Assembly: GCF_003918875.1 (NCBI RefSeq)
Contig: NW_025767346.1
Span: 2,728,001-2,792,000, forward strand
Length of the DNA stretch: 64,000 nucleotides
Origin: Haliotis rubra
Taxonomy: Eukaryota
Direction of reading: 5' to 3'
In this document: positions 1-64,000 of the stretch, in pieces
Numbering within the stretch: position 1 is the first letter of the stretch
Layout of the letters: each line of letters opens with the position of its first letter
The notes under the pieces: model-generated
What the model saw: only the letters and a program-made list of their open reading frames with translations
What the model was told of the DNA's origin: nothing
Database searches by the model: none
Translations under genes and position numbers: made by a program

Positions 1-929
1 GTGAAACGATATGATTGTATAAACAAATGAATCTATTTGCAAATGATACTTCCAAAATGATATGATCTCATTTTATCATGTCATGTTTAGAGTTATGGAA
101 GGACAGCACTTTCACCTCATGTGTTAAACAACATGGCATTATTATATCCAGAATTGAGAGAAGAATGGCAGTATGTAATAAGGACTGGATCCAGAAGCAA
201 AATATCAAAACAATGTACACAATGTAATACCTTTGCTAATGTTAACTATAACCATATCATCCTAAACTGTGGGTATGTACTTGTGCTGTGGTACTGTGGA
301 TATGTGGGGAGGGAGACAAAGAGATGCATTTTTTTCAGCTGTAATCGATAATCTTGATGCTGTATTGTATGTCAAAATAGAGGTGATGGAAGAGCATGAC
401 ATTCTAGCATTATTTCTATATCTCAACCAAATTGATGAAGTAACATGATATTTTACTATCTTACTGTTAATAGTTGTATATACAGGGGAAAATGTTCCTA
501 CAATCTATATATATTTGTGTGTGTGTGTGTGTGTGTGTGTCTGTTTTGAGTATTCTGTTACGTAATTATTAATTTACATGAGTATGATGTTTTAAGGATC
601 TTCGGGCCTATCTGGAGGAAATAATTTTCATGCATTCATTCATTGATTCCACTTCATTTCATTCCACGTCATTTGATTCAATGCCTTCCTTGAGAGCTAT
701 TATCAACTAACGTTCCCAACATGCTCGTACATGGCTGTGTCTGTTTGTCAACATATTTCTGTTTACAGGCGTGGCTACTGGTCATTTGGCAATAAATGGT
801 AAATCGGACGGTTTAGTAACATTGTATTCAATAGCTTCATCATCGCGCTATTTACGTCTTGAACACCAAATGCCACCAATGAAATAGGTGATATTTTCTT
901 TTGGGGTGAAACTGCAGAAATATGCAATT

Positions 930-1505
930 ATCATCATCATTCATCATCATTTATTCCGTATAGATGGCCAAATGAGGCCAGCAGTACAACATGTGAAAAC
1001 TATGAGTGAACATACATACTGCGCCACAAGCAAAATTCTTTTGAATTTAACATATATCATTTACATAATTTCTTAGTTTAAACACCATTTCAATGAAAAT
1101 ACATGTACAAAGGTTAAATACCTTAACATTGGTGAAAAGGTAAATCGGGGTATACATACTTGAGTGGTAATAATAATAGGCTGGAATGTATTTGATGCGC
1201 AAATCGTTTGAAGCTGGGCATACCAGAATAACATGATGTTCATCTGCTATCTGTGTTTTACAATAAGAACAAGATGTGCCTGATTTTTTATAATATCTAT
1301 AGAAATTCATATTGAAACCATGCATATTACAACGCAGCTTTGTCAGGCATCTCCGTAGACCGGCATTATTGATAGATAAATATTGCTCAGGATAGTAGTC
1401 CTGTTTACTCATAGAATAACATTTAAGAGAGTTTGATATGGATAATTCATTGCTCCACTCTTGGAAATATTCATCTTTACATCGTTGCTGAAACAAAACA
1501 TGCAA
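930..1505 (-). mobile_element. Non-LTR retrotransposon (LINE) 3' fragment
   Basis: ORF2 C-terminal CxxC...DEHHVILVCP...DLR motif followed by an (ATG)n-like tail. Confidence 0.75.
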
Positions 1506-2338
1506 TTATGCGTAGTAGTAAATGGGGTTGAGTGATGTACCAGGAACATAGCCAAAGAAATCAAGATCCCCAGGACAGTATTTTTACAGTCGTGAGCCAC
1601 GTGACCTCCGACAGCACGTGAAAGGCTTTGTATGTCAGAGTTACTACTCTCTTTCAGTTTGGTTTGTGAGCAAGCATATATAAGATAATATAAGAGTGAG
1701 TGAGTTAAAACTTAAAGTCACATCGGCAGTATTTCAGCCATATCGTGTTTAAGAAAGTTGTAAATTTATAAATGAATAAAAGCAAAGTTAGATATTATAC
1801 TTACCTGTCTGACAATAAAACAACTACGTTATTAGAGAAATGAATTTAAAACTAGTAATTAAATCTAAATTGTTTAACTATAAATGACAACACAATGAGA
1901 GCTTATATTATTAAAGAGATACTTCATAGTTCATGATTTGAAATAGTTATCCCTTGTGATGGAATATCAGATGATATATGAAGAATTACGCTGCACGTGC
2001 GTTACCGGTATGGACATCTTGAAACATAATTTCATTAAGCGTGCCAATAATGCAGGATCTCTCTTATAGTTTGTCTATGAAAACTGGTCTAATGAATATG
2101 CCGCCCTGTAGCCACCCTGTAGCCACCCTGTAGCCACCCTTGTTTTTGACATTTCTCTTGATCATAGTATTATTCAAATGCGTCATTTGCGTCATCGTTC
2201 CAGGAGCCAAGAAATTCAGACGTGCCAGTAATGTCTAAATAGGTGCATCTTCCATCAATTAATGTTTTGAAGCATCCATACGTAACTAATATGTGAATTA
2301 TTTATGATATTTTACTGTAACCAGCGATTAAAAACAGA

Positions 2339-2777
2339 CACGCTGATTGTAGGGGTGAGGGCACGCTGCTGGTAGGGGTGAGGACGCGCTGATTGTAGGG
2401 GTGAGGGCACGCTGCTTGTAGGGGTGAGGACACGCTGCTTGTAGGGGTGAGGGCATGCTGCTGGTGGGGGTGAGGGCACGCTGCTTGTAGAGGTGAGGGC
2501 ATGCTGCTTGTAGGGGTGAGGGCACGCTGCTTGTAGGGGTGAGGGCACGCTGCTGGTGGGGGTGAGGGCACGCTGCTTGTAGGGGTGAGGGCACGCTGCT
2601 GGTGGGGGTGAGGGCACGCTGCTTGTAGGGGTGAGGGCATGCTGCTGGTGGGGGTGAGGGCACGCTGTTTGTAGGGGTGAGGGCACGCTGCTTGTAGGGG
2701 TGAGTGCATGCTGATTGTAGGGGCGAGGGCAAGCTGTCGGTAGGGGTGAGGGCACGCTGCTTGTAGGGGTGAGGGCA
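2339..2777. repeat. 23-bp G-rich minisatellite (acgctgcttgtaggggtgagggc), ~19 copies
   Basis: Direct tandem periodicity; accounts for the three overlapping minus-strand Pro-rich ORFs. Confidence 0.95.
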
Positions 2778-2977
2778 CTTTATTATAAGAATGGGCAGCT
2801 GAATACAGGAACCACAAATCCACAAGAATATCACCATGCAACATTTGAAATGTCATAAATGAACAGGTAAAAATCGTCCATCCTAGTAAATTGGTTATGT
2901 ACAATAACAAATAGGTCATAACCATATTTAACTGGTTGCATACAATAAAATATATTCAATATCACAAATACACAAAT

Positions 2978-3129
2978 ATAGATTACTTAACGAGTGTATG
3001 TCAGATACCATTTATCTTAGAAGGAGTTGTTTCAAAACGTATTTTACGAGCGTTAGCCATTTAAATACGTTTTGAAACAAAAAGTTGTAAGATAAATGTC
3101 ATCTGACAGACACTCGTTAAGTATTCTGT
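2978..3129. repeat. ~150-bp imperfect palindrome (MITE-like); duplicate at 32681-32834
   Basis: Arms acttaacgagtgt.tgtcagat..catttatctta...tttcaaaacgtattt and its reverse complement. Confidence 0.8.
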
Positions 3130-4342
3130 TTCTTACACACCATTAAATCGCACCATTTTATGGTCGAATAGATTCATGTTCCATATTTTTCTCATCGTAG
3201 CTGCGCAATAATACACGACACAGCGTTTATGAATGAGTGACGTCATTTGGCTTCCTAATCACTACTCATCCTCAAGGTGACCTCCACAAAAACGTTCCTG
3301 CCACATCTTTGCGTCATCAAGGCAATAGTGGTGATGCAAACTAGGTAAGATCACAGAAAATTAATTAAACACTCTAAAACAATGATGTTACCATGTAAAT
3401 GTGGATGATTTTAAGTCTTGCAAGCATAAAATATTTGAGCGTGTGACGTCATCTTTATCGTTTGGTGGTTGTCGTCATCGGAAGATTGTTTTGGAGATCT
3501 CTGCACATTGGGGATCTGTACTTGTGTACCAGTCTACGTTCAGTGTTCTCCCATCGACCGGAGCTATACCTATTGAGTGCGTGTAATTAGGTGTACGCAG
3601 TGTGCTTGAATGCGACATTGCTGAGGTTACGTTCACTATCAAAGGGGGAGTACTCTTATTCGCCACAGCCTTCTCGTTTTTATACTTTTATTTGCATACT
3701 TGTATAACTACATAAAACACTTTCACCTGATAACAATAAAAATCTGATATGTCTCAATTAACATCACAACTAAAAATAGTTAGTTTGTTGGAGGAGAATT
3801 TCAACATGTACTTACGTGTAGGCATAACACAGATTCTGTCTCAACCATTACAGCATGCAGACACCTGCTATAGTGATAACACCTGTTGAAATCAACACAC
3901 AAGAACAGAGTTTGTCAAAGTAAATCATTGTTATACACTTTTCCTACTGAGGAAGGTTAAACTACTGACTGTGATTTAAGAGAGGAAAAGCTTGAGGCTC
4001 CCTATGACCCATGCTGGGTGTAAGCTATGACTTAAGAGGATTGAGTGGTTAGATGTGTCTCAGTGACAGGATCTGTTTTCTGTTTTAAGGCACGGATTAG
4101 TCTTTAGGTTAGATGTTTTACAGGCCGTTGTTGAAAGCTGAAAAAAATGCTGCTAACTTTGACGGTTCCCGAGCTAACACACACAGTTATCTCAACGTTG
4201 TCGGATTGTTGTTCATTGGTAACGTCATGATACAACGGCGATACGTCTCAACATGACATACATACGTTGTCAAAACGTCGCACATAGACTATTACACAAC
4301 GTTAAGTCACTAAACGTTTGTGAAACGGTAATGCGACTTAAA

Positions 4343-6090
4343 CTGTGAAGATTCAAGTAGGTCTCACTAAACCTGGGGACATTACAGTGAATACCTGTGA
4401 AGACATTCAAGTTGGTCTCACTAAACCTGGGGATATTACAGTGAATACCTGTGAAAACATTCAAGTTGGTCTCACTAAACCTGGGAATATTACAGTGAAT
4501 ACACGTGAAAACATTCAAGTAGGTCTCACTAAACCTTGAGATATTACAGTGAATACCTGTGAAGACATGCAAGTTGGTCTCACTAAACCTGGAGATATTA
4601 CAGTGAATACCTGTGAAGACATTGAAATTGGTCTCACTAAACCTGGGGATATTACAGTGAATACCTGTGAAGACATTTAAGTTGGTCTCACTAAACCTGG
4701 GGATATTGCAGTGAATACCTGTGAAGACATTTAAGTTGGTCTCACCTAACCTGGGGATATGACAGTGAATACCTGTGAAGACATTCAAGTTGGTCTCCCT
4801 AAACCCGGTGATATGACAGTGAATACCTGTGAAGACATTCAAATTGGTCTCACTAAAACGGGGGGTAAGAAAGTGAATACCTGTGAAGACATTCAAGTTG
4901 GTCTCACTTAACCTGGGCATATTACAGTGAATACCTGTGAAGACATTCAAGTTGGTCTCACTAAACCTGGGGATATTACAGTGAATACCTGTGAGGACAT
5001 TTAAGTTGGTCTCATTAAACCTGGGGATATTACAGTGAATACCTGTGAAGACATTCAAGATGGGCTCACTAAACTTGGGGATATTACAGTGAATACCTGT
5101 GAAGACATTGAAATTGGTCTCACTAAACCTGGGGATATTACAGTGAATACCTGTGAAGACATTTAAGTTGGTCTCACTAAACCTGGGGATATTGCAGTGA
5201 ATACCTGTGAAGACATTTATGTTGGTCTCACTTAACCTGGGGATATGACAGTGAATACCTGTGAAGACATTCAAGTTGGTCTCCCTAAACCCGGTGATAT
5301 GATAGTGAATACCTGTGAAGACATTGAAGTTGGTCTCACTAAACCTGGGGATATTACAGTGAATACCTGTGAAGACATTGAAATTGGTCTCACTAAACCT
5401 GGGGATATTACAGTGAATACCTGTGAGGACATTTAAGTTGGTCTCTTTAAACCTGGGGATATTACAGTGAATACCTTTGAAGACATTCAAGGTGGGCTCA
5501 CTAAACCTTGAGATATTACAGTGAATGCCTGTGAAGACATTGAAATTGGTCTCACTAAACCTGGGCATATTACAGTGAATACATATAATACTTGGTCTCA
5601 CTTAACCTGAGGATATGACAGTGAATACCTGTGAAGACATTCAAGTTGGTCTCACTAAACATGGGGATAATACAGTGAATACCTGTGAAGACATTCAAGT
5701 TGGTCTCCCTAAACCTGGGGGTATGACAGTGAATACCTGTGAAGACATTCAAGTTGGTCTCACTCAACCTAGGGATAATACAGTGAAGACATTGAAATTG
5801 GTCTCACTAAACCTGAGGATATTGCAGTGAATACCTGTGAAGACATTGAAGTTGGTCTCACTTAACCTGGGGATATTGCAGTGAATACCTGTGAAGACAT
5901 TCAAGTTGGTCTGACTAAAACGGGGGGTAAGACAGTGAATACCTGTGAAGACGTTCAAGTTGGTCTCACTAAACCTGGGGATATTACAGTGAATACCTGT
6001 GAAGACATTCAAGTTGGTCTCCCTAAACCCGGTGATATTACAGTGAATACCTGTGAAGAGATTCAAATTGGTCTCACCAAACCTTGGAGT
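4343..6090. repeat. 54-bp minisatellite, ~32 copies
   Basis: Unit gtgaatacctgtgaagacattcaagttggtctcactaaacctggggatattaca. Confidence 0.95.
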
Positions 6091-6799
6091 ATGATAGTTC
6101 GCACTGTTCACATGCTGACCATTGACCTGCAACTGTTGATTATAGTTGTTCTCCAATTTCACATAGCGTTATCACAGCAACGATACCATAATATTTTACG
6201 AAAAAAAGTAGCTATGATATTGTCGACAGTGGTGCAACTAATTATCTATTTGCTTGTAAATCAAAATCAGGAAGTACAATAGTCTGTTCCTAATTTCCCC
6301 ATACCTACCGCTACATCAACAATGTCATCACGACTTACATCTCCTTTATACTGTTGACCCAGTATCATGTTGGTGTGTCTGTTCATCCAGAAACCTAACA
6401 ATGAACTATAAATATATTTACAACACGCCTCACACACTCCCATAGCTTGTGCATTCAACAAGGAAGTATTTTGCACCGGTCGGATTTCTAATGGCGTTTT
6501 ACTTCATGTCCAGGAGTAGTAGATATACTGGGGGTACGAGATCACTTTTCAAGAAAGGTCGTTGTAAAGCTTTATTTCACCAATAAAGCTTTTTTCAGGC
6601 GCTTAGATCTCGCCCCAATCGTATATACTACTTTTGTATCAGTTAACTTCCCGGCCACACGTGACACTATTGTGCCACGCCTGTCACTATGACTGTGATC
6701 CTGATCACGTGGCGCTATCATGATAGTTCTATGTCGTGTTGACAGGATACTATTGGGATTACTTGGTAAGGTAAGTGTTAAATATTTTGCTTGGGGGGT

Positions 6800-8027
6800 A
6801 ACATTGTGCTGTATGGTATGATCAATAATTCCTCTCTAACAAAACCTCTCCCTGGCCCATCTCTCAAGTAGTACAAGTTTTGACTGACCATATCGGATCG
6901 GTGGCTCGTTTCCGAGTGTCCCCTTCATGTTGCCCCAGCTGGTAGAGGTACCTCACGGGGCACTATCGGGTATCTGTTTCTCCTTCCCACACATTGGTGC
7001 AGCCGACTCAGCCACTACTGATTTCAGTTTGATAGCGTCGGCTGGTTTCTTGCCAGTGAGCCGAGTGGTTTTGTGGTTGATAGCCAACACCACTTGAGGT
7101 AGCCGCGCTACCCATTCCGTCGATCGTTTTCCCGGGTTTGCCATCTCTCTCGCATACTGATGCCTGAATAAGCGCTCGGACAAAGTCCTATTGAATCTCT
7201 CAACTATGGCTAGGCTGTGATGGGCTCCGGCCGTGCCACGCCTGACCTGGACGCTGTGTTTGTCTAGCAGGTGTGACACGGCACCCATGAACTCCCGCCC
7301 GGGGTCGACTTGCAGCTCTGTTGGCCACGCCAGCGGACTGCGCTGGTATATGCGTTCGAATCCGCGGGCTACCTGGGCCGAATCTTTTGCGGTCAACGGT
7401 CCGGCTTCCCTGAAGCGGCTGGCCACGTCCACGACAGATAGGGCATACTTGTACCTCCTGTCGTGGGGTAGGAACAGGAGGTCGGCCTGGTGAATGCTAT
7501 TGAGTGCGGTAATGCCAAATTTCCTTCTAGGCACGTAGCGTGGTGCCGGTAAATAGATCTGCCACAGGGCTTGTTTTTCAAGCCACGCTTTGGCCTCGTC
7601 CAGGGGTACTCGCGCCATTTTAGCCAGCTTATGTACGGCGCTAGCTCCTTTCCAGTACCCATGCGGGCTGTAGTAATTAGCCTCAAACTCTGGTTCCGTG
7701 AGTGAGTGAGTGAGGTAATATTTAACGTCACATCAGCAATATTTCAGCCATATCGTGACCAGAATATTTGATATTGAAAAACAATATATATATATATATA
7801 TATAGATATTATAAACACCTGCCGACAAAGGACAGTAAAGCAACTGGAGTATCACAGATATATATGTAAAACTAGTAATTGAATCTAAAACATTTTAACT
7901 ATAGGGGACAACACAATATAAAGATAGGCTATAGATTGCCAACAACTGAAGGTAGATCACCATACTAGGGGCCATGGGGACTTTTGCTACCTGCATGGAC
8001 CCTAGCTGGATTCTGGTTCTGTGACAT
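6800..8027 (-). pseudogene. Polinton retroviral-like (rve) integrase, disrupted
   Basis: Motifs YYSPHGYWKG, HQADLLFLPHD, YALSVVDVASR, LQVDPGREF, IVERFNRTL and C-terminal RATDPIWS / RGFVREEL. Frameshifts, plus a retroposon insertion near the start codon. Confidence 0.88.
7702..8011 (-). mobile_element. 5'-truncated (TCAC)n-tailed retroposon inserted in the integrase gene
   Basis: 13-bp TSD tctggttc(c/t)gtga at 7689-7701 and 8012-8024. Same family as 1693-1893 and 30648-31195. Confidence 0.82.
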
Positions 8028-8061
8028 GTCGCCCCGACAGGGTATCGTATTTATATATACA

Positions 8062-10425
8062 CCTATGTTCTTGGTTCAATTTTCTCATGCCCGTACGCGT
8101 ACTTGTTGATACCATCGATGGCTATCCAACGCTTTGTGTCCATCGGGACGTCTTGTTTATAGTCAGTCCGTTTATCCTTTGCCCGTCGCTTCTAAGCGTG
8201 TTCATTTTATGCCTGAAGGTGCGGGTCTTGAACAGGGCTTCCTTGAATCTGGCGTGTTTGATGTGTTGTTTCACATGGAGTACATCTTGGGCCTCAAGCC
8301 TATGTACTCAGCTATGGGCGTGCCAGCACACTCGTCCTTCATCTTACCGCGGAACTTTTTATTTACCGTGCTGTGTATGGCATGGTCCTTGGGGTAGTTG
8401 CTGGTGTCGTACAAATCGAGGCGTTTCTTCATGTCCTCGTACACGTCCTGGGTTCGAATCTCCATCAGCAGGGAATCAGTGTCCGTGTACAGCACTTCAC
8501 ACCTGTCGCCGTACTGTTTCTTGAGCTCATTGTACTAAAAGTCGTACATCAGGTGTTTGGATAAATCAAGGATGCTAATCCCCACGTAAACAGGCCGGTT
8601 GAATTTGATGTGGCTTTTCTTCATGTGTAGGGCCACCAGGTCGTCGGTGAATATCTTGCTCCAGTTGAATGCCGGGCTGGCTATCAGTTTCCTGAGCTTC
8701 CTCTTTCGCCCGAACCAGCTTCACAGTCATGCGTTTCCTCAGGTTCTCCATTGTCTTACCAAACACCGAGTCGTTCATGAGCTTGTAGAGGTTTTCTCAA
8801 AGTCACTGGTGGCCAGCTTTCGCAGGTCCGTGTTCATTCTGATATAGGGCTTCATCCAGGGGCTCTGGTTGAACACGAACACCCTGTGTATTTTGGTCAG
8901 CCCCATACCCAACGACAGGTACAGCTGTAGGTTGTGATAGTGAACGATGTACTTGATCTGATACATTAAGTTGGGCACAAGTTATGTTGGTACTCAGACA
9001 TCCAGTCCAGGTTAACCCTCATACGTTCGGGGGCCAGGAGGTAGCTGTTGTGTGATGTGTGCAATGCCTTGGGGTATTCCAAGTCCACTTTGAGGATATA
9101 GCCTTTGTTCGAATCCGGCGCGATGCTCATAACATTGATCTTGGGCGATGCCCATTCGAATCCCCCTGTAGGCAGATACTGGCTCATGGCCCAGCCGTTG
9201 TTGGCATCGAGGTACAGGATGTGATTGGTTGGCTTGCTCGAGTCGTAGCCCTTCATGTATTGATTATTTGCTTTCGCGTACCGTTTGGTAGCCATGGAGA
9301 TCCAACCTGGCAAGTCTTTCTCAATGAACAGGTGCATGTCATAATCGGTGAGCAATTCCAGCTTAACTCCGGTTTTCTCCAGCAAGGCATCCCAAGATAG
9401 ACCTGGGCTGGTGTAGTACCATGCGGGGTCGAGTTGATACTGCTTAAAAGACGTCCGCCTAAACGTCTCGAACACGTTGGCTAGCAGGAGTACATCTGTT
9501 CTCAAGTACAGGTCGTGGTAGTCACCCAGATTCTTACAGCCCAGTTTATTCCATACGTTAATCGCATGCGAGTAATCGTCTTGAGTGATTGTCAAGTCGG
9601 TCAGGTTGCTGTAAAATCGGGTGATAGGAGGCAGTCGGGTCTCGGCGAACTTGGCCCAGCCATTCATGTACTCGTAGGAGTACACGCCCTTCCTCATCAG
9701 CAGGTGTCGAGTCTCAGCATCAGTGTATCGGTCTGTGATGGGGAAGGTATCGTTGGCCTTGACCAGACTGTCGAGTTATGACAGGAGGAACTGAACCGAG
9801 TCGATGAACCTCAGACCATTCAAGCTGAAGGAGATGTATCTCTCCATGTTGTTGGGGATGCACGTCAGGTTGCCGTCGACTTTCGCGATGGCCTGCATGA
9901 TCAAGTGATCAAGTTGTGAAGACCACGGGGATGTTTATTGTCTTGGGGGTGATTCTGAGCTTGAGGTTGCACGCGTTGTGAGCGGCGCCTTTATACTTAC
10001 CGGTGACATGGCAGTGATTTCTCACCGAATCGCCGTTCAGCGGTTTATCACACACGTGGCAGTGAGTGCTGCAGCCGTGAGCTAGCCAGTCGGCTTGAGT
10101 CATACGCATGGGAGCGACTGTACGCAGCGCATTCCTGAGAGCTTTCTCTTCCTCCTGCAAACACTTTAGAAACTTTTCAGCCGCGTCGGGACCCCTGTAC
10201 ACTACGGGAGCTTTCGTTTCCCCATCACACCGGACGACCACGTATCCAAACCCAGAGGCCTCGTGCTCCTGTGTTTTTAGTGTGCCTGGGGTACCCCCCA
10301 GCAGCCTCAACGTGTTTGACCAAGGCTTGGAAGTCGGCATAGATGACATAAGGCACGGACATCTGGTTCTTGTGGTTGTCGAATTTTAGGATATTGTCGC
10401 CTTCCTTAGGCATGTCGACTCGTAT
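8062..10425 (-). pseudogene. Protein-primed family B DNA polymerase with endonuclease VII-like Zn motif, fragmented and N-terminally truncated
   Basis: Motifs VIYADF (ExoI), CHVC...VRNHCHVTGKYKGAAHNACN, RKGVYSYEY, YLRTDVLLL, LYLDANN, MNDSVFGKTMEN, LYTDTDS, KMKDE, GLRPKMYS, spread over several frames. Confidence 0.93.
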
Positions 10426-10632
10426 GCATCAGGTTGTTGAACCAAGCATGGACTACCTTAGCGTTAGTCACCGAAAACCTATACCTGGCAAATACATCCA
10501 TAAACTGGGTGACAAAATACAACTCATCAGCGACCACGATCTTCATATTCGTGAAGTCTATGTCCATCTTACGGTAAAACACTCCAGGCTTGTACATTTT
10601 GAAAGTATTATATAATGGGTATATACTCTAAC

Positions 10633-11189
10633 ATGTACGTAACACTTCCAGGAATAATGAGCGGTGAGGCCGATCAGCTGATGCATGCGATCGATAACAC
10701 ATCGGGTCAACAAGTCACACTCTGCGATATCACCTACCTGCCGTGATGGACCAACATCAACGCCAGCAATAATAAGCTGTTCGTCAGTGGCGCCCGCAAC
10801 CAGATAACCGACGGTTACTACAGCAAGTGCTCGCTAAGCAATGAGGTCTTCGAGCCCTTGGGGGCCAAACTCAAGATGAACGACTCAAACGGCACAGTGG
10901 TGTTAACCAACAACAGAATAAATCCCTCGAGGCTCGGTCAGCCATTGGCGAGGACACTCGGGATGTCGGCGGACGAGATAAAACCCGATAAAACTACTGT
11001 CACAGGCACGAAGTTACCGACCCAGTACCGTACCGAGAGCTGTGCATTCATCTCAGTCAGTTGAGCACGACAGACAACATTCAAGGTAGCCACCCTTCCA
11101 ACATCCCTAAGCTGATAATATCGGTGTTAGATATAAAGCATAATCCTGTGAATATAGGATACCTCAGCATAACACTGCACATGAAATGA
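10633..11189 (+). pseudogene. Polinton minor capsid (penton)-like gene, degraded
   Basis: MYVTLP...WTNINASNN...ITDGYYS...IHLSQLSTTDN...ISVLDIKHNPV...ITLHMK* follows the pattern of Polinton minor capsid proteins as recalled. Contains a stop and a frameshift. Confidence 0.55.
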
Positions 11190-12063
11190 CTAGCGCAAAT
11201 TGTACGCCTTGCAACTGAAAAAAACAACATTTACAAACGCGTTGAAGTCCCCTCCATCGGTAGAACCCTAGGTGACATAGTAGATGCCTCAGGAGCAGCC
11301 GTCAACACTCAATTCGACCTAGTCCACATCGGTGATGATAGATGGACGGGTATCCCAATCGTTCGGAGGCAAACTGTTCGACTTAGAACATGTTGATAGC
11401 ACGACCGTCGCCCGAAACAAGCAGTATACCCTCGTCTTCACCGACGATAACAAGTGGGTGTGGTGGCCGTTAAAGTCGACTGGTTTCTCAACATTAGGCC
11501 CGGCTCCACCTATGTGTTCAAGGAGAACAAAGACAACAACCTAAACAAAGTCGTGAATAACGGAACCCTGCTCGTGGCTTACGTCCCGGCTCGGAGACGT
11601 AGCGTAGTCATCAGCCCAGTCTCGAGTGCTACAGCCCACATGCTATCGAGCAAGCCCGGGATGCAAAACGTGTCATTGCAAGTGGTGTCTGAATTCGAAG
11701 GGGTGGTCAACATCCTGGAGAGCCTGCCGGCGAACTCCACACTGGTCATCCAAGTCTACCTAGGGGAACCATCGTGGGATGAAGTCGAAATCGTGAAGGA
11801 AATCAAACTCCGGTGGGTGAAACGGCACCAGTATGAAGTTTGCACTGTTTACGTGCGGGTGGGTGTCGACTCCAAAACCAGTCTGCAGGGGGTCACTGTG
11901 GCCGTGGAAGATGCGATATGCAGGGGGTCACTGTGGCCATGGAAGACACGATATCACTCACCAAGATCTTCCTACCCGACAACATACTCTTCATGGGGGT
12001 GAAGTGCACCCCCTGAGAAATTATCAGAGAACAATTGGAAACTATCTCGTAATAGTATTATAG
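11186..12063 (+). pseudogene. Polinton accessory ORF, possible fibre/spike-like protein, frameshifted
   Basis: N-terminal LxDL/IxD...W repeats (TLGDIVD...DDRW; KLFDLEHVD...DNKW) followed by a beta-rich region. Confidence 0.4.
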
Positions 12064-12064
12064 C

Positions 12065-12810
12065 AATGTCCAATCGGCATCGGCCCAACGCCACACTTAA
12101 CGATCTAGGAGACACGGAGGAATTCGATCTGCCCAGTGAGGAAGACGCCTTGTATGCCCCTCGCTAGAAAGACAACGTGTATACGAGGGCGGCAATGGCC
12201 GAACATCGACCCAACATCACACTCGGGGACCTAGGAGGCATAAAAGGATTCGATCTGCCCGGCTTGGACGGCTTGTACGTCCTGCGCTTACACAATGGTG
12301 TGTACTGGCGGTCGCATCCGCCACCCGACTTTATAGAGCCCAAATGGTTGATCAACATAACCCTCACCGCACCTTATATCTCGTTAAACAAAGATAGGGG
12401 AGGTCTCCGAAATTAGGAACAACGGCATCTTGCTTGGGGTTTTCGTTCTGAAGTATAGGATAAGTACTCAGCTAACACAGGATCACACGAGTAACATGTT
12501 AGTTGCTTTAGGTTTTAATGACGAGTTAAGGTTTGACGTCCCCGATTCCCAGTTGGGCGTTATGACTGTGAAACCAGGTTCCACACTCGCCATAGAAGTC
12601 TGCCTTGGGGTGGTTCTTGATGATACAGAACGACAACTTTTACCCGGGGTGACAATACCCTGGGGCGTCATAGGCAGGACCAACGTTGCCGTATCATCAT
12701 ACAACCGGATCCCTCAACGGGTTCTATAGTCCCCTCAGTAAGATGCCCCCATGATGTTCGTTTGGATGCAGAGTTATTAGCCTCTCATCTATTTCCCTGT
12801 ACGGTGATCT
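12065..12810 (+). pseudogene. Polinton accessory ORF, paralogue of 11186-12063
   Basis: Two ~43-aa tandem repeats (HRPNATLNDLGDTEEFDLP / HRPNITLGDLGGIKGFDLP), then GSTLAIEVCLG matching NSTLVIQVYLG in the preceding ORF. Confidence 0.4.
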
Positions 12811-12898
12811 AAACCTTATAAGCCTCAAATACACTGTTCAAGAATTAAATGTCGCACGATTTAAACATCTTTTTCAGAATATATTATATGCACACAGG

Positions 12899-13519
12899 AT
12901 GAGGCTGTACCCAGTCGTGGAGGAAGTAGCGAAGACCCTGGAAACCGTAGACGGATTCCACTTGAGACAGTTATGTGAGGTAAAACGCCAACTAGAACAA
13001 GACCGTGACACGCGGAAAGCACTATATAAGAAGTTCCACAGAGCTGTCAATATCATGGACGGGACTGATACTGCCCTTATGGCAACCAGCATGGGACTAG
13101 GGGCGGCAGGTGTTGGGTTGTTAGCCACCATCATGGCCGCACCTATAGTGCTAGGCATTGAAATAACAGCTGGGATGGTAGGGTTGGCAGGGTTGGTGAT
13201 AAAGTTTGCATTACGCAGACTGCATCGTAAGGCATTGAAACACGATGAGATCAGGGTTGTAGCCGAAGCAAAGCTGAACACGGTAAGTGTGCGTATTTCC
13301 ACGGCACTCACTGACAGTAAGATCTCAGAGGAGGAATTTCTTCGTTCAATCCTCTCTGAACTCAACAAGTACCGTAAAATGAAACAAGAAAACCGGTCCA
13401 AGTCTCGTAAGTCTGCTATCAGCGAAGACGAGAAAATAAAGTACAAAGAACAGGGGGTACGAAAAGCCCAGCAAGACTTCATTACGAACACCAAAGAGAT
13501 CATACGCGATTCACATTAA
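12899..13519 (+). CDS. Intact 206-aa Polinton membrane-active protein (resembles the adintovirus 'GasderminX' class)
   Basis: LYP N-terminus, coiled coil (RKALYKKFHR), a ~45-aa Gly/Ala-rich hydrophobic hairpin, then KHDEI..AEAKLNTV...ISTALTDSKISEEEF...ELNKY. No stops or frameshifts. The family name is from recall. Confidence 0.65.
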   Translation: MRLYPVVEEVAKTLETVDGFHLRQLCEVKRQLEQDRDTRKALYKKFHRAVNIMDGTDTALMATSMGLGAAGVGLLATIMAAPIVLGIEITAGMVGLAGLVIKFALRRLHRKALKHDEIRVVAEAKLNTVSVRISTALTDSKISEEEFLRSILSELNKYRKMKQENRSKSRKSAISEDEKIKYKEQGVRKAQQDFITNTKEIIRDSH

Positions 13520-15335
13520 ACTGTTTCATCAAGGTCAACATGACATAGAGCTATCACGATAGTGCTACGTGATCAGGATCACGGTCATATTGACACGCGT
13601 GGCACAATAGTGTCACGTGTGGCCGGGAAGTTAACTGGGGATTCAAAAGTAGTATATAAGATGGGGGCGAGATCTAAGCGCCTGACAAAAGCTTTATTTG
13701 TGAAATAAAGCTTTACAGCGACCTTTCTTGAAAAGTGATCTCGTACCCCCAGTATATCTACTACTACAGGTATGTGTGTACATTTTCAAGAGCCATGGTT
13801 TTGATAGCTGTAAAGACAATGTGGGAATACTTCGTATTGGTGTCTATGTTATCATTAACATGAACAGTACACACACCCTTACCATCGCTCTACAGTTAGG
13901 CGATAGGCTTATTGCCTCCAGTAAACCTTCCCCTTCCGACTCTGTGTACATGTATGACCGTAGGTATCTTTTACTCAGACATTGCATCTGGTGTAACATG
14001 TAGATGTTATAGGTAATAAAATCTTCTTCGAGTGACATTTTAGAAGTAGGGACATGCACTATAGAACAAACATTATGGATACCAGCTTCATATATTTCGT
14101 AGGTGCAACGTGTCTATAGAGATTCTTGTACCGTTGTCAAGCGGAAATGTCACCTGTTGAGTAAGGTAATGTAATCATCAAGGAAGTAAATTGATCAGGG
14201 CAGGATTCTGAATGGTGGGTAAGACGACACATACAAGTGTGAATATTATACTTCCGAGCACAGTTGTGGCATGTTAGTCTACTGTTTTAAAAGAAAGATG
14301 GTTACCTTTGTATCTATATGTAATGGTAGATGAATCAATATGACAACATGAAATCTGTACAAATATGGACATCAGGAACATAAAAAGTAGTATGCATCAA
14401 CCGATGTTGTCTACACTTGTGATGATCAGTGACTGGAAACTGTGTGATGAACTCTCCCTTTGTTTTGTGTTGTCTTACACACCTGTAATCAGCACAGCGT
14501 GGTACCTGTACGCCAGTAGCTGATGTGTAAACTTAACTGACCATGTCCACTGACACTAACTACAGTTTTCCAAAATATTATTTGCTTAGTTTGTAAATTT
14601 AGTTTCATTAAAGTCAGTTTCATTCCGATTATTGTAACGGCCGTAGCATGTTCTTTTACACCATCGCGTGCACATGCAGTTTAGTTTGTTCATGGATGCT
14701 AAGAGTAATTCTCCAGATAAATATGTTGCTAAGCTTTGCAAATACTGTAAATCTTAGTGCAGATGGATTCCATCTAAAGCAATTGCTTTCATTGATAAAG
14801 GAACATGTTACACTTCTAGTTTTACCGTACGTTTATTGTTTGTGTCAGTTCATACACCGTACCAATGTTCAGACATGCAACATTTAAATCATTAATTTCA
14901 TTTAGGATTTGTTAGTCATATGTTATGTACTGAATTCAGTTATCTCCAGATCGATCATATCTTTAGTAAATTCACATAAATATGTTATAGGTAATGGAAA
15001 AAGTATTTTTGTTCTATATGCTATGTCTAACGTCACTGGGGTGAAACGAGATGGACATGTGTTTCATATTTCGTAAGTTATTGATCATGCAAGTAAGTTA
15101 TATACGAAACCAAAGATGTGTATATGAATGTATAAGAAATGGTACACATTTTCGTACTATGTAATGGCTTGATAATAGACAAGTTGTTTCAATGTGGCAA
15201 ATCTTTACTGCAACTAAACCACAGGAATTGTTTGATCTCAACTTAAAATATAACCATTACCAAGAGGGTTTCCATAACTAACGCCATACATATACATGTT
15301 TCAGGATCAGAAAGTCGCACCTGCTAGAAAGAAGA

Positions 15336-18300
15336 ATGAACCCGTGTGATCTTCTTTGTCTTCTGATCTTCATTACCCTCCTCTCTGGAAGTAAGAACAG
15401 ACACCATGCTGCCAGAGAAACCTAGTTTTCAAACAAACACTCTTTTCATTGTAAAGCTGCCATTGTATTGGTGTAAATTATCTTCGCAAATGAAGATACA
15501 CATCTATTTGTGAGATATGTATCATGTAACAAACATAAATTCGCAATCGGCATCAAGTCGTACAGTGTTTTAACGGGGGCCCAGTATCCAAACTGGTTCA
15601 TGAATAAGCAGAAAGGCAATAATGTACTGTAAAATAATTTGCTTGTGTGGGTATATTCATTCTTGCAGATCCTCAATTGAGTCTGCTTTTCAAATATCAG
15701 ATGTTCCACTTGTGTGTGCAGGCCAGTGGTACTATTTTGTTGCATTGATCAATTCTCTATTGTCAGTGTGCTGTACAGAAGAATGCATATGTGTACATCA
15801 TGCATGTTGTCGGTACACCAATTAAAACGAAGGACCTTGTTTCCAGGTCAAACATCGCCAGCACCGCCCGATACGTCCGCAGGTGGTGAGTGTTACAAAA
15901 ATGTAAAATAAAGCAACGGAGTGAGTTAGTATAGTTTTACAACGCACTCAGCAATATTCCAGTTATATGGCGGCGGTCTTTAAATAATCGATTCTGGACC
16001 AGACAATCCATGAATCAACAGCCCGAGCATCGATCTGCGCAATTGGGGACCGATGACATGTGTCAACCAAGTCAGCAAGTCTGACCACCCGATCCCGTTA
16101 GTCGCCTCTTACGACAAGCATGGGTTACTGAAGATCAGTTCTAACCAGGACCTTCACGAGTCGAAAGCAGCGGAATTTACTTAAAGGTCACATGCAACCA
16201 AAAACACAAACATAATTAAAACACAATTATCACTTTTTCACGACATTTAATATACATTGCTGATTATGAAGAAACAAATAAACAAATTTAAAAGCGTACA
16301 ATCGCAAATCAAAAGTGCAATATTTTGTACTCGGGTTTTCTTCCCTCGAAACGAAGCACCCGGGAGGCAGAACCTAGTCAGAGCGGGTGGGTGTGCACTC
16401 AAGTGTAACGAAGTCTTTCATTGGGTGGTTCATTTGCCGATACGCTAAGGGCTCATTGTGTGTGTATATAGAGATGTTGGGTTTTGTAAATACATGCTCA
16501 TTTTTTCTGCATTTGCGTTCGATCCAATCAACAAATACTGGGATGGTGAACTACTGCGTGCGTCCAAGTACAAAGCAGGACTTGAATTTTGATAATTTGT
16601 TACTGTAAGGCCATACCGAAAGGTATCAGAATCTGCAAAGTTGTGTTTTGCGTTGCAAGTGACCTTTAATTATCCTGATTGCATAGATAACGCTGGTATG
16701 ACTGCTTACACATGTACCCCACATGTGATGCTGAAGCAGTTGCCCTGGAACATATTTCAGCCAACGGTGGCCATATACATTCGGACTGAATTTTTTCCTC
16801 TTTAACGTCATTCTTCTGTCGTGTCCTTCGCTCTGTTCTTGATTGTTGTTTCGGGTAAAATACAGTGTCATGGTTTGAGCATTAATATCATGGGTAGCTA
16901 TTCTCGGAACGTTCGTAGCCTTACAAACCTCTTAAGCCCATTCCTAACACATTGGCTACGATCAAAGTTAAGAATTCTTAGGGCTTCGAACGTTTCGGGA
17001 ATAAGGGCCCTGATCTCAACTCTACTTATATATATAGTATGACCAGAAATTATTGAGAATTAAGGAATAGGTTTAATTGGATTTCTAGTATAAACAACCT
17101 TGACCAGCTATCAAGTGCTTGGTTTCATTCAAGAGAGACAACTCCGTTAATCCTTTTTCATAAGTTTGTGAAGAGCTATCCCCCTTTTTTTACTTGCTAG
17201 CAGACGACACTTCCTCAGTATGGATGATTTAGAGAAGAGGAAGCTGATTTTAGAGTATTATAACAAGGACGTCAGATCAGCTAAAGTGATTTCAAGTAGA
17301 ACAGGCATCCCTTTGTCCACTGTTTATCGTTTGTTGAAACATATTGCAAATGGATATGGCATTGAGCACCAGGGAGGCGCAGGTAGGCCCAGAAAATTGA
17401 CTGTCGGTGACAGGAGGCGGCTTGGTATTCTTGTTTCTAAAAACAAACGAAGGACTTTAGAAAACTTAAGGCTGGATATGATTAATACAGAACCTGTGGC
17501 TGTATGTCAGGAGACAATTAGAACTGAGCTGCATGCAATGGGTTGGCAGAAAAGTCGAGGAATTCCATCACCGATCATGAAACCTGAACAAAAGGAGTGA
17601 AGGTTGAACTGGTGCTTACAGCATAGAAATTTTAACTGGGATAATGTGATTTTCTCAGATGAAAGTTCTGTGTGGCTGTTTCCTAATACACTGAAAGTCT
17701 GGACCAAACAAACTGAAAAACCTTTGTATCAGCGCCCAAAGTACAGTCCGAAATTTAACGTTTGGGGTGGCATATCTGTGTTAGGGACAACGCTCCTCTG
17801 TGTATTTGAAGGGAATATGAACAGTGAACGGTACACAGATATTCTCGAGGGACATTTACTTCCATCTGCTCACGTGTTCTAAGGAAAGTTTTGGATTTTC
17901 TAACAGGACAACGATCCAAAACATCGTTCAAAGCATTCACAGGCCTTGTTTCGGACCCAAAATATGACATTTTTAGATTGGCCAAGCTATAATCCTGACC
18001 TACATCCAGAAAATGTTTGGGGACTTATGAAGGAAAGTGTCAATACGAAAAATCTGACAAATATTGCTGAAATGAAAGAAGAGGTGGTCCGATATTGGGA
18101 CAGCATGGACCACGACTTTCTATCTTTTTTTTTGATCAGTAGTATGCCCCGCCGCATTGAAGCCTGCATTGCTGCCCATGGTGACTTGACAAAATACTAA
18201 CTGTTCACCTGTCTTTGAATCTGGAGTTATGTTCTGCTAATATTCACATTTACAATCTTTAAATTCTCAATAATTTCTGGTTGTACTGTATTATCTCCGT

Positions 18301-21150
18301 CAGTTGTTAGTGCATTCAGAAAACGTCTGTTTATTCCAGTACAATGTGTGATGCCCATTTCTGGTGTCCCCCCGCCGTGATATTGCTGGAATATTGCTAG
18401 AAGTGGCGTAAAATTAAACTCACTCACCCCGTTATCCCATGTAATGTTCATCAGACCTATGTGTGAAGTATCATCCGGCTGTACCCCTATCACACAGATA
18501 TATAAGGACGGTAAATGTCACAGAACTTGGGTATGTAAAGTAAAGTAATTAAGACTGGGTCTCGGCAGTGACAGAACGAATTAAGAAAGATCAGTGTAAA
18601 CAGTGCACAGTTACATGTAACTCCCAGTCTCCCATCCCTCGATCACTTTTAGTTTTAGTGATTTCTATAATGACGTCACTCTTGTAAGGCGTTACTACCA
18701 ACTAGGTCACGTTGAGGGGCAAGGGTATATGCGACCAGAACATTTCCAAATGTTCTATAAAGAGGGTGAGATGCTTATCCTTTAGTTCTTACACAAGAGT
18801 GTTTATGGACCGATATATTGACTATTTGTAGCTTACCTAAAACTCATAAATGAAGTCAGTTAGACATGACAGGATCCGCAGTTGTGGGTTCAAATCTTTT
18901 TAACATTCTTCCCACAGAAAGATAATATTATTTTACGCCGCATTGAAACAAACTCGGTTGTTCCTCCTATACAGAATAGCCTCAGCTCTTTGTCGTATTT
19001 TAACAGGGTTAATAGCATTATACTGATAATATATTTCTCCTCATTTTGCGATATTGTACAAACGTCATATATTTGTCCTTATATATGACATTTGTGATGT
19101 AGTCATCATTGTTAGGGTGTACTCAACGATTGGTACTTAAAGAGTTAAAAAATATAGCACATTCCTGAATTGTTAACGTTTCTTAATAAATTTAACGTGA
19201 TAAAAAGACAAGTTTGTAATGCAATTGAGCTACTGTGTACACAGACGAGGTAAATTTCATATTCAAGAAACATAAGTAGGTTTGTTAGTAATTGTTACAC
19301 ATTTTAAGGAATGCACAATATTTCAAATCACAGCACCACAGAAGCAGGAGTGGTTATAGGTGTGTGTATAATGCTGGTTGTGGATGGCGTCTTGCTGTAT
19401 GTGGCGTACCTCTTCAGGGACGAAATAGCAGACTGCATAGGTAAGTATGAAACAAATGGTTTTTTTTATTTAAACTTTTATTTCAAAGTAAATACAAACA
19501 AATATAGTTTATTGCAAGTTCCAGTGCGTCAAGAAATGAAAAATGACGAAATCTGTAGGAAATGGACCATTCTTTCAGGTTCTGAGAATTACAATGGATC
19601 TCATTTTGACATATACATAAAAAAATAGTATGTAAGTTGACACTTGATGCAATGACTTCCACAGTTGATAACATGTTGAGACAGCAGAATACGATGATGT
19701 TTAAGTCCTCCACAGATCATTAGCGGTCATTAGTTTCTCAATACATGGCAGCATGATACAGTACACGGGGGTGTCTCGGGATTTTATACTCCAGGCAGAA
19801 GCTGCACTCATCAGGGAAGACAACTTGGTGGCAGTTGTAGCCTCAGTTCACTCACTGACAGATGAAAAACTGGTGTTATACATAACGATCATCTCCTGAG
19901 TGTGGTCTACTCGTAGTTTGTGTATGACAGCGACGTTTGTAAACGCCTGGCGACAGTCTACATCAGCCATCCTTCTTCGTACTTTTGATAATTTCTTGCT
20001 CATAGTATTAATGAAACATTTCAATTTTTTCAGGAGTCAAGAAAGCCAGAAATACAAATGTGCCAGTAATGTCCAAGTAGGTGTACCTTTTACAATTAAT
20101 GCTTTGAGCCATTTATAACTACGAAACTAAAATATGAATGATTTATGAAATTTCGGTAATTAAAACTAGTTTGTTAGTAAAATACCTTTAATATATATGC
20201 AGCTGATTTTAAATGTCAGCAATATATGAACATCAGTTGGATACAATAATACAAATGATCAGGTTTAAATAATGAACAGATGCGTCAGTAATGTCCAAGT
20301 AGGTGCATTTTTCTACAATGAATGTTTTGAAGCCTTCATAAATATTTCATTAAAATGTGAATCATTTATGCTATTTCACAAATTGAAACTAGTTTCTTGA
20401 AGAGTTTGAACGCGTCCTAATTTTGTCGCCATTACACATATTCCCTCTCAACCATTACAGCATACAGTCTCCTCAGTCCACAGTGATCGCACCTGCCGAA
20501 ATCCAAAGACAAGGTGAGCGTTGGTCAACGTAAAAGATTACTATAGACGTTTCCGACTGAGGAAAGCTAAATGGTGAAATAAGAGAGTAAAACGGCTCCC
20601 TATATAAGACATGACTGCAGAGGATTGAGTGGTTAGACGCTGATGTGTCCAATTGTGCAGTGCTTAGCTTTCAGTCTCTGCTTAGTCCTTGTTTAGGATA
20701 GATGTTTTAGATGCCGTTGTGACAAGCGGAATGTTCCTAACAGTGGCATCGCTCACTCACTCACTCACTCACTCACTCACTCACTCATTCACCTACACAT
20801 CCACACACTCACTCACTCAACCAACCCACACACTCACTCACTCACCCAACCTACTCTCTCACTCACTCACTCAACCACACACTCACTCACTCACTCACTC
20901 ACTCACCCAACCCACTCACTCACTCACTCATTCACTTATAAATGTGTCTTCATATGTTCCGTAATACCTCGCTGTCCTTTCAAAGATAAATGTGTCGGAG
21001 TGGCAATGAAAACTGACTATATGTGTCTATGTAGGTGGAGGCGACGAGTACGAAGTACCAGTGGACAGAAATGATTACGAATCCCTACAGAGAGCAGCTG
21101 CTGACGTCCCCAACACTTATGAGAAGATACGGACATACCAGAATGTGTGA
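15336..21150 (+). CDS. Gene 1: Ig-less single-pass membrane protein (signal peptide, ~15-aa ectodomain, Asp-containing TM, four-tyrosine ITAM-like tail), ~134 aa
   Basis: Hand-spliced GT-AG exons: 15336-15390 (MNPCDLLCLLIFITLLSG), 15847-15885 (SQTSPAPPDTSAG), 19342-19440 (EAGVVIGVCIMLVVDGVLLYVAYLFRDEIADCI; an alternative in-frame acceptor lies at 19309), 20034-20076, 20461-20513, 21035-21150 (GGDEYEVPVDRNDYESLQRAAADVPNTYEKIRTYQNV*). Phases are compatible, total 405 nt, and each exon is homologous to an exon of genes A-C. Confidence 0.72.
15919..16162 (-). mobile_element. SINE-like retroposon with (TCAC)n tail (family 1)
   Basis: TSD aaagca(a/g)cgga; near-identical copies at 21181 and 27283. 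Confidence 0.85.
16185..16665. mobile_element. Non-autonomous DNA transposon with TTAA TSD (Kolobok-like)
   Basis: TTAA|AGGTCACATGCAAC ... GTTGCAAGTGACCT|TTAA. Confidence 0.8.
16892..17010. mobile_element. Small MITE
   Basis: Terminal inverted arms tattctcggaacgttcgtagcc / ggcttcgaacgtttcgggaata. Confidence 0.55.
17035..18288 (+). mobile_element. Tc1 (DD34E) transposon, full length, transposase inactivated
   Basis: TA TSD and ~27-bp TIRs (accagaaattattgagaatt). Transposase 17220-18200 has HTH, GRPRK, FSDES, VWGGIS, QDNDPKH and WPSYNPDLHPENVW motifs with internal stops. Confidence 0.93.
20752..20935. repeat. (TCAC)n microsatellite
   Basis: Direct inspection. Confidence 0.9.
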
Positions 21151-21180
21151 AACAAGGAGACACTGACTATCAACTACCAA

Positions 21181-21454
21181 GAGTGAGTGAGTGAGTTTAA
21201 TTTTTACGCCGCACTCAGCAATGTTCCAGCTATATGGCGGCGGTCTGTAAATAATCGAGTCTGGACCAGACAATCCAGTGATCAACAGCATGAGCATCGA
21301 TCTGCGCAATTGGGAACCGATGACATGTGTCAACCAAGTCAGCGAAACTGACCACCCGATCCCGTTAGTCGCCTCTTACGACAAGATAGTCGCCTTTTTT
21401 ATGGCAAGCACATGGGTTGCTGAAGACCTATTCTACCCCGGATCTTCACGGGTC
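21181..21454 (-). mobile_element. SINE family 1 in the 3' UTR of gene 1
   Basis: TSD tcaactaccaagagtga on both sides. Confidence 0.88.
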
Positions 21455-21666
21455 TCAACTACCAAGAGTGACTTTTACAATCAATGTCCAGTGGACATTT
21501 GCTCAGAAGTCAATGGAAACTCTAACGTTTGATCATAAAAATAGAAATTCAGTTGTATCTACTGAACATTAATTACTGCAATATTTTATGTTTCTTGTGA
21601 CAAGCAGTTGCCCTTAATACATAATGATATCACATGCAAGGATTTCATAAAGCTTGTAGATATAAA

Positions 21667-21826
21667 TGAGTGAATTTAATTTTACGCCGCTTTCAGCAAT
21701 ATTCCAGCAATATCACTACGGGGGACACCAGCAATGGGCTTCACATATTGTGCACAAGTGGGGAATCGGATTCAGGTCTTCGGCGTAACGAGCAAACGCC
21801 TTAACCACTAGGCTACACCACCGCCC
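21667..21826 (-). mobile_element. tRNA-derived SINE (family 2)
   Basis: Reverse complement has A-box ggtgtagcctagtggttaa and the shared 3' tail gatattgctggaatattgct...gcggcgtaaa. Confidence 0.82.
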
Positions 21827-22640
21827 TGGTAGATATTATTTAACCCTCATATGTTTAAGGTCAAAACGTCCGAACATCACCATCATGTTCAATCTTATTC
21901 TTTGGTTTGTTGTTGTTTACTCAGCAACACTGAATCTATATCAGCGCGGTCTGTCAATAATTGATTGTTGACCAGACAATACAGTGATAGACATCGCGAG
22001 CATGAATCTACGTAGCAGGAAGGATATGGGGAAAAAAGAAAATATGATCTATATCTCAATATAAAACGTACATATGTGTAATCTACACGTTGAGTCTTGC
22101 TTTAGCAAAATGTGTTCAAATAAATATTTATATTCAAATATAAATATAGTGTGTATTTATGAACCAGTGAGCGCTCAAGTTTACATGAACCATTCCGAGT
22201 GCTTACAATCGGAAAACTATACTCGGTACTATCAGGTATACCGATGTTTCACAAGGCAAGTTGTGAATCTTTGCCATAGCAACTGCCAATGTCATTTCAC
22301 TTGACTTTTCGTTATTTCGTTTGTTTCGACATTTACCATAAAACATAAGGTAAGCACCTGCTTGTAGTGGCACGTCTTGATTCAACGCCTGGACAAACAT
22401 CAGATTCATTTACCTCATTAACCATAACTCATAAATTAAGCAAATGCTTTCATGTCTTGATGAAATTCAAGGTCAAACGAGAGATGATACAAAGCATATA
22501 CATAGTACTGTGCTGCACTTTTTTATTCAGATCAAGAATTCATTTCTCAAACTCATTCTTACGTGCTTTATGAATAGCAACAATATTTTACAACAAACTA
22601 CACTTTGATCACTTCCATTAAGATTTCTACATTAACAGTA

Positions 22641-22995
22641 CCGCCTCCGTGGTGTAGTGGCTAGAGCGTGCGTCCGGAGAGCGGAAGGACGCGGGTTCGA
22701 TCCCCGACCGCGTCATACCAAAAGACGTTAAAGCATGGTACTTGTTGGTCCCTGCCTGGCGCTCGGCATAATGGGTACAACAAGGACTGGTCGGCTCGGA
22801 GTCAGTATACTGTGTCTGAGTGGGGTATTTCTGCTTCACTGCTGCATGGTATCTCAGTGGGCTAGCACTATAAAACCAGCTTAAGTCTGGGCTAGTAGAA
22901 GCAGCCGCACATACACAAACACACGCATGCACGTCGTCATATGAGCGAAATATTCTCAAGCACGACGTTATACCAAATTTCACCTCACCTCACCT
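22641..22995 (+). mobile_element. tRNA-derived SINE with a Meta-domain-like core
   Basis: A-box tggtgtagtgg, B-box gggttcgatccc, then gtcataccaaaagac...atggtac...cctgcctggcgctcggcat and a (cacct)n tail. Confidence 0.75.
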
Positions 22996-23439
22996 TATTT
23001 TGTACTTTAAGCTTCTGCCAATCATGTATGCGGTGCCCTATCCTTTATTGTATTGTACGTTAATTGTTTTATTCTTACCTTGAACGCCAACCTACTACCA
23101 TTATATGCATTGTTTTATTCTTGTTTTTCTGTTAAGAAAATAACCTGTATATCGTTTTGATCTTATCCTGAACTTGAAGCTACTAAGTTGTCTATGAATT
23201 GTTTTGTTCTCATCCTGTACCTGAAACTACTAGCCTGTGTGCTCTGTTTACTATTCTGTACAACAACAGTAACGCGTTGCATGTACTTATTTGTACGTTA
23301 TGTCAAGCTACTATCCAGTGTAAGTACAGTATGCTCTGATCTTTATGTCAAGCTACAACTTCCACAATATTTTCTTCTTCATCTAAATGTCAAACTACGC
23401 TAAGCAATATGTCTATTTTTAGCTAATTTGTGTCTTTCT

Positions 23440-24050
23440 CGCGTGTGTATTACTTGTCCTGTATGACAAGCTACAACCTTGCGGCTGCTTTGTTTCTTTA
23501 ATGTATATGAAGGCACAATCCTGTGTATGCTTTGTTTCACCCTCATCCTGTATGTCAAGCTACAACCTTGCGCCTGCTTTTTTTTGTTTCTATAATGTAT
23601 ATGAAGCCATAATCCTGTGTATGCTTTGTTTCACTCTTGTCCTGTATGACAAGCTACAACCTTGCGGCTGCTTTCTTTTGTTTCTATAATGTATATGAAG
23701 GCACAATCCTGTGTATGCTTTGTTTCACTCTTGTCCTGTATGACAAGCTACAACCTTGCGGCTGCTTTCTTTTGTTTCTATAATGTATATGAAGGCACAA
23801 TCCTGTGTATGCTTTGTTTCACTCTTGTCCTGTATGACAAGCTACAACCTTGCGGCTGCTTTCTTTTGTTTCTATAATGTATATGAAGGCACAATCCTGT
23901 GTATGCTTTGTTTCACTCTTGTCCTGTATGACAAGCTACAACCTTGCGGCTGCTTTCTTTTGTTTCTATAATGTATATGAAGGCACAATCCTGTGTACGC
24001 TTTGTTTCACTCTTATCCTGTTTGTCAAGCTACAACCTTGCGGCTGCTTT
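23440..24050. repeat. 94-bp tandem repeat (dimer of a ~47-bp monomer); degenerate monomers extend ~23100-24300
   Basis: Identical ORF starts at 23662, 23756, 23850 and 23944. Confidence 0.92.
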
Positions 24051-24689
24051 GTTTTGTTCCTATCTTGTATGTCAAGCTACAATCTCGTGTATGCTTTGTT
24101 TCGTTCCTATCCCGTATGTCAAGCTACGGTCCTATGTATGCTTTGTCAAGCTACAATCCGGTGCATGCTTTGTTTTATTTCGTATCCTGTAGCAAGCTAC
24201 AATCCTGTACATGCTTTCCTTTGCCATAAACCTTATATTATGCAACAAATCTGTAATTCAAATATTTATACCTTTATCCTTGTTTCAACGTACTCACTTG
24301 GATATGCATTGTTTTGTTTTACGCCACGTTGTTAGTTTCCTGCGTCTATGGTCTCAGTGCCTCCAGAAATTCTGGACTTAATGGCACCCTAAACACAAAG
24401 GTCAGACTTGTTAACAACTCCCTGTGTTTACTGCAGGACCTGTTTTGCATCAAACCATATGAAATCGTCTCAACGTTCATCTGTTACATGACTGCATAAT
24501 TTTACCCCAACATACAATATTTAAAGTAAATAGGAGCTCCTTAGCCCATACTGGATAATTGTAAAACTTTCACGTGGTAACTGGAGTGACCTGAAAAAAA
24601 CATGTGTAACTGCATGTCGAACAGATTGTACGATTTCCGACTCCTCTTGTGCCGGCGACCGCAGGTGTATGTGCCACTTGAAAGGAATG

Positions 24690-25320
24690 CTCAGCTCTGC
24701 TGGTGTATCTCTGAGATGTATCCCCTGAGCACATGCTCATGTATCTCTGAGCTGCAATTTCGTCCAGTTCATGAATTGTTTAGATGGAACCACGCTAACC
24801 CCACGTAGGTCTGAGCTGCACATTTGTTCATTTATCTCTGAGTGGAACATCGATAAGCTCCCGTTTGTCAACTTGAAAAACGGGAGTCAGCTCATGTATG
24901 TCTCAGCTGTGGGTCCGCTCAGTTCAGGTGCGTCTGAGCTGAAACTCCGACCAGCTCATGCATCTCCCCACAGCTCATAAGTGTGAATTTGAACCCCGCT
25001 GAGCACACGCATGTGAACTGCAGTGCTGCTCAGTTCATGTATGTCTGAGCTGTAACTCCGCGCAGCTCCTGTCTACCTGAACTTGACCTCCGCTCAGTTC
25101 CTATATCTCAGGGCTGCTACTCCCACCAGCTCATGTATCTCTAGGATAAAGCTTCCCAAAGCTCATGTATGGGACTTGAACTCCCACACAGCTCAGCTCA
25201 TATCATGTTTGACTGTGCTTGAACTCCGCATACCTGAGGTAAACCTAAGTTAGACCGCCACTCAGATCTATGTCTGAGCTGGAACTCATCTCCATTCCTG
25301 CATGCCTGAGCTCCCAGATT
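24690..25320. repeat. Degenerate tandem repeat (gctcatgtatctctgagctg core)
   Basis: Motif recurs roughly every 30-35 bp. Confidence 0.65.
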
Positions 25321-26882
25321 TCTAATATGATCCAGATCAGGCAGAATGTGATGTTTAAGAGATTGTTGATTTGAAAAATGGTGATCGTGATAATCATCAA
25401 ATGAAATTGAAGTTTGGCAAGGGCAAAAGCAGAAACTCTTGCATGATGTTTCGTTTTGTATGCAAATCGACCCTTATTTTGTTGAACTAGTAGTGAAGAG
25501 ATATGTGCACCATGCTTGCTAATTATAATCCTTTCTATGTCTTGTTATGTCTTTGTGAAGAGAGTAACGGTATCGAAAGAAACCTAACCCAAAAAGGAAA
25601 TATGCCCTCCGATTTTCACATTCATCTCGAATAAATCAATTCCCACCTGCTATCGGCGTGTTTCATTGCTTAGACAGCTTGAAATCATGACAATGTGTAA
25701 TAATAGCAAAATCAATGTACCCTTTGTGCGAAAGGGCAATATTTTGATTTATTCATTAAATCTTTCTTCGAAGATACAATTCTCTCCTCGAATGCCATCA
25801 ATTATTGCTTTTTAGGGAGGAAAATGAAAGTGCTGACTCGGTTCATACGTTATCTTCTACATTCAAAAGGACTTGGATTAATAACATGGCAAGAAACTCA
25901 TACTTACGTACTATTTCCGGATGTTTCGACCATCTCAACTATAAGAGAAATGGCAAACACTTCAGGTGAGCATTGTTGAAGATAGGACATAAAGCTTTGT
26001 CTGTACAAGACAGATGATTGGTTAACAGCGTGAACATTTGCACATCGGATTTTGTAACCACACATGCTCGTTTAGTCAGCTCGGAAGATGTCCCGCTGTT
26101 AAACTATGATCTATTGGTGTGCTTATACAAGGACTCTACTAGCTCACCCATTTGTAGGATGCTCTCTAACAACGCCGGTCGGTCCCGAACATCTGCAGCA
26201 GAAACAAACCTGAGGCAATGCAACATTGTAGCACAACACAACTACTGTGAGCAAGAGTCAGTGAGTGAGTGAGTTTAGTTTATTCTACCCCGGATCTTCA
26301 CGGGTCTGTAAGCAAGAATAAGTGACTTAGCGTAACAAGTTTATCAGGATAATCAACAATATTTCAGCTGTATGACGCCGTATATCCACTCAGCAACATT
26401 AAATCCCGCTTTTGACACACTGAGCATCGGTCTTCGCAATCTGACCTCAATGAAATGCAATTGCAAGGCACAATTTAATGTCCATAACCTTGCGACTTCA
26501 TATCAAGTTCACAATGAAACGACAATCCCGACTTAACGACATCCTTTAATGTCAATAACCTTTAGGCCGTATTCAAGAGAGATATATGCGAAACTGCATT
26601 TGTAGTAAGGCATTGTGGAAGACTAATATATATTGCATATCAATAATCATTATCACCAAACTCACCAGTTTCACATTAAAAAAATTGAAAGCAAAACTAC
26701 TCTTAGCCATTCGAAATGAGTGCGTTTGTGTGTGTGTGTGTGTGGAGGGGGGGGTATATTCTTTAAATAACCCTTTGAAGTTATATACATTGTATTAGTA
26801 AAGGTGTAAACAGTAACAAATATAATGACGTAGTCTCCTTGACATGATCAGTGTGGATGTTTCTTTGAGTATCGACACTCAC

Positions 26883-26966
26883 CTCTTCGTCGTTATTATA
26901 GACTGATGCTCCATCTGTGACAGCGCTCACCACCAGCACCAGTAACACAACAACGGCGATCTTCAT
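26883..26966 (-). CDS. First coding exon of a small secreted protein/peptide
   Basis: MKIAVVVLLVLVVSAVTDG-ASVYNNDEE, a signal peptide. Acceptor upstream and GTGAGT donor; candidate next exon 25908-25938. Confidence 0.7.
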
Positions 26967-27048
26967 TCTGTCAACTGCAACAATGAAACTCGTAATGAAA
27001 TATGGTGTGCTTTTGACGGAGAAGACCCCAATGGGATCATCCTGTAAC

Positions 27049-27215
27049 AGGGCGGTGGGGTAGCCTGATGGTTAAAGCTTTCGCTCGTCTTGCAAGACCC
27101 GGATATGATTACCCGCATAAATACAATGTGTGAAGCTCATTTCTGGTGTTCCCCGCCGTGATATTGCTGGAATATTGCTAAAAGCGGCGTAAAACCAAAA
27201 CCACTCAATCACTCA
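27049..27215 (+). mobile_element. tRNA-derived SINE (family 2)
   Basis: A-box, family tail, (TCAC)n end. Confidence 0.82.
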
Positions 27216-27282
27216 TCCAGTAACCACGTTGCTGAAACCAACAAATATGTGCATGGTCCTGACAAAGTACAGATCATAACTA

Positions 27283-27541
27283 GTGAGCGAGTGAGTGAGT
27301 GAGTTTAGTTTTACGCTGCACCCAGCAATAACCCAGCTATATGGCGGCGGCGGTCTGTAAATAATCGAGTCTGAACCAGACAATCCAGTGATCAACAGCA
27401 TGAGCATGGATCTGTGCAATTTGGAACCGATTACATGTGTCAACCAAGTCAGCGAGCCTGACCACCGGATCCCGTTAGTCGCCTTTTACGACAAACATTG
27501 ATTACTGAAGATCAATATTCTAACCGGGATCTTCACGGGTC
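27283..27541 (-). mobile_element. SINE family 1
   Basis: Matches 21181-21454. Confidence 0.85.
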
Positions 27542-27571
27542 TGGATCATGAGTAAATAGTTTAAGCTTAAT

Positions 27572-27731
27572 GAGTGAGTTGCTATGGTTTTACGCAGAAC
27601 TGAGCAATACTCCAGCAATATCACGGCGGGGGACACCAGAACTTAGCTTCATACATTGTATTTATGCGGGTAATCATACCCGCGTCTTGCAAGACGAGCA
27701 ACAGTTTTAACCATGAGCTTCCCACCACCAC
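27572..27731 (-). mobile_element. tRNA-derived SINE (family 2), inverted relative to 27049-27215
   Basis: Reverse-complement match. Confidence 0.8.
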
Positions 27732-27814
27732 TTAAGCATAAGGAACGCAATACTGCAGAACTCTCAGCCACCAGTACCCTCTATAACAAACAGGTGCGGT
27801 GATGGAGATCTTAC

Positions 27815-27890
27815 CTTGTGACGCCCCGTATCTTTCTTGCACTATGAGGTATAGACAATCTGAGTAATGGGTTCACGCCAGTATTTATAA
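27815..27890 (-). promoter_or_regulatory. TATA box, Inr and non-coding exon 1 of the secreted-peptide gene
   Basis: TATAAA at 27889-27884, TCAGATT initiator ~28 nt downstream (~27861), AG|GTAAG donor at 27815. Confidence 0.62.
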
Positions 27891-28289
27891 GCTCCCTGTA
27901 ATTGGATTTACAGAGTTGTAATTGTCTTTACAGCGGATCTTCATGCCAGCTGTTAATGGACTGACTCACCCGTGGTTGTGTTATATTCAAGCGTGTAATT
28001 AAACTGGTATACAGTGAACCCCCGATTACCCGGCAGAAACTGTTCGGATTAACGAATCATTGGTATTCTCTATACTCTCAACAGAAATGTTCTCAAGTCC
28101 AAAGATATGCCTCATTGCAGCCACAAATTATAAAATTTAAAAATGTGTTAATTTCATAAGCAGAAATGTACTTAGTGAAACGACATGATTGTATAAAAGA
28201 AATGGAACATGAATCTATTTGCAAATGACACTTCCAAGATGATAGGATCTTATCTTATCATATCATCCCCTGATGTGTGGTAAACATAA

Positions 28290-29330
28290 TTGAATGAATT
28301 AATGAATTAAAGATTGAAGCAAATGAAAGAATAATTATCAATCTAGCAATCAATAAATCTTTCTTCTCTTTTTAACCACACATGGTGGTACAAGAGCATT
28401 AGATACATATTACACATAGATTTGATAGCATTGATGGAAGGTCCTTGCATAGTTTAGTTGCCGCGCAGCTTAAACACGGTTGTTGATAATAGATATAAAC
28501 TTTGATAATTTCTTAAGATTAGACAGTTTGTTGAATTTGAAGAATGATTTCATCTTATACAAATTAGCGAATGTACAATACTATGTTCCAAATAATGAGA
28601 TCTAATTTGAGTGAAGGCAGAACATCTAAATAGATAATGAAATTCACCAGCTGTGAATTACAAAGATGGCAGGGTCTATCATTTTGCGGGATGAGTTTCC
28701 AACGGCCAGTTTCAACTCGGAGATGATGATTATTTGTGCTAAATAACAGTAAAGGATAAGATATTTGTTTTGGTAATAAGAGGTATTTTTCAAGTGATGG
28801 GGAATCTTTCAGAAATCGATAATACAGTCCTTTGGAACTGCCTTTGATGTCACTGTGCCACCTTTGTAAATGCTGATCTTTAAGAGCATTTTCAACAGTA
28901 AGAGAAATATATTCAGTTGTACAGGTGAACGGGTTTTCATTACATAGCTGACCTGTCTAGATGTTATATACACCATACAGCACTTTCACCTCATGTGTTA
29001 AACAGCATGGCATTATTATATCCAGAATTGGGAGAAGAATGGCAGTATGTAATAAGGACTGGATCCAGAAGGAAAATATCAAAACAATGTACAAAATGTA
29101 ATACCTTTGCTAATGTTAACAATAACAATATCATCCTGAACTGTGGATATGCACTTTAATAGAGAGGAGTGGGAGAGAAAGAGATGAATTCTTTTTAGTT
29201 GTAATCGATAATCTTGATGCTGTATTGTAGGTCTAAATAGAGGTGATGGAAGAGCATGAGAAGCTAGCATTCTTTCTATATCTCAACCAAATTGATGAAG
29301 TAACATGATATCTTACTGTTAATAGTTTGT
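28290..29330 (-). mobile_element. LINE 3' fragment (a second family)
   Basis: Minus strand reads NNHHLRVETGRW...RPCHLC, typical of the LINE ORF2 C-terminus. A partial duplicate lies at ~105-470. Confidence 0.7.
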
Positions 29331-29366
29331 ATATACTGGGGAAAATGTCCCTACAATCTATATATG

Positions 29367-29410
<44 letters not shown>

Positions 29411-29483
29411 TGTTTTGAGTATTCTGTTACGTGATTATAAAATTACATGAGTATGATGTTTTAAGGATCTTGGGGCCTATCTG

Positions 29484-29631
29484 NNNNNNNNNNNNNNNNN
29501 NNNNNNNNNNNNNNNNNNNNNNNNNNNNNNNNNNNNNNNNNNNNNNNNNNNNNNNNNNNNNNNNNNNNNNNNNNNNNNNNNNNNNNNNNNNNNNNNNNNN
29601 NNNNNNNNNNNNNNNNNNNNNNNNNNNNNNN
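29484..29631. other. Assembly gap (148 N)
   Basis: N run; the paralogous site (~614-680) is a (ttcat)n-like tract. Confidence 0.99.
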
Positions 29632-29889
29632 CTTCATTTCATTCAATGCCTTCCTTGAGAGGTACTATCAGCTAGCGTTCCCAACGTGTTCGTACATGGC
29701 TTTGTCTATTTGCCAACATCTTTCTGTCGACAGGCGTGGCTACTGGTCATTATGCAATAAATGGTAAATCGGAAGGTTTAGTAACATTGTATTCGATAGC
29801 TTCATCATCGCTCTATTTACGTCTTGAACACCACATGTCACCAATGTAATAGGTGATATTTTGGGGTGAAACTGCAGAAATGTGCAATT

Positions 29890-30459
29890 ATCATCATCAT
29901 TCATCATCATTTATTCCGTATAGATGGCCAAATGAAGCCAGCAGTACAACATGTGAAAACTATGAGTGAACATACATACTGCGCCACAAGCAAAATTCAT
30001 TTGAATTTAACATATATCATTTACATTATTTCTTAGTTTAAACACCATTTCAATGAAAACACAAAGGTTAAATAGCTTAACATTGGTGAAAAGGTAGATC
30101 GGGTTATACATATTTGAGTGGTAATTATAATAGGCTGGAATGAATTTGATGCGCAAATCGTTTGAAGCTTGGCATACCAGAATAACATGATGTTCATCTT
30201 CTATCTGCGTTGTACAATAAGAACAGGATGTGCCTGATTTTTTATAATATCTATAGGAATTCATATTGAAACCATGCATATTACAACCCAGCTCTGTCAG
30301 GCATCTCCGTAGACCGGCATTATTGATAGATAAATATTTCTCAGGATAGTAGTCCTGTTTAATCATAGAATAACATTTAAGAGAGTTTGATATGGATAAT
30401 TCAATGCTCCACTCTTGGAAATATACATCTTTATATCGTTGCTGAAACAAAATATGCAA
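29890..30459 (-). mobile_element. LINE 3' fragment (duplicate of 930-1505)
   Basis: CSYC...EDEHHVILVC motif. Confidence 0.75.
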
Positions 30460-30647
30460 TTATGCGTAGTAGTAAATGGGGTTGAGTGATGTTCCAGGAG
30501 CATAACCAAAGAAATCAAGATCCCAAGGATAGTATTTTTACAGTCGTGAGCCACGTGACTTCGGACAGCACGTGAAAGGCTTTGTATGTCAGAGTTACCA
30601 CTCTCTTTCAGTTACGCTTGTGAGCTAGGATATATAAGATAATATAA

Positions 30648-31195
30648 GAGTGAGTGAGTTAAAATTTAAAGTCACATCGGCAGTATTTCAGCCATACCGT
30701 GTTTAAGAAAGTTGTAAAATTATAAATGAATAAAAACAAAGATAAATATTATACTTACCTGTCTGCAAAGGACAATAAAACAACTACATTATCAGAGAAA
30801 TGAATTTAAAACTAGTGATTAAATCTAAATTGTTTAACTATAAATGACAACACAACATAAAAACAGGCTATATATTGCCAACAACTGAAGGTAGATCACC
30901 ATACTAGGGACCATGGGGACTTACAGTACATTTGCTTCCTGCATGGACCCTAGCGGGATTTATACCACCCCTTCAGCCTTTAGCAATTTACATAAATCTA
31001 GTCATACATCAAAAATACACAGATTCTACCATTAAACAAGTGGGGACAGGGGGAACAATAATTTTACAATACTTTTACAATACTTTGAGGATACTGCCAC
31101 TAACAATCTCAGTAGATAATCCAATCATAAAATATTTATCTATTCACAAATAAATCATTTAACAAATCTATTTCTTTATAAAATGCTATGACTTA
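30648..31195 (-). mobile_element. (TCAC)n-tailed retroposon (same family as 7702-8011 and 1693-1893)
   Basis: Shared sequence gtcacatcggca.tatttcagccata and aactgaaggtagatcaccatactaggg. Confidence 0.7.
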
Positions 31196-31602
31196 ATGAG
31201 AGCTGATATTATTAAAGAGATACTTCATAGTTCATGATTTGAAATAGTTATCCCTTGTGATAGAATATCAGATAATATATGAAGAATTACGCTACACGTT
31301 CGAGATGTAATTTCAACCTTCAATAGGTATACATACACAGGCTGTTCCATAGCTGAGGAATGTAACTCTGTGGGCGGTGATGGGAAGGGTCAGGAAAGGG
31401 TCAGCAGGTGCGTTACCGGTATGGACATCTAAAAACGTAATTTCATTAACCGTGCCAATAATGCAGAATCTCTCTTATAGTTTGTGTATGACCACTGGTA
31501 TAATGAATATGCCACCCTGTAGCCACCCTGTAGCCACCCTTCTTTTTGACATATTACTTGATCTCAGTATTATTCAAATGCGTCATCTGCGTCATCGTTT
31601 GA

Positions 31603-33503
31603 GGAGCCAAGAAATTCAGACGTGCCAGTAATGTCTAAATAGTTGCATCTTCCATCAATTAATGTTTTGAAGCATCCATACGTACGTAACTAATATGTGA
31701 ATGATTTGTGATATTTTACTGTAACCAGCGCTTAAAAACAGACACGCTGCTTGTAAGGGTGAGGGCACACTGCTGGTAGGGGTGAGGACACGCTGCTGGT
31801 GGGGGTGAGGGCACGCTACTTGTAGGGGTGAGGGCACGCTGCTGGTATGGGTGAGGACACGCTGCTTGTAGGGGTGAGGCCACGCTGCTTGTAAGGGTGA
31901 GGACACGCTGCTTGTAGGGGTGAGGGCACGCTGCTGGTAGGGGTGAGTGCATGCTGCTTGTAGGGGTGAGGGCACGCTGCTGGTGGAGGTGAGGGCACGC
32001 TGCTGGTAGGGGTGAGGGCACGCTGCTTGTAGGGGTGAGGGCACGCTGCTTGTAGGGGTGAGGGCACGCTGCTGGTAGGGGTGAGTGCATGCTGCTTGTA
32101 GGGGTGAGGGCACGCTGCTGGTAGGGGTGAGTGCATGCTGCTTGTAGGGGTGAGGACACGCTGCTTGTAGGGGTGAGGACACGCTGCTTGTAGGGGTGAG
32201 GGCACGCTGCTTGTAGGGTAGAGGGCACGCTGCTTGTAGGGGTGAGGGCACGCTGCTTGTAGGGGTGAGGGCACGCTGCTTGTAGGGGTGAGGGCACGCC
32301 GCTTGTAGGGGTGAGGGGAAGCTGCTTGTAGGGGTGAGGACATGCTGCTGGTATGGGTGAGGGCACGCTGCTTGTAGGGGTGAGGGCACGCTACTGGTGG
32401 GGGTGAGGGCACGCTGCTTGTAGGGGTGAAGGCACGCTGCTGGTAGGGGTGAGGGCACGCTGCTTGTAGGGGTGAGGGCACTTCATTATAAGAATGGGCG
32501 GATGAATACAGGAACCATAAATCCACAAGAATATCACCATGCAACATTTGAAATGTCATAAATGAACAAGAACAATTCGTCCATCCTAGTAAATTGGTTA
32601 TGTACAATAACAAATAGGTCATAACCATATTTAACTGGTTGCATTCAATAAAATATATTGAATATCACAAATACACAAATATAGATTACTTAACGAGTGT
32701 CTGTCAGATACCATTTATCTTAAAACGAGTTGGTTCAAAACGTATTTTACGAGCGAAAGCGATTTAAAGACGTTTTGAAACAATTCAAGTTGTAAGATAA
32801 ATGGTATCTGACAGACTCTCGTTAAGTAATCTGTTTCTTAAACACCCTTAAATCGCACCATTTTATGGTCGAATACATTCATGTTTCATATTTTCTCATC
32901 GTAGCTGCGCAATAATACACAACACAGCGTTTATGAATGAGTGACGTCATTTGGCTTCCTAATCACTACTCATCCTCAAGGTGACCCTCCACGCCTTCGC
33001 GTCATCAAGGCAATAGTGGTGATGCAAACTAGATAAGATCACAGAAAATTAATTAAACACTCTCAAACAATGATGTTACAATGTAAATGTGGATGATTTT
33101 AATTCTTGCAAGCATAATTTTTTTGAGCGTGTGACGTCATCGTTATCGTTTGGTGGTTGTCGTCATCGGAAGATTGTTTTGGAGATCTCTGCACATTGGG
33201 GATCTGTACTTGTGTACCAGCTTACGTTCAATGTTCTCCCATCGGCCGGAGCTATATCTATTGAGTGTGTGTAATTAGGTGCACCCAGTGTGCTTGAATG
33301 CGACATTGCTGATGTATACGTTCACTATCAAAGTGGGAGTACTTGATATGTCTCAATTGACATCACAACCCCAAAATAGTTAGTTTGTTGGAGGAGAATT
33401 TCAACATGTACTTACGTGTAGCCATAACACAAATTCTCTCTCAACCATTACAGCATGGAGACACTTGCTAAAGTGATAGCACCTGTTGAAATCAACACAC
33501 AAG
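31603..33503 (+). pseudogene. Second decayed remnant of the receptor family (duplicate of 2204-3903)
   Basis: The same two exon homologues occur at ~31603-31638 and ~33454-33503 with dead splice donors. Confidence 0.55.
31743..32481. repeat. 23-bp G-rich minisatellite, ~32 copies
   Basis: Same unit as 2339-2777. Confidence 0.95.
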
Positions 33504-34728
33504 AACAGAGCTTGTCAAAGTAAATCATTGTAATACACTCTTCCGACTGATGAAGGTTAAATGGTGATTTAAGAGAGGAAAAGCTTGATGCTCTCTATGA
33601 CCCATGCTGGGTGTAAGCTATGACTTAAGAGGACTGAGTGGTTAGATGTGTCCCAGTGACAGGATCTGTTTTCTGTTTTTAAGTACGGATTAGTCCTCAG
33701 GTTAGATGTTTTACAGGCCGTTGTTGAAAGCTGAAAAAATGTCGCTGACTTTGACGGTTCCCGACCTAATACACACAGTTTTCTCAACGTTCTCGGAAGG
33801 TTGTTCATCGGATACAGCAGTGTCCCGTTTGTATGACGTTATTTTATAAAGTTACTTCCCAACATTACATACATACGTTGTTAGAACTTCGCGTATCGAC
33901 TGTGAAGACATTCAAGTTGGTCTCACCAAACCTGGGGGTATTACAGTGAATACCTGTGGAAACCTGTACAGACATTCATGCTGGTCTCACTAAAGCTGGG
34001 GGTATTACACTGAATACCTGTGAAGACATTCATGCTGGTCATCAACAATGTTGTCACGACTTCTCCGTTTCAGTGGGCAGTTTCCGCCATATGCAATCAT
34101 GACCTACTTCTCCTTTATGCTCTTGATCCAGTTTCATGTTGGTGTATCTGTTCAATCGGACTCTAACAATGAACTGTAATCGTATGTAGAATACGCCTCA
34201 CACATTTGCAGAGCGTGTGCATTCAACAAGGAAGTATAATGTGCAGGTGGGATTTCTAATGGCGGTTGAGTTCATCTGTACAGGTATGTGTGTGTATTTT
34301 CAACAATCCTTGAAATGATAGTTGTATCGACAATTTGGGAACGCTTCGTATTGGTGTCTATATTATCATTGGCATGAACACTGCACACATCTTTACCATC
34401 GCTCCACAGTTAGGCGATATACTTCTTGACACACTCAGACGTTCACCCTACTGACTGTGTTACCATGGCCGTTGGTATGTTTTACACAGACATTGTATTT
34501 GGTGTAACATGTAGATGTTATAGGTAATACAATCTTCTTTGAGTGGCATTCTAGCAGTTGAGACAACAAACATTACGGATAACACATTCTTTTATTTCGT
34601 GAGTGCGACGTTTCGATACAGATTCTTGTACTGTTGTCAAGCAGGAATGTGGGGTGTGACGTACGGTAATGCAGTCATCAAGGGTGTAAATTGAGCAGGT
34701 TACGATTCTAAATGGTGGGTAAGGTGAC

Positions 34729-34775
<47 letters not shown>

Positions 34776-35868
34776 AGTGTGTGTATATATATATATATAG
34801 TGTGTGAGTAATATATGCTTCCCAACACAGTTGTGACGAATGCATCTACAGTTCTAAACGACAGATGGTTACCTTTGTACATATATGTAATGGTAGATGA
34901 AATAACATGACAAGGTATCTGTACTCATATGAACAGTCAGGAACATACTAAGTAGTATGCATCCACCGATGCTGTCTACACTTGTGATGATCAGTGACTG
35001 GAAACTGTGTGATGAACTCTACCTTTGTTTTGTGTTGTCTTACACACCTGTAATCAATGCTGCCTGTTACCTGTACGCCAGTAGCTAATGTATACAGTTA
35101 TACAGTGTGTATCTATGTATAGACGTAACTGGCCTTGTCCACTGCTGGTTAATGCAGTTCTCCAATAGAATATTTGCTTAGTTTGTAAATGTCAGTTTAA
35201 TTTGGGATATCGTAACGGACGTAGCATGTACCTTTACACCATCAAGTGTACATGCAATTTCGTTTGTTCATGGTCACTAAGAATAATTCTCCAGATAAAT
35301 ATTTTGCTAAGCCTTGCAAATACTGTAAATTTAAGTGCAGATGGAATCCATCTGAATCAACTGCTTTTATTGAAAAGAGAATATGTTACAGTTATTCTTT
35401 TACCATACCTTCATTGTTTGTTTGTGTCAGTTCATACACCGTACCAACCTTCATACATGAACTTCAATTTCGATTTGTTAGTCATATGCTATATACTGTT
35501 ATCTCCAGTTCAATAAAATCACATAAAATATTTTATAAGTAATGAAAATGTTCTTTGTTTCGATATTGTTTGTCTGACGCCACTAGGGCGAAACTTGATG
35601 GACGCGTGTTTTATATTTCGTAAGCTAATGATCATGCAAGTAAATTATATACGAAACCAAAGATGTGTACATCAATGTATAACAACTGCTACACATTCTC
35701 CTATAATGCAACGTTTTGATAGTCAAGTTGTTTAAATATGTGGCAAATGTAAAGGTTAAGTTTGATCTCATCTGAAAATATAACCTTATAGTACCAGAGG
35801 GATTCCATAACTAACGACAAACACGAACATGTTTCAGGAACAGAAAGTCGCACCTGACAGAAAAAAGC

Positions 35869-36979
35869 ATGAACCCGTGGGATCCTTATTGTCTTCTGAC
35901 CTTTATGACCTTTTTGACTGGAAGTAAGTACATTTAACATGCTGCCAGACAAATAAGGTTTTCGGGGGGAGGAGGGGGAGGAGGTAGGAGAAATAAATTT
36001 AATTTTAAAGCTGTAATGCTATTGCTGTAAATGATGTTCACTTTGCAAACAAACACGCGTATGCGTGCAGTTCTTGTGATATATCTCATATATCACACAT
36101 AAATTCGCAACCAGTATTAAGCAGTACAGTGGATTAACTGACGGGGTAGGGATCAACTCAATGGTGTCTAAGAGGCAGTAGTAATACGTGTACCAAAGAA
36201 TTATTTTGCCTGTGTGAATATTTTTACTCCTGTTCATCTTCAAAGAAATTCGAATCTGCTTCTCGAATGCCACATGTTCCACTTAGGTGTTTCGAAACTG
36301 AAATACAGTACTTAGACGTCACTGACTTAGACGTTATGTGAAATCAGTCACTATATCCGTACATCTTCACAAAGTGTCACCTGTGAAGCACAGAATACAG
36401 AAACCATGAATATGTTGTACCTGTGACGGCGCAGTGATATGTTTCTATGATATATAGTATTGGGTGCAAATATTTATATGAATCAGTCAATCCTCATTTA
36501 TATTGAATTAATATGAATTCAAGTACATGTTTTTCAGCCACTGGGGCAAGCCTGACCGCATCCCCAAGCCAAATAACTATCGGGGGCAGTAACCCAACAT
36601 CTAAGTTGACGGTAAGTTGCAGTCCAAATGCACCTGGAATCACTACATTGTATAACATAGAGATTGGCAAGAAGTCTTCTACTGGCTCTGATCAGCCTAT
36701 AATACGAATCGGAAACACAGAAACGTTAGTACAAGTGGTGGACTCAAGTCTACAACAGAGGATGACAGCCTCGGGTTCTATCAGTGGAGCAACAGGCAGT
36801 ATACAGTTCATCCTGACAGAACTGAGATGCGCTGATGCTGCCTCTACATACTACTGCAGCACGTTATACTTGACAGGAGAAGCTGGAAATGACGGGGCAT
36901 CTACTAACATCACGGCAAGAAGTGTGTCAAGTTAATATTTACTCACACTGAATCCGAAACGTTTGGTTTCCTTGAGGGA

Positions 36980-37056
<77 letters not shown>

Positions 37057-40000
37057 GTGTGTGTGTGCGAAAACATATAAATAAATATTAAATGCATTTA
37101 AATAATCTAATCAGGTGCCATTGATGCAAACCAATTGACTATCTATACACCATTTAAACAGTTCCTATTACACTCGTATACAGCATTTATAATTGTAATT
37201 GATTCTTCTATGCCGATTGCCCGAATGTTGACATACACTGCCTCTGTCTTTTCTTACAGCTTATCCAGAACAGATAGAGATGTTCCCATCTCCTGACAGG
37301 CTCCAGTATGACGATGGTGAGCTCTTGTCAATGAGATGTACAGGAAGGATTGGGAACCAGTTTGATGAGAACAACCTCCAGAACCTGTGGACATGGGAGT
37401 GGCGATCTGTAGACAACGAGTTCACCATCTGGACACGGTACCCCAACGACCAAAACATCACCTACGACAGTCCTACTTCGTCAGCGGAATGTCAGTATAC
37501 AGGGGCGTCAACACTTATACATACCTTGTCAAATCTAGACAATGGAAGACAGTTCAGGTGTTCTGTCATGAGTGCTGACTACAGCTCAAACAAGACTGTT
37601 TATATTGTAGGTAAGATGTAAGAGTTGTTATTTTTCCAACGTTAATATGTGTGCACTTTTTGCATTACAGATACTGTATACCTGGTTAAAATGTATGGAA
37701 AGCGTGAATTCATGTCTCCGATGGGTCGTGAAAATGACATTTAAACCTCTTAGATGTTATATGCCATGATGAGCTTCATGTCCTAGTCAAATGTGTTCAA
37801 CTGTTCACACCAGGACGACAAACATTCAAACAGGAAGACTACAATTACAATGGGATGAAATCGTTATCTATAGTAGGCCTATATTTGAAGAGTGTTATGC
37901 AGATGAACCTTATATGTCAGCCGGGTACACCATGCATTTTAGCAGGACAGCAACAGAAGGAAAGGATCAGGGCTGCTTCCTAACTGCCGTATTTGTTTCA
38001 GGTCAAGTACCACCAGAGGAAACATCTACTTCCGAAAAGCTTACAAGTGGTGAGTTTTGTATAACACAAAGAAAGCAAGAGTGAGTTAACATCAACAATC
38101 ATACTAAAGCATTCACCCTGGCACATATTTCACACAACGGTGGCCATACACATTACTGTCATTTTGGTGTCAAAGTGTCTTTTTTAAGTTTGGGGTATAT
38201 GCATTTCCAAATATCTTTAAAAATGAAGATGAGGGCGCAGCGTATAGTTCTTACAAGAGATTTGTTATGGCCCGTGTAAAAAATATTGACGTCTGGTCGA
38301 TGATATATATTTAGACTGAAAACAGTGAAGACAAGCGAAAGCATTTCCGTAATTGTACTCTTCCGAAATAAATGGTATAAATACCTCCTTTCAGAAGCTT
38401 CTGTAATATGAGGGATCCGTCGGTATTAATGTAGAAAATTCCAGACTACACTTGACAACGAATCGACTAAAAAGTATCAAAATATCGACAATTTCTGATG
38501 TAACACATTCCCGACAACTAGGTATTGCCAAACACAATGGTTTGACCTTCTACAAACCAGAGCAAAACAATGTATCATATACGCATGGAAACGAATAAGG
38601 GAACACTTGAAAAAAAGCGTTCCTTTATTCTTTTCCAGGTTTCTTCAGAAGCTTCGTATTGCACAGTGGGTGAAATTCTGGAAAAGACTTGTACTTTCAG
38701 GTGATCTCATGCTCGTTTCCATGAGCATAATTACAACATTGAGATACAATTAAATTAAAACGTAATGTAGCCATAGAAATACATTTCATGTTTCAAATGA
38801 CAGCGGCGTGTGTCCAAGAGAACCAGGAATCCTCTCTTGGTGTTGGAGTGGCTATAGGTGTGTGTGTGATGTTGGTTGTTGATGCCGTCTGTCTGGGTTT
38901 GGCGTTCGTCCTCAGGGACAAACTAGCAGACTGCATATCAGGTAGGTACTTTACGTCGTAATGTTTTGGGAATGTTTAAATGTTTCAAGACAGAAGTTTT
39001 ATATAGAGTTGTAACAGTTCGTAATCTATCTGTGGAAATCATGTAACATTTTGACAATTTCATCCGCATGACGATCCATCAACGAATGCTATCATGGAAC
39101 TAAACTTGATGCTGTTACAACTATGGCAACATCTGGTTCTGGATGAGAATGGTAATGTTGGCAAGGAACACTGTATTAAAACAATAACAAGAATAATGTT
39201 ATCCATGTGATGAGAGTTTGAATGATGGCAATGACCACAAAAGGATCATTAGACAAAGTCACAAATGGTGGGATGCATTAATAATGTATGACTACCTTTA
39301 TCTGCACTTCCCCAAAACAAAGTAGGGAATGGCTTGCCATGCTGCTTGGACACGTAGGACTGTTGATCTGTTGCGTGTATGCTAACCGAGTACGTCAAGC
39401 TAGTGGACGATTGATATCCGATCATGTGGATAAGGTGACCAAAACATGTGCGACATCTTATTGTTGCTCAAAGTCTGTGACCACTGAAGCTAACCCCCGG
39501 CCATGCTCACAATGTAGGTATGTATAGTTGTAACAGGTCCTAATGTATCTGGGGCGGTGGGGTAGCCTAGTGTCTAAGGCGTTTGCTCATGACGCCGAAG
39601 ACCAAATGTTCGATTCCCCACATGGGTACTATATGTGAAACCTATTTCTGGTGTCCCCCGCCGTGATATTGCTGGAATGTTCCTAAAAGCGGCGTAAAAC
39701 CAATGATAATGACTAAACACGTCTCCGATGACTGGTGATCAACCACCAAATACCAGCCATTCTCACATTGTAGCACTTATAGCCGTTCAGAAAAAGGGCA
39801 TATCAGGATGCGGATTTGACCATCGATAACCAACAGGATTCGACAGTGACGTATTCGTGTGTCAACAGTTGTAAAATCCACATGTGATGAGATCTGCCCA
39901 GACAAGACAGCCGAGTCAATAAACTAGAAACAGTAAAGGGATGTTGGTAGCTCGGAGGAAGTTCCTGGTGATCTTCATGGGGACAATTCATGTGCAGTAG

Positions 40001-40863
40001 CCCTGCATGTCATTATAATTTGTCCATTCATTAATCTGATATTCGGTTGTTACAGGACCAAAGGACACCAGTAACGCAGAGAAGGCAGTATTCTCTAAGT
40101 AGGTTCACCTTTTCCAGAATTAATACTTCCAAACATTCATCACAATGTAATAAATATCCTACTTGTAGATCGAAAATTGTTTCTAGACAAAGAGTTCTTC
40201 AATTTCTTAGGTTTGTAGGCATATCTATTCTGTAAAAATAAAAATAAAACAGTTTTGCAGCATAATAAGCATGGCCATAAAATATATCCTTTCTCAACCA
40301 CTACAGCATGCAGGCTCCTGCCACAGTGGTCGCACCTGTTGGAATCCAAACACAAGGTCAGATTTTGTCAATGTACATTATCACAATACAAGTGTCCAAC
40401 AGAAGAGAACCTAAATAGTGACACAAGAACAGAAATGCTTCTCGTTCTCCATGCTTGGTGTTCAAGCTAACAAATACTAACTGGTCAGTGTCCATGGATC
40501 AGCAGACATCTTGTCAATATTTCCTGAAGGCATGAATCCATGCATCCTCTTTCAGTCATTGGTTTGTCAGATTTTAAGCCAGATTCGCGTAAAGAAATGA
40601 ACCATCGCCGACGGGGAGTGTTAAAATACCGCTCACACCATTGAGATAGACGAGCATGACTACAAATTACCATAGTAATTGAACTGTTAAAGGAGTGGAT
40701 GTCTGAAGGACATTGTTAACGTACCTACTACACACGTTTCTTGTAGGGGTAGGCGACGAGTACGAAGTACCAATTGACAGGAAATACCTACTGTGGCCTA
40801 CAGAGAGGAGCTGCTGACGTCCCAAACACTTATGAGAAGATACGAACGTACCAGCATGTGTGA
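35869..40863 (+). CDS. Gene A: two-Ig-domain type I membrane receptor; last exon has a +1 frameshift that truncates the tail
   Basis: Exons: 35869-35923 (signal), 36538-36921 (V-like, LTVSC...LRCADAASTYYC), 37260-37610 (Ig2, SMRC...WTW...DNGRQFRC), 38002-38049 (stalk), 38804-38941 (TM GVGVAIGVCVMLVVDAVCLGLAFVL), 40056-40098, 40307-40356 and 40747 onward. An extra A at ~40782 gives DEYEVPIDRKYLLWPTERSC* (stop 40815-40817); the ancestral stop is at 40861-40863. Confidence 0.8.
36982..37067. repeat. (CT)n/(CA)n/(GT)n compound microsatellite in gene A intron
   Basis: Direct inspection. Confidence 0.95.
39551..39712 (+). mobile_element. tRNA-derived SINE (family 2), specific to gene A intron
   Basis: A-box, B-box (gttcgattccc) and family tail; absent from the gene B intron. 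Confidence 0.82.
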
Positions 40864-43800
40864 AACGAGAAGACAGTGAAGATCAACTACAAACAAACAA
40901 TCGCGTTTCGCTTTTTGCTCGGACATCAGTAGCTAACATCTAGACCCCTTCAAAACCTGAATTAAAGGACATCATAGTTCAGCGTGCAATCTCGTCTAAT
41001 CTGACCATTTCCGTGACAACTGCAACAACAGTTTCTAGTAGGACAAAATCAAAGCTCCCATTAACGACCTCAAGGCCTATACTGAGAACAAGCAAAGAAG
41101 GCATCCCCATCAAAAAGACTCCTACCGTCCATCAACTATGACCAAGATGGCTTACCTGTCACCAACTGACTCCAATCAGATATAATACTTCTGTGTCCAG
41201 CTGTATGTTTACACGACTGGCTTCATTTGCAAGGACCTAATTTGCCTTAGATCTTCTGCAGTGTATACTGAACAGGCTTATCGAATCTATTGTTAAAACA
41301 CAACTCCATATCTGTATATATGCCTCCCTACACTACCTTATACATCTACTGCTTGATAACATCAGTTGTTCTTCCACATATGATACCATTATATTAATAA
41401 GTGAGTTGATATTGCTCCAGTTGAAAATTCAAATAGCCAATAAAAACAAATTCAGAATTTGTACTTTTTTCGTCTCCTTTTCATTACTGTACACAGTTTT
41501 AACATAATTCTGTTCAGATCTTTAGATATATCTAATTATATAATGCTCAGACTTCATCTCAATGCAGAATTAAGACCCAATGATGTCTTAATCTCATCTC
41601 CAGGACATGGGGCAGTTTCTTTGTTTCAACAGTAACACATGCAAAATACAGTTCCTGTTTCTTCAAGACCCTGGCAGGTTTGTGGTCCTTAGCATGATTC
41701 GTAAACCTTACCTATACTCTTACATTCAGCCTTGAACACATAGCACCATCTGAATATCACAGTAAAACTCAGTTATCATGCTCAGTTTGTGCTCAACTGG
41801 TATGAACATGGCTGATGGCCTGATCACTGCTTGATGTGTTTAACGCAATATTCGAGCTATATGGCGGCGGTTTGTAATTAATGAAGCATGGAGCAGACAC
41901 CCCAGTGATCAACAACATGAGCATATCTATGCAATTGGGATACCATGGCATGACAATGTGTCAACCTTGATGTTTGGAACGAATAAAGAGATGTATGTTA
42001 CCCACGTTTTACGACGAACGAATCTAAAACTGATCAAAAAACTGAAATATATAACATCTCACCCAGCAGTATTCCAGTCCTATGTAGTGGGCGTGTAGAT
42101 ATTCAAGACTGGACCAAACAATCCTGTGATCGAATTTAGGTGTACACTGTTTGAGTAGAATGACATCCAATCAACCAAGTCAACAAGCCTGATCACCAAA
42201 TCAATATTTGTCACCTGCACAGATCAGTAAACGTTGCAACCAATGATGTACTTAAAATACCCACCAATCTCAGATATATACCACCAATCTCAGATATATG
42301 AGTGTAAGAAATGCTCAACAACTAATCAGTAATATAAAAAAAAGGAAAAAAGAAATTCAATACTGTGCTCGTGAAGTGTGTCAAAATAATATAATCTGCG
42401 ATCTTAACAACAGTTGTGCCCGAAATTTCCTTTGCACACAGACACATCTACGTAACGTCGTTAACGTAAGATAATAAACATACACAAATGTTAAGTTTAA
42501 TATACAACACATCATTTTCTAAGGACCATAGAAACAGTATATAGATGAAGCTATAATATTGCCGACGGTGGTATAGTACTAATGGTTATCAATTCGGTTG
42601 TACATTTAAACTCAAATCTTTCTGTCCTGCTGACCTCCATACCTACCACTACACGACTACAACTTCAAAACACACCGTGACCCTTTGCTGCACATGTTCC
42701 CCTCAACGCGATCTTAACCCACATCTTTCATAACCTACTGTACACTTTCATTCCAGTGTCGTGTTGCTTGGACCCAAGCTGCGATAACACGGCTATATCA
42801 CGTGTGTACAACAAGGAAGTATATTCTGCAGGTAGGATGTCTAATGGCGATTGACTTCATGTACAGGTATGTGAGTGTGTGTGTAGTTTGAAGACTCATT
42901 GTATTATTGGCTGTAAAGACAATATGGGAATACTTCGTATTGGTGTCCGTATTATCATTGGCATGAACACTACACAAACTCTTAACGACCCTCCACAGTT
43001 GGAAGGTATGATTATTGACTCACGCAGACTTTCCCCTCACTGACTCTGTCTCACGATGACCCGAGGTATCTTTTTACTCAGACACTGAATCTGGTGTAAC
43101 ATGTATAGTTAATACAATCTTCTTTGAGTGGCATTTTAGAACTTGGGACATGCACTATTTAGCAAACTTTATGGATAACAACTTTTTTTATTTTGTGAGT
43201 GCGACGTTTCGATACACATTCTTGTACTGTTGTCAAGCGTGTGGCGTGCGGCGTAGGCCAGTGCAGTCATCAAGGAGGTAAATTGAGCAGGGTAGGATTC
43301 TAAATAGTGGGTAAGCTGACATATACAATTGTTAGTATTATGTGCCTCCCAACACAGTTGTGACGTGTGTATCTACAGTTCTAAACGAAAGATGACTACA
43401 TGTACCTTTGTACTTATATTATATGTATTGATATATGAAATGAAATAAGAAAGTTTGTGTACAAATAGGAACTGTCGGGAACATGAAAAGTAGTATGCAT
43501 CCACCGATGATGTCTACAATTGTGACGATCAGTGACTGTTGAGAAGCTGTGTGATGAACTCTATCTTGGTTTTGTGTTGTCTTACACACCTGTAATCAGC
43601 ACTGCGTGTTACCTGTCCGTCAGTAGCTAATGTATACAGTTCTACAGTGTGTATCTATATATATATATATATACGTAACTGATCTTGTCCTCTGACGTTA
43701 AGTACAGTTCTCCGAAAGAATATTTGCTTAGTTTGAAAATATTAGTTAGAAAATATTTATTCAGTACTGCATTGAACGTAGCATTTGAACACTGCTCGTG

Positions 43801-45414
43801 TACTCTTACACTATCGCGTGTTTGAGCTGTTGATGGACGCTGCATAATTAAATTCTCCAGTTCTTGCAAAACCTTGCAGATGGAATCCATCTGAATCAAT
43901 TGCATTCATTGAAAAGAGAATATGTTACAGTTATTGTTTTACCATGCCTTCATTGTTTGTTTGTGTCAGTTCACCAACCTTCCTACATGAACTTGTAAAT
44001 CATAAATCGTAGTTACGATTTGTTAGTCATATGCTATATACTCCAGTTCAATAATATCACATAAAATAGTTTATAAGTAATGAAAATATTCTTTGTTTCG
44101 CTATTGTTTGTCTGACGACACTCGGGCGAAACTTGATTGACGCGTGTTTTATATTTCGTAAGTTATTGATCATGCAAGTAAGTTATATACGAAACCAAAA
44201 ATGTGTATATCCACATATAACAACTGCTACACATTCTCCTATAAGGCAGCAGCTTGATAGTCAAGTTGTTTAATTGTGGCAAATGTAAAGGTAAAGTTTG
44301 ATCCCATCTAAAAATATAACCTAACCTTATACTACCAGGCATTCAATAACTAACAACATACATGAACATGTTTCAGGAACAGAAAGCCGCACCTGTGAGA
44401 AAAAAAGCATGAACCCGTGCGATCCTTTTTGTCTTCTGATCTTTATGACCTTTCTCTCTGGAAGTAAGTACACACAACGGTGGTGGTGGTGGTGTGTGTG
44501 TGTTTAATGTGAATCATCTTCACTTTGCAAACAATCAGACGCGTAAGCGTGCAGTTCTTGTGATATATCTCATATATCACACATAAATTCGCAACCAGTA
44601 TTAAGCAGTACAGAGGATTAAATGAAGGGGGTAGGGATCAAAGTCAACTGTGTCTAAGAGGCAGTGGTGATAAAATACCAAAGAATTATTTTGCCTGTGT
44701 GAATATTTTCTTTCCTGATCATCTTCGAAATTCGAATCTGCTTCTCGAATGCCACATGTTCCACTTGGGAGATCCGAAACTGAAATACATTACTTAGACG
44801 TCACTGTCCTAGACGTTATGTGAAATCAGTCACTATATCCGTACATCTTCACAAAGTGTCACCTGTGAAGCACAGAATACAGAAACCATGAATATGTAGC
44901 ACCTGTGACGGCGCAGTGATATGTTCCTTTGCTATATAGTATTGGGTGCAAATATTTATATGAATCAATCAATCCTCATTTATGTTAATTAATATGAATT
45001 CAAGTACTTGTTTTTCAGCCACTGCGGCAATCCTGTTCCTATCACCGAGTCAAATAACAATCGGGGGCAGTAACCCAACATCTCAGTTGACTGTCACGTG
45101 TAGTCCAGATACACTTATGGCAACATTGTATTACATAGCGATCGGCAAGAAGTCTTCTACTGGCCATAATCAGCCTATAATACGAATGACCAACGAAGAT
45201 TCGTCAGTTCAAGTAGTGGACACAAGTCTACAACAGCGGATGACAGGTTCTACCAGTGCAGCAACAGGCAGTATACAGCTCATCCTGACAGATCTGACAT
45301 GTACTGATACTGCCTCTACATACTACTGCAGAACGTTTTACTTGAATGGAGAAACTGGAAATGATGAGACAACGGCCAACATCACTGCTAGAAGTGCGTC
45401 ATGTTAATATTTAC

Positions 45415-45797
45415 GCGAATGTATCGATACATCGATACATTTTTACTGACGATACGATACGCGATACATGCTTGCGTGTATCGATTCCTATTTTTAAAAC
45501 TTTATCGATTCAAATTTTTATGCTATATCCAACTCCATCAAAGTCTTGATAGTAAAATTATACCAGATGGCTCCGATAAATAGATGAAGCTAGCTTTACT
45601 TAAAAAATAAGTTGGAAACTAACAGCTTTTGTGATTGGCTAGACTATTTAGATGGACCAATCAGCGAGCGCGTACGTTGCCGGTAAGGTAATGCTATGAA
45701 AAGGCGCGATAATTATGTATCGCGATACGTATCGTATCGTGACCTTAAAATCGTGATACGTATCGTATCGTGAGATTGGTGTATCGTGACACCCCTA
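45415..45797. mobile_element. hAT-like non-autonomous element, left end truncated
   Basis: 8-bp TSD atatttac (45407-45414 / 45798-45805), right end ...gacaccccta, subterminal cgata/tatcg repeats. Confidence 0.72.
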
Positions 45798-47264
45798 ATA
45801 TTTACCAAAATGTATATGTTACATCCAATCTATGAGACCGTCGACTGCCCTTCTTCGCTTATTGCCCCGAATGTTGATATACAGTGTCTCTATCTTTTCT
45901 TACAGCTTACCCAGAGCAGATAGAGATGTTCCCATCTCCTGACAGGGTCCAGTATGACAATGGTCAGGTTTTGTAAATAAGATGTACAGGCAGGATTGGG
46001 AACCAGTTTGATGAGAACAACCTCCAGAACCTGTGGACATGGGAGTGGCGATCTGTAGATACCGAGTTCATCTCCTGGACACTGTACCCAAACGACCAAA
46101 ACATCACCTACGACCGTCCTACGCCGTCAGCGGAATGTCAGTATCAAGGAGCATCAACACTGGTTCACACACTCTCGAATCTAGACAATGGGAGACAGTT
46201 CAGGTGTTCTGTCGTGAGTGCTGACTACAGCTCAAACAAGACTGTTTATGTTATTGGTAAGATGTAATAGTTGTTATTTTTTCAACCTTAATATGTGTTT
46301 CGGTTTCTGCATTATATGCACCTCGTCATAAATATCATGTCTCCGATTTATGGAGAAAATGACATTTAAACCTGTTAGATATTCTATCCCATGAAGAGCT
46401 TCGTGTTCTGGTCAAATGTATTCAACTTTTCATACCAGGACGACAAACAGTCAAACAGGAAGGCTACAATTACATTGGGATGAAATCGTTATCAAAATTA
46501 GGCCTCTATTTGAAGATTGTTATGCAGATGAACCTTATGTCAGCCGGGTACACCATACATGTTAGCAGGACAGCAACAGAAGGAAAGGATCAGGACTACT
46601 TCCTAACTGCTGTATTTGTTTCAGGTCAACAACCACCAGGGGAAACATCTACTTCCGAAACGCCTACAAGTGGTGAGTTTTGTATAACAGAAAGAAAGCA
46701 TGAGTGGTAAATATAAGTTTACATCGACGATCAAACTAAAGCAGTCACCCTGGCACATTGCCAGAGTGTCGTCTTCAGTCTAAAAACATTGCCATTCTTT
46801 AATGCTATTCGTGTATATCTTATTGGACCCAAAAGTTAGTGATTGTTCCTGATCAAATATAGTGCCTCTTTTAATACCAGGACGACAAACATTCAAATAG
46901 GAAGGCTATTATTACATTGATAAGAAATCGTTGTTCACCTTGCTTAAATTACGTGTATATTCTAAGTTTGCTACACACATGAACTTATATGTACACGCGG
47001 TACATCTTGCATGTCAGCAGGACAACAACAGAAGCAAAGTTTCAGGTTTACTTACTAACTGTCATATCATTTTTTGCAGGTGAACAACCGCCACGGCCTA
47101 CTACTCCTTCAGAAAAGCCTGCATGTGGTGAGTTTTGTATAGCTGAACGGAAGCAACTATCAATTCAGGAAATCATCAGGAGTGTGAACTTTGGAAATGT
47201 CTTGCCTATATTTTTTTTAAAGGATATTTATATAGCGGATATATCCACGCAACAAATGCATGCT

Positions 47265-47635
47265 CAAGGCGCTGCTAGTTTTTCCCTCGATCGTTGGATG
47301 TCAATCTCAACGGCACATTGTATTATCATTCTCCACTCCCTGGGGAGTATACAACTCTTGCAGCCACTAGGCGCACCGAGTTATTGTGGCATTCTCATCC
47401 TATCGAGGTACCCATTCACAGCTGGGTGGACTGGGACACATAGTCACAGTGCTTTGTTCAAGTTCAATGTACGTTGCTGTACCTGCAACTAGGTGTTTGC
47501 ACGTATTCATGTGGCCACCATCTGGCACTATACCAATAATTATGTACTACAGAACTAGGAAGCATAGACAATGCTGGCATAAATGTCTTGACACTTACAT
47601 CGACACTCCGTTGCACGTAATTCTGCCAACGATGG
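47265..47635 (-). mobile_element. SINE-like insertion specific to gene B
   Basis: Absent from the gene C intron (~59660); contains the SINE core-like ggtacccattcacagctgggtgga. Confidence 0.55.
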
Positions 47636-50600
47636 CTATATACTCTTTACTGATGTCATCTTTACCCTTATCAGTGGTATTCTTCCCTCCCTTTCTTAAC
47701 CTTCAATCTGCATCATTTTTCTACCTCCAACCATTGCTGCCCCAATAGTTTGATTACAATCCCACATCCACTGTTATGTTTCGTTTATGTTTCGTTTATG
47801 GTGGATGACATCCTTGTATTTGAGCTAGATAGGTTGAATTGTTAATGCCAGCATTCGCTTCATCGATCGGTATACATATATTCATCGTGAAGTATACAGA
47901 GGATACCTTAAGCTTCTTTGTTTGACGTACTTTCATGTGTTCTGTCCATCATACAGATGTTAAGGAAGGATACTTTGCACATGAGTTTGGCCTGTAAGTA
48001 GGGCCTGGAGATTCAGTGACTGAAGCACTGAAAAAGGATCAGTGTAAGGCAGTCTCATGGCAGAATGATAAAAATGAGATATTTGGACTGATCACTCGTT
48101 CCAGGACCTCATAATAGATATGTTAAGGGGTTAAGTTATATGCTACAAGAACATTTCCCAATATCTTTTAAAAAAGGAGGGTATAGTGTTTACAAGAGAT
48201 TTCGTATGGCCAGGTAAAATATAGTTAGGCTAAATGGACACAAGCGAAGGCCTTCACGTACCAGCACTTGGTCTAAATACGTCCTTTCAGAAGCTTCTGT
48301 AAAATGCTGGATTAGTCGGTGCAAACATGAGACAGTAACACATTCCTGACAACTAGATATTTCCCAAACACAATGATTTGATCTTCTACTGAAACTTAAC
48401 AAAATAAGGTATTATGGTCTCAGCATTTGGTTACAATAAATTAAACTGCCATTTAGCCATAGAAATACATTTGATGTTTCAAATGACAGCGACGTGTGTC
48501 CAAGAGAACCAGGAACCCTCTTTTGGTGTTGGAGTGGCTATAGGTGTGTGTGTGATGCTGGTTGTTGATGCCATCTGTCTTGGCTTGGCGTTCGTCTTCA
48601 GGAACAAACTAGCAGACTGCATATCAGGTAGGTACTTTACGTGATAATGTTTTTGGAATGTTTAAAAGTTTCAAGACCGAAGAAGGTATATACAGTAGTA
48701 ACAGATCGTAATCTATCTGTGGAAATCATGTAACATTTTGACAATTTCATCCGCATGACGATCCATCAACGAATTCTATCATGGAACTAAACTTGATGCT
48801 GTTACAGCTATGGGAACATCTGGTCCTGGATGAGAATGGTAATGTTGGCAAGCAACACTGTATTAAAACAATAACAAAGAATAATGTTATCCATGAAAGT
48901 TTGAATGATGGCAATGACCACAAAAGGATGATTAGACAAAGTCACAAATGGTGGGATAGCATTAATAATGTGTGACTACCTATATCTGCATTTCCCAAAA
49001 ATAAAGTAGGGAATAGCTTGCCATGCTGCTTGGACAAATAGGACTGTTGACCTGCTGCTAACCGAGTACATCACGCTAATGGTCGATTGATATCCGATCA
49101 TGTGGATAAGGTGACCAAAACATGTGCCACATCTTATTGTTGCTCAAAGTCTGTGACCATTGAAGCTAACTCCCCCTATCACTGTTGATCAACCCCAACA
49201 TACCGGCCATGCTCACAATGTAGCACTTACAACCGATCAAAAAGGACATATCAGGAACAGACCTGGCCATCGATAAAGTCCAGGATTCGTCAGTGACGAG
49301 TTCGTGTTACCACAGTTCTATGGTCCACAGGTGATGAGCTCTGCCAAGACAAGACAGTCGAGTCAATAAACTAGAAACAGTAAAGGGATGTTAGTAGCTC
49401 GGGGGAAGTTCCTGGTGATCTCCGTGGGGACTTTTCATGTGTTGTAGCCCCTACATGACATTTTATTTGTCCATTCGTCAATTTGATAATCGGTTGTTTC
49501 AGGACCACATACCGGCAATGCTCACAATGTAGCACTTACAACCGGTCAAAAAGGACATATCAGGAAACGAACCTGGCCATCAATAAACTGCAGGATTCGT
49601 CAGTGACGAGTTTTGGTTACCACAGTTAAATGGTCCACAGCTCTGCCCAGACAAGACAGTCGAGTCAATAAACTAGAAGCAGTAAAGGGATAACGGTAGC
49701 TCGGGGGAAGTTCCTGGTGATCTTTATGGGGACATTTCATGTGTGGTAGCCCCTGCATGTAATTTTATTTGTCCATTCATGAATCTGTTTTTCGGTTGTT
49801 TCAGGATCAAATGACACCAGTAACGCAGAGAATCCAGTATTCTCTAAGTAGGTTCACCTTTTCCAGAATTAATACTGCCAAACATTTATCACAAGGTAAC
49901 ACATATACTAAATGTAAACTGAAAATTGTTTCTGTATACTAAATGTAAACTGAAAATTGTTTCTGGACAAAGAGTTTTTAAATTTCATTGGTTTGTTTGC
50001 TTATTCATTCTGTAAAAAAAATGGCAGCATGATGGGCATTGCCATAACATTTATGCTTTCTCAACCACTACAGCATACAGGCTCCTGCCACAGTGGTCGC
50101 ACCTGGTGGAATCCAAACACAAGGTCAGATTTTGTCAATTTACATTACCACAATACAAGCGTCCAACACAAGAGAACCTAAATAGTGACACAAGAACATA
50201 TATGTTCTCGTTCTCCATGTTTGGTGTGCAAGCTAACAAATACTAAGTGGTCAGTGTCCATGGATCAGCTGACATCTTGTCAATATTTCCTGTAGGCATG
50301 AATCCATGCTTACTCTTTCAGTCATTGGTTTGTCAGATTTTAAGCCAGATTCGCTTAAAGGGATGAACCATCGCCGACGGTGAGTGTTCAAATAACGCTC
50401 ACACCATTGAGATAGACGTGTAGAACTATAAATTGCCATGGTAATTGAACTGTTGAAGAAGTGTGTGTCTGAAGGACATTGTTAACATACTCACTACACA
50501 CATTTCTTGTAGGTGTCGGTTACGAGTACGATGTTCCCGTGAACAGTTATGACTACGATGCCTTACAGAGAGGAGCTGCTGACGTCACCAACACTTATGA

Positions 50601-52780
50601 GAAGATACGAACATATGAGCATGTGTGAAACGAAAAGAATGACAGTGAAGATCAACTACTAAATAACAATCGCGTTTTCTTTTTGCTCAGACATCAAACG
50701 CTAACATCTAGACCCCCCTCAAAACCCGAATTAAAACTTTAAGGCATCACAGTTCAGCATCCAATCTCGAAATCAACTTTATCTGTCTATGTCCGTGGAC
50801 TGTTGTGGACTGTTGTCTAGTAGGACAAAATCAAAGCTCCTACTAACGACCTAAAAGACCTATAGTGAGAACAATCCAAAAGGGCATCCCCATCAAAAAA
50901 GACTCCAACCATCCATCAACTGTGACCAAGAGTATGACACATCTCCAGCTTACCTGTCACCAACTGACTCCAATCAGATATAATACTTCTGTGTCCAGCT
51001 GTATGTTTACACGACTGGCTTCATTTGCAAGGACCTAATTTGCCTTACATCTTCTGCAGTGTATACTGAACAGGCTAATGGAATCTATCGTTAAAACACT
51101 ACTTCATATCTGTATATATGCCTCCCTACACTACCTTATACATCTACTGCTTGATAACAGTGTTACCTTCTACACATCTACTTCCTCATTGTAAATAAAG
51201 AAGTTGTTCTTCCACATAAAATACCATTACATTAATAAGTGAGTTGATGTTGCTTCAGCTGAAAATTCAAATAGACAATACAAACAAAGTCAGAATTAGT
51301 ACTTTTTTGTATCTCATATACATTACTGTACACAGTTTTAACATAATTCTGTACAGATCTTTAGATATAAATAATTATATAATGCACAGACCTTATCTCA
51401 AGACAGAATTAGGACCCAGTGCTGTCTTAATCTCAGCTCCAGGACATGGGGCAGGCTCTTTGTTTCAACAGTAACACATGCAAAATTCAGTTCCTGTTTC
51501 TTCAAGACCCTGGCAAGTTTGGGGTCCTTATCATGATTCGTTAACCTTACCTATACTCTTATATTCAGCCTTGAACACATTGTATCATCGGAATATTACA
51601 GTCACACCTCTGCTATAATTCACAAAAATTAAATAACATTAACCTGATACTGAAGTTCACTTACATAACATGGACTGATTTGTAGAACAGTTTTCATGCT
51701 GGGTTTGTGCTCAACTGGTCTGAACATGGCTGATGGCCTGACCACCCTTTAATGTGTTGCTTTTTTCTTTTGTTTAACGCAATATTCCAGCTATATGGCG
51801 TCGCTTTGTAATTATGCTTTGAAGCATGGAGCAGAGAGTCGAGTGATCAACAGCATGAGCATATATCTATGCAAGTATGATACCATGGCATGACAAGGTG
51901 TCAACCTTGATGTTTGGAACGAATAAAGAGATGTAGGATACACACGTTTTACGACGAATGAATCCAAACTGATCAAGAACTGAAATATATAACATCTCAC
52001 TCAGCAGTATTTAGATATTCCAGACTGGACCAGACAATCCTGTGATCGATATTATGCATACACTGTTTAAGTAGAATGACATGCAATCAACCAAGTCAAC
52101 CAGCCTGGTCACCAAACCAATATCTGTCGCCTGCATAGATCAGTAAACGTTGCAACCAGTGATATACTTAGAATTCACATATTTACCACCAAACTCAGAG
52201 ATATGAGTGTGAGAATGCTCAACAATTAATCAGTTAGTTTTTCAAAAAAGAAATTCAATACGGTTTACGCGAAGTGTGTCAAACTGATATAATCTAGGAT
52301 CTTAACAACAGTTGCTGCTCGAAATTTCCTTTGCACAGAGACACATCTAAGATAATAAACATACACAAATGTTAAGTTTAATATACAACCCACCATTTTC
52401 TAAAGACGTAGGAAACAGTATATTGATGAAGCTATGATATTGCCGACGGTGGTATAGTGCTAATGGTTATCAGTTCGGTTGTACATTCAAACACAGACAT
52501 CTTTCTGTCCTGCTGATCTCCATACCTACCACTACACTTCTACAATTTCAAAACACACCGTTACCCTTCGCTGGACATGTTCCCCTCAATGCGATCTTAA
52601 CCCACATCTCCTGTACACTTTGAATCCAGTACCGTGTTCCTTGGACCCAAACAATAAATTGTAAAGTTATTTTTACTCCTGCGATAACACGGCTATAGCA
52701 CGTGTGTACAACAAGGAAGTATATTCTGCAGGTTGGATGTCTAATGGCGATTGACTTCATGTACAGGTATGTGTGTATGT

Positions 52781-54355
52781 ACGGAAGCGTAGTAGGGCCA
52801 CGGTGAAAATTTTTTTTCGTCTTACTATCTCCTACGTAGGACTTAGTATATCCTACGTAGCACATACTATCTCCTACGTAGGACTTAGTATCTCCTACGT
52901 ATCTCGGACTTAGTATCTCCTACGTAGGAGTTAGTATCTCCTAAGTGGGCATCTCCTACGTAGGACATAGTATCTCTTACGTAGGACTTAGTATCTCCTA
53001 CGTAGTACTTAATATTTCCTGTAGGAGATGATCGATATACGTTTATATGGATTAATCTGAAACGGTCGACTTAAAGCCCCAGACACGCACACAATCTCCT
53101 GTTTCACTGTTTTAGTCACTGTAAGAGTCTATAGTCATTCGTTTCATTCACTATTAGAGTCTACTGTCATGTGTTTCAATTTACTATTGGAGTCTACTGT
53201 TTCCTTCACTATTAGAGTCATGTGTTCAACTAATTGTTGCACATAAGTACTGTGTTGGACCGACTGTTATACTTTACTGCCTTGCGTTCAGTTTGCTCTA
53301 CTATTACGCGTTGCAGTTAGTTCACTGTTATATGTTGCTCTTTGTTACACTTTACTATTATGCATTGGATATTTCAGAGGTCGTTGCACATGAATCATAA
53401 TCTGCGTGTACAGACGTGTCTTAGACTATAGGTGGCAACCTATGTGTACGTATCCCCTTATATTTATACAAATAACTATAATGACAATTCTTTGCCTTTT
53501 TGAATTTCGTATTGTTTTACGCCGCACTCAACACTTGTCCACCCCAGTCAAGTCAACCTGTAAACAATTACGAATAAAACCGCAAACGAGCGTTGCATCC
53601 GATCCAACCTAGCCCCATCAAGACAAACAACAACTTGCGGAGGTCGTGTTATAACCCGAGTTTCATATCACAACCTCATCTCAACCATCCCACCCCCCTC
53701 TGTGTGCGTGTGTATCTGTGTGTTTGTGTGTGTGAATAGATGTATGTATGATAGATTTAACATAACCATACCCAAACCTCCATAACTGCAATTAGAACAG
53801 GGTCCACGTCACCCTAACGTAATACACACACAATAACACTGTACAGTACCACTGCGTTAGTGTCATGAATATTCACTGACTCACATTTCGATTATCTAAC
53901 GTCCTGCATAGCCAAACATTTCTCAACTTAATAACCATCCTTAAAAAGGAGATACTAAGTCCTACGTAGGAGATACTAAGTCCTACGTAGGAGATACTAA
54001 GTCCTACGTAGGAGATATTAAGTCCTACGTAGGAGATACTAAGTCCTACGTAGGAGATAGTATGTCCTACGTAGGAGATATTAAGTCCTACGTAGGAGAT
54101 ACTAAGTCCTACGTAGGAGATACTAAGTCCTACGTAGGAGATAGTATGTCCTACGTAGGAGATATTAAGTCCTACGTAGGAGATACTAAGTCCTACGTAG
54201 GAGATACTAAGTCCTACGTAGGAGATAGTATGTCCTACGTAGGAGATACTAAGTCCTACGTAGGAGATACTAAGTCCTACGTAGGATATAGTATGTCCTA
54301 CGTAGGAGACAGTGACCCAAAAAAAATTTTCACCGTGGCCCTACTACGCTTCGTA
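52781..54355. mobile_element. Non-autonomous foldback-type DNA transposon with 21-bp subterminal arrays
   Basis: TIRs tacg(g)aagcgtagtagggccacggtgaaaattttttt. Inverted arrays of gagatactaagtcctacgtag at 52825-53025 and 53948-54310. Absent from the paralogous sites. Confidence 0.88.
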
Positions 54356-55902
54356 TGTATCTGTGTGTGTAGTTTCAAGAGTCATTGTATTGATGGCTGT
54401 AAAGACAATTTGGGAATGCTTCGTATTGGTGTCCATATCAGCATTGGAATGAACACTACAAAGACCCTTAACATCGCTCCACAGTTAGGCAATAGGCTTA
54501 TTGTCTCAGGTAGACTTTGCTCTACTGACTCTGTGTCGCCATGACCCGAGCTATCTTTTACTCAGACATTGCATCTGGTGTAACATGTATAGGTAATACA
54601 ATCTTCTTTGAGTGGCATTTTAGAAGTTGGGACATGCACTATTGAGCAAACTTTATGGATAACAACTTTTTTTTATTTTGTGAGTGCGACATTTCGATAC
54701 ACATTCTTGTACTGTTGTCAAGCGTGTGGCGTGTGGCGTAGGCCAGTGCAGTCATCAAGGAAGTAAATTGAGCAGGGTAGGATTCTAAGGAGTGGGTAAG
54801 CTGACATATACAATTGTTAATATTATGTGCTTCCCAACACAGTTGTGACGTGTGTATCTACAGTTTTAAACGAAAGATGACTACATGTACCTTTGTACTT
54901 ATATTATATGTATTGATATATGAAATAAAATACCAAAGTTTATCTACAAATAGGAACTGTCGGGAACATGAAAAGTAGTATGCATCCACCGATGGTGTCT
55001 ACAATTGTGACGATCAGTGACTGTTGAGAAGCTGTGTGATGAACTCTACCTTTGTTTTGTGTTGTCTTACACACCTGTAATCAGCACAGCGTGTTACCTG
55101 TACGCCAGTAGCCGATGTGTACAGTTCTACAGTGTGTATCTATATATATACGTAACTGGCCTTGTACACTGACGTTAAGTACAGTTCTCCGAAAGGATAT
55201 TTGCTTAGTTTGAAAATACTGCAACGGACATAGCATGTAATGAACACTGCTCGTGTACTCTTACACTATCGCGTGTTCAGGTAATTTAGTTTGTTAATGG
55301 ACGCTAAGCATAATTTAATTCTCCAGATAAATATGTATAAGGCTTGCAAAATACTGTAAATTTAAGTGCAGATGGAATCTATCTGAATCAACTCCGTTCA
55401 TTGAAAAGAGAATATGTTACAGCTATTGTTTTACCATGCCTTCATTTTTGTGTGTGTCAGTTCACCAACCTTCATACATGAACTTGTAAATCATAAATCG
55501 TAATTACGATTTGTTAGTCATATGCTATATACTGTTATCTCCAGTTCAATCATATAACATAAAATATTTTATAAGTAATGAAAATATTCTTTGTTTCGAT
55601 ATTGTTTGTCTAACGCCACTCAGGTGAAACTTGATGGACGCGTGTTTTATATTTCGTAAGTTATTGATCATGCAAGTAAGTTATATACTAAACCAAGCAT
55701 GTGTATATCCATATGTAACAACTGCTACACATTCTCCTCTTAGGCAACGGCTTGATAGTCAAGATGTTGAAATGTGGCAAATGTAAAGGTAAAGTTTGAT
55801 CTCATGGGAAAATATAACCTTATACTACCAGAGGGATTCCATAACTAACGACATACATGAACATGTTTCAGGAACAGAAAGTCGCACCTGACAGAAAAAA
55901 GT

Positions 55903-58900
55903 ATGAACCCGTGCGATCCTTATTGTCTTCTGATCTTTATGACCTTTCTCTCTGGAAGTAAGTACACTCAACGTGCTGCCAGACAAATAAGGTTTTCGTG
56001 GGGGGGTGCAACCAGTATTAAGCGGTACAGTGGATTAACTGACGGGGGTAGGGATCAACTCATTTGTGTTTAAGAAGCAAGTAATTATTTTGCCTGTGTG
56101 AATATTTTTACTCCTGTTCATCTTCAAAGAAAGTCGAATCTACTTCTCGAATGCCACATGTTCCACTTGGGTGTTTCGAAACTGAAATACAGTACTAACA
56201 CGTCACTGACCTAGAGGTTATGTGAAATCAGTCACTATATTCGTACATCTTCACAAAGTGTCACCTGTGAAGCACAGAATACAGAAACCATGAATATGTA
56301 GTACCCGTGATGGCGCAGTGATATGTTCCTATGCTGTATAGTATTGGGTGCAAATATTTATATGAATCAATCAATACTCATTTGTATTGAATTAATATGA
56401 ATTCAAGTACTTGTTTTTCAGCCACTGGGGCAAGCCTAACCGCATCACCAAGCAAAAAAACAATCAGGGGCAGTAACCCAACATCTCAGTTGACTGTAAG
56501 TTGCAGGCCAAATGCACCTGGGATAACACAGGTGTTTACCATAGAGATCGGCAAGAAGTCCTCTACTGGCTCTGATCAGCCTATAATACGATTGACCAAC
56601 ACAGATACGTCAGTACAAGTAGTGGACACAAGTCTACAACAGCGGATGACAGCCTCAGGTTCTATCAGTGGAGCAAGAGGCAGTATACAGTTCATCCTGA
56701 CAAACCTGAGATGTGCTGATGCTGCTTCTACATACTACTGCACAACAATATACTTGACGGGGTCATCTGGAAGTGATGAGGCAACTACCAACATTACAGC
56801 TAGAAGTGCGTAATGTTAATATTTACTCCGACTGAATCTGAAACGTTTTGAATTCTTGAGATACACACACACATACTCATACACACATCCTATATGTGTG
56901 TGTGTATATGTACACTATATTGTATGTTTGTGTATATATAGATATTTGACATTTAAGTTGTTTCACTGCATTATTTAGTGTTATCTCTGCACACGTGTCT
57001 TGTATGTACTTGCATTAGTTACAATTTAAACAATCTAATCAGGTGCTATTCATGCAAATCAAATAGATATTTATAAAACCTTTAGACAGTTCCTATTACA
57101 TCTGAAGTATTTAAAATTGTTACTATATTGGCAATATTGTCGTTCTTCTTCTCCTATTTCTGGAGTGTTGACTTACAATGTCTATATACTTTCTTACAGC
57201 TTACCCAGAGCAGATAGAGATGTTCCCATCTCCTGACAGGCTGCATTATGACGATGGTCAGCTCATCTCATGTGAGCGTTCAGTCAGAAAATTGACAAAA
57301 CAAGACCGACTCTGAGCACTAATTGAAGGTTTCATTGAAGCAAACTAAAGTTTACTAAAATCACCGTAAAATAAGGTGAGATGAGTACGGTTGCCGGGGT
57401 CGTTACAACAGACACACAACATAGTTCATATGTTGAACACACTTGAAAGGTCCACAATGACTGGCTAAGTCAGTATCTGGTGTAACCGCCTCGCACTTGG
57501 ACCAGACGTCTGATTCTCTGTTGGGGGATCTGCTGCCACTCATCATGCAATGCATGGTTCAATTCCTGACGGTTCTGAACTAGAGGATCCCTTGCTCTCA
57601 CCCTACGTCCCAAATTGTCCCACAAATGCTCAATAGGATTCATGTCTGGACTTCTGGCTGGCCATGGTAGTGTCTCAATGGCGTTGTGTTGGATATGCTG
57701 AACAACAGCTCGAGCACGATTTGGTCTTACATTATCGTCCATGAAGACTGGATGTGTGGCGAGAGCATGGTTATCGAAATAAGGCACTACGGCACCGTCC
57801 AGGATCAAGTTCGGGTACCTCTGTCCATTCAATGGACTATGATGAGGTCAAGTTTACGATCATAGGAACAACGTCCCCACACCATGACGGATCCACCCTC
57901 AGAACTCGTGCCCTCCCGCCTGTATGATGCAGCAAAATCGGCTTTCATCGGACCAATGGATCCTTTCCATGTCCTCAGGTTCCAGCAAGCACGTGCTTGG
58001 CACCAGGATAAATGGGCATGGTGGTACAGATTTGTGAGGAGTGGACGTCTGATTGGTCGTCTTGCTCTCAATCCTGCAGAATGTAGGCGTCGTCTGATGG
58101 TGCTGATGGACACACTGTTGTATGGATGCCATCTATGTCGCAGCTGTGTACAAGTGGACATTGGGCTTCGTCTGGCATGGCGTACAAAAGCCATCTTCCA
58201 TGTCATTGTTTCTTTCTGGGACGTCCAGACCTCGGTGCATCCTTCACTTCACCGGTAGCAGTATGCTTACCTATCAGCCTGCTGATGACAGTACGATTAA
58301 TGTCCAGTTGTGCTCCAATAGCATGACATGACATACCCGTCTGGTGCATACCAATACTTTGCCATTATTGGTTCAGAGGCACTGGACGCTTGGACATTTC
58401 ACTGGTTCGTCAAAAAAAAAGCTTAATTTCTGCCTACAATCACATTTTAGCTGTCTGCCAACATAACATACGCCAAAGGGGGCTATGTGCATACTGCATT
58501 TATAGCTTAAGGCAAGCATGCACGTGCAGCTCGGAACATCTGTGGTATTATGTTTACAGATGGTGTCGTATATTACATATGTACGTGTAGTGTAAAAAGA
58601 ACGAAAATCATATTTCTACTTTGACTTTTGGTGGTGTGATACTTTTGACAAGGTGTATAGATGACTTTAAAAGTATACCTGGTTCAAATTTATGCAAAAC
58701 GGGAATTCATATCTCCGATTTCTCGTGAAAATGACATTTATTCTATTCCATGAAGAGCTTCATGTTCTAGTCAAATGTATTCAACTTTTCATACCAGGAC
58801 GACAAACATTCAAACAGGAAGGCTACAATTACAATGGGATGAAATCGTTATCTATATTAGGCCTATATTTGAAGAGTGTTATGCAGATGAACCTTATATA

Positions 58901-61900
58901 TCAGACGGGTACACCATACATGTTAGCAGGACAGCAACAGAAGGAAAGGATCAGGACTACCTTCTAACTGCTGTATTTGTTTCAGGTCAACAACCACCAG
59001 GGGAAACATCTACTTCCGAAACGCCCACAAGTGGTGAGTTTTGTATAACAGAAAGAAAGCAAGAGTGAGTTAACATCAACAATCATACTAACACATTCAC
59101 CATGGCACATATTTCAGACAACGGTGGCTATACACATTACTGACATTTTTGTGTCAAAGTGTCGTCTTCAGACTAAAAACGACATTGCCATTCTTTAATG
59201 GCATTCGTGCATTTCTTATTGGACCCAAACGTTAGTGATTGTTCCTGATCCAATATAGTGCCTCTTTAAATACCAAGGCGACAAACATTCAAATAGGAAG
59301 GCTACTATTACAATGATAAGAAATCGTTGTTGACCCTGCTTAAATCAAGTCTATGTTCAAAGTGTGCTACACACATAAACTTATATGTACACAGGGTACA
59401 TCTTGCATGTCAGCAGGACAACAACAGAAGCAAAGTTTCAGCTTTACTTACTAACTGTCATATCAGTTTTTGCAGGTGAACAACCGCCACCACCTCCACC
59501 TCCTTCAGAAAAGCCTGCATGTGGTGAGTTTTGTATAGCTGAACGGAAGCAACAATCAATTCAGGTAATCGTCAGGAATGTGAACTTTGGAAATGTCTTG
59601 CCTATTTTTTTTTACAGGATATTTATAAAGCGCACATATCCACGCAACAAATGCATGCTCATTTACTATATACTCTTTAATGACGTCATATTTACCCTTA
59701 TCAGTGGTATTCTTCCATCGCTTTCTGAGCCTTCAATCTGCATCATTGTTGTTCCTCCAACCATTGCTGCCCCAATAGTGTGATTACAATCTCACATACG
59801 CTGTTATGTTTCGTTTGCTTTAGTTATGGTTGATGACACTCCTGTATTTGAGGTAGATAGGCTGAATTGTTAATGGTAGCATTTGCTTAATCGATCGGTA
59901 AACATATATTCATCGGAAGGTATACAGAGGGTACTTAAGCTTCTTTGGTTGACGTACTATCATGTGTTCTGTCCATCATACAGATGTTAAGAAGGATACT
60001 TTGCACATGAGTTTGGCCTGTAAGTAACTGAGTCAGGGCCTGAGAAAGATCAGTGTAAGGCAGTCTCATGGCAGAAATGATAAAAATGGGATATAGGGAC
60101 TGATCACTCATTCCAGGACCTCATAATAGATATGTTAAGGGGTTGAGTTATGTGCTACAAGAACATTTCCAAATATCTTTTAAAAAAGGAGGGTATAGTG
60201 TTTACAAGAGATTTGGTATGGCCCTGGTGAATTATAGTTAGGCTGAATGAACACAAGCGAAGACCTTCACGTACCTGCACTTGGTCTAAATACGTCCTTT
60301 CAGAAGCTTCTGTAAAATGCTGGATCAGTCAGTGCAAACATGAGACAGTAACACATTCCTCACAACTAGGTATTACCAAAACACAATGATTTTATCTTAT
60401 ACTGAAACTTAACAAAACAATGTATTATAGTCACAATATTTGGTTACAATAAATTAAACTGCCATGCAGTCATAGAAATACATTTTATGTTTCAAATGAC
60501 AGCGGCATGTGTCCAAGAGAACCAGGATACCTCTCTTGTTGTTGGAGTGGCTATAGGTGTGAATGTCATGCTGGTTGTTGATGCCATCTGTCTGGGTTTG
60601 GCGTTCGTCTTCAGGGACAAACTAGCAAACTGCATATCAGGTAGGTACTTTACGTGATAATGTTTTGGGAATGTTTAAATGTCTCAAGACAGAAGAAGGT
60701 ATGTATAGTTGTAACAGTTCTTAATCTCTCTGTCAAAGTCATAAAGCATTTCACATGTATATCCATCATAGACAGGAATTCTACAATGGAGCTAACCGTT
60801 ATGCTGTTAAAACTATGAATTCTTGTTCTGGATGAGAATAGAAATGTTGCTATGGAACACGGCATAAAACAGCAAAGAAGAAATAAAGTTAATCAAGCGA
60901 TGAGAGTTTGAATGTTGGCAATGACCACCAAGGGTCATAAGGCAAAGTCGCAAATGGTCGGATGGCATAAACAATGTGTGACCACATTTATTGGCACTTC
61001 CCGAAGAGACAGTTGGGAATAGCTAGCCACTGGAGGAGTAGGACTGTTGACCTGTTGCAGGTTTTCTGACCGAAGTGGTCACCCCAATGTTCGACTGATT
61101 CACGATCGGGCGAATAAGAAGACAATGCATGCACGAGACCACATTTTATTGCTGGAAGATGACCACTGAACATCACGGGAGTCTTGCATTGACTCCTCCC
61201 ACAATGATTTTCAGTGTTGGTAATACGCCAGGGATGAGGAGTTTGGATGGAGGTACTACTTCTGTTCATTAATCTGATATTTGGTTGTTTCAGGAGACAA
61301 GAACAGCGGTAACGCAGAGATGTCAGCATTGTCAACGTAGGTCAATCTGTTCCAGAATTAATTCTTTGAAACATTCATCACAATGTAACAAACATCCTAA
61401 CTGTTAATTGAAAAGATGTTTATAGTGAAAGAGTGCTTTAAGTGTATAGGCTTGTGTTACGGTTTAGAAATTACCGAGATAAAAGGCTTGTGAGTCCCCT
61501 TTAAACCAGAACATATGATAAACCAGACAAGTTTCTGATATTCAATAATATATTGAATAAACAATTAACAAGGTTAAAATGAATGACAGTTCAGATTTCC
61601 AATACAATACAATTGAGTCACAAATCTAAAATATTGGGTCAGCAACCACCCTTGTATACATATCATACAGTTCTTGAGAACTCAAGCAAAAACTACTCCA
61701 CAACACAATCATTTAGAGATTTCTAACAGCTTCCACGGCATCCGCCGGAAGCAAATCAACAACAACGCGCTGAGTTCAAATCCACACTCAGCGCTTTAAA
61801 TTTTAGTGATCCATAATGACTACAAGTTATTTAATATGACTTACTTAACAAAAACACATCCTCAAAACACTTGTAGGTTTCTTAATTTTGTAACAATTAA

Positions 61901-63196
61901 GACCAAAATGTTCTGCAGCATAATATTCATTGCCATAAACTTTATCCATTTCTCAACCACTGCAGCATACAGGCTCCTGCCACAGTGGTCGCACCTGTTG
62001 GAATCCAAACACCAGGTCAGATTTTGTCAATGTACATTATCACTGTGCAAGTGTCTAACAGAGCATAACCAAAATAGTGACAAATTAGATGCTTGGTTGG
62101 CATTTTAGAAGATGCTGTTTGATGAACATAAAGACTTTTCAGGATTTCATCTTCTTTTATTCTTTGATACAACGTTTCAGGACCTTTCCGGTCGCATCAT
62201 CAGGTAAAACTAATTAACGGTTAACTGTGCCCGTGACGTCACAATGATATGACGACGTAATACATGACAACGCAATACATCTCGACGTCATAATGGATAA
62301 GTCTAACACAGCTAACAGGAATACATGTTGTTATGAATATATAAAAGATTGTTTACTACAAAATTATTGGATTAATTTATAAATGTACAGATACCTATGT
62401 ATAAAATGTAAAGTACTTACTGTGTATACATGGAAATTATGATTTATACATGGGGACAGTATATTTATGAAACAGTGATGAAGGTAGGATATTGTCTTAT
62501 TTTATGAACACACCCTGATCCCTGTTTATTGTTGGTTTTGTACGTTTGATGAAGATAGCTTCGGTCAACTGTGTGTACAATGTGACTTTGGTGACCTTGA
62601 CATTGGTCAGACAGGCAGACCAGTAGCTTCACGTGTGAAAGAACCAAAAACTAAAGTCGACAAATCGGATCTAATATCTGCAGTTTCTCAACACATTGTG
62701 AATAATCCTAATCATGAAATTGACTGGGAAACAAGTCCTCGCAAAATACATTAGTGACTGGAACAGGCCCCGAAACTTTGTATCAAAGAATAGAAGAAGA
62801 TGAAATCCAGATGAAATTCTTTATGTTCACTAAATAGTGACACAAGAACATAGATGCGTCTCGTTCTCCATGCTTGGTGTAAAAGCTGACGAATACTAAC
62901 TGGTGAGTCTCAATGAATCAGCTGACATCGTGTCACTGTTTCATGTTGGCATGAATCTAGGCTTCCTCTTTCAGTCATTGATCTAGCAATGTTGAAGCCA
63001 GATTCGCGTCAAGGTGAACCATCGCCGACTGTGTCTGGTACAACATTGTCAGTGTACTTACTATTCCCATTTTGTCACAGGTGGAGGCGACGAGTACGAA
63101 GTACCGGTTGACAGGAGTGACTACGATGCCCTACAGAGAGAAGCTGTTGACGTCCCCAACACTTACGAGACGATACGAACATACCAGAATGTGTGA
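55903..63196 (+). CDS. Gene C: Ig receptor paralogue with intact V domain, Ig2 exon truncated by Tc1, intact TM and tyrosine tail
   Basis: Exons: 55903-55957, 56422-56805 (V), 57200-57271 (Ig2 remnant), 58986-59033, 59476-59523, 60503-60640 (TM VGVAIGVNVMLVVDAICLGLAFVF), 61294-61336, 61966-62015, 63081-63196 (GGDEYEVPVDRSDYDALQREAVDVPNTYETIRTYQNV*). Confidence 0.72.
57272..58655 (-). mobile_element. Tc1 (DD34E) transposon, degenerate, one TIR lost
   Basis: WSDESRF, GGSVMVWG, FMDDNVRP, WPARSPDMNPIEHLW and GGYTRY motifs. Surviving end ...cttttgacaaggtg|TA. Confidence 0.92.
61455..61869. mobile_element. Solo LTR (Gypsy-like)
   Basis: TGTTA...AAACA termini, 4-bp TSD CTTG, absent from the gene A and B introns. 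Confidence 0.72.
62083..62831. mobile_element. Penelope-like element fragment with inverted terminal repeat
   Basis: GIY-YIG-type C-terminus SAVSQHIVNNPNHEIDWE (~62680-62730). Inverted arms at 62124-62185 and 62765-62829. Flanking duplication aaatagtgaca. Confidence 0.68.
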
Positions 63197-63571
63197 AACA
63201 AGAAGACATTGAAGATCAGCTGGATGTTTGTACGACTGGCTTCATATCTCCACCTTATCTGCCATCATCTCTTCAAAGACTCCAGTCAGACATAATCCGT
63301 CTCTATATATGTGTGTGTTTACACGACTGATTTGATTTGCAAGGACCTGATTTAGCTGCAGTGTACACGAAACAGGCTTCTCTGCTAGATTGTATATCTG
63401 TGTGTATGCCTCCCCTCACTACCCTGTTCACTTCTGCACGTCACTTTCCTCACTGTAAATAAAGAAATTGTTCATCCATAAATACTATCATCACAATAAT
63501 AAGGGGTGGTGAGTTGATGCTGTTTCAATTTACAATTCAAATAGTGGGGGGAGGGGGGGGACATGGGGTGA

Positions 63572-63727
63572 TGTGTGTTAAGCCTAATGGTTAAAGCATT
63601 CTCCAGTCACGCCGAAGACCCGGGTTTCATTGCACATATGGGTATTGTGTGAAGCTCATTTCTGTTGTCTCGCCGTGATATTGCTGGAACATTGCTAAAA
63701 GCGGCGTAAAACGAAAACTCACTCATC
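63572..63727 (+). mobile_element. tRNA-derived SINE (family 2)
   Basis: A-box remnant and family tail. Confidence 0.75.
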
Positions 63728-64000
63728 ACAATTCAAATAGACAATAAAAGCATTAACATGAGGTCAGAAGATTTTCTTTTATTCATCTCATATACATTTC
63801 CTTACACAGTTTTAATAAGGCTCTGCACAGATCTTTAAATATAAATACATTATGCTCACACAAGGCAGGAATAGGACCGAATGCTATCTTAATCTCATCT
63901 CCAGAACAAAGGGTCTTTGTTTCAACAGTAACACAGGCAAAATTCAGTTTTTCTTTTTTTCAAGACCCAGACATGGTTTTTGTTCTTGTCATGATTCGTT

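Follow-up and report, generated by a model that had tools for sequence, protein, structure and literature searches.

Four paralogous genes lie in tandem on the plus strand of the 64,000-nt Haliotis rubra stretch analysed here (the window, within which all coordinates are given): gene 1 (15336-21150), A (35869-40860), B (44409-50628) and C (55903-63196). Comparison of the window with itself resolves tandem units at about 13.8-21.2, 34.2-42.8, 42.8-54.3 and 54.4-64 kb, and the transmembrane (TM) motif MLVVD occurs in it four times, always on the plus strand and in a homologous context. The exons follow the order signal peptide (55 nt), V-type Ig domain (Ig1, 384 or 375 nt), second Ig domain (Ig2, 351 nt), stalk (48 nt each), TM helix with an Asp at mid-membrane (138 nt) and three cytoplasmic exons, the first of 43 nt (cyt1) and the second of 50 or 53 nt (cyt2), followed by the last exon. 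The signal exon ends in phase 1, and all exons from Ig1 to TM are phase 1-1. As the first-pass annotation had claimed, the structure is common to the four paralogues, with AG/GT boundaries and conserved phases recovered in each of them (Table 1).

The same annotation had reported two dead remnants, and both were found again as pieces of cyt1 and cyt2. TM and last exon are absent from the first; the second sits in a segment duplicated from 103-6500. An assembly gap lies 8.3 kb past the gene 1 stop and 6.2 kb ahead of the gene A ATG. Its flanks are colinear with the paralogous segment 103-614/669-1895, and no family exons adjoining it were found.

Table 1. Features of the array, by position in the window
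Feature	Position	Strand	Remarks
Dead remnant 1	2205-3928	+	partial cyt1 2205-2264, partial cyt2 3829-3928
Gene 1 signal exon	15336-15390	+	ATG, hydrophobic core, GTAAG donor; ends phase 1
Gene 1 stalk exon	15847-15885	+	Pro/Thr-rich, 39 nt, phase 1-1; AG/GT boundaries
Tc1/mariner transposase remnant, gene 1 long intron	17172-18197	+	HTH_Tnp_Tc3_2, DDE_3, sub-threshold
Gene 1 TM exon	19334-19440	+	conserved acceptor, MLVVD; 19-nt deletion shifts frame
Gene 1 cyt1	20034-20076	+	AG/GT block conserved in all four copies
Gene 1 cyt2	20461-20513	+	
Gene 1 last exon	21035-21150	+	YEVP, YESL-x10-YEKI, YQNV, stop
Assembly gap	29484-29631		intergenic; touches no exon
Dead remnant 2	31605-33528	+	partial cyt1 31605-31664, partial cyt2 33429-33528
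Gene A signal exon	35869-35923	+	
Gene A Ig1 exon	36538-36921	+	V-set fold; splice sites, AF2 pLDDT 93.9, Foldseek V-domain E 1e-8
Gene A Ig2 exon	37260-37610	+	constant/I-type Ig fold; splice sites, AF2 pLDDT 79.9, Foldseek
Gene A stalk exon	38002-38049	+	48 nt
Gene A TM exon	38804-38941	+	MLVVD
Gene A cyt1	40056-40098	+	
Gene A cyt2	40307-40356	+	
Gene A last exon	40747-40863	+	frameshifted; extra base near 40782
Gene B signal exon	44409-44463	+	
Gene B Ig1 exon	45019-45393	+	most divergent copy; dN/dS 0.67-0.96, long branch in tree
Gene B Ig2 pseudo-exon	45906-46256	+	splice sites intact; in-frame TAA 45974-45976
Gene B stalk exon 1	46625-46672	+	
Gene B stalk exon 2	47080-47127	+	
Gene B TM exon	48490-48627	+	MLVVD
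Gene B cyt1	49805-49847	+	
Gene B cyt2	50074-50123	+	
Gene B last exon	50513-50628	+	YDVP, YDAL-x10-YEKI, YEHV
Gene C signal exon	55903-55957	+	
Gene C Ig1 exon	56422-56805	+	
Gene C Ig2 remnant	57200-57271	+	first 72 nt; ends at phase-1 GT, insertion boundary
Tc1/mariner element in place of remaining gene C Ig2	about 57271-58672	-	colinearity break
Gene C stalk exon 1	58986-59033	+	
Gene C stalk exon 2	59476-59523	+	
Gene C TM exon	60503-60640	+	MLVVD, Asn in helix
Gene C cyt1	61294-61336	+	
Gene C cyt2	61966-62015	+	
Gene C last exon	63081-63196	+	YEVP, YDAL-x10-YETI, YQNV

The signal exon of gene 1 aligns across the four copies and matches the N-terminus of H. rubra protein P0049, and the translation of its stalk exon, overlooked in the first-pass annotation, equals the stalk of that protein. 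A Tc1/mariner remnant occupies the position of the paralogues' Ig exons, as it does at the same place in the H. rubra loci L001 and L002. The TM exon lacks 19 nt relative to an intact 143-aa H. rubra orthologue. Owing to this deletion the conserved splice form stops early, and the frame is kept only via an unsupported upstream acceptor (exon start 19309). Gene A keeps two Ig exons, and one surplus base in its last exon (local sequence GGAAAT) leads to a stop at 40815-40817, with YxxL..YEKI..YQHV readable in another frame to 40860. In gene B, which has YEHV where YQNV otherwise stands in the window, a frame of 290 aa is uninterrupted when the phase 1-1 Ig2 pseudo-exon is skipped; the corresponding frame of gene C, with its Ig2 remnant skipped, is 293 aa. 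The element inserted in gene C matches DDE_3 (E 1.3e-8) and HTH_Tnp_Tc3_2 (E 2.3e-13). The copies had been described as having no Ig but a tail (gene 1), two Ig but no tandem motif (A) and one intact Ig with a tail (B and C). This stands for the two Ig exons of A and the damaged Ig2 of B and C, but gene 1 also has a stalk exon, and the last exon of A is frameshifted. Since none of the four copies retains the intact plan, they would yield at most single-V-domain (B, C) or truncated-tail (A) products; those of B and C could arise by skipping the damaged Ig2.

Ig folds, membrane helix and tyrosine tail

The AlphaFold (AF2) model of Ig1 (pLDDT 93.9, pTM 0.87) has the nine strands of a V-set fold, and its top structural matches in PDB and Swiss-Prot are VHH/VH/VL, CRIg and PD-1 V domains (E 1e-8 to 1e-6). 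By sequence, Ig1 matches antibody V regions weakly (E 0.003) and stays below the gathering threshold of Pfam V-set PF07686, the best copy, B, reaching 18.8 bits against a cut-off of 26, and copies A and C giving no Pfam V-set match. Cys27, Cys106 and D99..Y104-Y105-C106 are conserved; the canonical core Trp of strand C is missing, with Ile at the corresponding place. Ig2 (pLDDT 79.9) adopts a constant/I-type Ig fold, for which Foldseek returned IL-18Rbeta, VEGFR2 D3, IgM C domains, tapasin Ig and Rst D2; its C26, W47 and C100 are conserved, and Pfam C2-set_2 is matched only below threshold. Structure prediction thus upheld the Ig domains claimed from the letters. The description of the receptors as 'diversified' did not hold: Ig1 is 70-84% identical among paralogues and orthologues, the tree is star-like, and loop-focused hypervariability in Ig1 was not found. 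Fast Ig1 evolution was seen in copy B only, and its rate would fit relaxed constraint as well as selection.

In the tail, YE/DVP, YxxL-x10-YxxI and YQNV/YEHV are present as first listed, but all four tyrosine motifs sit within the last exon. YESL/YDAL and YEKI/YETI, found in genes 1, B and C and in every relative, are two Yxx[L/I] motifs whose spacer is fixed at 10 residues in every family member. This is one residue more than the ITAM consensus, quoted as x(6-9) (PMC9546547), so that the term ITAM is not warranted in its strict sense; a Pfam search of the tail returned no ITAM or adaptor family. Tyrosines 2-4 are invariant among aligned relatives and, judged by their dN/dS (0.25-0.38), the last exons of genes 1, B and C are under purifying selection.

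The TM Asp, first reported for every helix of the array, is kept in all four window copies but replaced elsewhere in the family, by Ile in H. rufescens P0022 and by Gly in H. asinina P0051. In some relatives the chassis is a different one: the TM is plain and hydrophobic and the tail acidic, or there is an FN3 domain. Among the retrieved family proteins no basic (Lys/Arg) TM residue was found, and neither the tail tyrosines nor the alternative acidic tail (P0005 group) match the ITIM pattern [S/I/V/L]xYxx[I/V/L]. With no ITIM form and no basic-TM partner among these proteins, the terms 'paired receptor' and 'allorecognition' of the first-pass annotation are unsupported.

An abalone family and the state of the array

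An exhaustive search of 1.84 billion representatives with the Ig1 profile gave 19 matches. The close ones are all from Haliotis, bivalves contribute remote Ig1-Ig2 relatives only, and no cnidarian proteins were seen among the 19, as far as these could be attributed. The prediction that annotation would leave such genes uncharacterised proved correct, the relatives being named solely 'uncharacterized protein'. Intact relatives of 390-432 aa confirm the splice junctions: H. asinina P0004 (424 aa) has the exact part order and junctions of the intact plan, and P0020-P0022 of H. cracherodii, H. rubra and H. rufescens have the same. In loci of H. rufescens and H. rubra, tandem copies occur whose Ig2 exons are duplicated and broken. 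On these comparisons, the family is real and undescribed, and abalones are the only animals in which it was found.

We consider it probable that these genes form a tandem array belonging to a family of type I IgSF membrane proteins that is restricted to Haliotis and has a signalling tail, the array being in birth-and-death decay. Turnover of this kind, already proposed from the letters, is clear from the four copies and two remnants, the independent lesions in every copy, the transposable-element insertions and the lineage-specific Ig-less copy; the non-canonical ITAM spacing, the replaced Asp of P0022 and P0051 and an Ig1 that is not hypervariable speak against a signalling family of this type. 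In the relatives, the intact form starts with a signal peptide, a V-set Ig and a constant/I-type Ig, continues with Pro/Thr-rich stalk mini-exons (one or two) and a TM helix that has small residues on one face (GVGVAIG) and an Asp at mid-membrane, and ends in a tail of ~68 residues with four conserved tyrosines (YE[VI]P, Y[DE]xL, YEKI 10 residues further on, and C-terminal YQN[VMI]). Beyond the observed gene structure, Ig folds, family range, tail conservation and lesions, we infer signalling, a ligand and any immune role: the V domain would bind a ligand and the receptor would cluster, possibly helped by TM self-association; Src-type kinases would phosphorylate the tail; a Syk/Shark-type tandem SH2 would dock on the YxxL-x10-YxxI pair, and Grb2-type and Crk/Nck-type adaptors on YxN and YxxP, respectively.

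With damage in every one of the four window copies, this locus may itself have no function. A serious, if tentative, alternative is that the whole array is a graveyard of four pseudogenes expressing no protein, produced by duplication of a functional gene outside the window, likely the orthologue of P0021 (H. rubra LOC124256786), which is located some 29 kb upstream of the gene 1 orthologue. Each copy has its disabling change (the 19-nt deletion in gene 1, +1 nt in A, the Ig2 TAA in B, the Tc1 insertion in C), two more 3' remnants are present, the Ig1 of copy B evolves nearly neutrally, and no H. rubra protein model is >90% identical to A, B or C, the best being 82%. However, the frames of B and C stay open with Ig2 skipped, and the purifying selection on three last exons likewise speaks against a set of dead genes. 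Moreover, the deletion is the sole disabling difference between gene 1 and its intact orthologue, the defect of A is a single base, and either indel could be recent, polymorphic or an assembly error.

A cell-adhesion or morphogenetic IgSF of the nephrin/Kirrel/CADM type, with a tail recruiting the cytoskeletal adaptors Nck/Crk/Grb2 and with no immune or allorecognition role, seems unlikely. It would account for the structural neighbours of Ig2, which also include Roughest D1-D2, CADM3 and VEGFR Ig domains, for the same ectodomain being joined to FN3 domains in paralogues P0003 and P0024-P0029, for the modest diversity of Ig1, and for YxxP and YxN, which are general adaptor motifs by established SH2 specificities. 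Adhesion IgSFs are usually conserved across phyla, whereas restriction to one genus, tandem turnover with pseudogenes and an N-terminal V-set are more typical of immune-type families.

It is very doubtful that gene 1, like H. rubra LOC124256787, serves as a signalling adaptor of the DAP12/FcR-gamma kind, its TM Asp pairing with separate ligand-binding chains in a receptor-plus-adaptor locus: P0049 is intact (143 aa) and comprises a signal peptide, an ectodomain of 20 residues, a TM helix containing Asp and a four-tyrosine tail, and the locus orthologous to gene 1 has no Ig exons, but the Ig-less form is limited to the H. rubra lineage (the short models of H. rufescens and H. asinina are 3' gene fragments with Ig exons directly upstream), derives by deletion from a duplicate of LOC124256786, is already frameshifted in the window, lacks an ectodomain Cys for disulphide dimerisation, and has found no basic-TM partner among family members. 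Gene 1 and P0049 resemble DAP12, FcR-gamma and CD3-zeta in their signal peptide, very short ectodomain, TM Asp and paired YxxL/I; they differ in having no ectodomain Cys, a non-canonical ITAM (spacer 10) without a Pfam match, and a recent origin by exon loss from an Ig-bearing paralogue. Still less probable is that, in the H. rubra lineage, this loss of Ig exons turned a receptor into a free-standing adaptor that associates through its Asp with other membrane receptors, the window gene functioning via the 19309 acceptor. If true, the split between receptor and adaptor on which immunoreceptor signalling in vertebrates rests would here have arisen independently and recently, and by steps that can be traced.

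Relation to known receptors

Among vertebrate architectures the closest, by analogy, is that of CD3 and CD79, not of NITR, CD300 and TREM. CD3 epsilon/gamma/delta and CD79a/b likewise combine in one chain an Ig ectodomain, an acidic residue in the TM helix and a tandem YxxL/I tail. These vertebrate chains are invariant and accompany separate antigen-binding chains that carry basic TM residues, whereas no such partner was found among the abalone family members; the abalone spacing is non-canonical, and homology beyond the Ig fold is not detectable. In KIR, LILR, NITR, CD300 and TREM, inhibitory forms carry ITIMs and are paired with activating forms that have a short tail and, through a basic TM residue, recruit an acidic adaptor. 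These families share with the abalone array tandem, fast-turnover IgSF clusters and loss of domains or tails by copy, but the abalone receptors have an acidic TM residue and carry the motif themselves, and an ITIM form was not found among them.

Oyster CgIgR is a type I receptor with five Ig domains, one TM helix and a 'classical' ITAM; it dimerises, binds Syk, which is present in the oyster, and drives ERK and phagocytosis (PMC6994640). With its Ig ectodomain, single TM helix and tandem tyrosines in the tail, this mollusc type I receptor is the best functional model for the abalone family, which differs in its V-set plus one Ig, spacer of 10, TM Asp and extra YxxP/YxN; no sequence relationship to CgIgR was detected, the close matches of the Ig1 profile search being abalone only. 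Hydractinia Alr genes are clustered IgSF genes with a V-set first domain, an exon per domain, a membrane-proximal Fn3-like fold, ITAM-type tails or ITIMs in some, and many putative genes and pseudogenes, and their part in allorecognition is genetically proven (PMC9546547). The abalone family is also a clustered IgSF with a V-set first and one exon per domain, but its stalk consists of 16-residue Pro/Thr exons and not of a folded domain. Abalones, moreover, are solitary animals. In Drosophila, a Src kinase phosphorylates tyrosines in the tail of Draper, and the Syk-family kinase Shark binds them (PMC4503800). Such tyrosine motifs thus work outside vertebrates, although the ectodomain of Draper is made of EGF repeats, its motif is NPxY, and it is a conserved single gene, whereas the abalone family forms a cluster.

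How Ig receptors signal through tandem tyrosines is well understood in vertebrates. In other animals, to our knowledge, such signalling is barely documented, the cases being oyster CgIgR, Draper and Hydractinia Alr. The value of the array is limited by the non-canonical motif and by the damage in every window copy. The family would nevertheless be a second, independent mollusc case, in which one chain unites a V-set, an acidic residue in the TM helix and a conserved tail with four tyrosines. Its natural variants (without Ig, with one or with two Ig, or lacking the tail motif) could serve as structure-function controls, and, abalones being farmed, the array is also a candidate locus for variation in disease resistance.

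Organization of the tandem array

Self-comparison of the window revealed four tandem units, beginning at about 13.8, 34.2, 42.8 and 54.4 kb, and a further duplicated segment (see table). In a motif search of the window, MLVVD occurred four times, always on the plus strand and within a clearly homologous transmembrane (TM) segment. Exon limits were set by aligning the paralogues and locating conserved AG/GT sites, and the common exon plan claimed in the first-pass annotation was recovered in this way, with all ectodomain and TM exons in phase 1-1. It comprises a signal exon of 55 nt ending in phase 1, a V-type Ig exon (Ig1) of 384 nt (375 in gene B), a second Ig exon (Ig2) of 351 nt, stalk exons of 48 nt (one in gene A, two each in B and C), a TM exon of 138 nt, and the cytoplasmic exons cyt1 (43 nt), cyt2 (50 nt; 53 in gene 1) and a last exon where all tyrosine motifs are placed. 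The tail follows the order [DY]EY[ED]VP, Y[ED]xL, 10 residues, YE[KT]I and a C-terminal YQNV (YEHV in B). MLVVD was located in all four TM helices, and the tail motifs in those copies for which they had been stated. The full architecture is also present in four database proteins, P0004 (H. asinina, 424 aa), P0020 (H. cracherodii), P0021 (H. rubra) and P0022 (H. rufescens); their junctions are identical to the derived ones and therefore give independent support for the exon models.

An assembly gap lies 8.3 kb after the gene 1 stop and 6.2 kb ahead of the gene A start codon. In the self-comparison, the paralogous segment aligns with its flanks (103-614 on one side, 669-1895 on the other), colinearly and in the same orientation. 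No family exon adjoins the gap, the closest being the cyt1 remnant at 31605, and every gene model is unaffected by it.

Features of the window and their positions
Feature	Position	Strand	Details
Gene 1	15336-21150	+	
Gene 1 stalk exon	15847-15885	+	
Gene A	35869-40860	+	
Gene A extra base	near 40782		last exon, GGAAAT
Gene A stop after frameshift	40817		
Gene B	44409-50628	+	
Gene B in-frame TAA	45974-45976		Ig2
Gene C	55903-63196	+	
3' remnants	2205-3928; 31605-33528		partial cyt1 and cyt2 only
Assembly gap	29484-29631		
Duplicated segment	103-6500; 28977-34275		about 5-6 kb, 82-93% identity, holds the cyt1/cyt2 remnants
23-bp minisatellite	2339-2778; 31743-32481		in duplicated segment
54-bp repeat array	4343-6084		32 units, first copy of duplicated segment
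Paralogous ORFs	1050-1505; 30010-30459	-	
Insertion	6515-13765		7.25 kb
Inverted repeats of insertion	6515-6743; 13765-13534		232 bp, 92.7% identical
rve-type integrase	6956-7732	-	within insertion
94-bp x 7 array	23453-24127		between gene 1 and A
302-bp x 2 array	49198-49806		gene B intron after TM exon
21-bp x 17 array	53947-54309		between B and C; inverted partial copy 52784-53029

The insertion between inverted repeats has a G+C content above its surroundings and holds, besides the integrase, several long ORFs without Pfam match; H. rubra has this insertion at the orthologous position too. Overall it resembles a self-integrating element, Maverick/Polinton-like or similar. The two paralogous ORFs of the duplicated segment are probably derived from transposable elements.

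Ig folds, family range and diversity

Sequence methods performed weakly on the Ig exons, and structure prediction was therefore needed to decide their folds. Pfam gave only sub-threshold matches (V-set at 18.8 bits in B alone; C2-set_2 below threshold for Ig2), and in a sequence comparison with PDB Ig1 matched antibody V regions weakly (best E 0.003) and Ig2 matched nothing. AlphaFold2 models, computed from alignments of window and relative sequences, reached a pLDDT of 93.9 for Ig1, whose closest structures are VHH, VH, VL, CRIg and PD-1 V domains, and of 79.9 for Ig2, which is closest to IL-18R-beta, VEGFR2 D3, IgM/IgD constant domains, tapasin Ig and Roughest D2. Models and structural neighbours agree with the domain types first proposed, a V-type Ig fold for Ig1 and an Ig fold for Ig2. 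Ig1 keeps the Cys pair and a D-x-A-x-x-Y-Y-C motif; the canonical core Trp is absent.

A profile from the three Ig1 exons, searched against 1.84 billion representative proteins, yielded 19 matches in total, and all close ones came from Haliotis asinina, H. cracherodii, H. rubra and H. rufescens. As predicted, annotation has left the family uncharacterised: these relatives bear only uninformative names, mostly 'uncharacterized protein' and otherwise the automatic 'mucin-like' or 'DAN4-like', and no paper on this abalone family was found in the literature searched. The same ectodomain is carried on an FN3 chassis (P0003, P0024-P0029, P0032-33) and on a plain, hydrophobic TM helix followed by a long acidic tail (P0005, P0030, P0031, P0034). 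A search beyond the window for the TM-plus-tail module on foreign ectodomains returned just the same Haliotis proteins, and the module was found solely with this family. The TM Asp, described as kept in every helix, is present in all four window copies and in most members, but P0022 has Ile and P0051 (H. asinina) Gly in its place.

Two other groups of proteins touch on Ig1. In P0009 (H. rubra) and P0014 (H. asinina), an Ig1-like V domain is followed by a C-terminal domain that is rich in Cys, measures about 140 residues and has no significant match in Pfam; this is a further uncharacterised architecture built around this V domain. Remote counterparts of the Ig1-Ig2 pair, at 23-29% identity, exist in a scallop (P0015, Mizuhopecten yessoensis) and an oyster (P0017 and P0018, Saccostrea cucullata), each protein having two or three tandem copies; these bivalve repeats point to an older, mollusc-wide two-domain module.

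Pairwise dN/dS between window copies was 0.34 (A-C), 0.67 (A-B) and 0.96 (B-C) for Ig1, 0.26 for Ig2 (A-B) and 0.25-0.38 for the last exon in all pairs. The tail is constrained. Copy B alone, a long branch in the Ig1 tree, evolves fast, which fits decay as well as positive selection. Among 20 Haliotis Ig1 sequences, per-site entropy was 0.65 in strands and 0.59 in loops, and no loop-restricted hypervariability was detected. Variability is somewhat higher in the F-G hairpin, but the term 'diversified' applied to these receptors is weakly supported because variability is not concentrated in the loops. In the Ig1 phylogeny, a test of exon shuffling between chassis types, 13 of 15 forks were open, and the tree therefore yields no conclusion on this point.

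Decay of the copies and the Ig-less gene

All four window copies are damaged. Gene A keeps both Ig exons, as first described, and the extra base in its last exon shifts the frame after YEVPIDR; the remainder of the exon (..LQRGAADVPNTYEKIRTYQHV) is open in the other frame, where the YxxL..YEKI..YQHV stretch can still be read. The stop codon in Ig2 of gene B leaves the splice sites intact. In gene C, the first 72 nt of Ig2 are left, with a minus-strand Tc1/mariner element (DDE_3 + HTH_Tnp_Tc3_2) in place of the rest, and a phase-1 GT at the insertion junction would allow an in-frame mini-exon. By conceptual translation, skipping of the Ig2 (pseudo)exon gives open single-V-domain proteins of 290 aa (B) and 293 aa (C) with complete tails. 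Gene 1 has no Ig exons, and a Tc1/mariner remnant occupies its long intron. The differences among copies noted in the first-pass annotation therefore stand (an Ig-less gene 1, two Ig in A, one intact Ig with tail in B and C), as do the two dead remnants, but the stalk exon of gene 1 had been overlooked.

Two other loci, JALGQA010000018.1 of H. rufescens and QXJH01002651.1 of H. rubra, likewise hold the family in tight tandem, with duplicated and broken Ig2 exons. Each gene of the former has two to three pieces similar to Ig2, and the latter contains a repeated 5-kb unit (Ig2-stalk-Ig1); turnover at the level of exons is therefore general to the family. The H. rubra contig, which is unplaced, was rejected as the H. 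rubra orthologue of A, B and C, being paralogous at 80-88% identity. P0039, whose place in the genome was not found while seeking these orthologues, is one of the H. rubra LOC124259319 isoforms (P0039-P0041), in which the family Ig2 is followed by C-termini corresponding, by comparison with the window exons, to out-of-frame translations of TM and cyt1. This suggests another decayed or mis-modelled member annotated as protein-coding.

A search with TM and tail only gave three short proteins (121-143 aa) from three species. One of them, P0049 (H. rubra LOC124256787, 143 aa), has intact signal, stalk, TM and tail. Its locus and window 5185-27007 are syntenic (95-97% nucleotide identity), which places the source of the window close to H. 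rubra; like gene 1, this locus lacks Ig exons. A conserved Ig-less adaptor in three species was rejected for H. rufescens and H. asinina, where the short proteins are 3' fragments, since their loci hold signal, Ig1 and Ig2 exons immediately before them. The full-length P0021 gene, LOC124256786, neighbours the P0049 gene and shares the stalk, Tc1 element, TM exon and tail of gene 1 at 90-94%. The Ig-less gene therefore arose recently from a tandem duplicate by loss of exons; it is confined to the H. rubra lineage and already broken in the window. Relative to its P0049 orthologue, the gene 1 TM exon lacks 19 nt. The deletion, after 19349, falls between CAGGAG and TGGTT and is flanked by a short direct repeat. 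With the conserved TM acceptor the frame ends after ..PQKQEWL; it would be restored by a candidate AG lying 25 nt further upstream (exon start 19309), which would be out of frame in H. rubra. The youth, narrow range and broken state of the Ig-less form weaken the reading of gene 1 and P0049 as a DAP12-like adaptor. In Pfam and ESM-Atlas, P0049 matched just generic small single-pass membrane proteins, below a useful score, and neither search tied it to DAP12, FcR-gamma or the ITAM family.

Proposed signalling and known systems

The family consists of type I membrane IgSF proteins whose tail has four conserved tyrosines. On the basis of established SH2 specificities and of the systems compared below, we infer that receptor clustering would lead Src-family kinases to phosphorylate the tail. 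The tandem SH2 domains of Syk/Shark could bind the YxxL-x10-YxxI pair, YxN would suit Grb2-type and YxxP Crk/Nck/Abl-type SH2 domains, and YEKI is similar to the Src-SH2 optimum. The conserved GVGVAIG face and the TM Asp suggest self-association or association with a partner through the membrane. The paired YxxL/YxxI agrees with the 'ITAM-like' label, but the spacer of 10 lies beyond the x(6-9) of the ITAM consensus (PMC9546547), and the tail is therefore ITAM-like and not a true ITAM.

The nearest described analogue is oyster CgIgR, a mollusc Ig receptor with an ITAM that recruits Syk (PMC6994640), and Draper-Shark follows the same receptor-kinase logic in insects (PMC4503800). The nearest architecture is that of CD3/CD79, where a single chain likewise bears the Ig domain, the motif and an acidic residue in the TM helix. 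In the NITR/CD300/TREM/KIR scheme, a basic TM residue marks the activating forms and ITIMs the inhibitory ones. The abalone family departs from the NITR/CD300/TREM pattern to which it had been likened, since neither feature was found in the members tested, including the FN3 and acidic-tail chassis. The Hydractinia Alr cluster, with its proven allorecognition genetics, resembles the family in genomic behaviour, but is unrelated in sequence (PMC9546547). With a function that we infer throughout, this is a real, functionally unannotated receptor family restricted to the genus Haliotis.

What the first reader, a model, noticed from the sequence alone, without database searches (positions are those of the whole stretch)
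15336..21150. Ig-less paralogue with a DAP12/FcR-gamma-like adaptor architecture
Seen: intron 1 matches the paralogues' intron 1 up to ~15720 and then reaches the stalk exon with no Ig exon. The six exons still join into an open 134-aa ORF: signal peptide, ~15-aa ectodomain, TM with central Asp, and tail DEYEVP..DYESL-x10-YEKI..YQNV. Known: DAP12, FcR-gamma and CD3-zeta combine a tiny ectodomain, an acidic TM residue and an ITAM, and pair with receptors carrying a basic TM residue. Inference: a signalling adaptor derived convergently from a receptor by exon loss. Caveats: no basic-TM partner is encoded in this window, the spacer (10) is longer than the canonical 6-8, and the paralogue-equivalent TM acceptor (19334) would be out of frame, so the model needs the acceptor at 19342 or 19309.
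Basis: partly seen in the sequence, partly recalled or inferred. Interest (0 to 1): 0.85.

Follow-up and report, generated by a model that had tools for sequence, protein, structure and literature searches.

The report
Headless chimeric abalone receptor paralogue
This abalone gene is a recent patchwork copy of a neighbouring two-Ig-domain receptor gene that lacks both Ig exons, so it only looks like a small signalling adaptor, and the copy in this window carries a frame-breaking 19-base deletion.

Summary
The observed anatomy is real. Six GT-AG exons (15336-21150) encode a signal peptide, a short stalk, a membrane helix with Asp and a tail with YxxL-x10-YxxI-YxN. There are no Ig exons.

The adaptor reading is not supported, for five reasons.
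1. The gene is a chimera. An A/B/C-type 5' end is fused at 15718-15725 to a recent copy of Haliotis rubra LOC124256786. That copy starts 32 nt past the donor's second Ig exon.
2. The membrane Asp and the tail come unchanged from that Ig-bearing donor. The ectodomain introns are all phase 1, so the open frame needs no selection to explain it.
3. This allele has a 19-nt deletion in the membrane exon. With the acceptor used by its relatives, translation stops after 39 residues. It also has a SINE in the 3'UTR.
4. The H. rubra reference allele is intact and already annotated as XP_046546702.1 (143 aa, "uncharacterized").
5. RNA contigs show only the 3' end of this gene. The one spliced contig fits the Ig-bearing donor.

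No partner with a basic membrane residue was found.

The scan has noted ectodomain-less receptor paralogues elsewhere in this genome. A second Ig-less gene exists in this family.

The parts
14523..15335 (+). 5' flank (putative promoter region), homologous to the 5' flanks of paralogues A, B and C
   Evidence: 14523-15717 matches 35115-36290 at 71%. It also matches C and B at 73-74%.
15336..15390 (+). Exon 1: signal peptide, 55 nt, leaves phase 1
   Evidence: It is 95% identical to the H. rubra allele but only about 78% identical to exon 1 of the donor gene X.
15718..15725 (.). Chimeric junction. A/B/C-type intron 1 ends at about 15717 and the X-derived sequence starts at 15726.
15726..22637 (+). 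Copy of the 3' part of LOC124256786 (X). It runs from 32 nt past X's Ig2 exon through the stop codon and into the 3' flank. Homology resumes at 23204-24916.
   Evidence: 88-94% identity to L005 19485-29425 and 36810-38270
15847..15885 (+). Exon 2: Ser/Thr/Pro-rich stalk, 39 nt, phase 1-1
   Evidence: Identical in the H. rubra allele of this gene and in X.
15919..16160 (.). SINE copy in intron 2, shared with X
16890..18260 (+). Decayed Tc1/mariner-like element in intron 2, broken into three ORF pieces and shared with X
   Evidence: HTH_Tnp_Tc3_2 and DDE_3 match below the Pfam cut-offs.
19334..19440 (+). Exon 3: membrane exon with Asp. With the family's acceptor (19334) it is 107 nt and out of frame, with a stop at 19357-19359. 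In-frame alternative starts are 19309, 19342 and 19348. The 19-nt deletion lies between 19346 and 19347.
20034..20076 (+). Exon 4: juxtamembrane cytoplasmic segment, 43 nt
20276..20398 (+). Partial duplicate of the end of exon 4 and the start of intron 4, lying inside intron 4
   Evidence: 77% identity to 20054-20175
20461..20513 (+). Exon 5, 53 nt
   Evidence: The H. rubra allele has a GC donor here instead of GT.
20744..20943 (.). (CTCA)n-type microsatellite in intron 5
   Evidence: read laying skipped it as a repeat
21035..21150 (+). Exon 6: tail with YEVP, YESL-x10-YEKI and YQNV, then the stop codon at 21148-21150
   Evidence: RNA contigs X3 record 22 (21051-21125, perfect match) and X1 record 8 lie on it.
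21187..21454 (.). SINE inserted in the 3'UTR, 36 nt past the stop, with a 17-nt target-site duplication (21170-21186 and 21455-21471). It is absent from the H. rubra allele and from X.
   Evidence: RNA contigs X2 record 15 and X3 record 23 cross the junction.

Best explanation
The gene is a young chimeric partial duplicate in an abalone-only family of type I membrane proteins. Family members have two Ig-like domains, a stalk, a membrane helix with Asp and an ITAM-like tail.

Its promoter, signal-peptide exon and the first roughly 330 nt of intron 1 come from an A/B/C-type paralogue. At 15718-15725 this 5' part is joined, without homology, to a copy of the Ig-bearing neighbour LOC124256786. That copy begins 32 nt downstream of the donor's second Ig exon. 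It carries the donor's stalk, membrane and tail exons, the transposons in its intron, and its 3' flank.

All ectodomain introns are phase 1, so the join stays in frame without any selection. The membrane Asp and the tyrosine motifs are simply inherited.

The allele in this window then lost 19 nt of the membrane exon between two GGAGT repeats, and it gained a SINE in the 3'UTR. With the acceptor used by all relatives it encodes a 39-residue peptide with an early stop. I infer that it is a null or nearly null allele.

The intact allele in the H. rubra reference (143 aa) could make a headless membrane protein with a signalling-type tail. Nothing here shows that it acts as an adaptor. I judge the locus a dispensable, decaying by-product of birth-and-death turnover in this cluster.
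For: - Ortholog or allele: XP_046546702.1. Its locus L001 is collinear with the window at 96-97% identity and has the same Ig-less structure.
- Donor gene: P0014, 432 aa. Its last 125 residues differ from this gene at 8 positions. At the nucleotide level 13 of 375 differ, with dS 0.059, dN 0.029 and omega 0.49.
- Extent of the copy: window 15726-22637 and 23204-24916 match L005 from 19485 onward. X's Ig2 exon ends at 19453.
- The 5' part is only 71-78% identical to any relative.
- Exon lengths 384, 351, 39/48 and 126/138 are all multiples of 3.
- The 19-nt deletion and the resulting stop at 19357-19359.
- The SINE with a target-site duplication is absent from L001 and L005.
- DNA run X5 appears to carry both forms at the deletion site. 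This is an indirect reading of contig depths.
- Every other paralogue in the window is also damaged: A has a frameshifted tail, B has a stop in Ig2, and C lost Ig2 to a Tc1 element.
- The other allele has a GT-to-GC change at the exon 5 donor.
- A second, very recent Ig-less duplicate (LOC124256823) sits beside its Ig-bearing twin.
Against: - Exons differ less than unique intron sequence between the two alleles: 3/413 against 52/2645, one-sided Fisher p = 0.048. This weakly suggests constraint.
- The 3' end of this very allele is present in RNA-like contigs of two runs.
- In-frame acceptors 8 and 14 nt downstream could rescue part of the message.
- NCBI annotates the intact allele as a protein-coding gene.
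- Two or more independent headless genes in one genome could reflect selection rather than mutation pressure.
Confidence: 0.6

Rival explanations
1. The intact allele encodes a real DAP12/FcR-gamma-like signalling chain. It would pair through its membrane Asp with receptors that carry a basic membrane residue and short tails. After tyrosine phosphorylation its YxxL-x10-YxxI motif would recruit a Syk-type kinase. The deletion allele would be a segregating null.
For: - The architecture fits.
- A 10-residue spacer lies inside the 6-12 range used for the oyster receptor CgIgR, which binds Syk (PMC6994640).
- There is weak evidence of exon conservation between alleles.
- Headless genes recur: LOC124256823 and an EGF-less gene noted elsewhere in this genome.
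Against: - The Asp and the tail are inherited from an Ig-bearing parent that carries its own ectodomain.
- The mature ectodomain has no Cys for dimer formation.
- No relative with a basic membrane residue was retrieved.
- There is no homology to known adaptors.
- Both alleles carry blemishes.
- Omega of 0.49 is not distinguishable from 1.
Confidence: 0.12
2. The headless protein modulates its own family. It would associate through the shared membrane and juxtamembrane segments with Ig-bearing paralogues such as LOC124256786. It would then act either as a ligand-blind decoy or as an added signalling subunit.
For: - The membrane and tail segments are about 94% identical to those of the parent gene 29 kb upstream.
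- The oyster receptor CgIgR is reported to dimerise (PMC6994640).
- Both genes appear in the same RNA-like runs.
Against: There is no direct evidence of any interaction. This gene and its parent both lack the membrane-proximal Cys found in A, B and C. This allele is frameshifted.
Confidence: 0.15
3. In this allele the frame is rescued by an alternative acceptor (19342, 19348 or 19309). A protein of 134, 132 or 145 aa would then be made.
For: All three starts are in frame and follow an AG. The site at 19348 has the CAG|G context. The 3' end of this allele is found in RNA-like contigs, so the message is not wholly destroyed.
Against: The upstream AG at 19332-33 is the one used by the intact allele and by the paralogues, and it is unchanged here. 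No RNA contig lies on exons 1-5 of this allele in three runs.
Confidence: 0.1

Closest known systems
Haliotis rubra LOC124256787 (XP_046546702.1, 143 aa, 'uncharacterized protein')
   Same: It is the same gene, either an allele or the ortholog. It has the same six exons, the same missing Ig exons and the same intronic transposons. Exon identity is over 99%.
   Different: The reference allele keeps the 19 nt in the membrane exon and uses the family's acceptor in frame. It lacks the 3'UTR SINE. It has a GC donor at exon 5 and two amino-acid differences (I13M, S113A).
Haliotis rubra LOC124256786 (P0014, 432 aa), the Ig-bearing sister and donor
   Same: The stalk, the membrane helix with Asp and the tail are nearly identical (8 of 125 residues differ). 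Introns, transposons and the 3' flank are shared.
   Different: It has two Ig-like domains and a different 5' end. It lies about 29 kb upstream, outside this window.
DAP12 (TYROBP), FcR-gamma and CD3-zeta
   Same: All have a signal peptide, a very short ectodomain, an acidic residue in the membrane helix and paired YxxL/I motifs in the tail.
   Different: There is no sequence relation and no ectodomain Cys. The spacer is 10 residues rather than 6-8, and there are extra YEVP and YxN motifs. No partner is known. The features were inherited from an Ig-bearing parent. The comparison with vertebrate adaptors rests on textbook knowledge.
CD3 epsilon/gamma/delta and CD79a/b
   Same: The parental architecture matches this type: Ig ectodomain, polar or acidic membrane residue and the chain's own ITAM. 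That is true of A, B, C and LOC124256786.
   Different: The abalone family has two Ig-like domains and no detectable homology. This is a resemblance recalled from general knowledge and was not tested.
Oyster CgIgR (PMC6994640)
   Same: It is a molluscan Ig-superfamily membrane receptor with its own ITAM ending in YEKL, and it is shown to recruit Syk.
   Different: It has five Ig domains and a spacer of 7. No headless form is described, and it is not a sequence relative found in my searches.
Haliotis rubra LOC124256823 (P0007/P0011, 157/152 aa)
   Same: It is a second Ig-less gene of the wider family. It sits in tandem with an Ig-bearing twin (LOC124256848) and has the same membrane Asp and a YEAL-x10-YEKM-YQNL tail.
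   Different: It belongs to a different subfamily (39% identity), has a longer stalk and arose independently and very recently.

Membership tests
DAP12/FcR-gamma/CD3-zeta-type ITAM adaptors | Very short ectodomain after a signal peptide | tested here: met
DAP12/FcR-gamma/CD3-zeta-type ITAM adaptors | Ectodomain cysteine that forms a disulfide-linked dimer | tested here: not met
   There is no Cys between the signal peptide and the membrane helix. The Cys of A, B and C (ACVQENQ) is replaced in this gene and in its donor.
DAP12/FcR-gamma/CD3-zeta-type ITAM adaptors | Acidic residue within the membrane helix | tested here: met
   Asp sits in ...IMLVVDGVLL.... Nearly all Ig-bearing relatives share it.
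DAP12/FcR-gamma/CD3-zeta-type ITAM adaptors | ITAM: YxxL/I, spacer, YxxL/I | tested here: inconclusive
   The motif is YESL-x10-YEKI. That lies outside the 6-8 range and inside the 6-12 range used in PMC6994640. The Pfam ITAM model gives no hit at E <= 1.
DAP12/FcR-gamma/CD3-zeta-type ITAM adaptors | Assembly with receptors that have a basic membrane residue | not testable with these tools
   None is encoded in the window. Relatives that share the Ig domains have plain hydrophobic membrane helices, or are FN3/secreted or GPI-like forms.
DAP12/FcR-gamma/CD3-zeta-type ITAM adaptors | Sequence homology to a known adaptor | tested here: not met
   There is no Pfam family above its cut-off and no PDB chain with E below 0.4.
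Abalone two-Ig, membrane-Asp, ITAM-like tail family (LOC124256786-like) | Homologous signal-peptide, stalk, membrane and tail exons with phase-1 ectodomain introns | tested here: met
   Only five clusters exist among 1.84 billion representatives, and all are from Haliotis.
Abalone two-Ig, membrane-Asp, ITAM-like tail family (LOC124256786-like) | Two Ig-like ectodomain exons | tested here: not met
   No Ig exon lies between 15390 and 15847, or anywhere else in the gene.
Expressed protein-coding gene (this allele) | Spliced transcript joining exon 1 to exon 2 with an open frame | tested here: inconclusive
   RNA-like contigs cover only exon 6 and the 3'UTR. The one spliced contig fits the donor gene.

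The most novel reading that the evidence does not exclude
The intact allele of this gene, and perhaps the other headless paralogues of abalone, encodes a working ITAM signalling chain. It would assemble through its membrane Asp with other haemocyte receptors. That would be a DAP12-like adaptor caught at birth from a receptor gene, segregating with a null allele.
Probability: 0.12. Interest if true: 0.75.

Novelty: new member of a known kind. Interest (0 to 1): 0.33.

Why it matters
The origin of ectodomain-less ITAM adaptors is unknown. If the adaptor reading were true, a mollusc would show one being made from a receptor by exon loss, with intact and null alleles available for genetic tests.

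As the evidence stands, the value is more modest. The work documents how a birth-and-death Ig receptor cluster throws off in-frame headless copies as a by-product of phase-1 exon structure. It identifies the parent gene. It also warns that adaptor-like architecture in such clusters is not in itself evidence of adaptor function.

Tried and rejected
1. Small annotated proteins from H. rufescens (P0002, 121 aa) and H. asinina (P0003, 131 aa) looked like further Ig-less orthologs. Their loci hold signal-peptide and Ig exons just upstream, so they are truncated annotations.
2. I first read the 377-nt spliced contig of run X2 as mRNA of this gene using acceptor 19348. After the donor gene was found, the piece lengths fitted that gene's mRNA exactly (25+39+126+43+53+91 nt, with a mismatch at 20036 and a 1-nt extension at exon 2).
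3. Pfam gave no Ig hit for any family member.
4. The AlphaFold model was poor overall (pLDDT 42). I used it only for the first Ig domain.
5. The locus of H. asinina P0004 could not be fetched, so there is no dN/dS against the nearest Ig-bearing relative in another species.
6. The 134-aa spliced model has no single reference, and I did not type it in. Instead I searched with the open frame around the membrane exon, using a region limit.
7. Paper searches for the LOC numbers and for molluscan DAP12-like adaptors found nothing relevant.
8. One Pfam call failed on a frame error and was corrected.
The N run at 29484-29631 was left untouched.

Full report
**Observation.** Acceptor 19334 shifts the frame and acceptor 19309 keeps it. 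A third in-frame AG at 19346-47 gives an exon start at 19348.

The window holds three full-size paralogues on the same strand: A (35869-40860), B (44409-50625) and C (55903-63193). Each has two Ig-like exons, not one. In A these are 36538-36921 and 37260-37610. They are followed by one or two stalk exons, a membrane exon with Asp and three tail exons.

The gene under study is called T from here on. Its 5' flank, exon 1 and intron 1 match A up to 15717 and stop there. Pfam does not see the Ig domains. A model of the full-length H. asinina relative is poor overall, but reasonable over residues 60-160. It matches IgV domains (CD200R/CD200, nectins, CD8, MPZ, TIGIT) at Z 10-12.7.

**The same gene is already annotated.** I searched with the open frame around the membrane exon. 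This found XP_046546702.1, "uncharacterized protein LOC124256787 [Haliotis rubra]", 143 aa. Its locus (L001, GCA_003918875.1) is collinear with window 5185-27007 at about 96-97% identity. It has the same Ig-less six-exon gene with the same intronic SINE and Tc1-like element.

Earlier notes of this scan call this genome blacklip abalone. My own data show only that it is H. rubra or something very close to it.

The reference allele uses the family's acceptor, the equivalent of 19334, in frame. It can do so because it retains 19 nt that the window lacks. The missing piece lies between two GGAGT repeats, after 19346. With that acceptor the window allele encodes 39 residues. Its stop at 19357-19359 lies 177 nt upstream of the last exon junction. 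That it triggers mRNA decay is my inference.

DNA run X5 shows a contig with 9 unmatched letters that begins to match at 19347. It carries reference-like variants at 19459/60, at 62 of 98 depth units. The depth arithmetic implies that a window-like contig is present as well. So the deletion looks real and heterozygous in that sample, but this is an indirect reading.

**Origin.** A search with the H. asinina relative found H. rubra LOC124256786 (P0014, 432 aa), called X from here on. X has two Ig domains, and its stalk, membrane and tail segments differ from T at only 8 of 125 residues. It lies about 29 kb upstream of T on the same strand, outside this window.

Window 15726-22637 and 23204-24916 match X from position 19485 of locus L005 onward at 88-94% identity. 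The match includes the SINE, the Tc1-like element and the 3' flank. X's second Ig exon ends at 19453. Across that boundary X stays collinear with the standard family layout, whereas T switches to A/B/C-type intron 1. The junction is at 15718-25. Upstream of it, T is only 71-78% identical to any relative.

T is therefore a chimera: an older 5' end joined to a recent copy of the Ig-less part of X. It is not an in-place deletion.

The ectodomain exons have lengths 384, 351, 39/48 and 126/138, so all those introns are phase 1. Any such join therefore stays in frame. Between T and X, 13 of 375 coding positions differ (5 synonymous, 8 non-synonymous; dS 0.059, dN 0.029, omega 0.49). This cannot be told apart from neutrality.

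In a tree of the membrane and tail region, T groups with an Ig-bearing H. asinina gene at 95/91 support.

**Family context.** A search of 1.84 billion representative proteins found only five clusters with this membrane and tail type, all from Haliotis. The membrane Asp is present in nearly all members, with or without Ig domains.

The small proteins P0002 and P0003 are truncated annotations, with Ig exons lying upstream. A genuine second Ig-less gene does exist. LOC124256823 (157/152 aa) sits in tandem with its near-identical Ig-bearing twin LOC124256848.

Every paralogue in this window is damaged:
- A has a 1-nt frameshift in the last exon that removes the distal tyrosines.
- B has a TAA in its second Ig exon.
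- C lost its second Ig exon to a Tc1 element.

These are shown. The reference allele of T has a GC donor at exon 5. The window allele has a SINE with a 17-nt target-site duplication 36 nt past the stop, and this SINE is absent from both L001 and L005.

**RNA.** Runs X1-X3 are labelled only "RNA?". They cover transposons and exons, give zero depth on unique intron bins, and contain a spliced contig, so they behave as RNA.

The spliced 377-nt contig of X2 fits the mRNA of X exactly. It reads as 25 nt of the Ig2 exon end, then 39, 126, 43, 53 and 91 nt. Three details support this:
- The 40-nt piece on exon 4 is explained by X's mismatch at 20036.
- The 40-nt piece on exon 2 is explained by one matching base at the end of X's Ig2 exon.
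- The start at 19347 is explained by the 19 nt that T lacks.

Signal specific to T is limited to contigs that cross the junction between the 3'UTR and the SINE (X2 record 15 and X3 record 23, depth about 5) and to exon 6. No contig lies on exon 1 in any run. The exon 1 to exon 2 junction, and the choice of acceptor, are therefore untested.

**Function.** The following points are shown:
- The tail and the Asp are inherited from the donor.
- T has no sequence relation to known adaptors.
- The mature ectodomain has no Cys.
- Relatives that share the Ig domains have plain hydrophobic membrane helices, or are FN3/secreted or GPI-like forms. None has a basic membrane residue.

There is weak evidence for constraint. 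Exons differ less than unique intron sequence between the two alleles: 3/413 against 52/2645, p = 0.048.

The 10-residue spacer lies within the 6-12 range used for the oyster receptor CgIgR, which recruits Syk (PMC6994640). The tail is therefore plausibly competent to signal in the parent receptors.

My reading is that T is a dispensable, decaying by-product of cluster turnover, and that the window allele is a null (confidence 0.6). A real adaptor role for the intact allele remains possible at about 0.12, and a role as a modulator of its own family at about 0.15.

**Novelty.** The gene is in RefSeq as uncharacterized, and no paper mentions it. Its chimeric origin, its parent gene and the null allele are new details. 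Truncated partial duplicates in receptor clusters are a known kind of thing. The scan has already reported an ectodomain-less receptor paralogue elsewhere in this genome.

Noticed in passing
window 40747-40863: The last exon of paralogue A has a 1-nt insertion relative to T, B and C. The tail ends early (...DRKYLLWPTERSC*) and loses the YEKI and YQNV motifs.
   Followed up: partly
window 45908-46261 (stop near 45975): The second Ig exon of paralogue B carries an in-frame TAA at the position where A encodes Ser.
   Followed up: partly
window 57202-58990: Paralogue C keeps only the first 23 codons of its second Ig exon.
   Followed up: partly
window 2144-2312, 3817-4142, 31605-31716 and 33417-33735: There are two sets of orphan copies of T-type exons 4 and 5, with a mutated donor after the exon-4 copy. 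Each set is followed by the same 23-nt tandem array (2339-2778 and 31743-32481). They look like remnants of older family members, duplicated together with the 5' regions of T and A.
   Followed up: partly
window 4343-6084: A tandem array of 54 nt x 33 copies overlaps a minus-strand gene model of the H. rubra annotation (194 aa, unnamed).
   Followed up: no
L001 15433-15434: The H. rubra reference allele of T has a GC instead of a GT donor after exon 5. X and paralogues A and B have GT there.
   Followed up: partly
L004 10001-18281 and 24843-28281: A second Ig-less gene (LOC124256823) sits in tandem with its Ig-bearing twin (LOC124256848). Both have an inverted fragment of the Ig exon between the stalk and membrane exons.
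   Followed up: partly
proteins P0035-P0037 (H. rubra LOC124259319 and a 'DAN4-like' gene): Some annotated isoforms appear to read the family's membrane exon in another frame (...SGYRCVCNAGRWCH...). This would give products without a membrane helix.
   Followed up: no
window 21126-21131: RNA contigs of all three runs break between 21125 and 21132, where T and X differ (G/A at 21126 and 21131). One X2 contig leaves the window sequence at 21153 for 109 unlike letters. Both points fit T-type and X-type messages being present together.
   Followed up: partly
window 29484-29631: There is a run of 148 N. I left it untouched.
   Followed up: no

What the first reader, a model, noticed from the sequence alone, without database searches (positions are those of the whole stretch)
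36538..56805. V-domain differences concentrate in three CDR-equivalent patches
Hand alignment: A versus B V domains differ at ~40 of 128 positions, including two in-frame indels, while their Ig2 domains differ at ~17 of 117. A versus C differ at ~23, about two-thirds of them in three patches. These are after the first Cys (NAPGITTLYN / DTLMATLYY / NAPGITQVFT), at C'-C'' (IGNTETL / MTNEDSS / LTNTDTS) and after YYC (STLYLTGEAGNDGAS / RTFYLNGETGNDETT / TTIYLTGSSGSDEAT). Framework blocks such as IGKKSSTG and SLQQRMT are invariant. Inference: diversifying selection on a ligand-binding face.
Basis: partly seen in the sequence, partly recalled or inferred. Interest (0 to 1): 0.75.

Follow-up and report, generated by a model that had tools for sequence, protein, structure and literature searches.

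The report
Abalone Ig receptor genes, variable loops
Three neighbouring abalone genes of an unnamed antibody-like receptor family differ mostly in the three loop regions that antibodies use for binding, but the evidence that selection drives this is only moderate, and all three copies here carry damaging mutations.

Summary
The window is Haliotis rubra. It holds three tandem paralogues (A, B, C) of an uncharacterised Ig receptor family that my searches found almost only in Haliotis. The architecture is leader, V-set domain, second Ig domain, stalk, transmembrane segment with an Asp, and an ITAM-like tail.

- **Counts:** V domains differ at 40/127 (A/B, two in-frame indels) and 23/127 (A/C) positions. 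Ig2 A/B differ at 17/117.
- **Structure:** an AlphaFold model (pLDDT 90.7, best matches VHH/VH) places the patches at CDR1/C-strand start, C'-C'' and the F-G hairpin.
- **Independent support:** nineteen other family V domains are most variable in the same patches.

- Whole-exon dN/dS is below 1, and patch dN/dS is about 1-1.35 (not significantly above 1). dS is equal in patches and framework.
- Site models favour a small class with omega above 1 (p about 1e-4). With separate trees for each half, the signal reduces to sites 107 and 109.
- Gene conversion between paralogues is evident, which weakens these tests.
- One of the 17 Ig2 differences is a stop codon in B. C's Ig2 exon is cut by a Tc1 element. 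A has a tail frameshift.
- Intron 1 is less diverged than the V exon; intron 2 is more diverged.

The parts
35869..35923 (+). Gene A leader (signal peptide) exon, MNPWDPYCLLTFMTFLTG plus 1 nt, donor GTAAGT
36538..36921 (+). Gene A V-set exon (127 full codons, phase 1-1), intact ORF
36627..36656 (+). Patch 1 in A (residues 30-39, NAPGITTLYN): BC loop plus start of strand C, the CDR1 equivalent. Family-wide only 36-39 vary; APGIT is conserved.
36708..36728 (+). Patch 2 in A (residues 57-63, IGNTETL): end of C' and the C'-C'' loop, the CDR2 equivalent. Almost all changes are nonsynonymous.
36858..36902 (+). Patch 3 in A (residues 107-121, STLYLTGEAGNDGAS): end of F, FG turn and start of G, the CDR3 equivalent. 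It holds the best-supported selected sites, 107 and 109.
37260..37610 (+). Gene A second Ig (C2-like) exon, intact
38800..38958 (+). Gene A transmembrane exon (approximate limits), TM segment with an Asp
40744..40863 (+). Gene A last exon (approximate limits). A 1-nt insertion near 40782 shifts the frame, so the Tyr motifs are lost in this assembly. Other runs contain unitigs lacking that base.
44409..44463 (+). Gene B leader exon (approximate limits)
45019..45393 (+). Gene B V-set exon (124 codons, two in-frame deletions), longest and fastest branch
45906..46256 (+). Gene B second Ig exon with an in-frame TAA at 45974-45976. The NCBI model LOC124256788 (115 aa) ends there.
48486..48629 (+). 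Gene B transmembrane exon (approximate limits)
50512..50628 (+). Gene B last exon with YDAL-x10-YEKI
55903..55957 (+). Gene C leader exon (approximate limits)
56422..56805 (+). Gene C V-set exon, a mosaic. Codons 30-70 are identical in DNA to a paralogue on another contig (L003), and the 3' end is nearly identical to L002.
57200..57270 (+). Remnant of gene C's second Ig exon (first ~23 codons)
57271..58672 (-). Tc1/mariner-like element replacing the rest of C's Ig2 exon (DDE_3 transposase ORFs at 57470-58206)
60499..60642 (+). Gene C transmembrane exon (approximate limits)
63080..63196 (+). Gene C last exon: YEVP, YDAL-x10-YETI, YQNV

Best explanation
A, B and C are tandem duplicates of a germline-encoded, type I Ig-superfamily receptor family, so far unnamed, that I found almost only in abalone. 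The architecture is signal peptide, V-set domain, C2-like Ig domain, Pro/Thr stalk, a transmembrane helix containing an Asp, and a tail with YxxL-x10-YxxI (ITAM-like) plus YxNx.

The V framework is under purifying selection. Three segments tolerate or favour replacement: the C-terminal half of CDR1, the C'-C'' region, and the outward-facing residues of the F-G hairpin. Variants of these segments are passed between paralogues as short gene-conversion tracts, so each gene carries its own combination.

Shown here: the counts, the fold, the location of variability, uniform dS, the mosaic tracts and the lesions. Inferred: that the variable segments form the ligand-binding surface; that a few sites (107, 109, probably 57-63) are positively selected while the rest of the patches drift near neutrality; and that the family signals through tyrosine phosphorylation, plausibly in immune-type recognition.

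In this window the pattern is partly contaminated by decay. B has a nonsense codon, C a Tc1 insertion, and A a tail frameshift if that base is real.
For: - Species and gene models: P0001 (H. rubra LOC124256788) equals gene B across the V/Ig2 splice and stops at B's TAA.
- Family: related proteins occur in H. rubra, rufescens, cracherodii and asinina with full-length architecture. A profile search of 1.84 billion representatives gave only 20 hits. All hits looked up with E<1e-10 that carry a name (9 of 11; two short fragments are unnamed) are Haliotis 'uncharacterized' proteins.
- Fold: AF2 pLDDT 90.7 with strands A, B, C, C', D, E, F, G. Foldseek's top hits are VHH/VH, probability 1.0, TM about 0.7.
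- Variability. Positions 107/109/111 vary while 108/110 are conserved, which indicates one exposed face of strand F.
- Rates: patches have dS 0.278 and dN 0.271; framework has dS 0.274 and dN 0.099. Framework omega is 0.50, significantly below 1, and patch omega is 1.35.
- Site models: M2a gives omega 2.86 for 11.5% of sites (p=4e-4), and M8 against M7 gives p=3e-5. Top sites are 107, 109, 58, 39, 112 and 122.
- Robustness: the signal persists without the window genes or the damaged copies (p=0.007-0.015). The Ig2 control is negative.
- Patch 2: omega far above 1 in non-window sequences (p=5e-4).
- Conversion: C is identical to L003 over codons 30-70 (58 consecutive variable sites, permutation p<0.0005).
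- Constraint on A: its terminal branch has omega 0.29.
- Expression: a probable RNA run covers only the exons, at 90% or more likeness.
Against: - Patch-wide omega is not significantly above 1.
- Patch 1 and patch 3 averages are about 1.
- With separate trees for each half, the half with patches 1 and 2 shows no significant selection.
- In the subset analyses essentially a single site (107) carries the signal.
- 30% of informative site pairs fail the four-gamete test, so single-tree likelihood-ratio tests are liberal.
- The codon-model code is my own (F3x4, 8 beta classes) and was not checked against PAML.
- Several highly variable positions lie outside the patches, at 4, 7, 10, 26, 28, 50-51 and 98. 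Positions 50-51 and 98 sit in loops at the opposite end of a V domain.
- No model coordinates were available, so a single contiguous surface was not shown.
- No ligand, tissue or signalling data exist.
- All three window copies are damaged in this assembly.
Confidence: 0.6

Rival explanations
1. Relaxed constraint only. The three patches are structurally permissive loops and strand edges that drift neutrally while the framework is conserved. No diversifying selection acts, and the significant site-model tests are artefacts of gene conversion and small samples.
For: - Patch dN is about equal to dS (0.271 vs 0.278).
- Patch omega is 1.35 (p=0.15 against 1), with P1 at 1.09 and P3 at 1.05. In non-window sequences it is 1.28 (p=0.33).
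- The partition with P1 and P2 is not significant.
- Recombination is evident.
Against: - M1a, which already allows neutral sites, is rejected in favour of M2a on the full set, on matched subsets and on the 3' partition with its own tree.
- Site 107 shows six amino acids among 13 sequences, flanked by invariant YYC and a conserved Thr.
- Patch 2 has about a dozen replacements against one synonymous change.
- The Ig2 control, which has the same history, is negative.
Confidence: 0.3
2. Pseudogene decay. A, B and C are dead copies, and their V differences are neutral accumulation after inactivation, so they say nothing about function.
For: - B has a TAA in Ig2 and is annotated as a 115-aa fragment.
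- C's Ig2 is destroyed by a Tc1 element.
- A has a 1-nt insertion in its last exon.
- B's terminal branch has omega 2.14, above background (p=0.004) and not different from 1, and half of its changes lie outside the patches.
- No NCBI protein matching A or C appeared in the searches.
Against: - All three V exons keep open frames and splice sites.
- A's branch has omega 0.29, significantly below 1, and C's is 0.5.
- The same patch pattern is seen in 19 V domains of annotated genes in four species, most of them full-length models.
- A's frameshift may be an assembly or allelic indel, because unitigs without the base exist.
- Decay does not explain the concentration of A/C differences in the patches.
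Confidence: 0.1
3. Targeted mutation. The patches are mutational or conversion hot spots, so both silent and replacement changes pile up there without any selection on the protein.
For: - Conversion tracts cover patches 1 and 2 (C/L003) and patch 3 (C/L002).
- dS in the V exon (0.2-0.3) exceeds the divergence of intron 1 (0.07-0.08).
Against: - Family-wide dS is the same in patches and framework (0.278 vs 0.274).
- In patch 2, dS is close to zero (0.043) while dN is 0.27.
- A pure mutational hot spot would raise dS as well.
Confidence: 0.05

Closest known systems
Novel immune-type receptors (NITRs) of bony fish
   Same: Germline multigene clusters of type I receptors with an N-terminal V domain, often a second Ig domain, a TM segment and tyrosine-based tail motifs. 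Variation is concentrated in CDR-like regions (from my own knowledge of the family).
   Different: NITR V domains carry a J-like FGxG motif and the canonical C-strand Trp. The abalone V has neither (G strand ASTNITAR, Ile in place of Trp). No sequence relationship was detected: the profile search found only molluscan proteins. This is convergent at most.
KIR / LILR / SIRP / CD300-type paired receptor clusters of mammals
   Same: Tandem arrays that evolve by duplication, gene conversion and pseudogenisation. Replacement changes focus on the ligand-binding face. Activating signalling goes through ITAMs and charged TM residues.
   Different: In those families the ITAM usually sits on a separate adaptor. 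Here the ITAM-like motif and a TM Asp are in the same chain. The domain types differ (KIR uses C2/I-set domains) and there is no homology.
CgIgR, the ITAM-bearing Ig receptor of the oyster Crassostrea gigas (PMC6994640)
   Same: A molluscan membrane Ig receptor with an ITAM in its own tail. The oyster motif DYTEL...PETPYEKL resembles the abalone DYDAL...IPNTYEKI. It was shown to bind bacteria and recruit Syk.
   Different: CgIgR has five Ig domains and is not described as a diversified multigene family. The abalone proteins have a V-set plus one C2-like domain. No sequence match to oyster CgIgR was tested here.
FREPs of Biomphalaria glabrata and VCBPs of amphioxus/Ciona
   Same: Invertebrate IgSF families with high sequence diversity concentrated in the N-terminal Ig/V domains. 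Gene conversion has been proposed as a source of FREP diversity.
   Different: FREPs and VCBPs are secreted and end in fibrinogen or chitin-binding domains. The abalone genes end in a TM segment plus a Tyr-motif tail (or FN3 in some members), and no fibrinogen or chitin-binding domain is present. Only germline variation is shown here.

Membership tests
V-set immunoglobulin domain | Two-sheet Ig sandwich with extra C' and C'' strands and a B-F disulfide | tested here: met
   The AF2 model (pLDDT 90.7) has strands A, B, C, C', D, E, F, G and a short C'' bridge at 65-66. Cys27 and Cys106 are invariant. Foldseek's top 50 hits are all antibody or VHH variable domains, probability 1.0.
V-set immunoglobulin domain | D-x-(A/G)-x-Y-Y-C motif before the second Cys | tested here: met
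   D99-A-A-S-T-Y-Y-C106 is conserved in all 22 V domains. The PDB profile hits align exactly on this stretch of antibody light chains.
V-set immunoglobulin domain | Conserved Trp in strand C | tested here: not met
   Strand C reads T/Q-L/V-Y/F-N-I-E-I-G-K-K, with no Trp in any of the 22 sequences.
V-set immunoglobulin domain | Pfam PF07686 match above the gathering score | tested here: not met
   Only B matches, at 18.3 bits against a cut-off of 26. A, C and the full-length relatives give nothing.
ITAM-bearing receptor | YxxL/I - 6 to 12 residues - YxxL/I in the cytoplasmic tail | tested here: met
   C has YDAL-QREAVDVPNT-YETI and B has YDAL-QRGAADVTNT-YEKI; family proteins are the same. The motif is lost in A through the frameshift. 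The acidic residue at -3 of the first Tyr in the consensus quoted in PMC6994640 is Arg/Ser/Asn here, so the motif is ITAM-like and not classical.
ITAM-bearing receptor | Tyrosine phosphorylation and Syk-family kinase recruitment | not testable with these tools
   Needs biochemistry.
Gene family under diversifying (positive) selection | dN/dS above 1 over the putative binding region | tested here: inconclusive
   Patch omega is 0.98 (NG86) and 1.35 (ML, p=0.15 against 1). Patch 2 alone is far above 1 (p=2e-4 to 5e-4), and patches 1 and 3 are about 1.
Gene family under diversifying (positive) selection | Site-class models with omega above 1 fit better than neutral ones | tested here: met
   M1a/M2a p=4e-4, M7/M8 p=3e-5, M8a/M8 2dlnL=16. 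Subsets give p=0.0006-0.015. The Ig2 control is negative.
Gene family under diversifying (positive) selection | Signal robust to recombination | tested here: inconclusive
   With separate trees, the 3' half keeps the signal (p=3e-4, sites 107 and 109) and the 5' half does not (p=0.25). No GARD or population data were available.
NITR (teleost) | V domain with a J-like FGxG motif; vertebrate orthology | tested here: not met
   The G strand has no FGxG. All relatives found are molluscan.
FREP / VCBP | C-terminal fibrinogen or chitin-binding domain, secreted | tested here: not met
   C-termini are a TM segment plus tail, or FN3.

The most novel reading that the evidence does not exclude
Abalone carry a lineage-specific, germline-diversified V-type receptor system. 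CDR-equivalent cassettes are shuffled among dozens of paralogues by short gene-conversion tracts. Crippled tandem copies such as B and C persist because their intact V exons serve as donors of binding-site variants, a germline analogue of the pseudo-V donor pools of birds. The intact members signal through their own ITAM-like tails in immune or allorecognition.
Probability: 0.12. Interest if true: 0.8.

Novelty: new member of a known kind. Interest (0 to 1): 0.5.

Why it matters
Diversified V-type receptors outside vertebrates are few: VCBPs, FREPs, Dscam and some urochordate and agnathan receptors. They inform how binding-site diversity evolved before rearranging antigen receptors.

This abalone family is annotated only as 'uncharacterized protein'. 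It combines a true V-set fold, CDR-like variability, exchange of variable segments between paralogues, and an ITAM-like tail in one chain.

If the selection signal holds up, it would give gastropods a candidate polymorphic recognition-receptor family. That is relevant to abalone disease (withering syndrome, herpesvirus, Vibrio) and to comparative immunology. If it does not hold up, it is an ordinary fast-evolving tandem Ig gene cluster with permissive loops.

Tried and rejected
- **Pfam on the V and Ig2 exons and on full-length relatives:** no match above threshold, so the fold had to come from structure prediction.
- **Word-based protein search with the 140-aa V ORF:** only two fragments, because of the length filter. 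Longer family proteins used as queries solved this.
- **The look-up of encoding contigs:** failed for five proteins, four not on record (three of them labelled isoform X2) and one with a gene range too long. This limited the codon data set to 13 V exons.
- **Read laying:** gave only short Logan unitigs. No splice junctions, no allele phasing and no way to tell alleles from paralogues.
- **Mutational hot-spot idea:** rejected because dS is uniform.
- **A, B and C as collapsed haplotypes:** rejected. They lie in tandem on one contig, 8-11 kb apart, with different indels and insertions.
- **Mapping variable sites on 3D coordinates:** not possible, because model coordinates are not exposed. I used secondary structure, IMGT-style counting from the Cys, and strand periodicity instead.
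- **Literature:** two searches found no description of this family.
Full report
**What is there**

The window is from Haliotis rubra. A protein search with the V ORF returned LOC124256788 (P0001, 115 aa). It is identical to gene B across the predicted V/Ig2 splice and ends at B's in-frame stop.

tblastn of the exon ORFs and of family proteins against the window shows three tandem copies: A at 35.9-40.9 kb, B at 44.4-50.6 kb and C at 55.9-63.2 kb. An Ig-less remnant lies at 15.3-21.1 kb.

Each copy has the following exons:
- a leader exon;
- a V exon (A 36538-36921, B 45019-45393, C 56422-56805; phase 1-1, with CAG acceptor and A|GT donor conserved in all 17 V-exon hits examined);
- a second Ig exon;
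- one or two Pro/Thr stalk exons;
- a TM exon whose helix contains an Asp;
- tail exons ending in YEVP, YDAL-x10-YE(K/T)I and YQNV.

**Check of the observation**

- A/B differ at 40 of 127 positions, with a 1-codon and a 2-codon in-frame deletion in B. A/C differ at 23 and B/C at 43.
- Ig2 A/B differ at 17 of 117.
- The three quoted patches are residues 30-39, 57-63 and 107-121, a quarter of the domain. They hold 15 of 23 A/C differences, 20 of 40 A/B and 20 of 43 B/C (Fisher p between 7e-6 and 1e-4).

Because the patches were drawn from these same sequences, I repeated the test on 19 distinct V domains from other family genes in four abalone species. Entropy is 0.92 in the patches against 0.48 outside (p=2e-4), and 10 of the 20 most variable positions are in the patches (p=0.008).

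Two refinements come from that test.
- In patch 1 the loop core APGIT is conserved family-wide, and only positions 36-39 vary.
- There are additional variable positions outside the patches: 4, 7, 10, 26, 28, 50-51, 98 and 122.

**Fold**

An AlphaFold2 model of A's V domain, built with the 22-sequence alignment, has pLDDT 90.7 and pTM 0.84, with strands A 3-8, B 22-29, C 36-45, C' 51-58, D 75-82, E 85-93, F 102-111 and G 115-126. Foldseek's best PDB matches are camelid VHH and antibody VH domains (probability 1.0, TM about 0.7). At sequence level only the DxAxYYC stretch is recognisable, and Pfam V-set is below threshold.

Counting from the Cys residues:
- patch 1 is the CDR1 equivalent, running into strand C;
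- patch 2 is the end of C' plus the C'-C'' loop (CDR2);
- patch 3 is the end of F, the FG turn and the start of G (CDR3).

Positions 107, 109 and 111 vary while 108 and 110 are conserved.

**Selection tests: pairwise estimates**

Nei-Gojobori estimates for the whole V exon give dN/dS of 0.67 (A/B), 0.34 (A/C) and 0.96 (B/C), with dS of 0.20-0.31.

I extracted 13 complete V exons with DNA: A, B and C plus ten from loci L001-L007 in H. rubra, cracherodii, rufescens and asinina. Over all pairs:

| Region | dS | dN | dN/dS |
|---|---|---|---|
| Patches | 0.278 | 0.271 | 0.98 |
| Framework | 0.274 | 0.099 | 0.36 |

There is no mutational hot spot. The framework is constrained, and the patches evolve on average at the neutral rate.

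**Selection tests: codon models**

I used my own maximum-likelihood codon models (GY94, F3x4).

| Model | lnL | Notes |
|---|---|---|
| M0 | | omega 0.71 |
| M1a | -2122.87 | |
| M2a | -2115.13 | omega 2.86 for 11.5% of sites, p=4e-4 |
| M7 | -2125.20 | |
| M8 | -2114.85 | p=3e-5 against M7 |
| M8a | -2122.87 | |

- Sites with posterior above 0.9 under M8 are 39, 58, 107, 109, 112 and 122. Of the 18 sites above 0.5, 11 are in the patches.
- The signal survives removal of the window genes or of the damaged copies (p=0.007-0.015), but it is then carried mainly by site 107.
- The Ig2 exon, used as a control, has omega 0.39 and no signal (p=0.46 and 0.10).
- Fixed-partition fits give omega 1.35 for the patches (p=0.15 against 1) and 0.50 for the framework. 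P1 is 1.09 and P3 is 1.05. P2 has essentially no synonymous change (p=2e-4 on all 13 sequences, p=5e-4 on non-window sequences only).

**Recombination**

The V exons are mosaics.
- C is identical to a paralogue on another contig (L003) across codons 30-70. That is 58 consecutive variable sites (permutation p<0.0005), flanked by 13-27% divergence. C's last 20 codons match L002.
- Thirty per cent of informative site pairs fail the four-gamete test.
- With separate trees for codons 1-66 and 67-127, only the 3' half remains significant (p=3e-4, sites 107 and 109, omega about 6). The 5' half gives p=0.25.

Positive selection is therefore reasonably supported at two sites just after YYC, suggestive in patch 2, and unproven elsewhere.

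**Introns**

Intron 1, between the leader and the V exon, is only 7-8% diverged among A, B and C, against 14-18% for the V exon. The first 150 nt of intron 2 are effectively unalignable (44-55% mismatch, with a (CT)32 microsatellite in A). Other non-coding blocks range from 7 to 25%. A/B non-coding K80 is 0.10 overall. A/C is 0.08 in the 5' blocks and 0.21-0.25 in the 3' blocks.

**Lesions**

- B carries a TAA at 45974-45976 in Ig2.
- C's Ig2 exon is cut after about 23 codons by a Tc1-like element at 57271-58672.
- A has a 1-nt insertion near 40782 that removes the Tyr motifs. Unitigs lacking that base exist in other runs, so this may be an allele or an assembly error.
- Branch models give omega 2.14 for B (above background, p=0.004; not different from 1), 0.29 for A and 0.5 for C.

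Part of the A/B contrast therefore reflects relaxed constraint on B.

**Family context**

- A profile search of 1.84 billion representatives found only 20 proteins. All hits looked up with E<1e-10 that carry a name are Haliotis 'uncharacterized' proteins, two short fragments are unnamed, and weak hits are bivalve Ig proteins.
- Members carry different C-termini: a TM segment plus ITAM-like tail, a different TM with a long tail, an FN3 domain, or tandem V domains.
- Unitig depth over the V and Ig2 exons is several-fold higher than over the introns in three organisms, which indicates many copies. A probable RNA run covers only the exons.
- Two literature searches found no description of the family. 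The nearest molluscan analogue is the oyster CgIgR, a five-Ig receptor with an ITAM that recruits Syk (PMC6994640).

**Verdict**

This is a new, uncharacterised member of the known kind 'germline-diversified V-type Ig receptor multigene family'. Its CDR-like variability is generated and shuffled by gene conversion. Positive selection is credible at a few sites, and the three copies in this window are damaged.

Noticed in passing
window 45974-45976: In-frame TAA in gene B's second Ig exon (Ser in A). The NCBI model LOC124256788 ends here as a 115-aa fragment without a signal peptide.
   Followed up: yes
window 40775-40790: 1-nt insertion in gene A's last exon relative to B, C and the Ig-less copy. 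It shifts the frame and removes the YDAL/YEKI/YQNV motifs. Unitigs lacking one base at 40782 are present in other runs, so it may be polymorphic or an assembly error.
   Followed up: partly
window 57271-58672: A Tc1/mariner-like element on the minus strand (DDE_3 transposase ORFs at 57470-58206, themselves broken into two frames) replaces most of gene C's Ig2 exon.
   Followed up: partly
window 38850-38900, 48540-48590, 60550-60600, 19380-19420: The predicted transmembrane helix of every copy contains an Asp (VMLVVDAICLGLAF). This is the kind of charged TM residue seen in vertebrate signalling adaptors, here in the same chain as the ITAM-like motif.
   Followed up: no
window 46537-46704 and 46986-47156; 58910-59062 and 59382-59555; 37914-38078: B and C each have two copies of the Pro/Thr stalk exon region, whereas A has one. 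A lacks about 1 kb that is present in C at 59163-60164.
   Followed up: no
window 39507-39840: Extremely high-copy repeat, with summed unitig depth in the millions in all DNA runs. Flanking loose ends read GGTTCGATTCCC, as in a tRNA-derived SINE.
   Followed up: no
window 52821-53020 and 53947-54309: 21-nt tandem repeat arrays (9.6 and 17.3 copies) in the B-C intergenic region. One gives a spurious ORF of SYVGDTK repeats.
   Followed up: no
window 1-6200 and 29632-35000: Large segmental duplication within the window. The same ORFs occur at 1047-1505 and 30007-30459, and the same Pro-rich repeat ORFs at 2302-2925 and 31655-32628. An assembly gap of 148 N at 29484-29631 sits just before the second copy.
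   Followed up: no
window 6953-10349: Retroelement remnants on the minus strand (long ORFs that look integrase- and polymerase-like; not scanned against a family library).
   Followed up: no
L007:10842-12723 (H. asinina): Four V exons repeated head to tail every 539 bp, each with its own 158-nt intron. They are annotated as one 'mucin-4-like' protein of three and a half V domains (P0017).
   Followed up: partly
L004 (H. rubra contig QXJH01002651.1): A 23-kb contig made of about three tandem units in which each Ig2 exon matches in two reading frames with a break near codon 81. One V exon also has an extra Tyr codon (YYYC). These are probably further pseudogenes or a poorly assembled array.
   Followed up: partly
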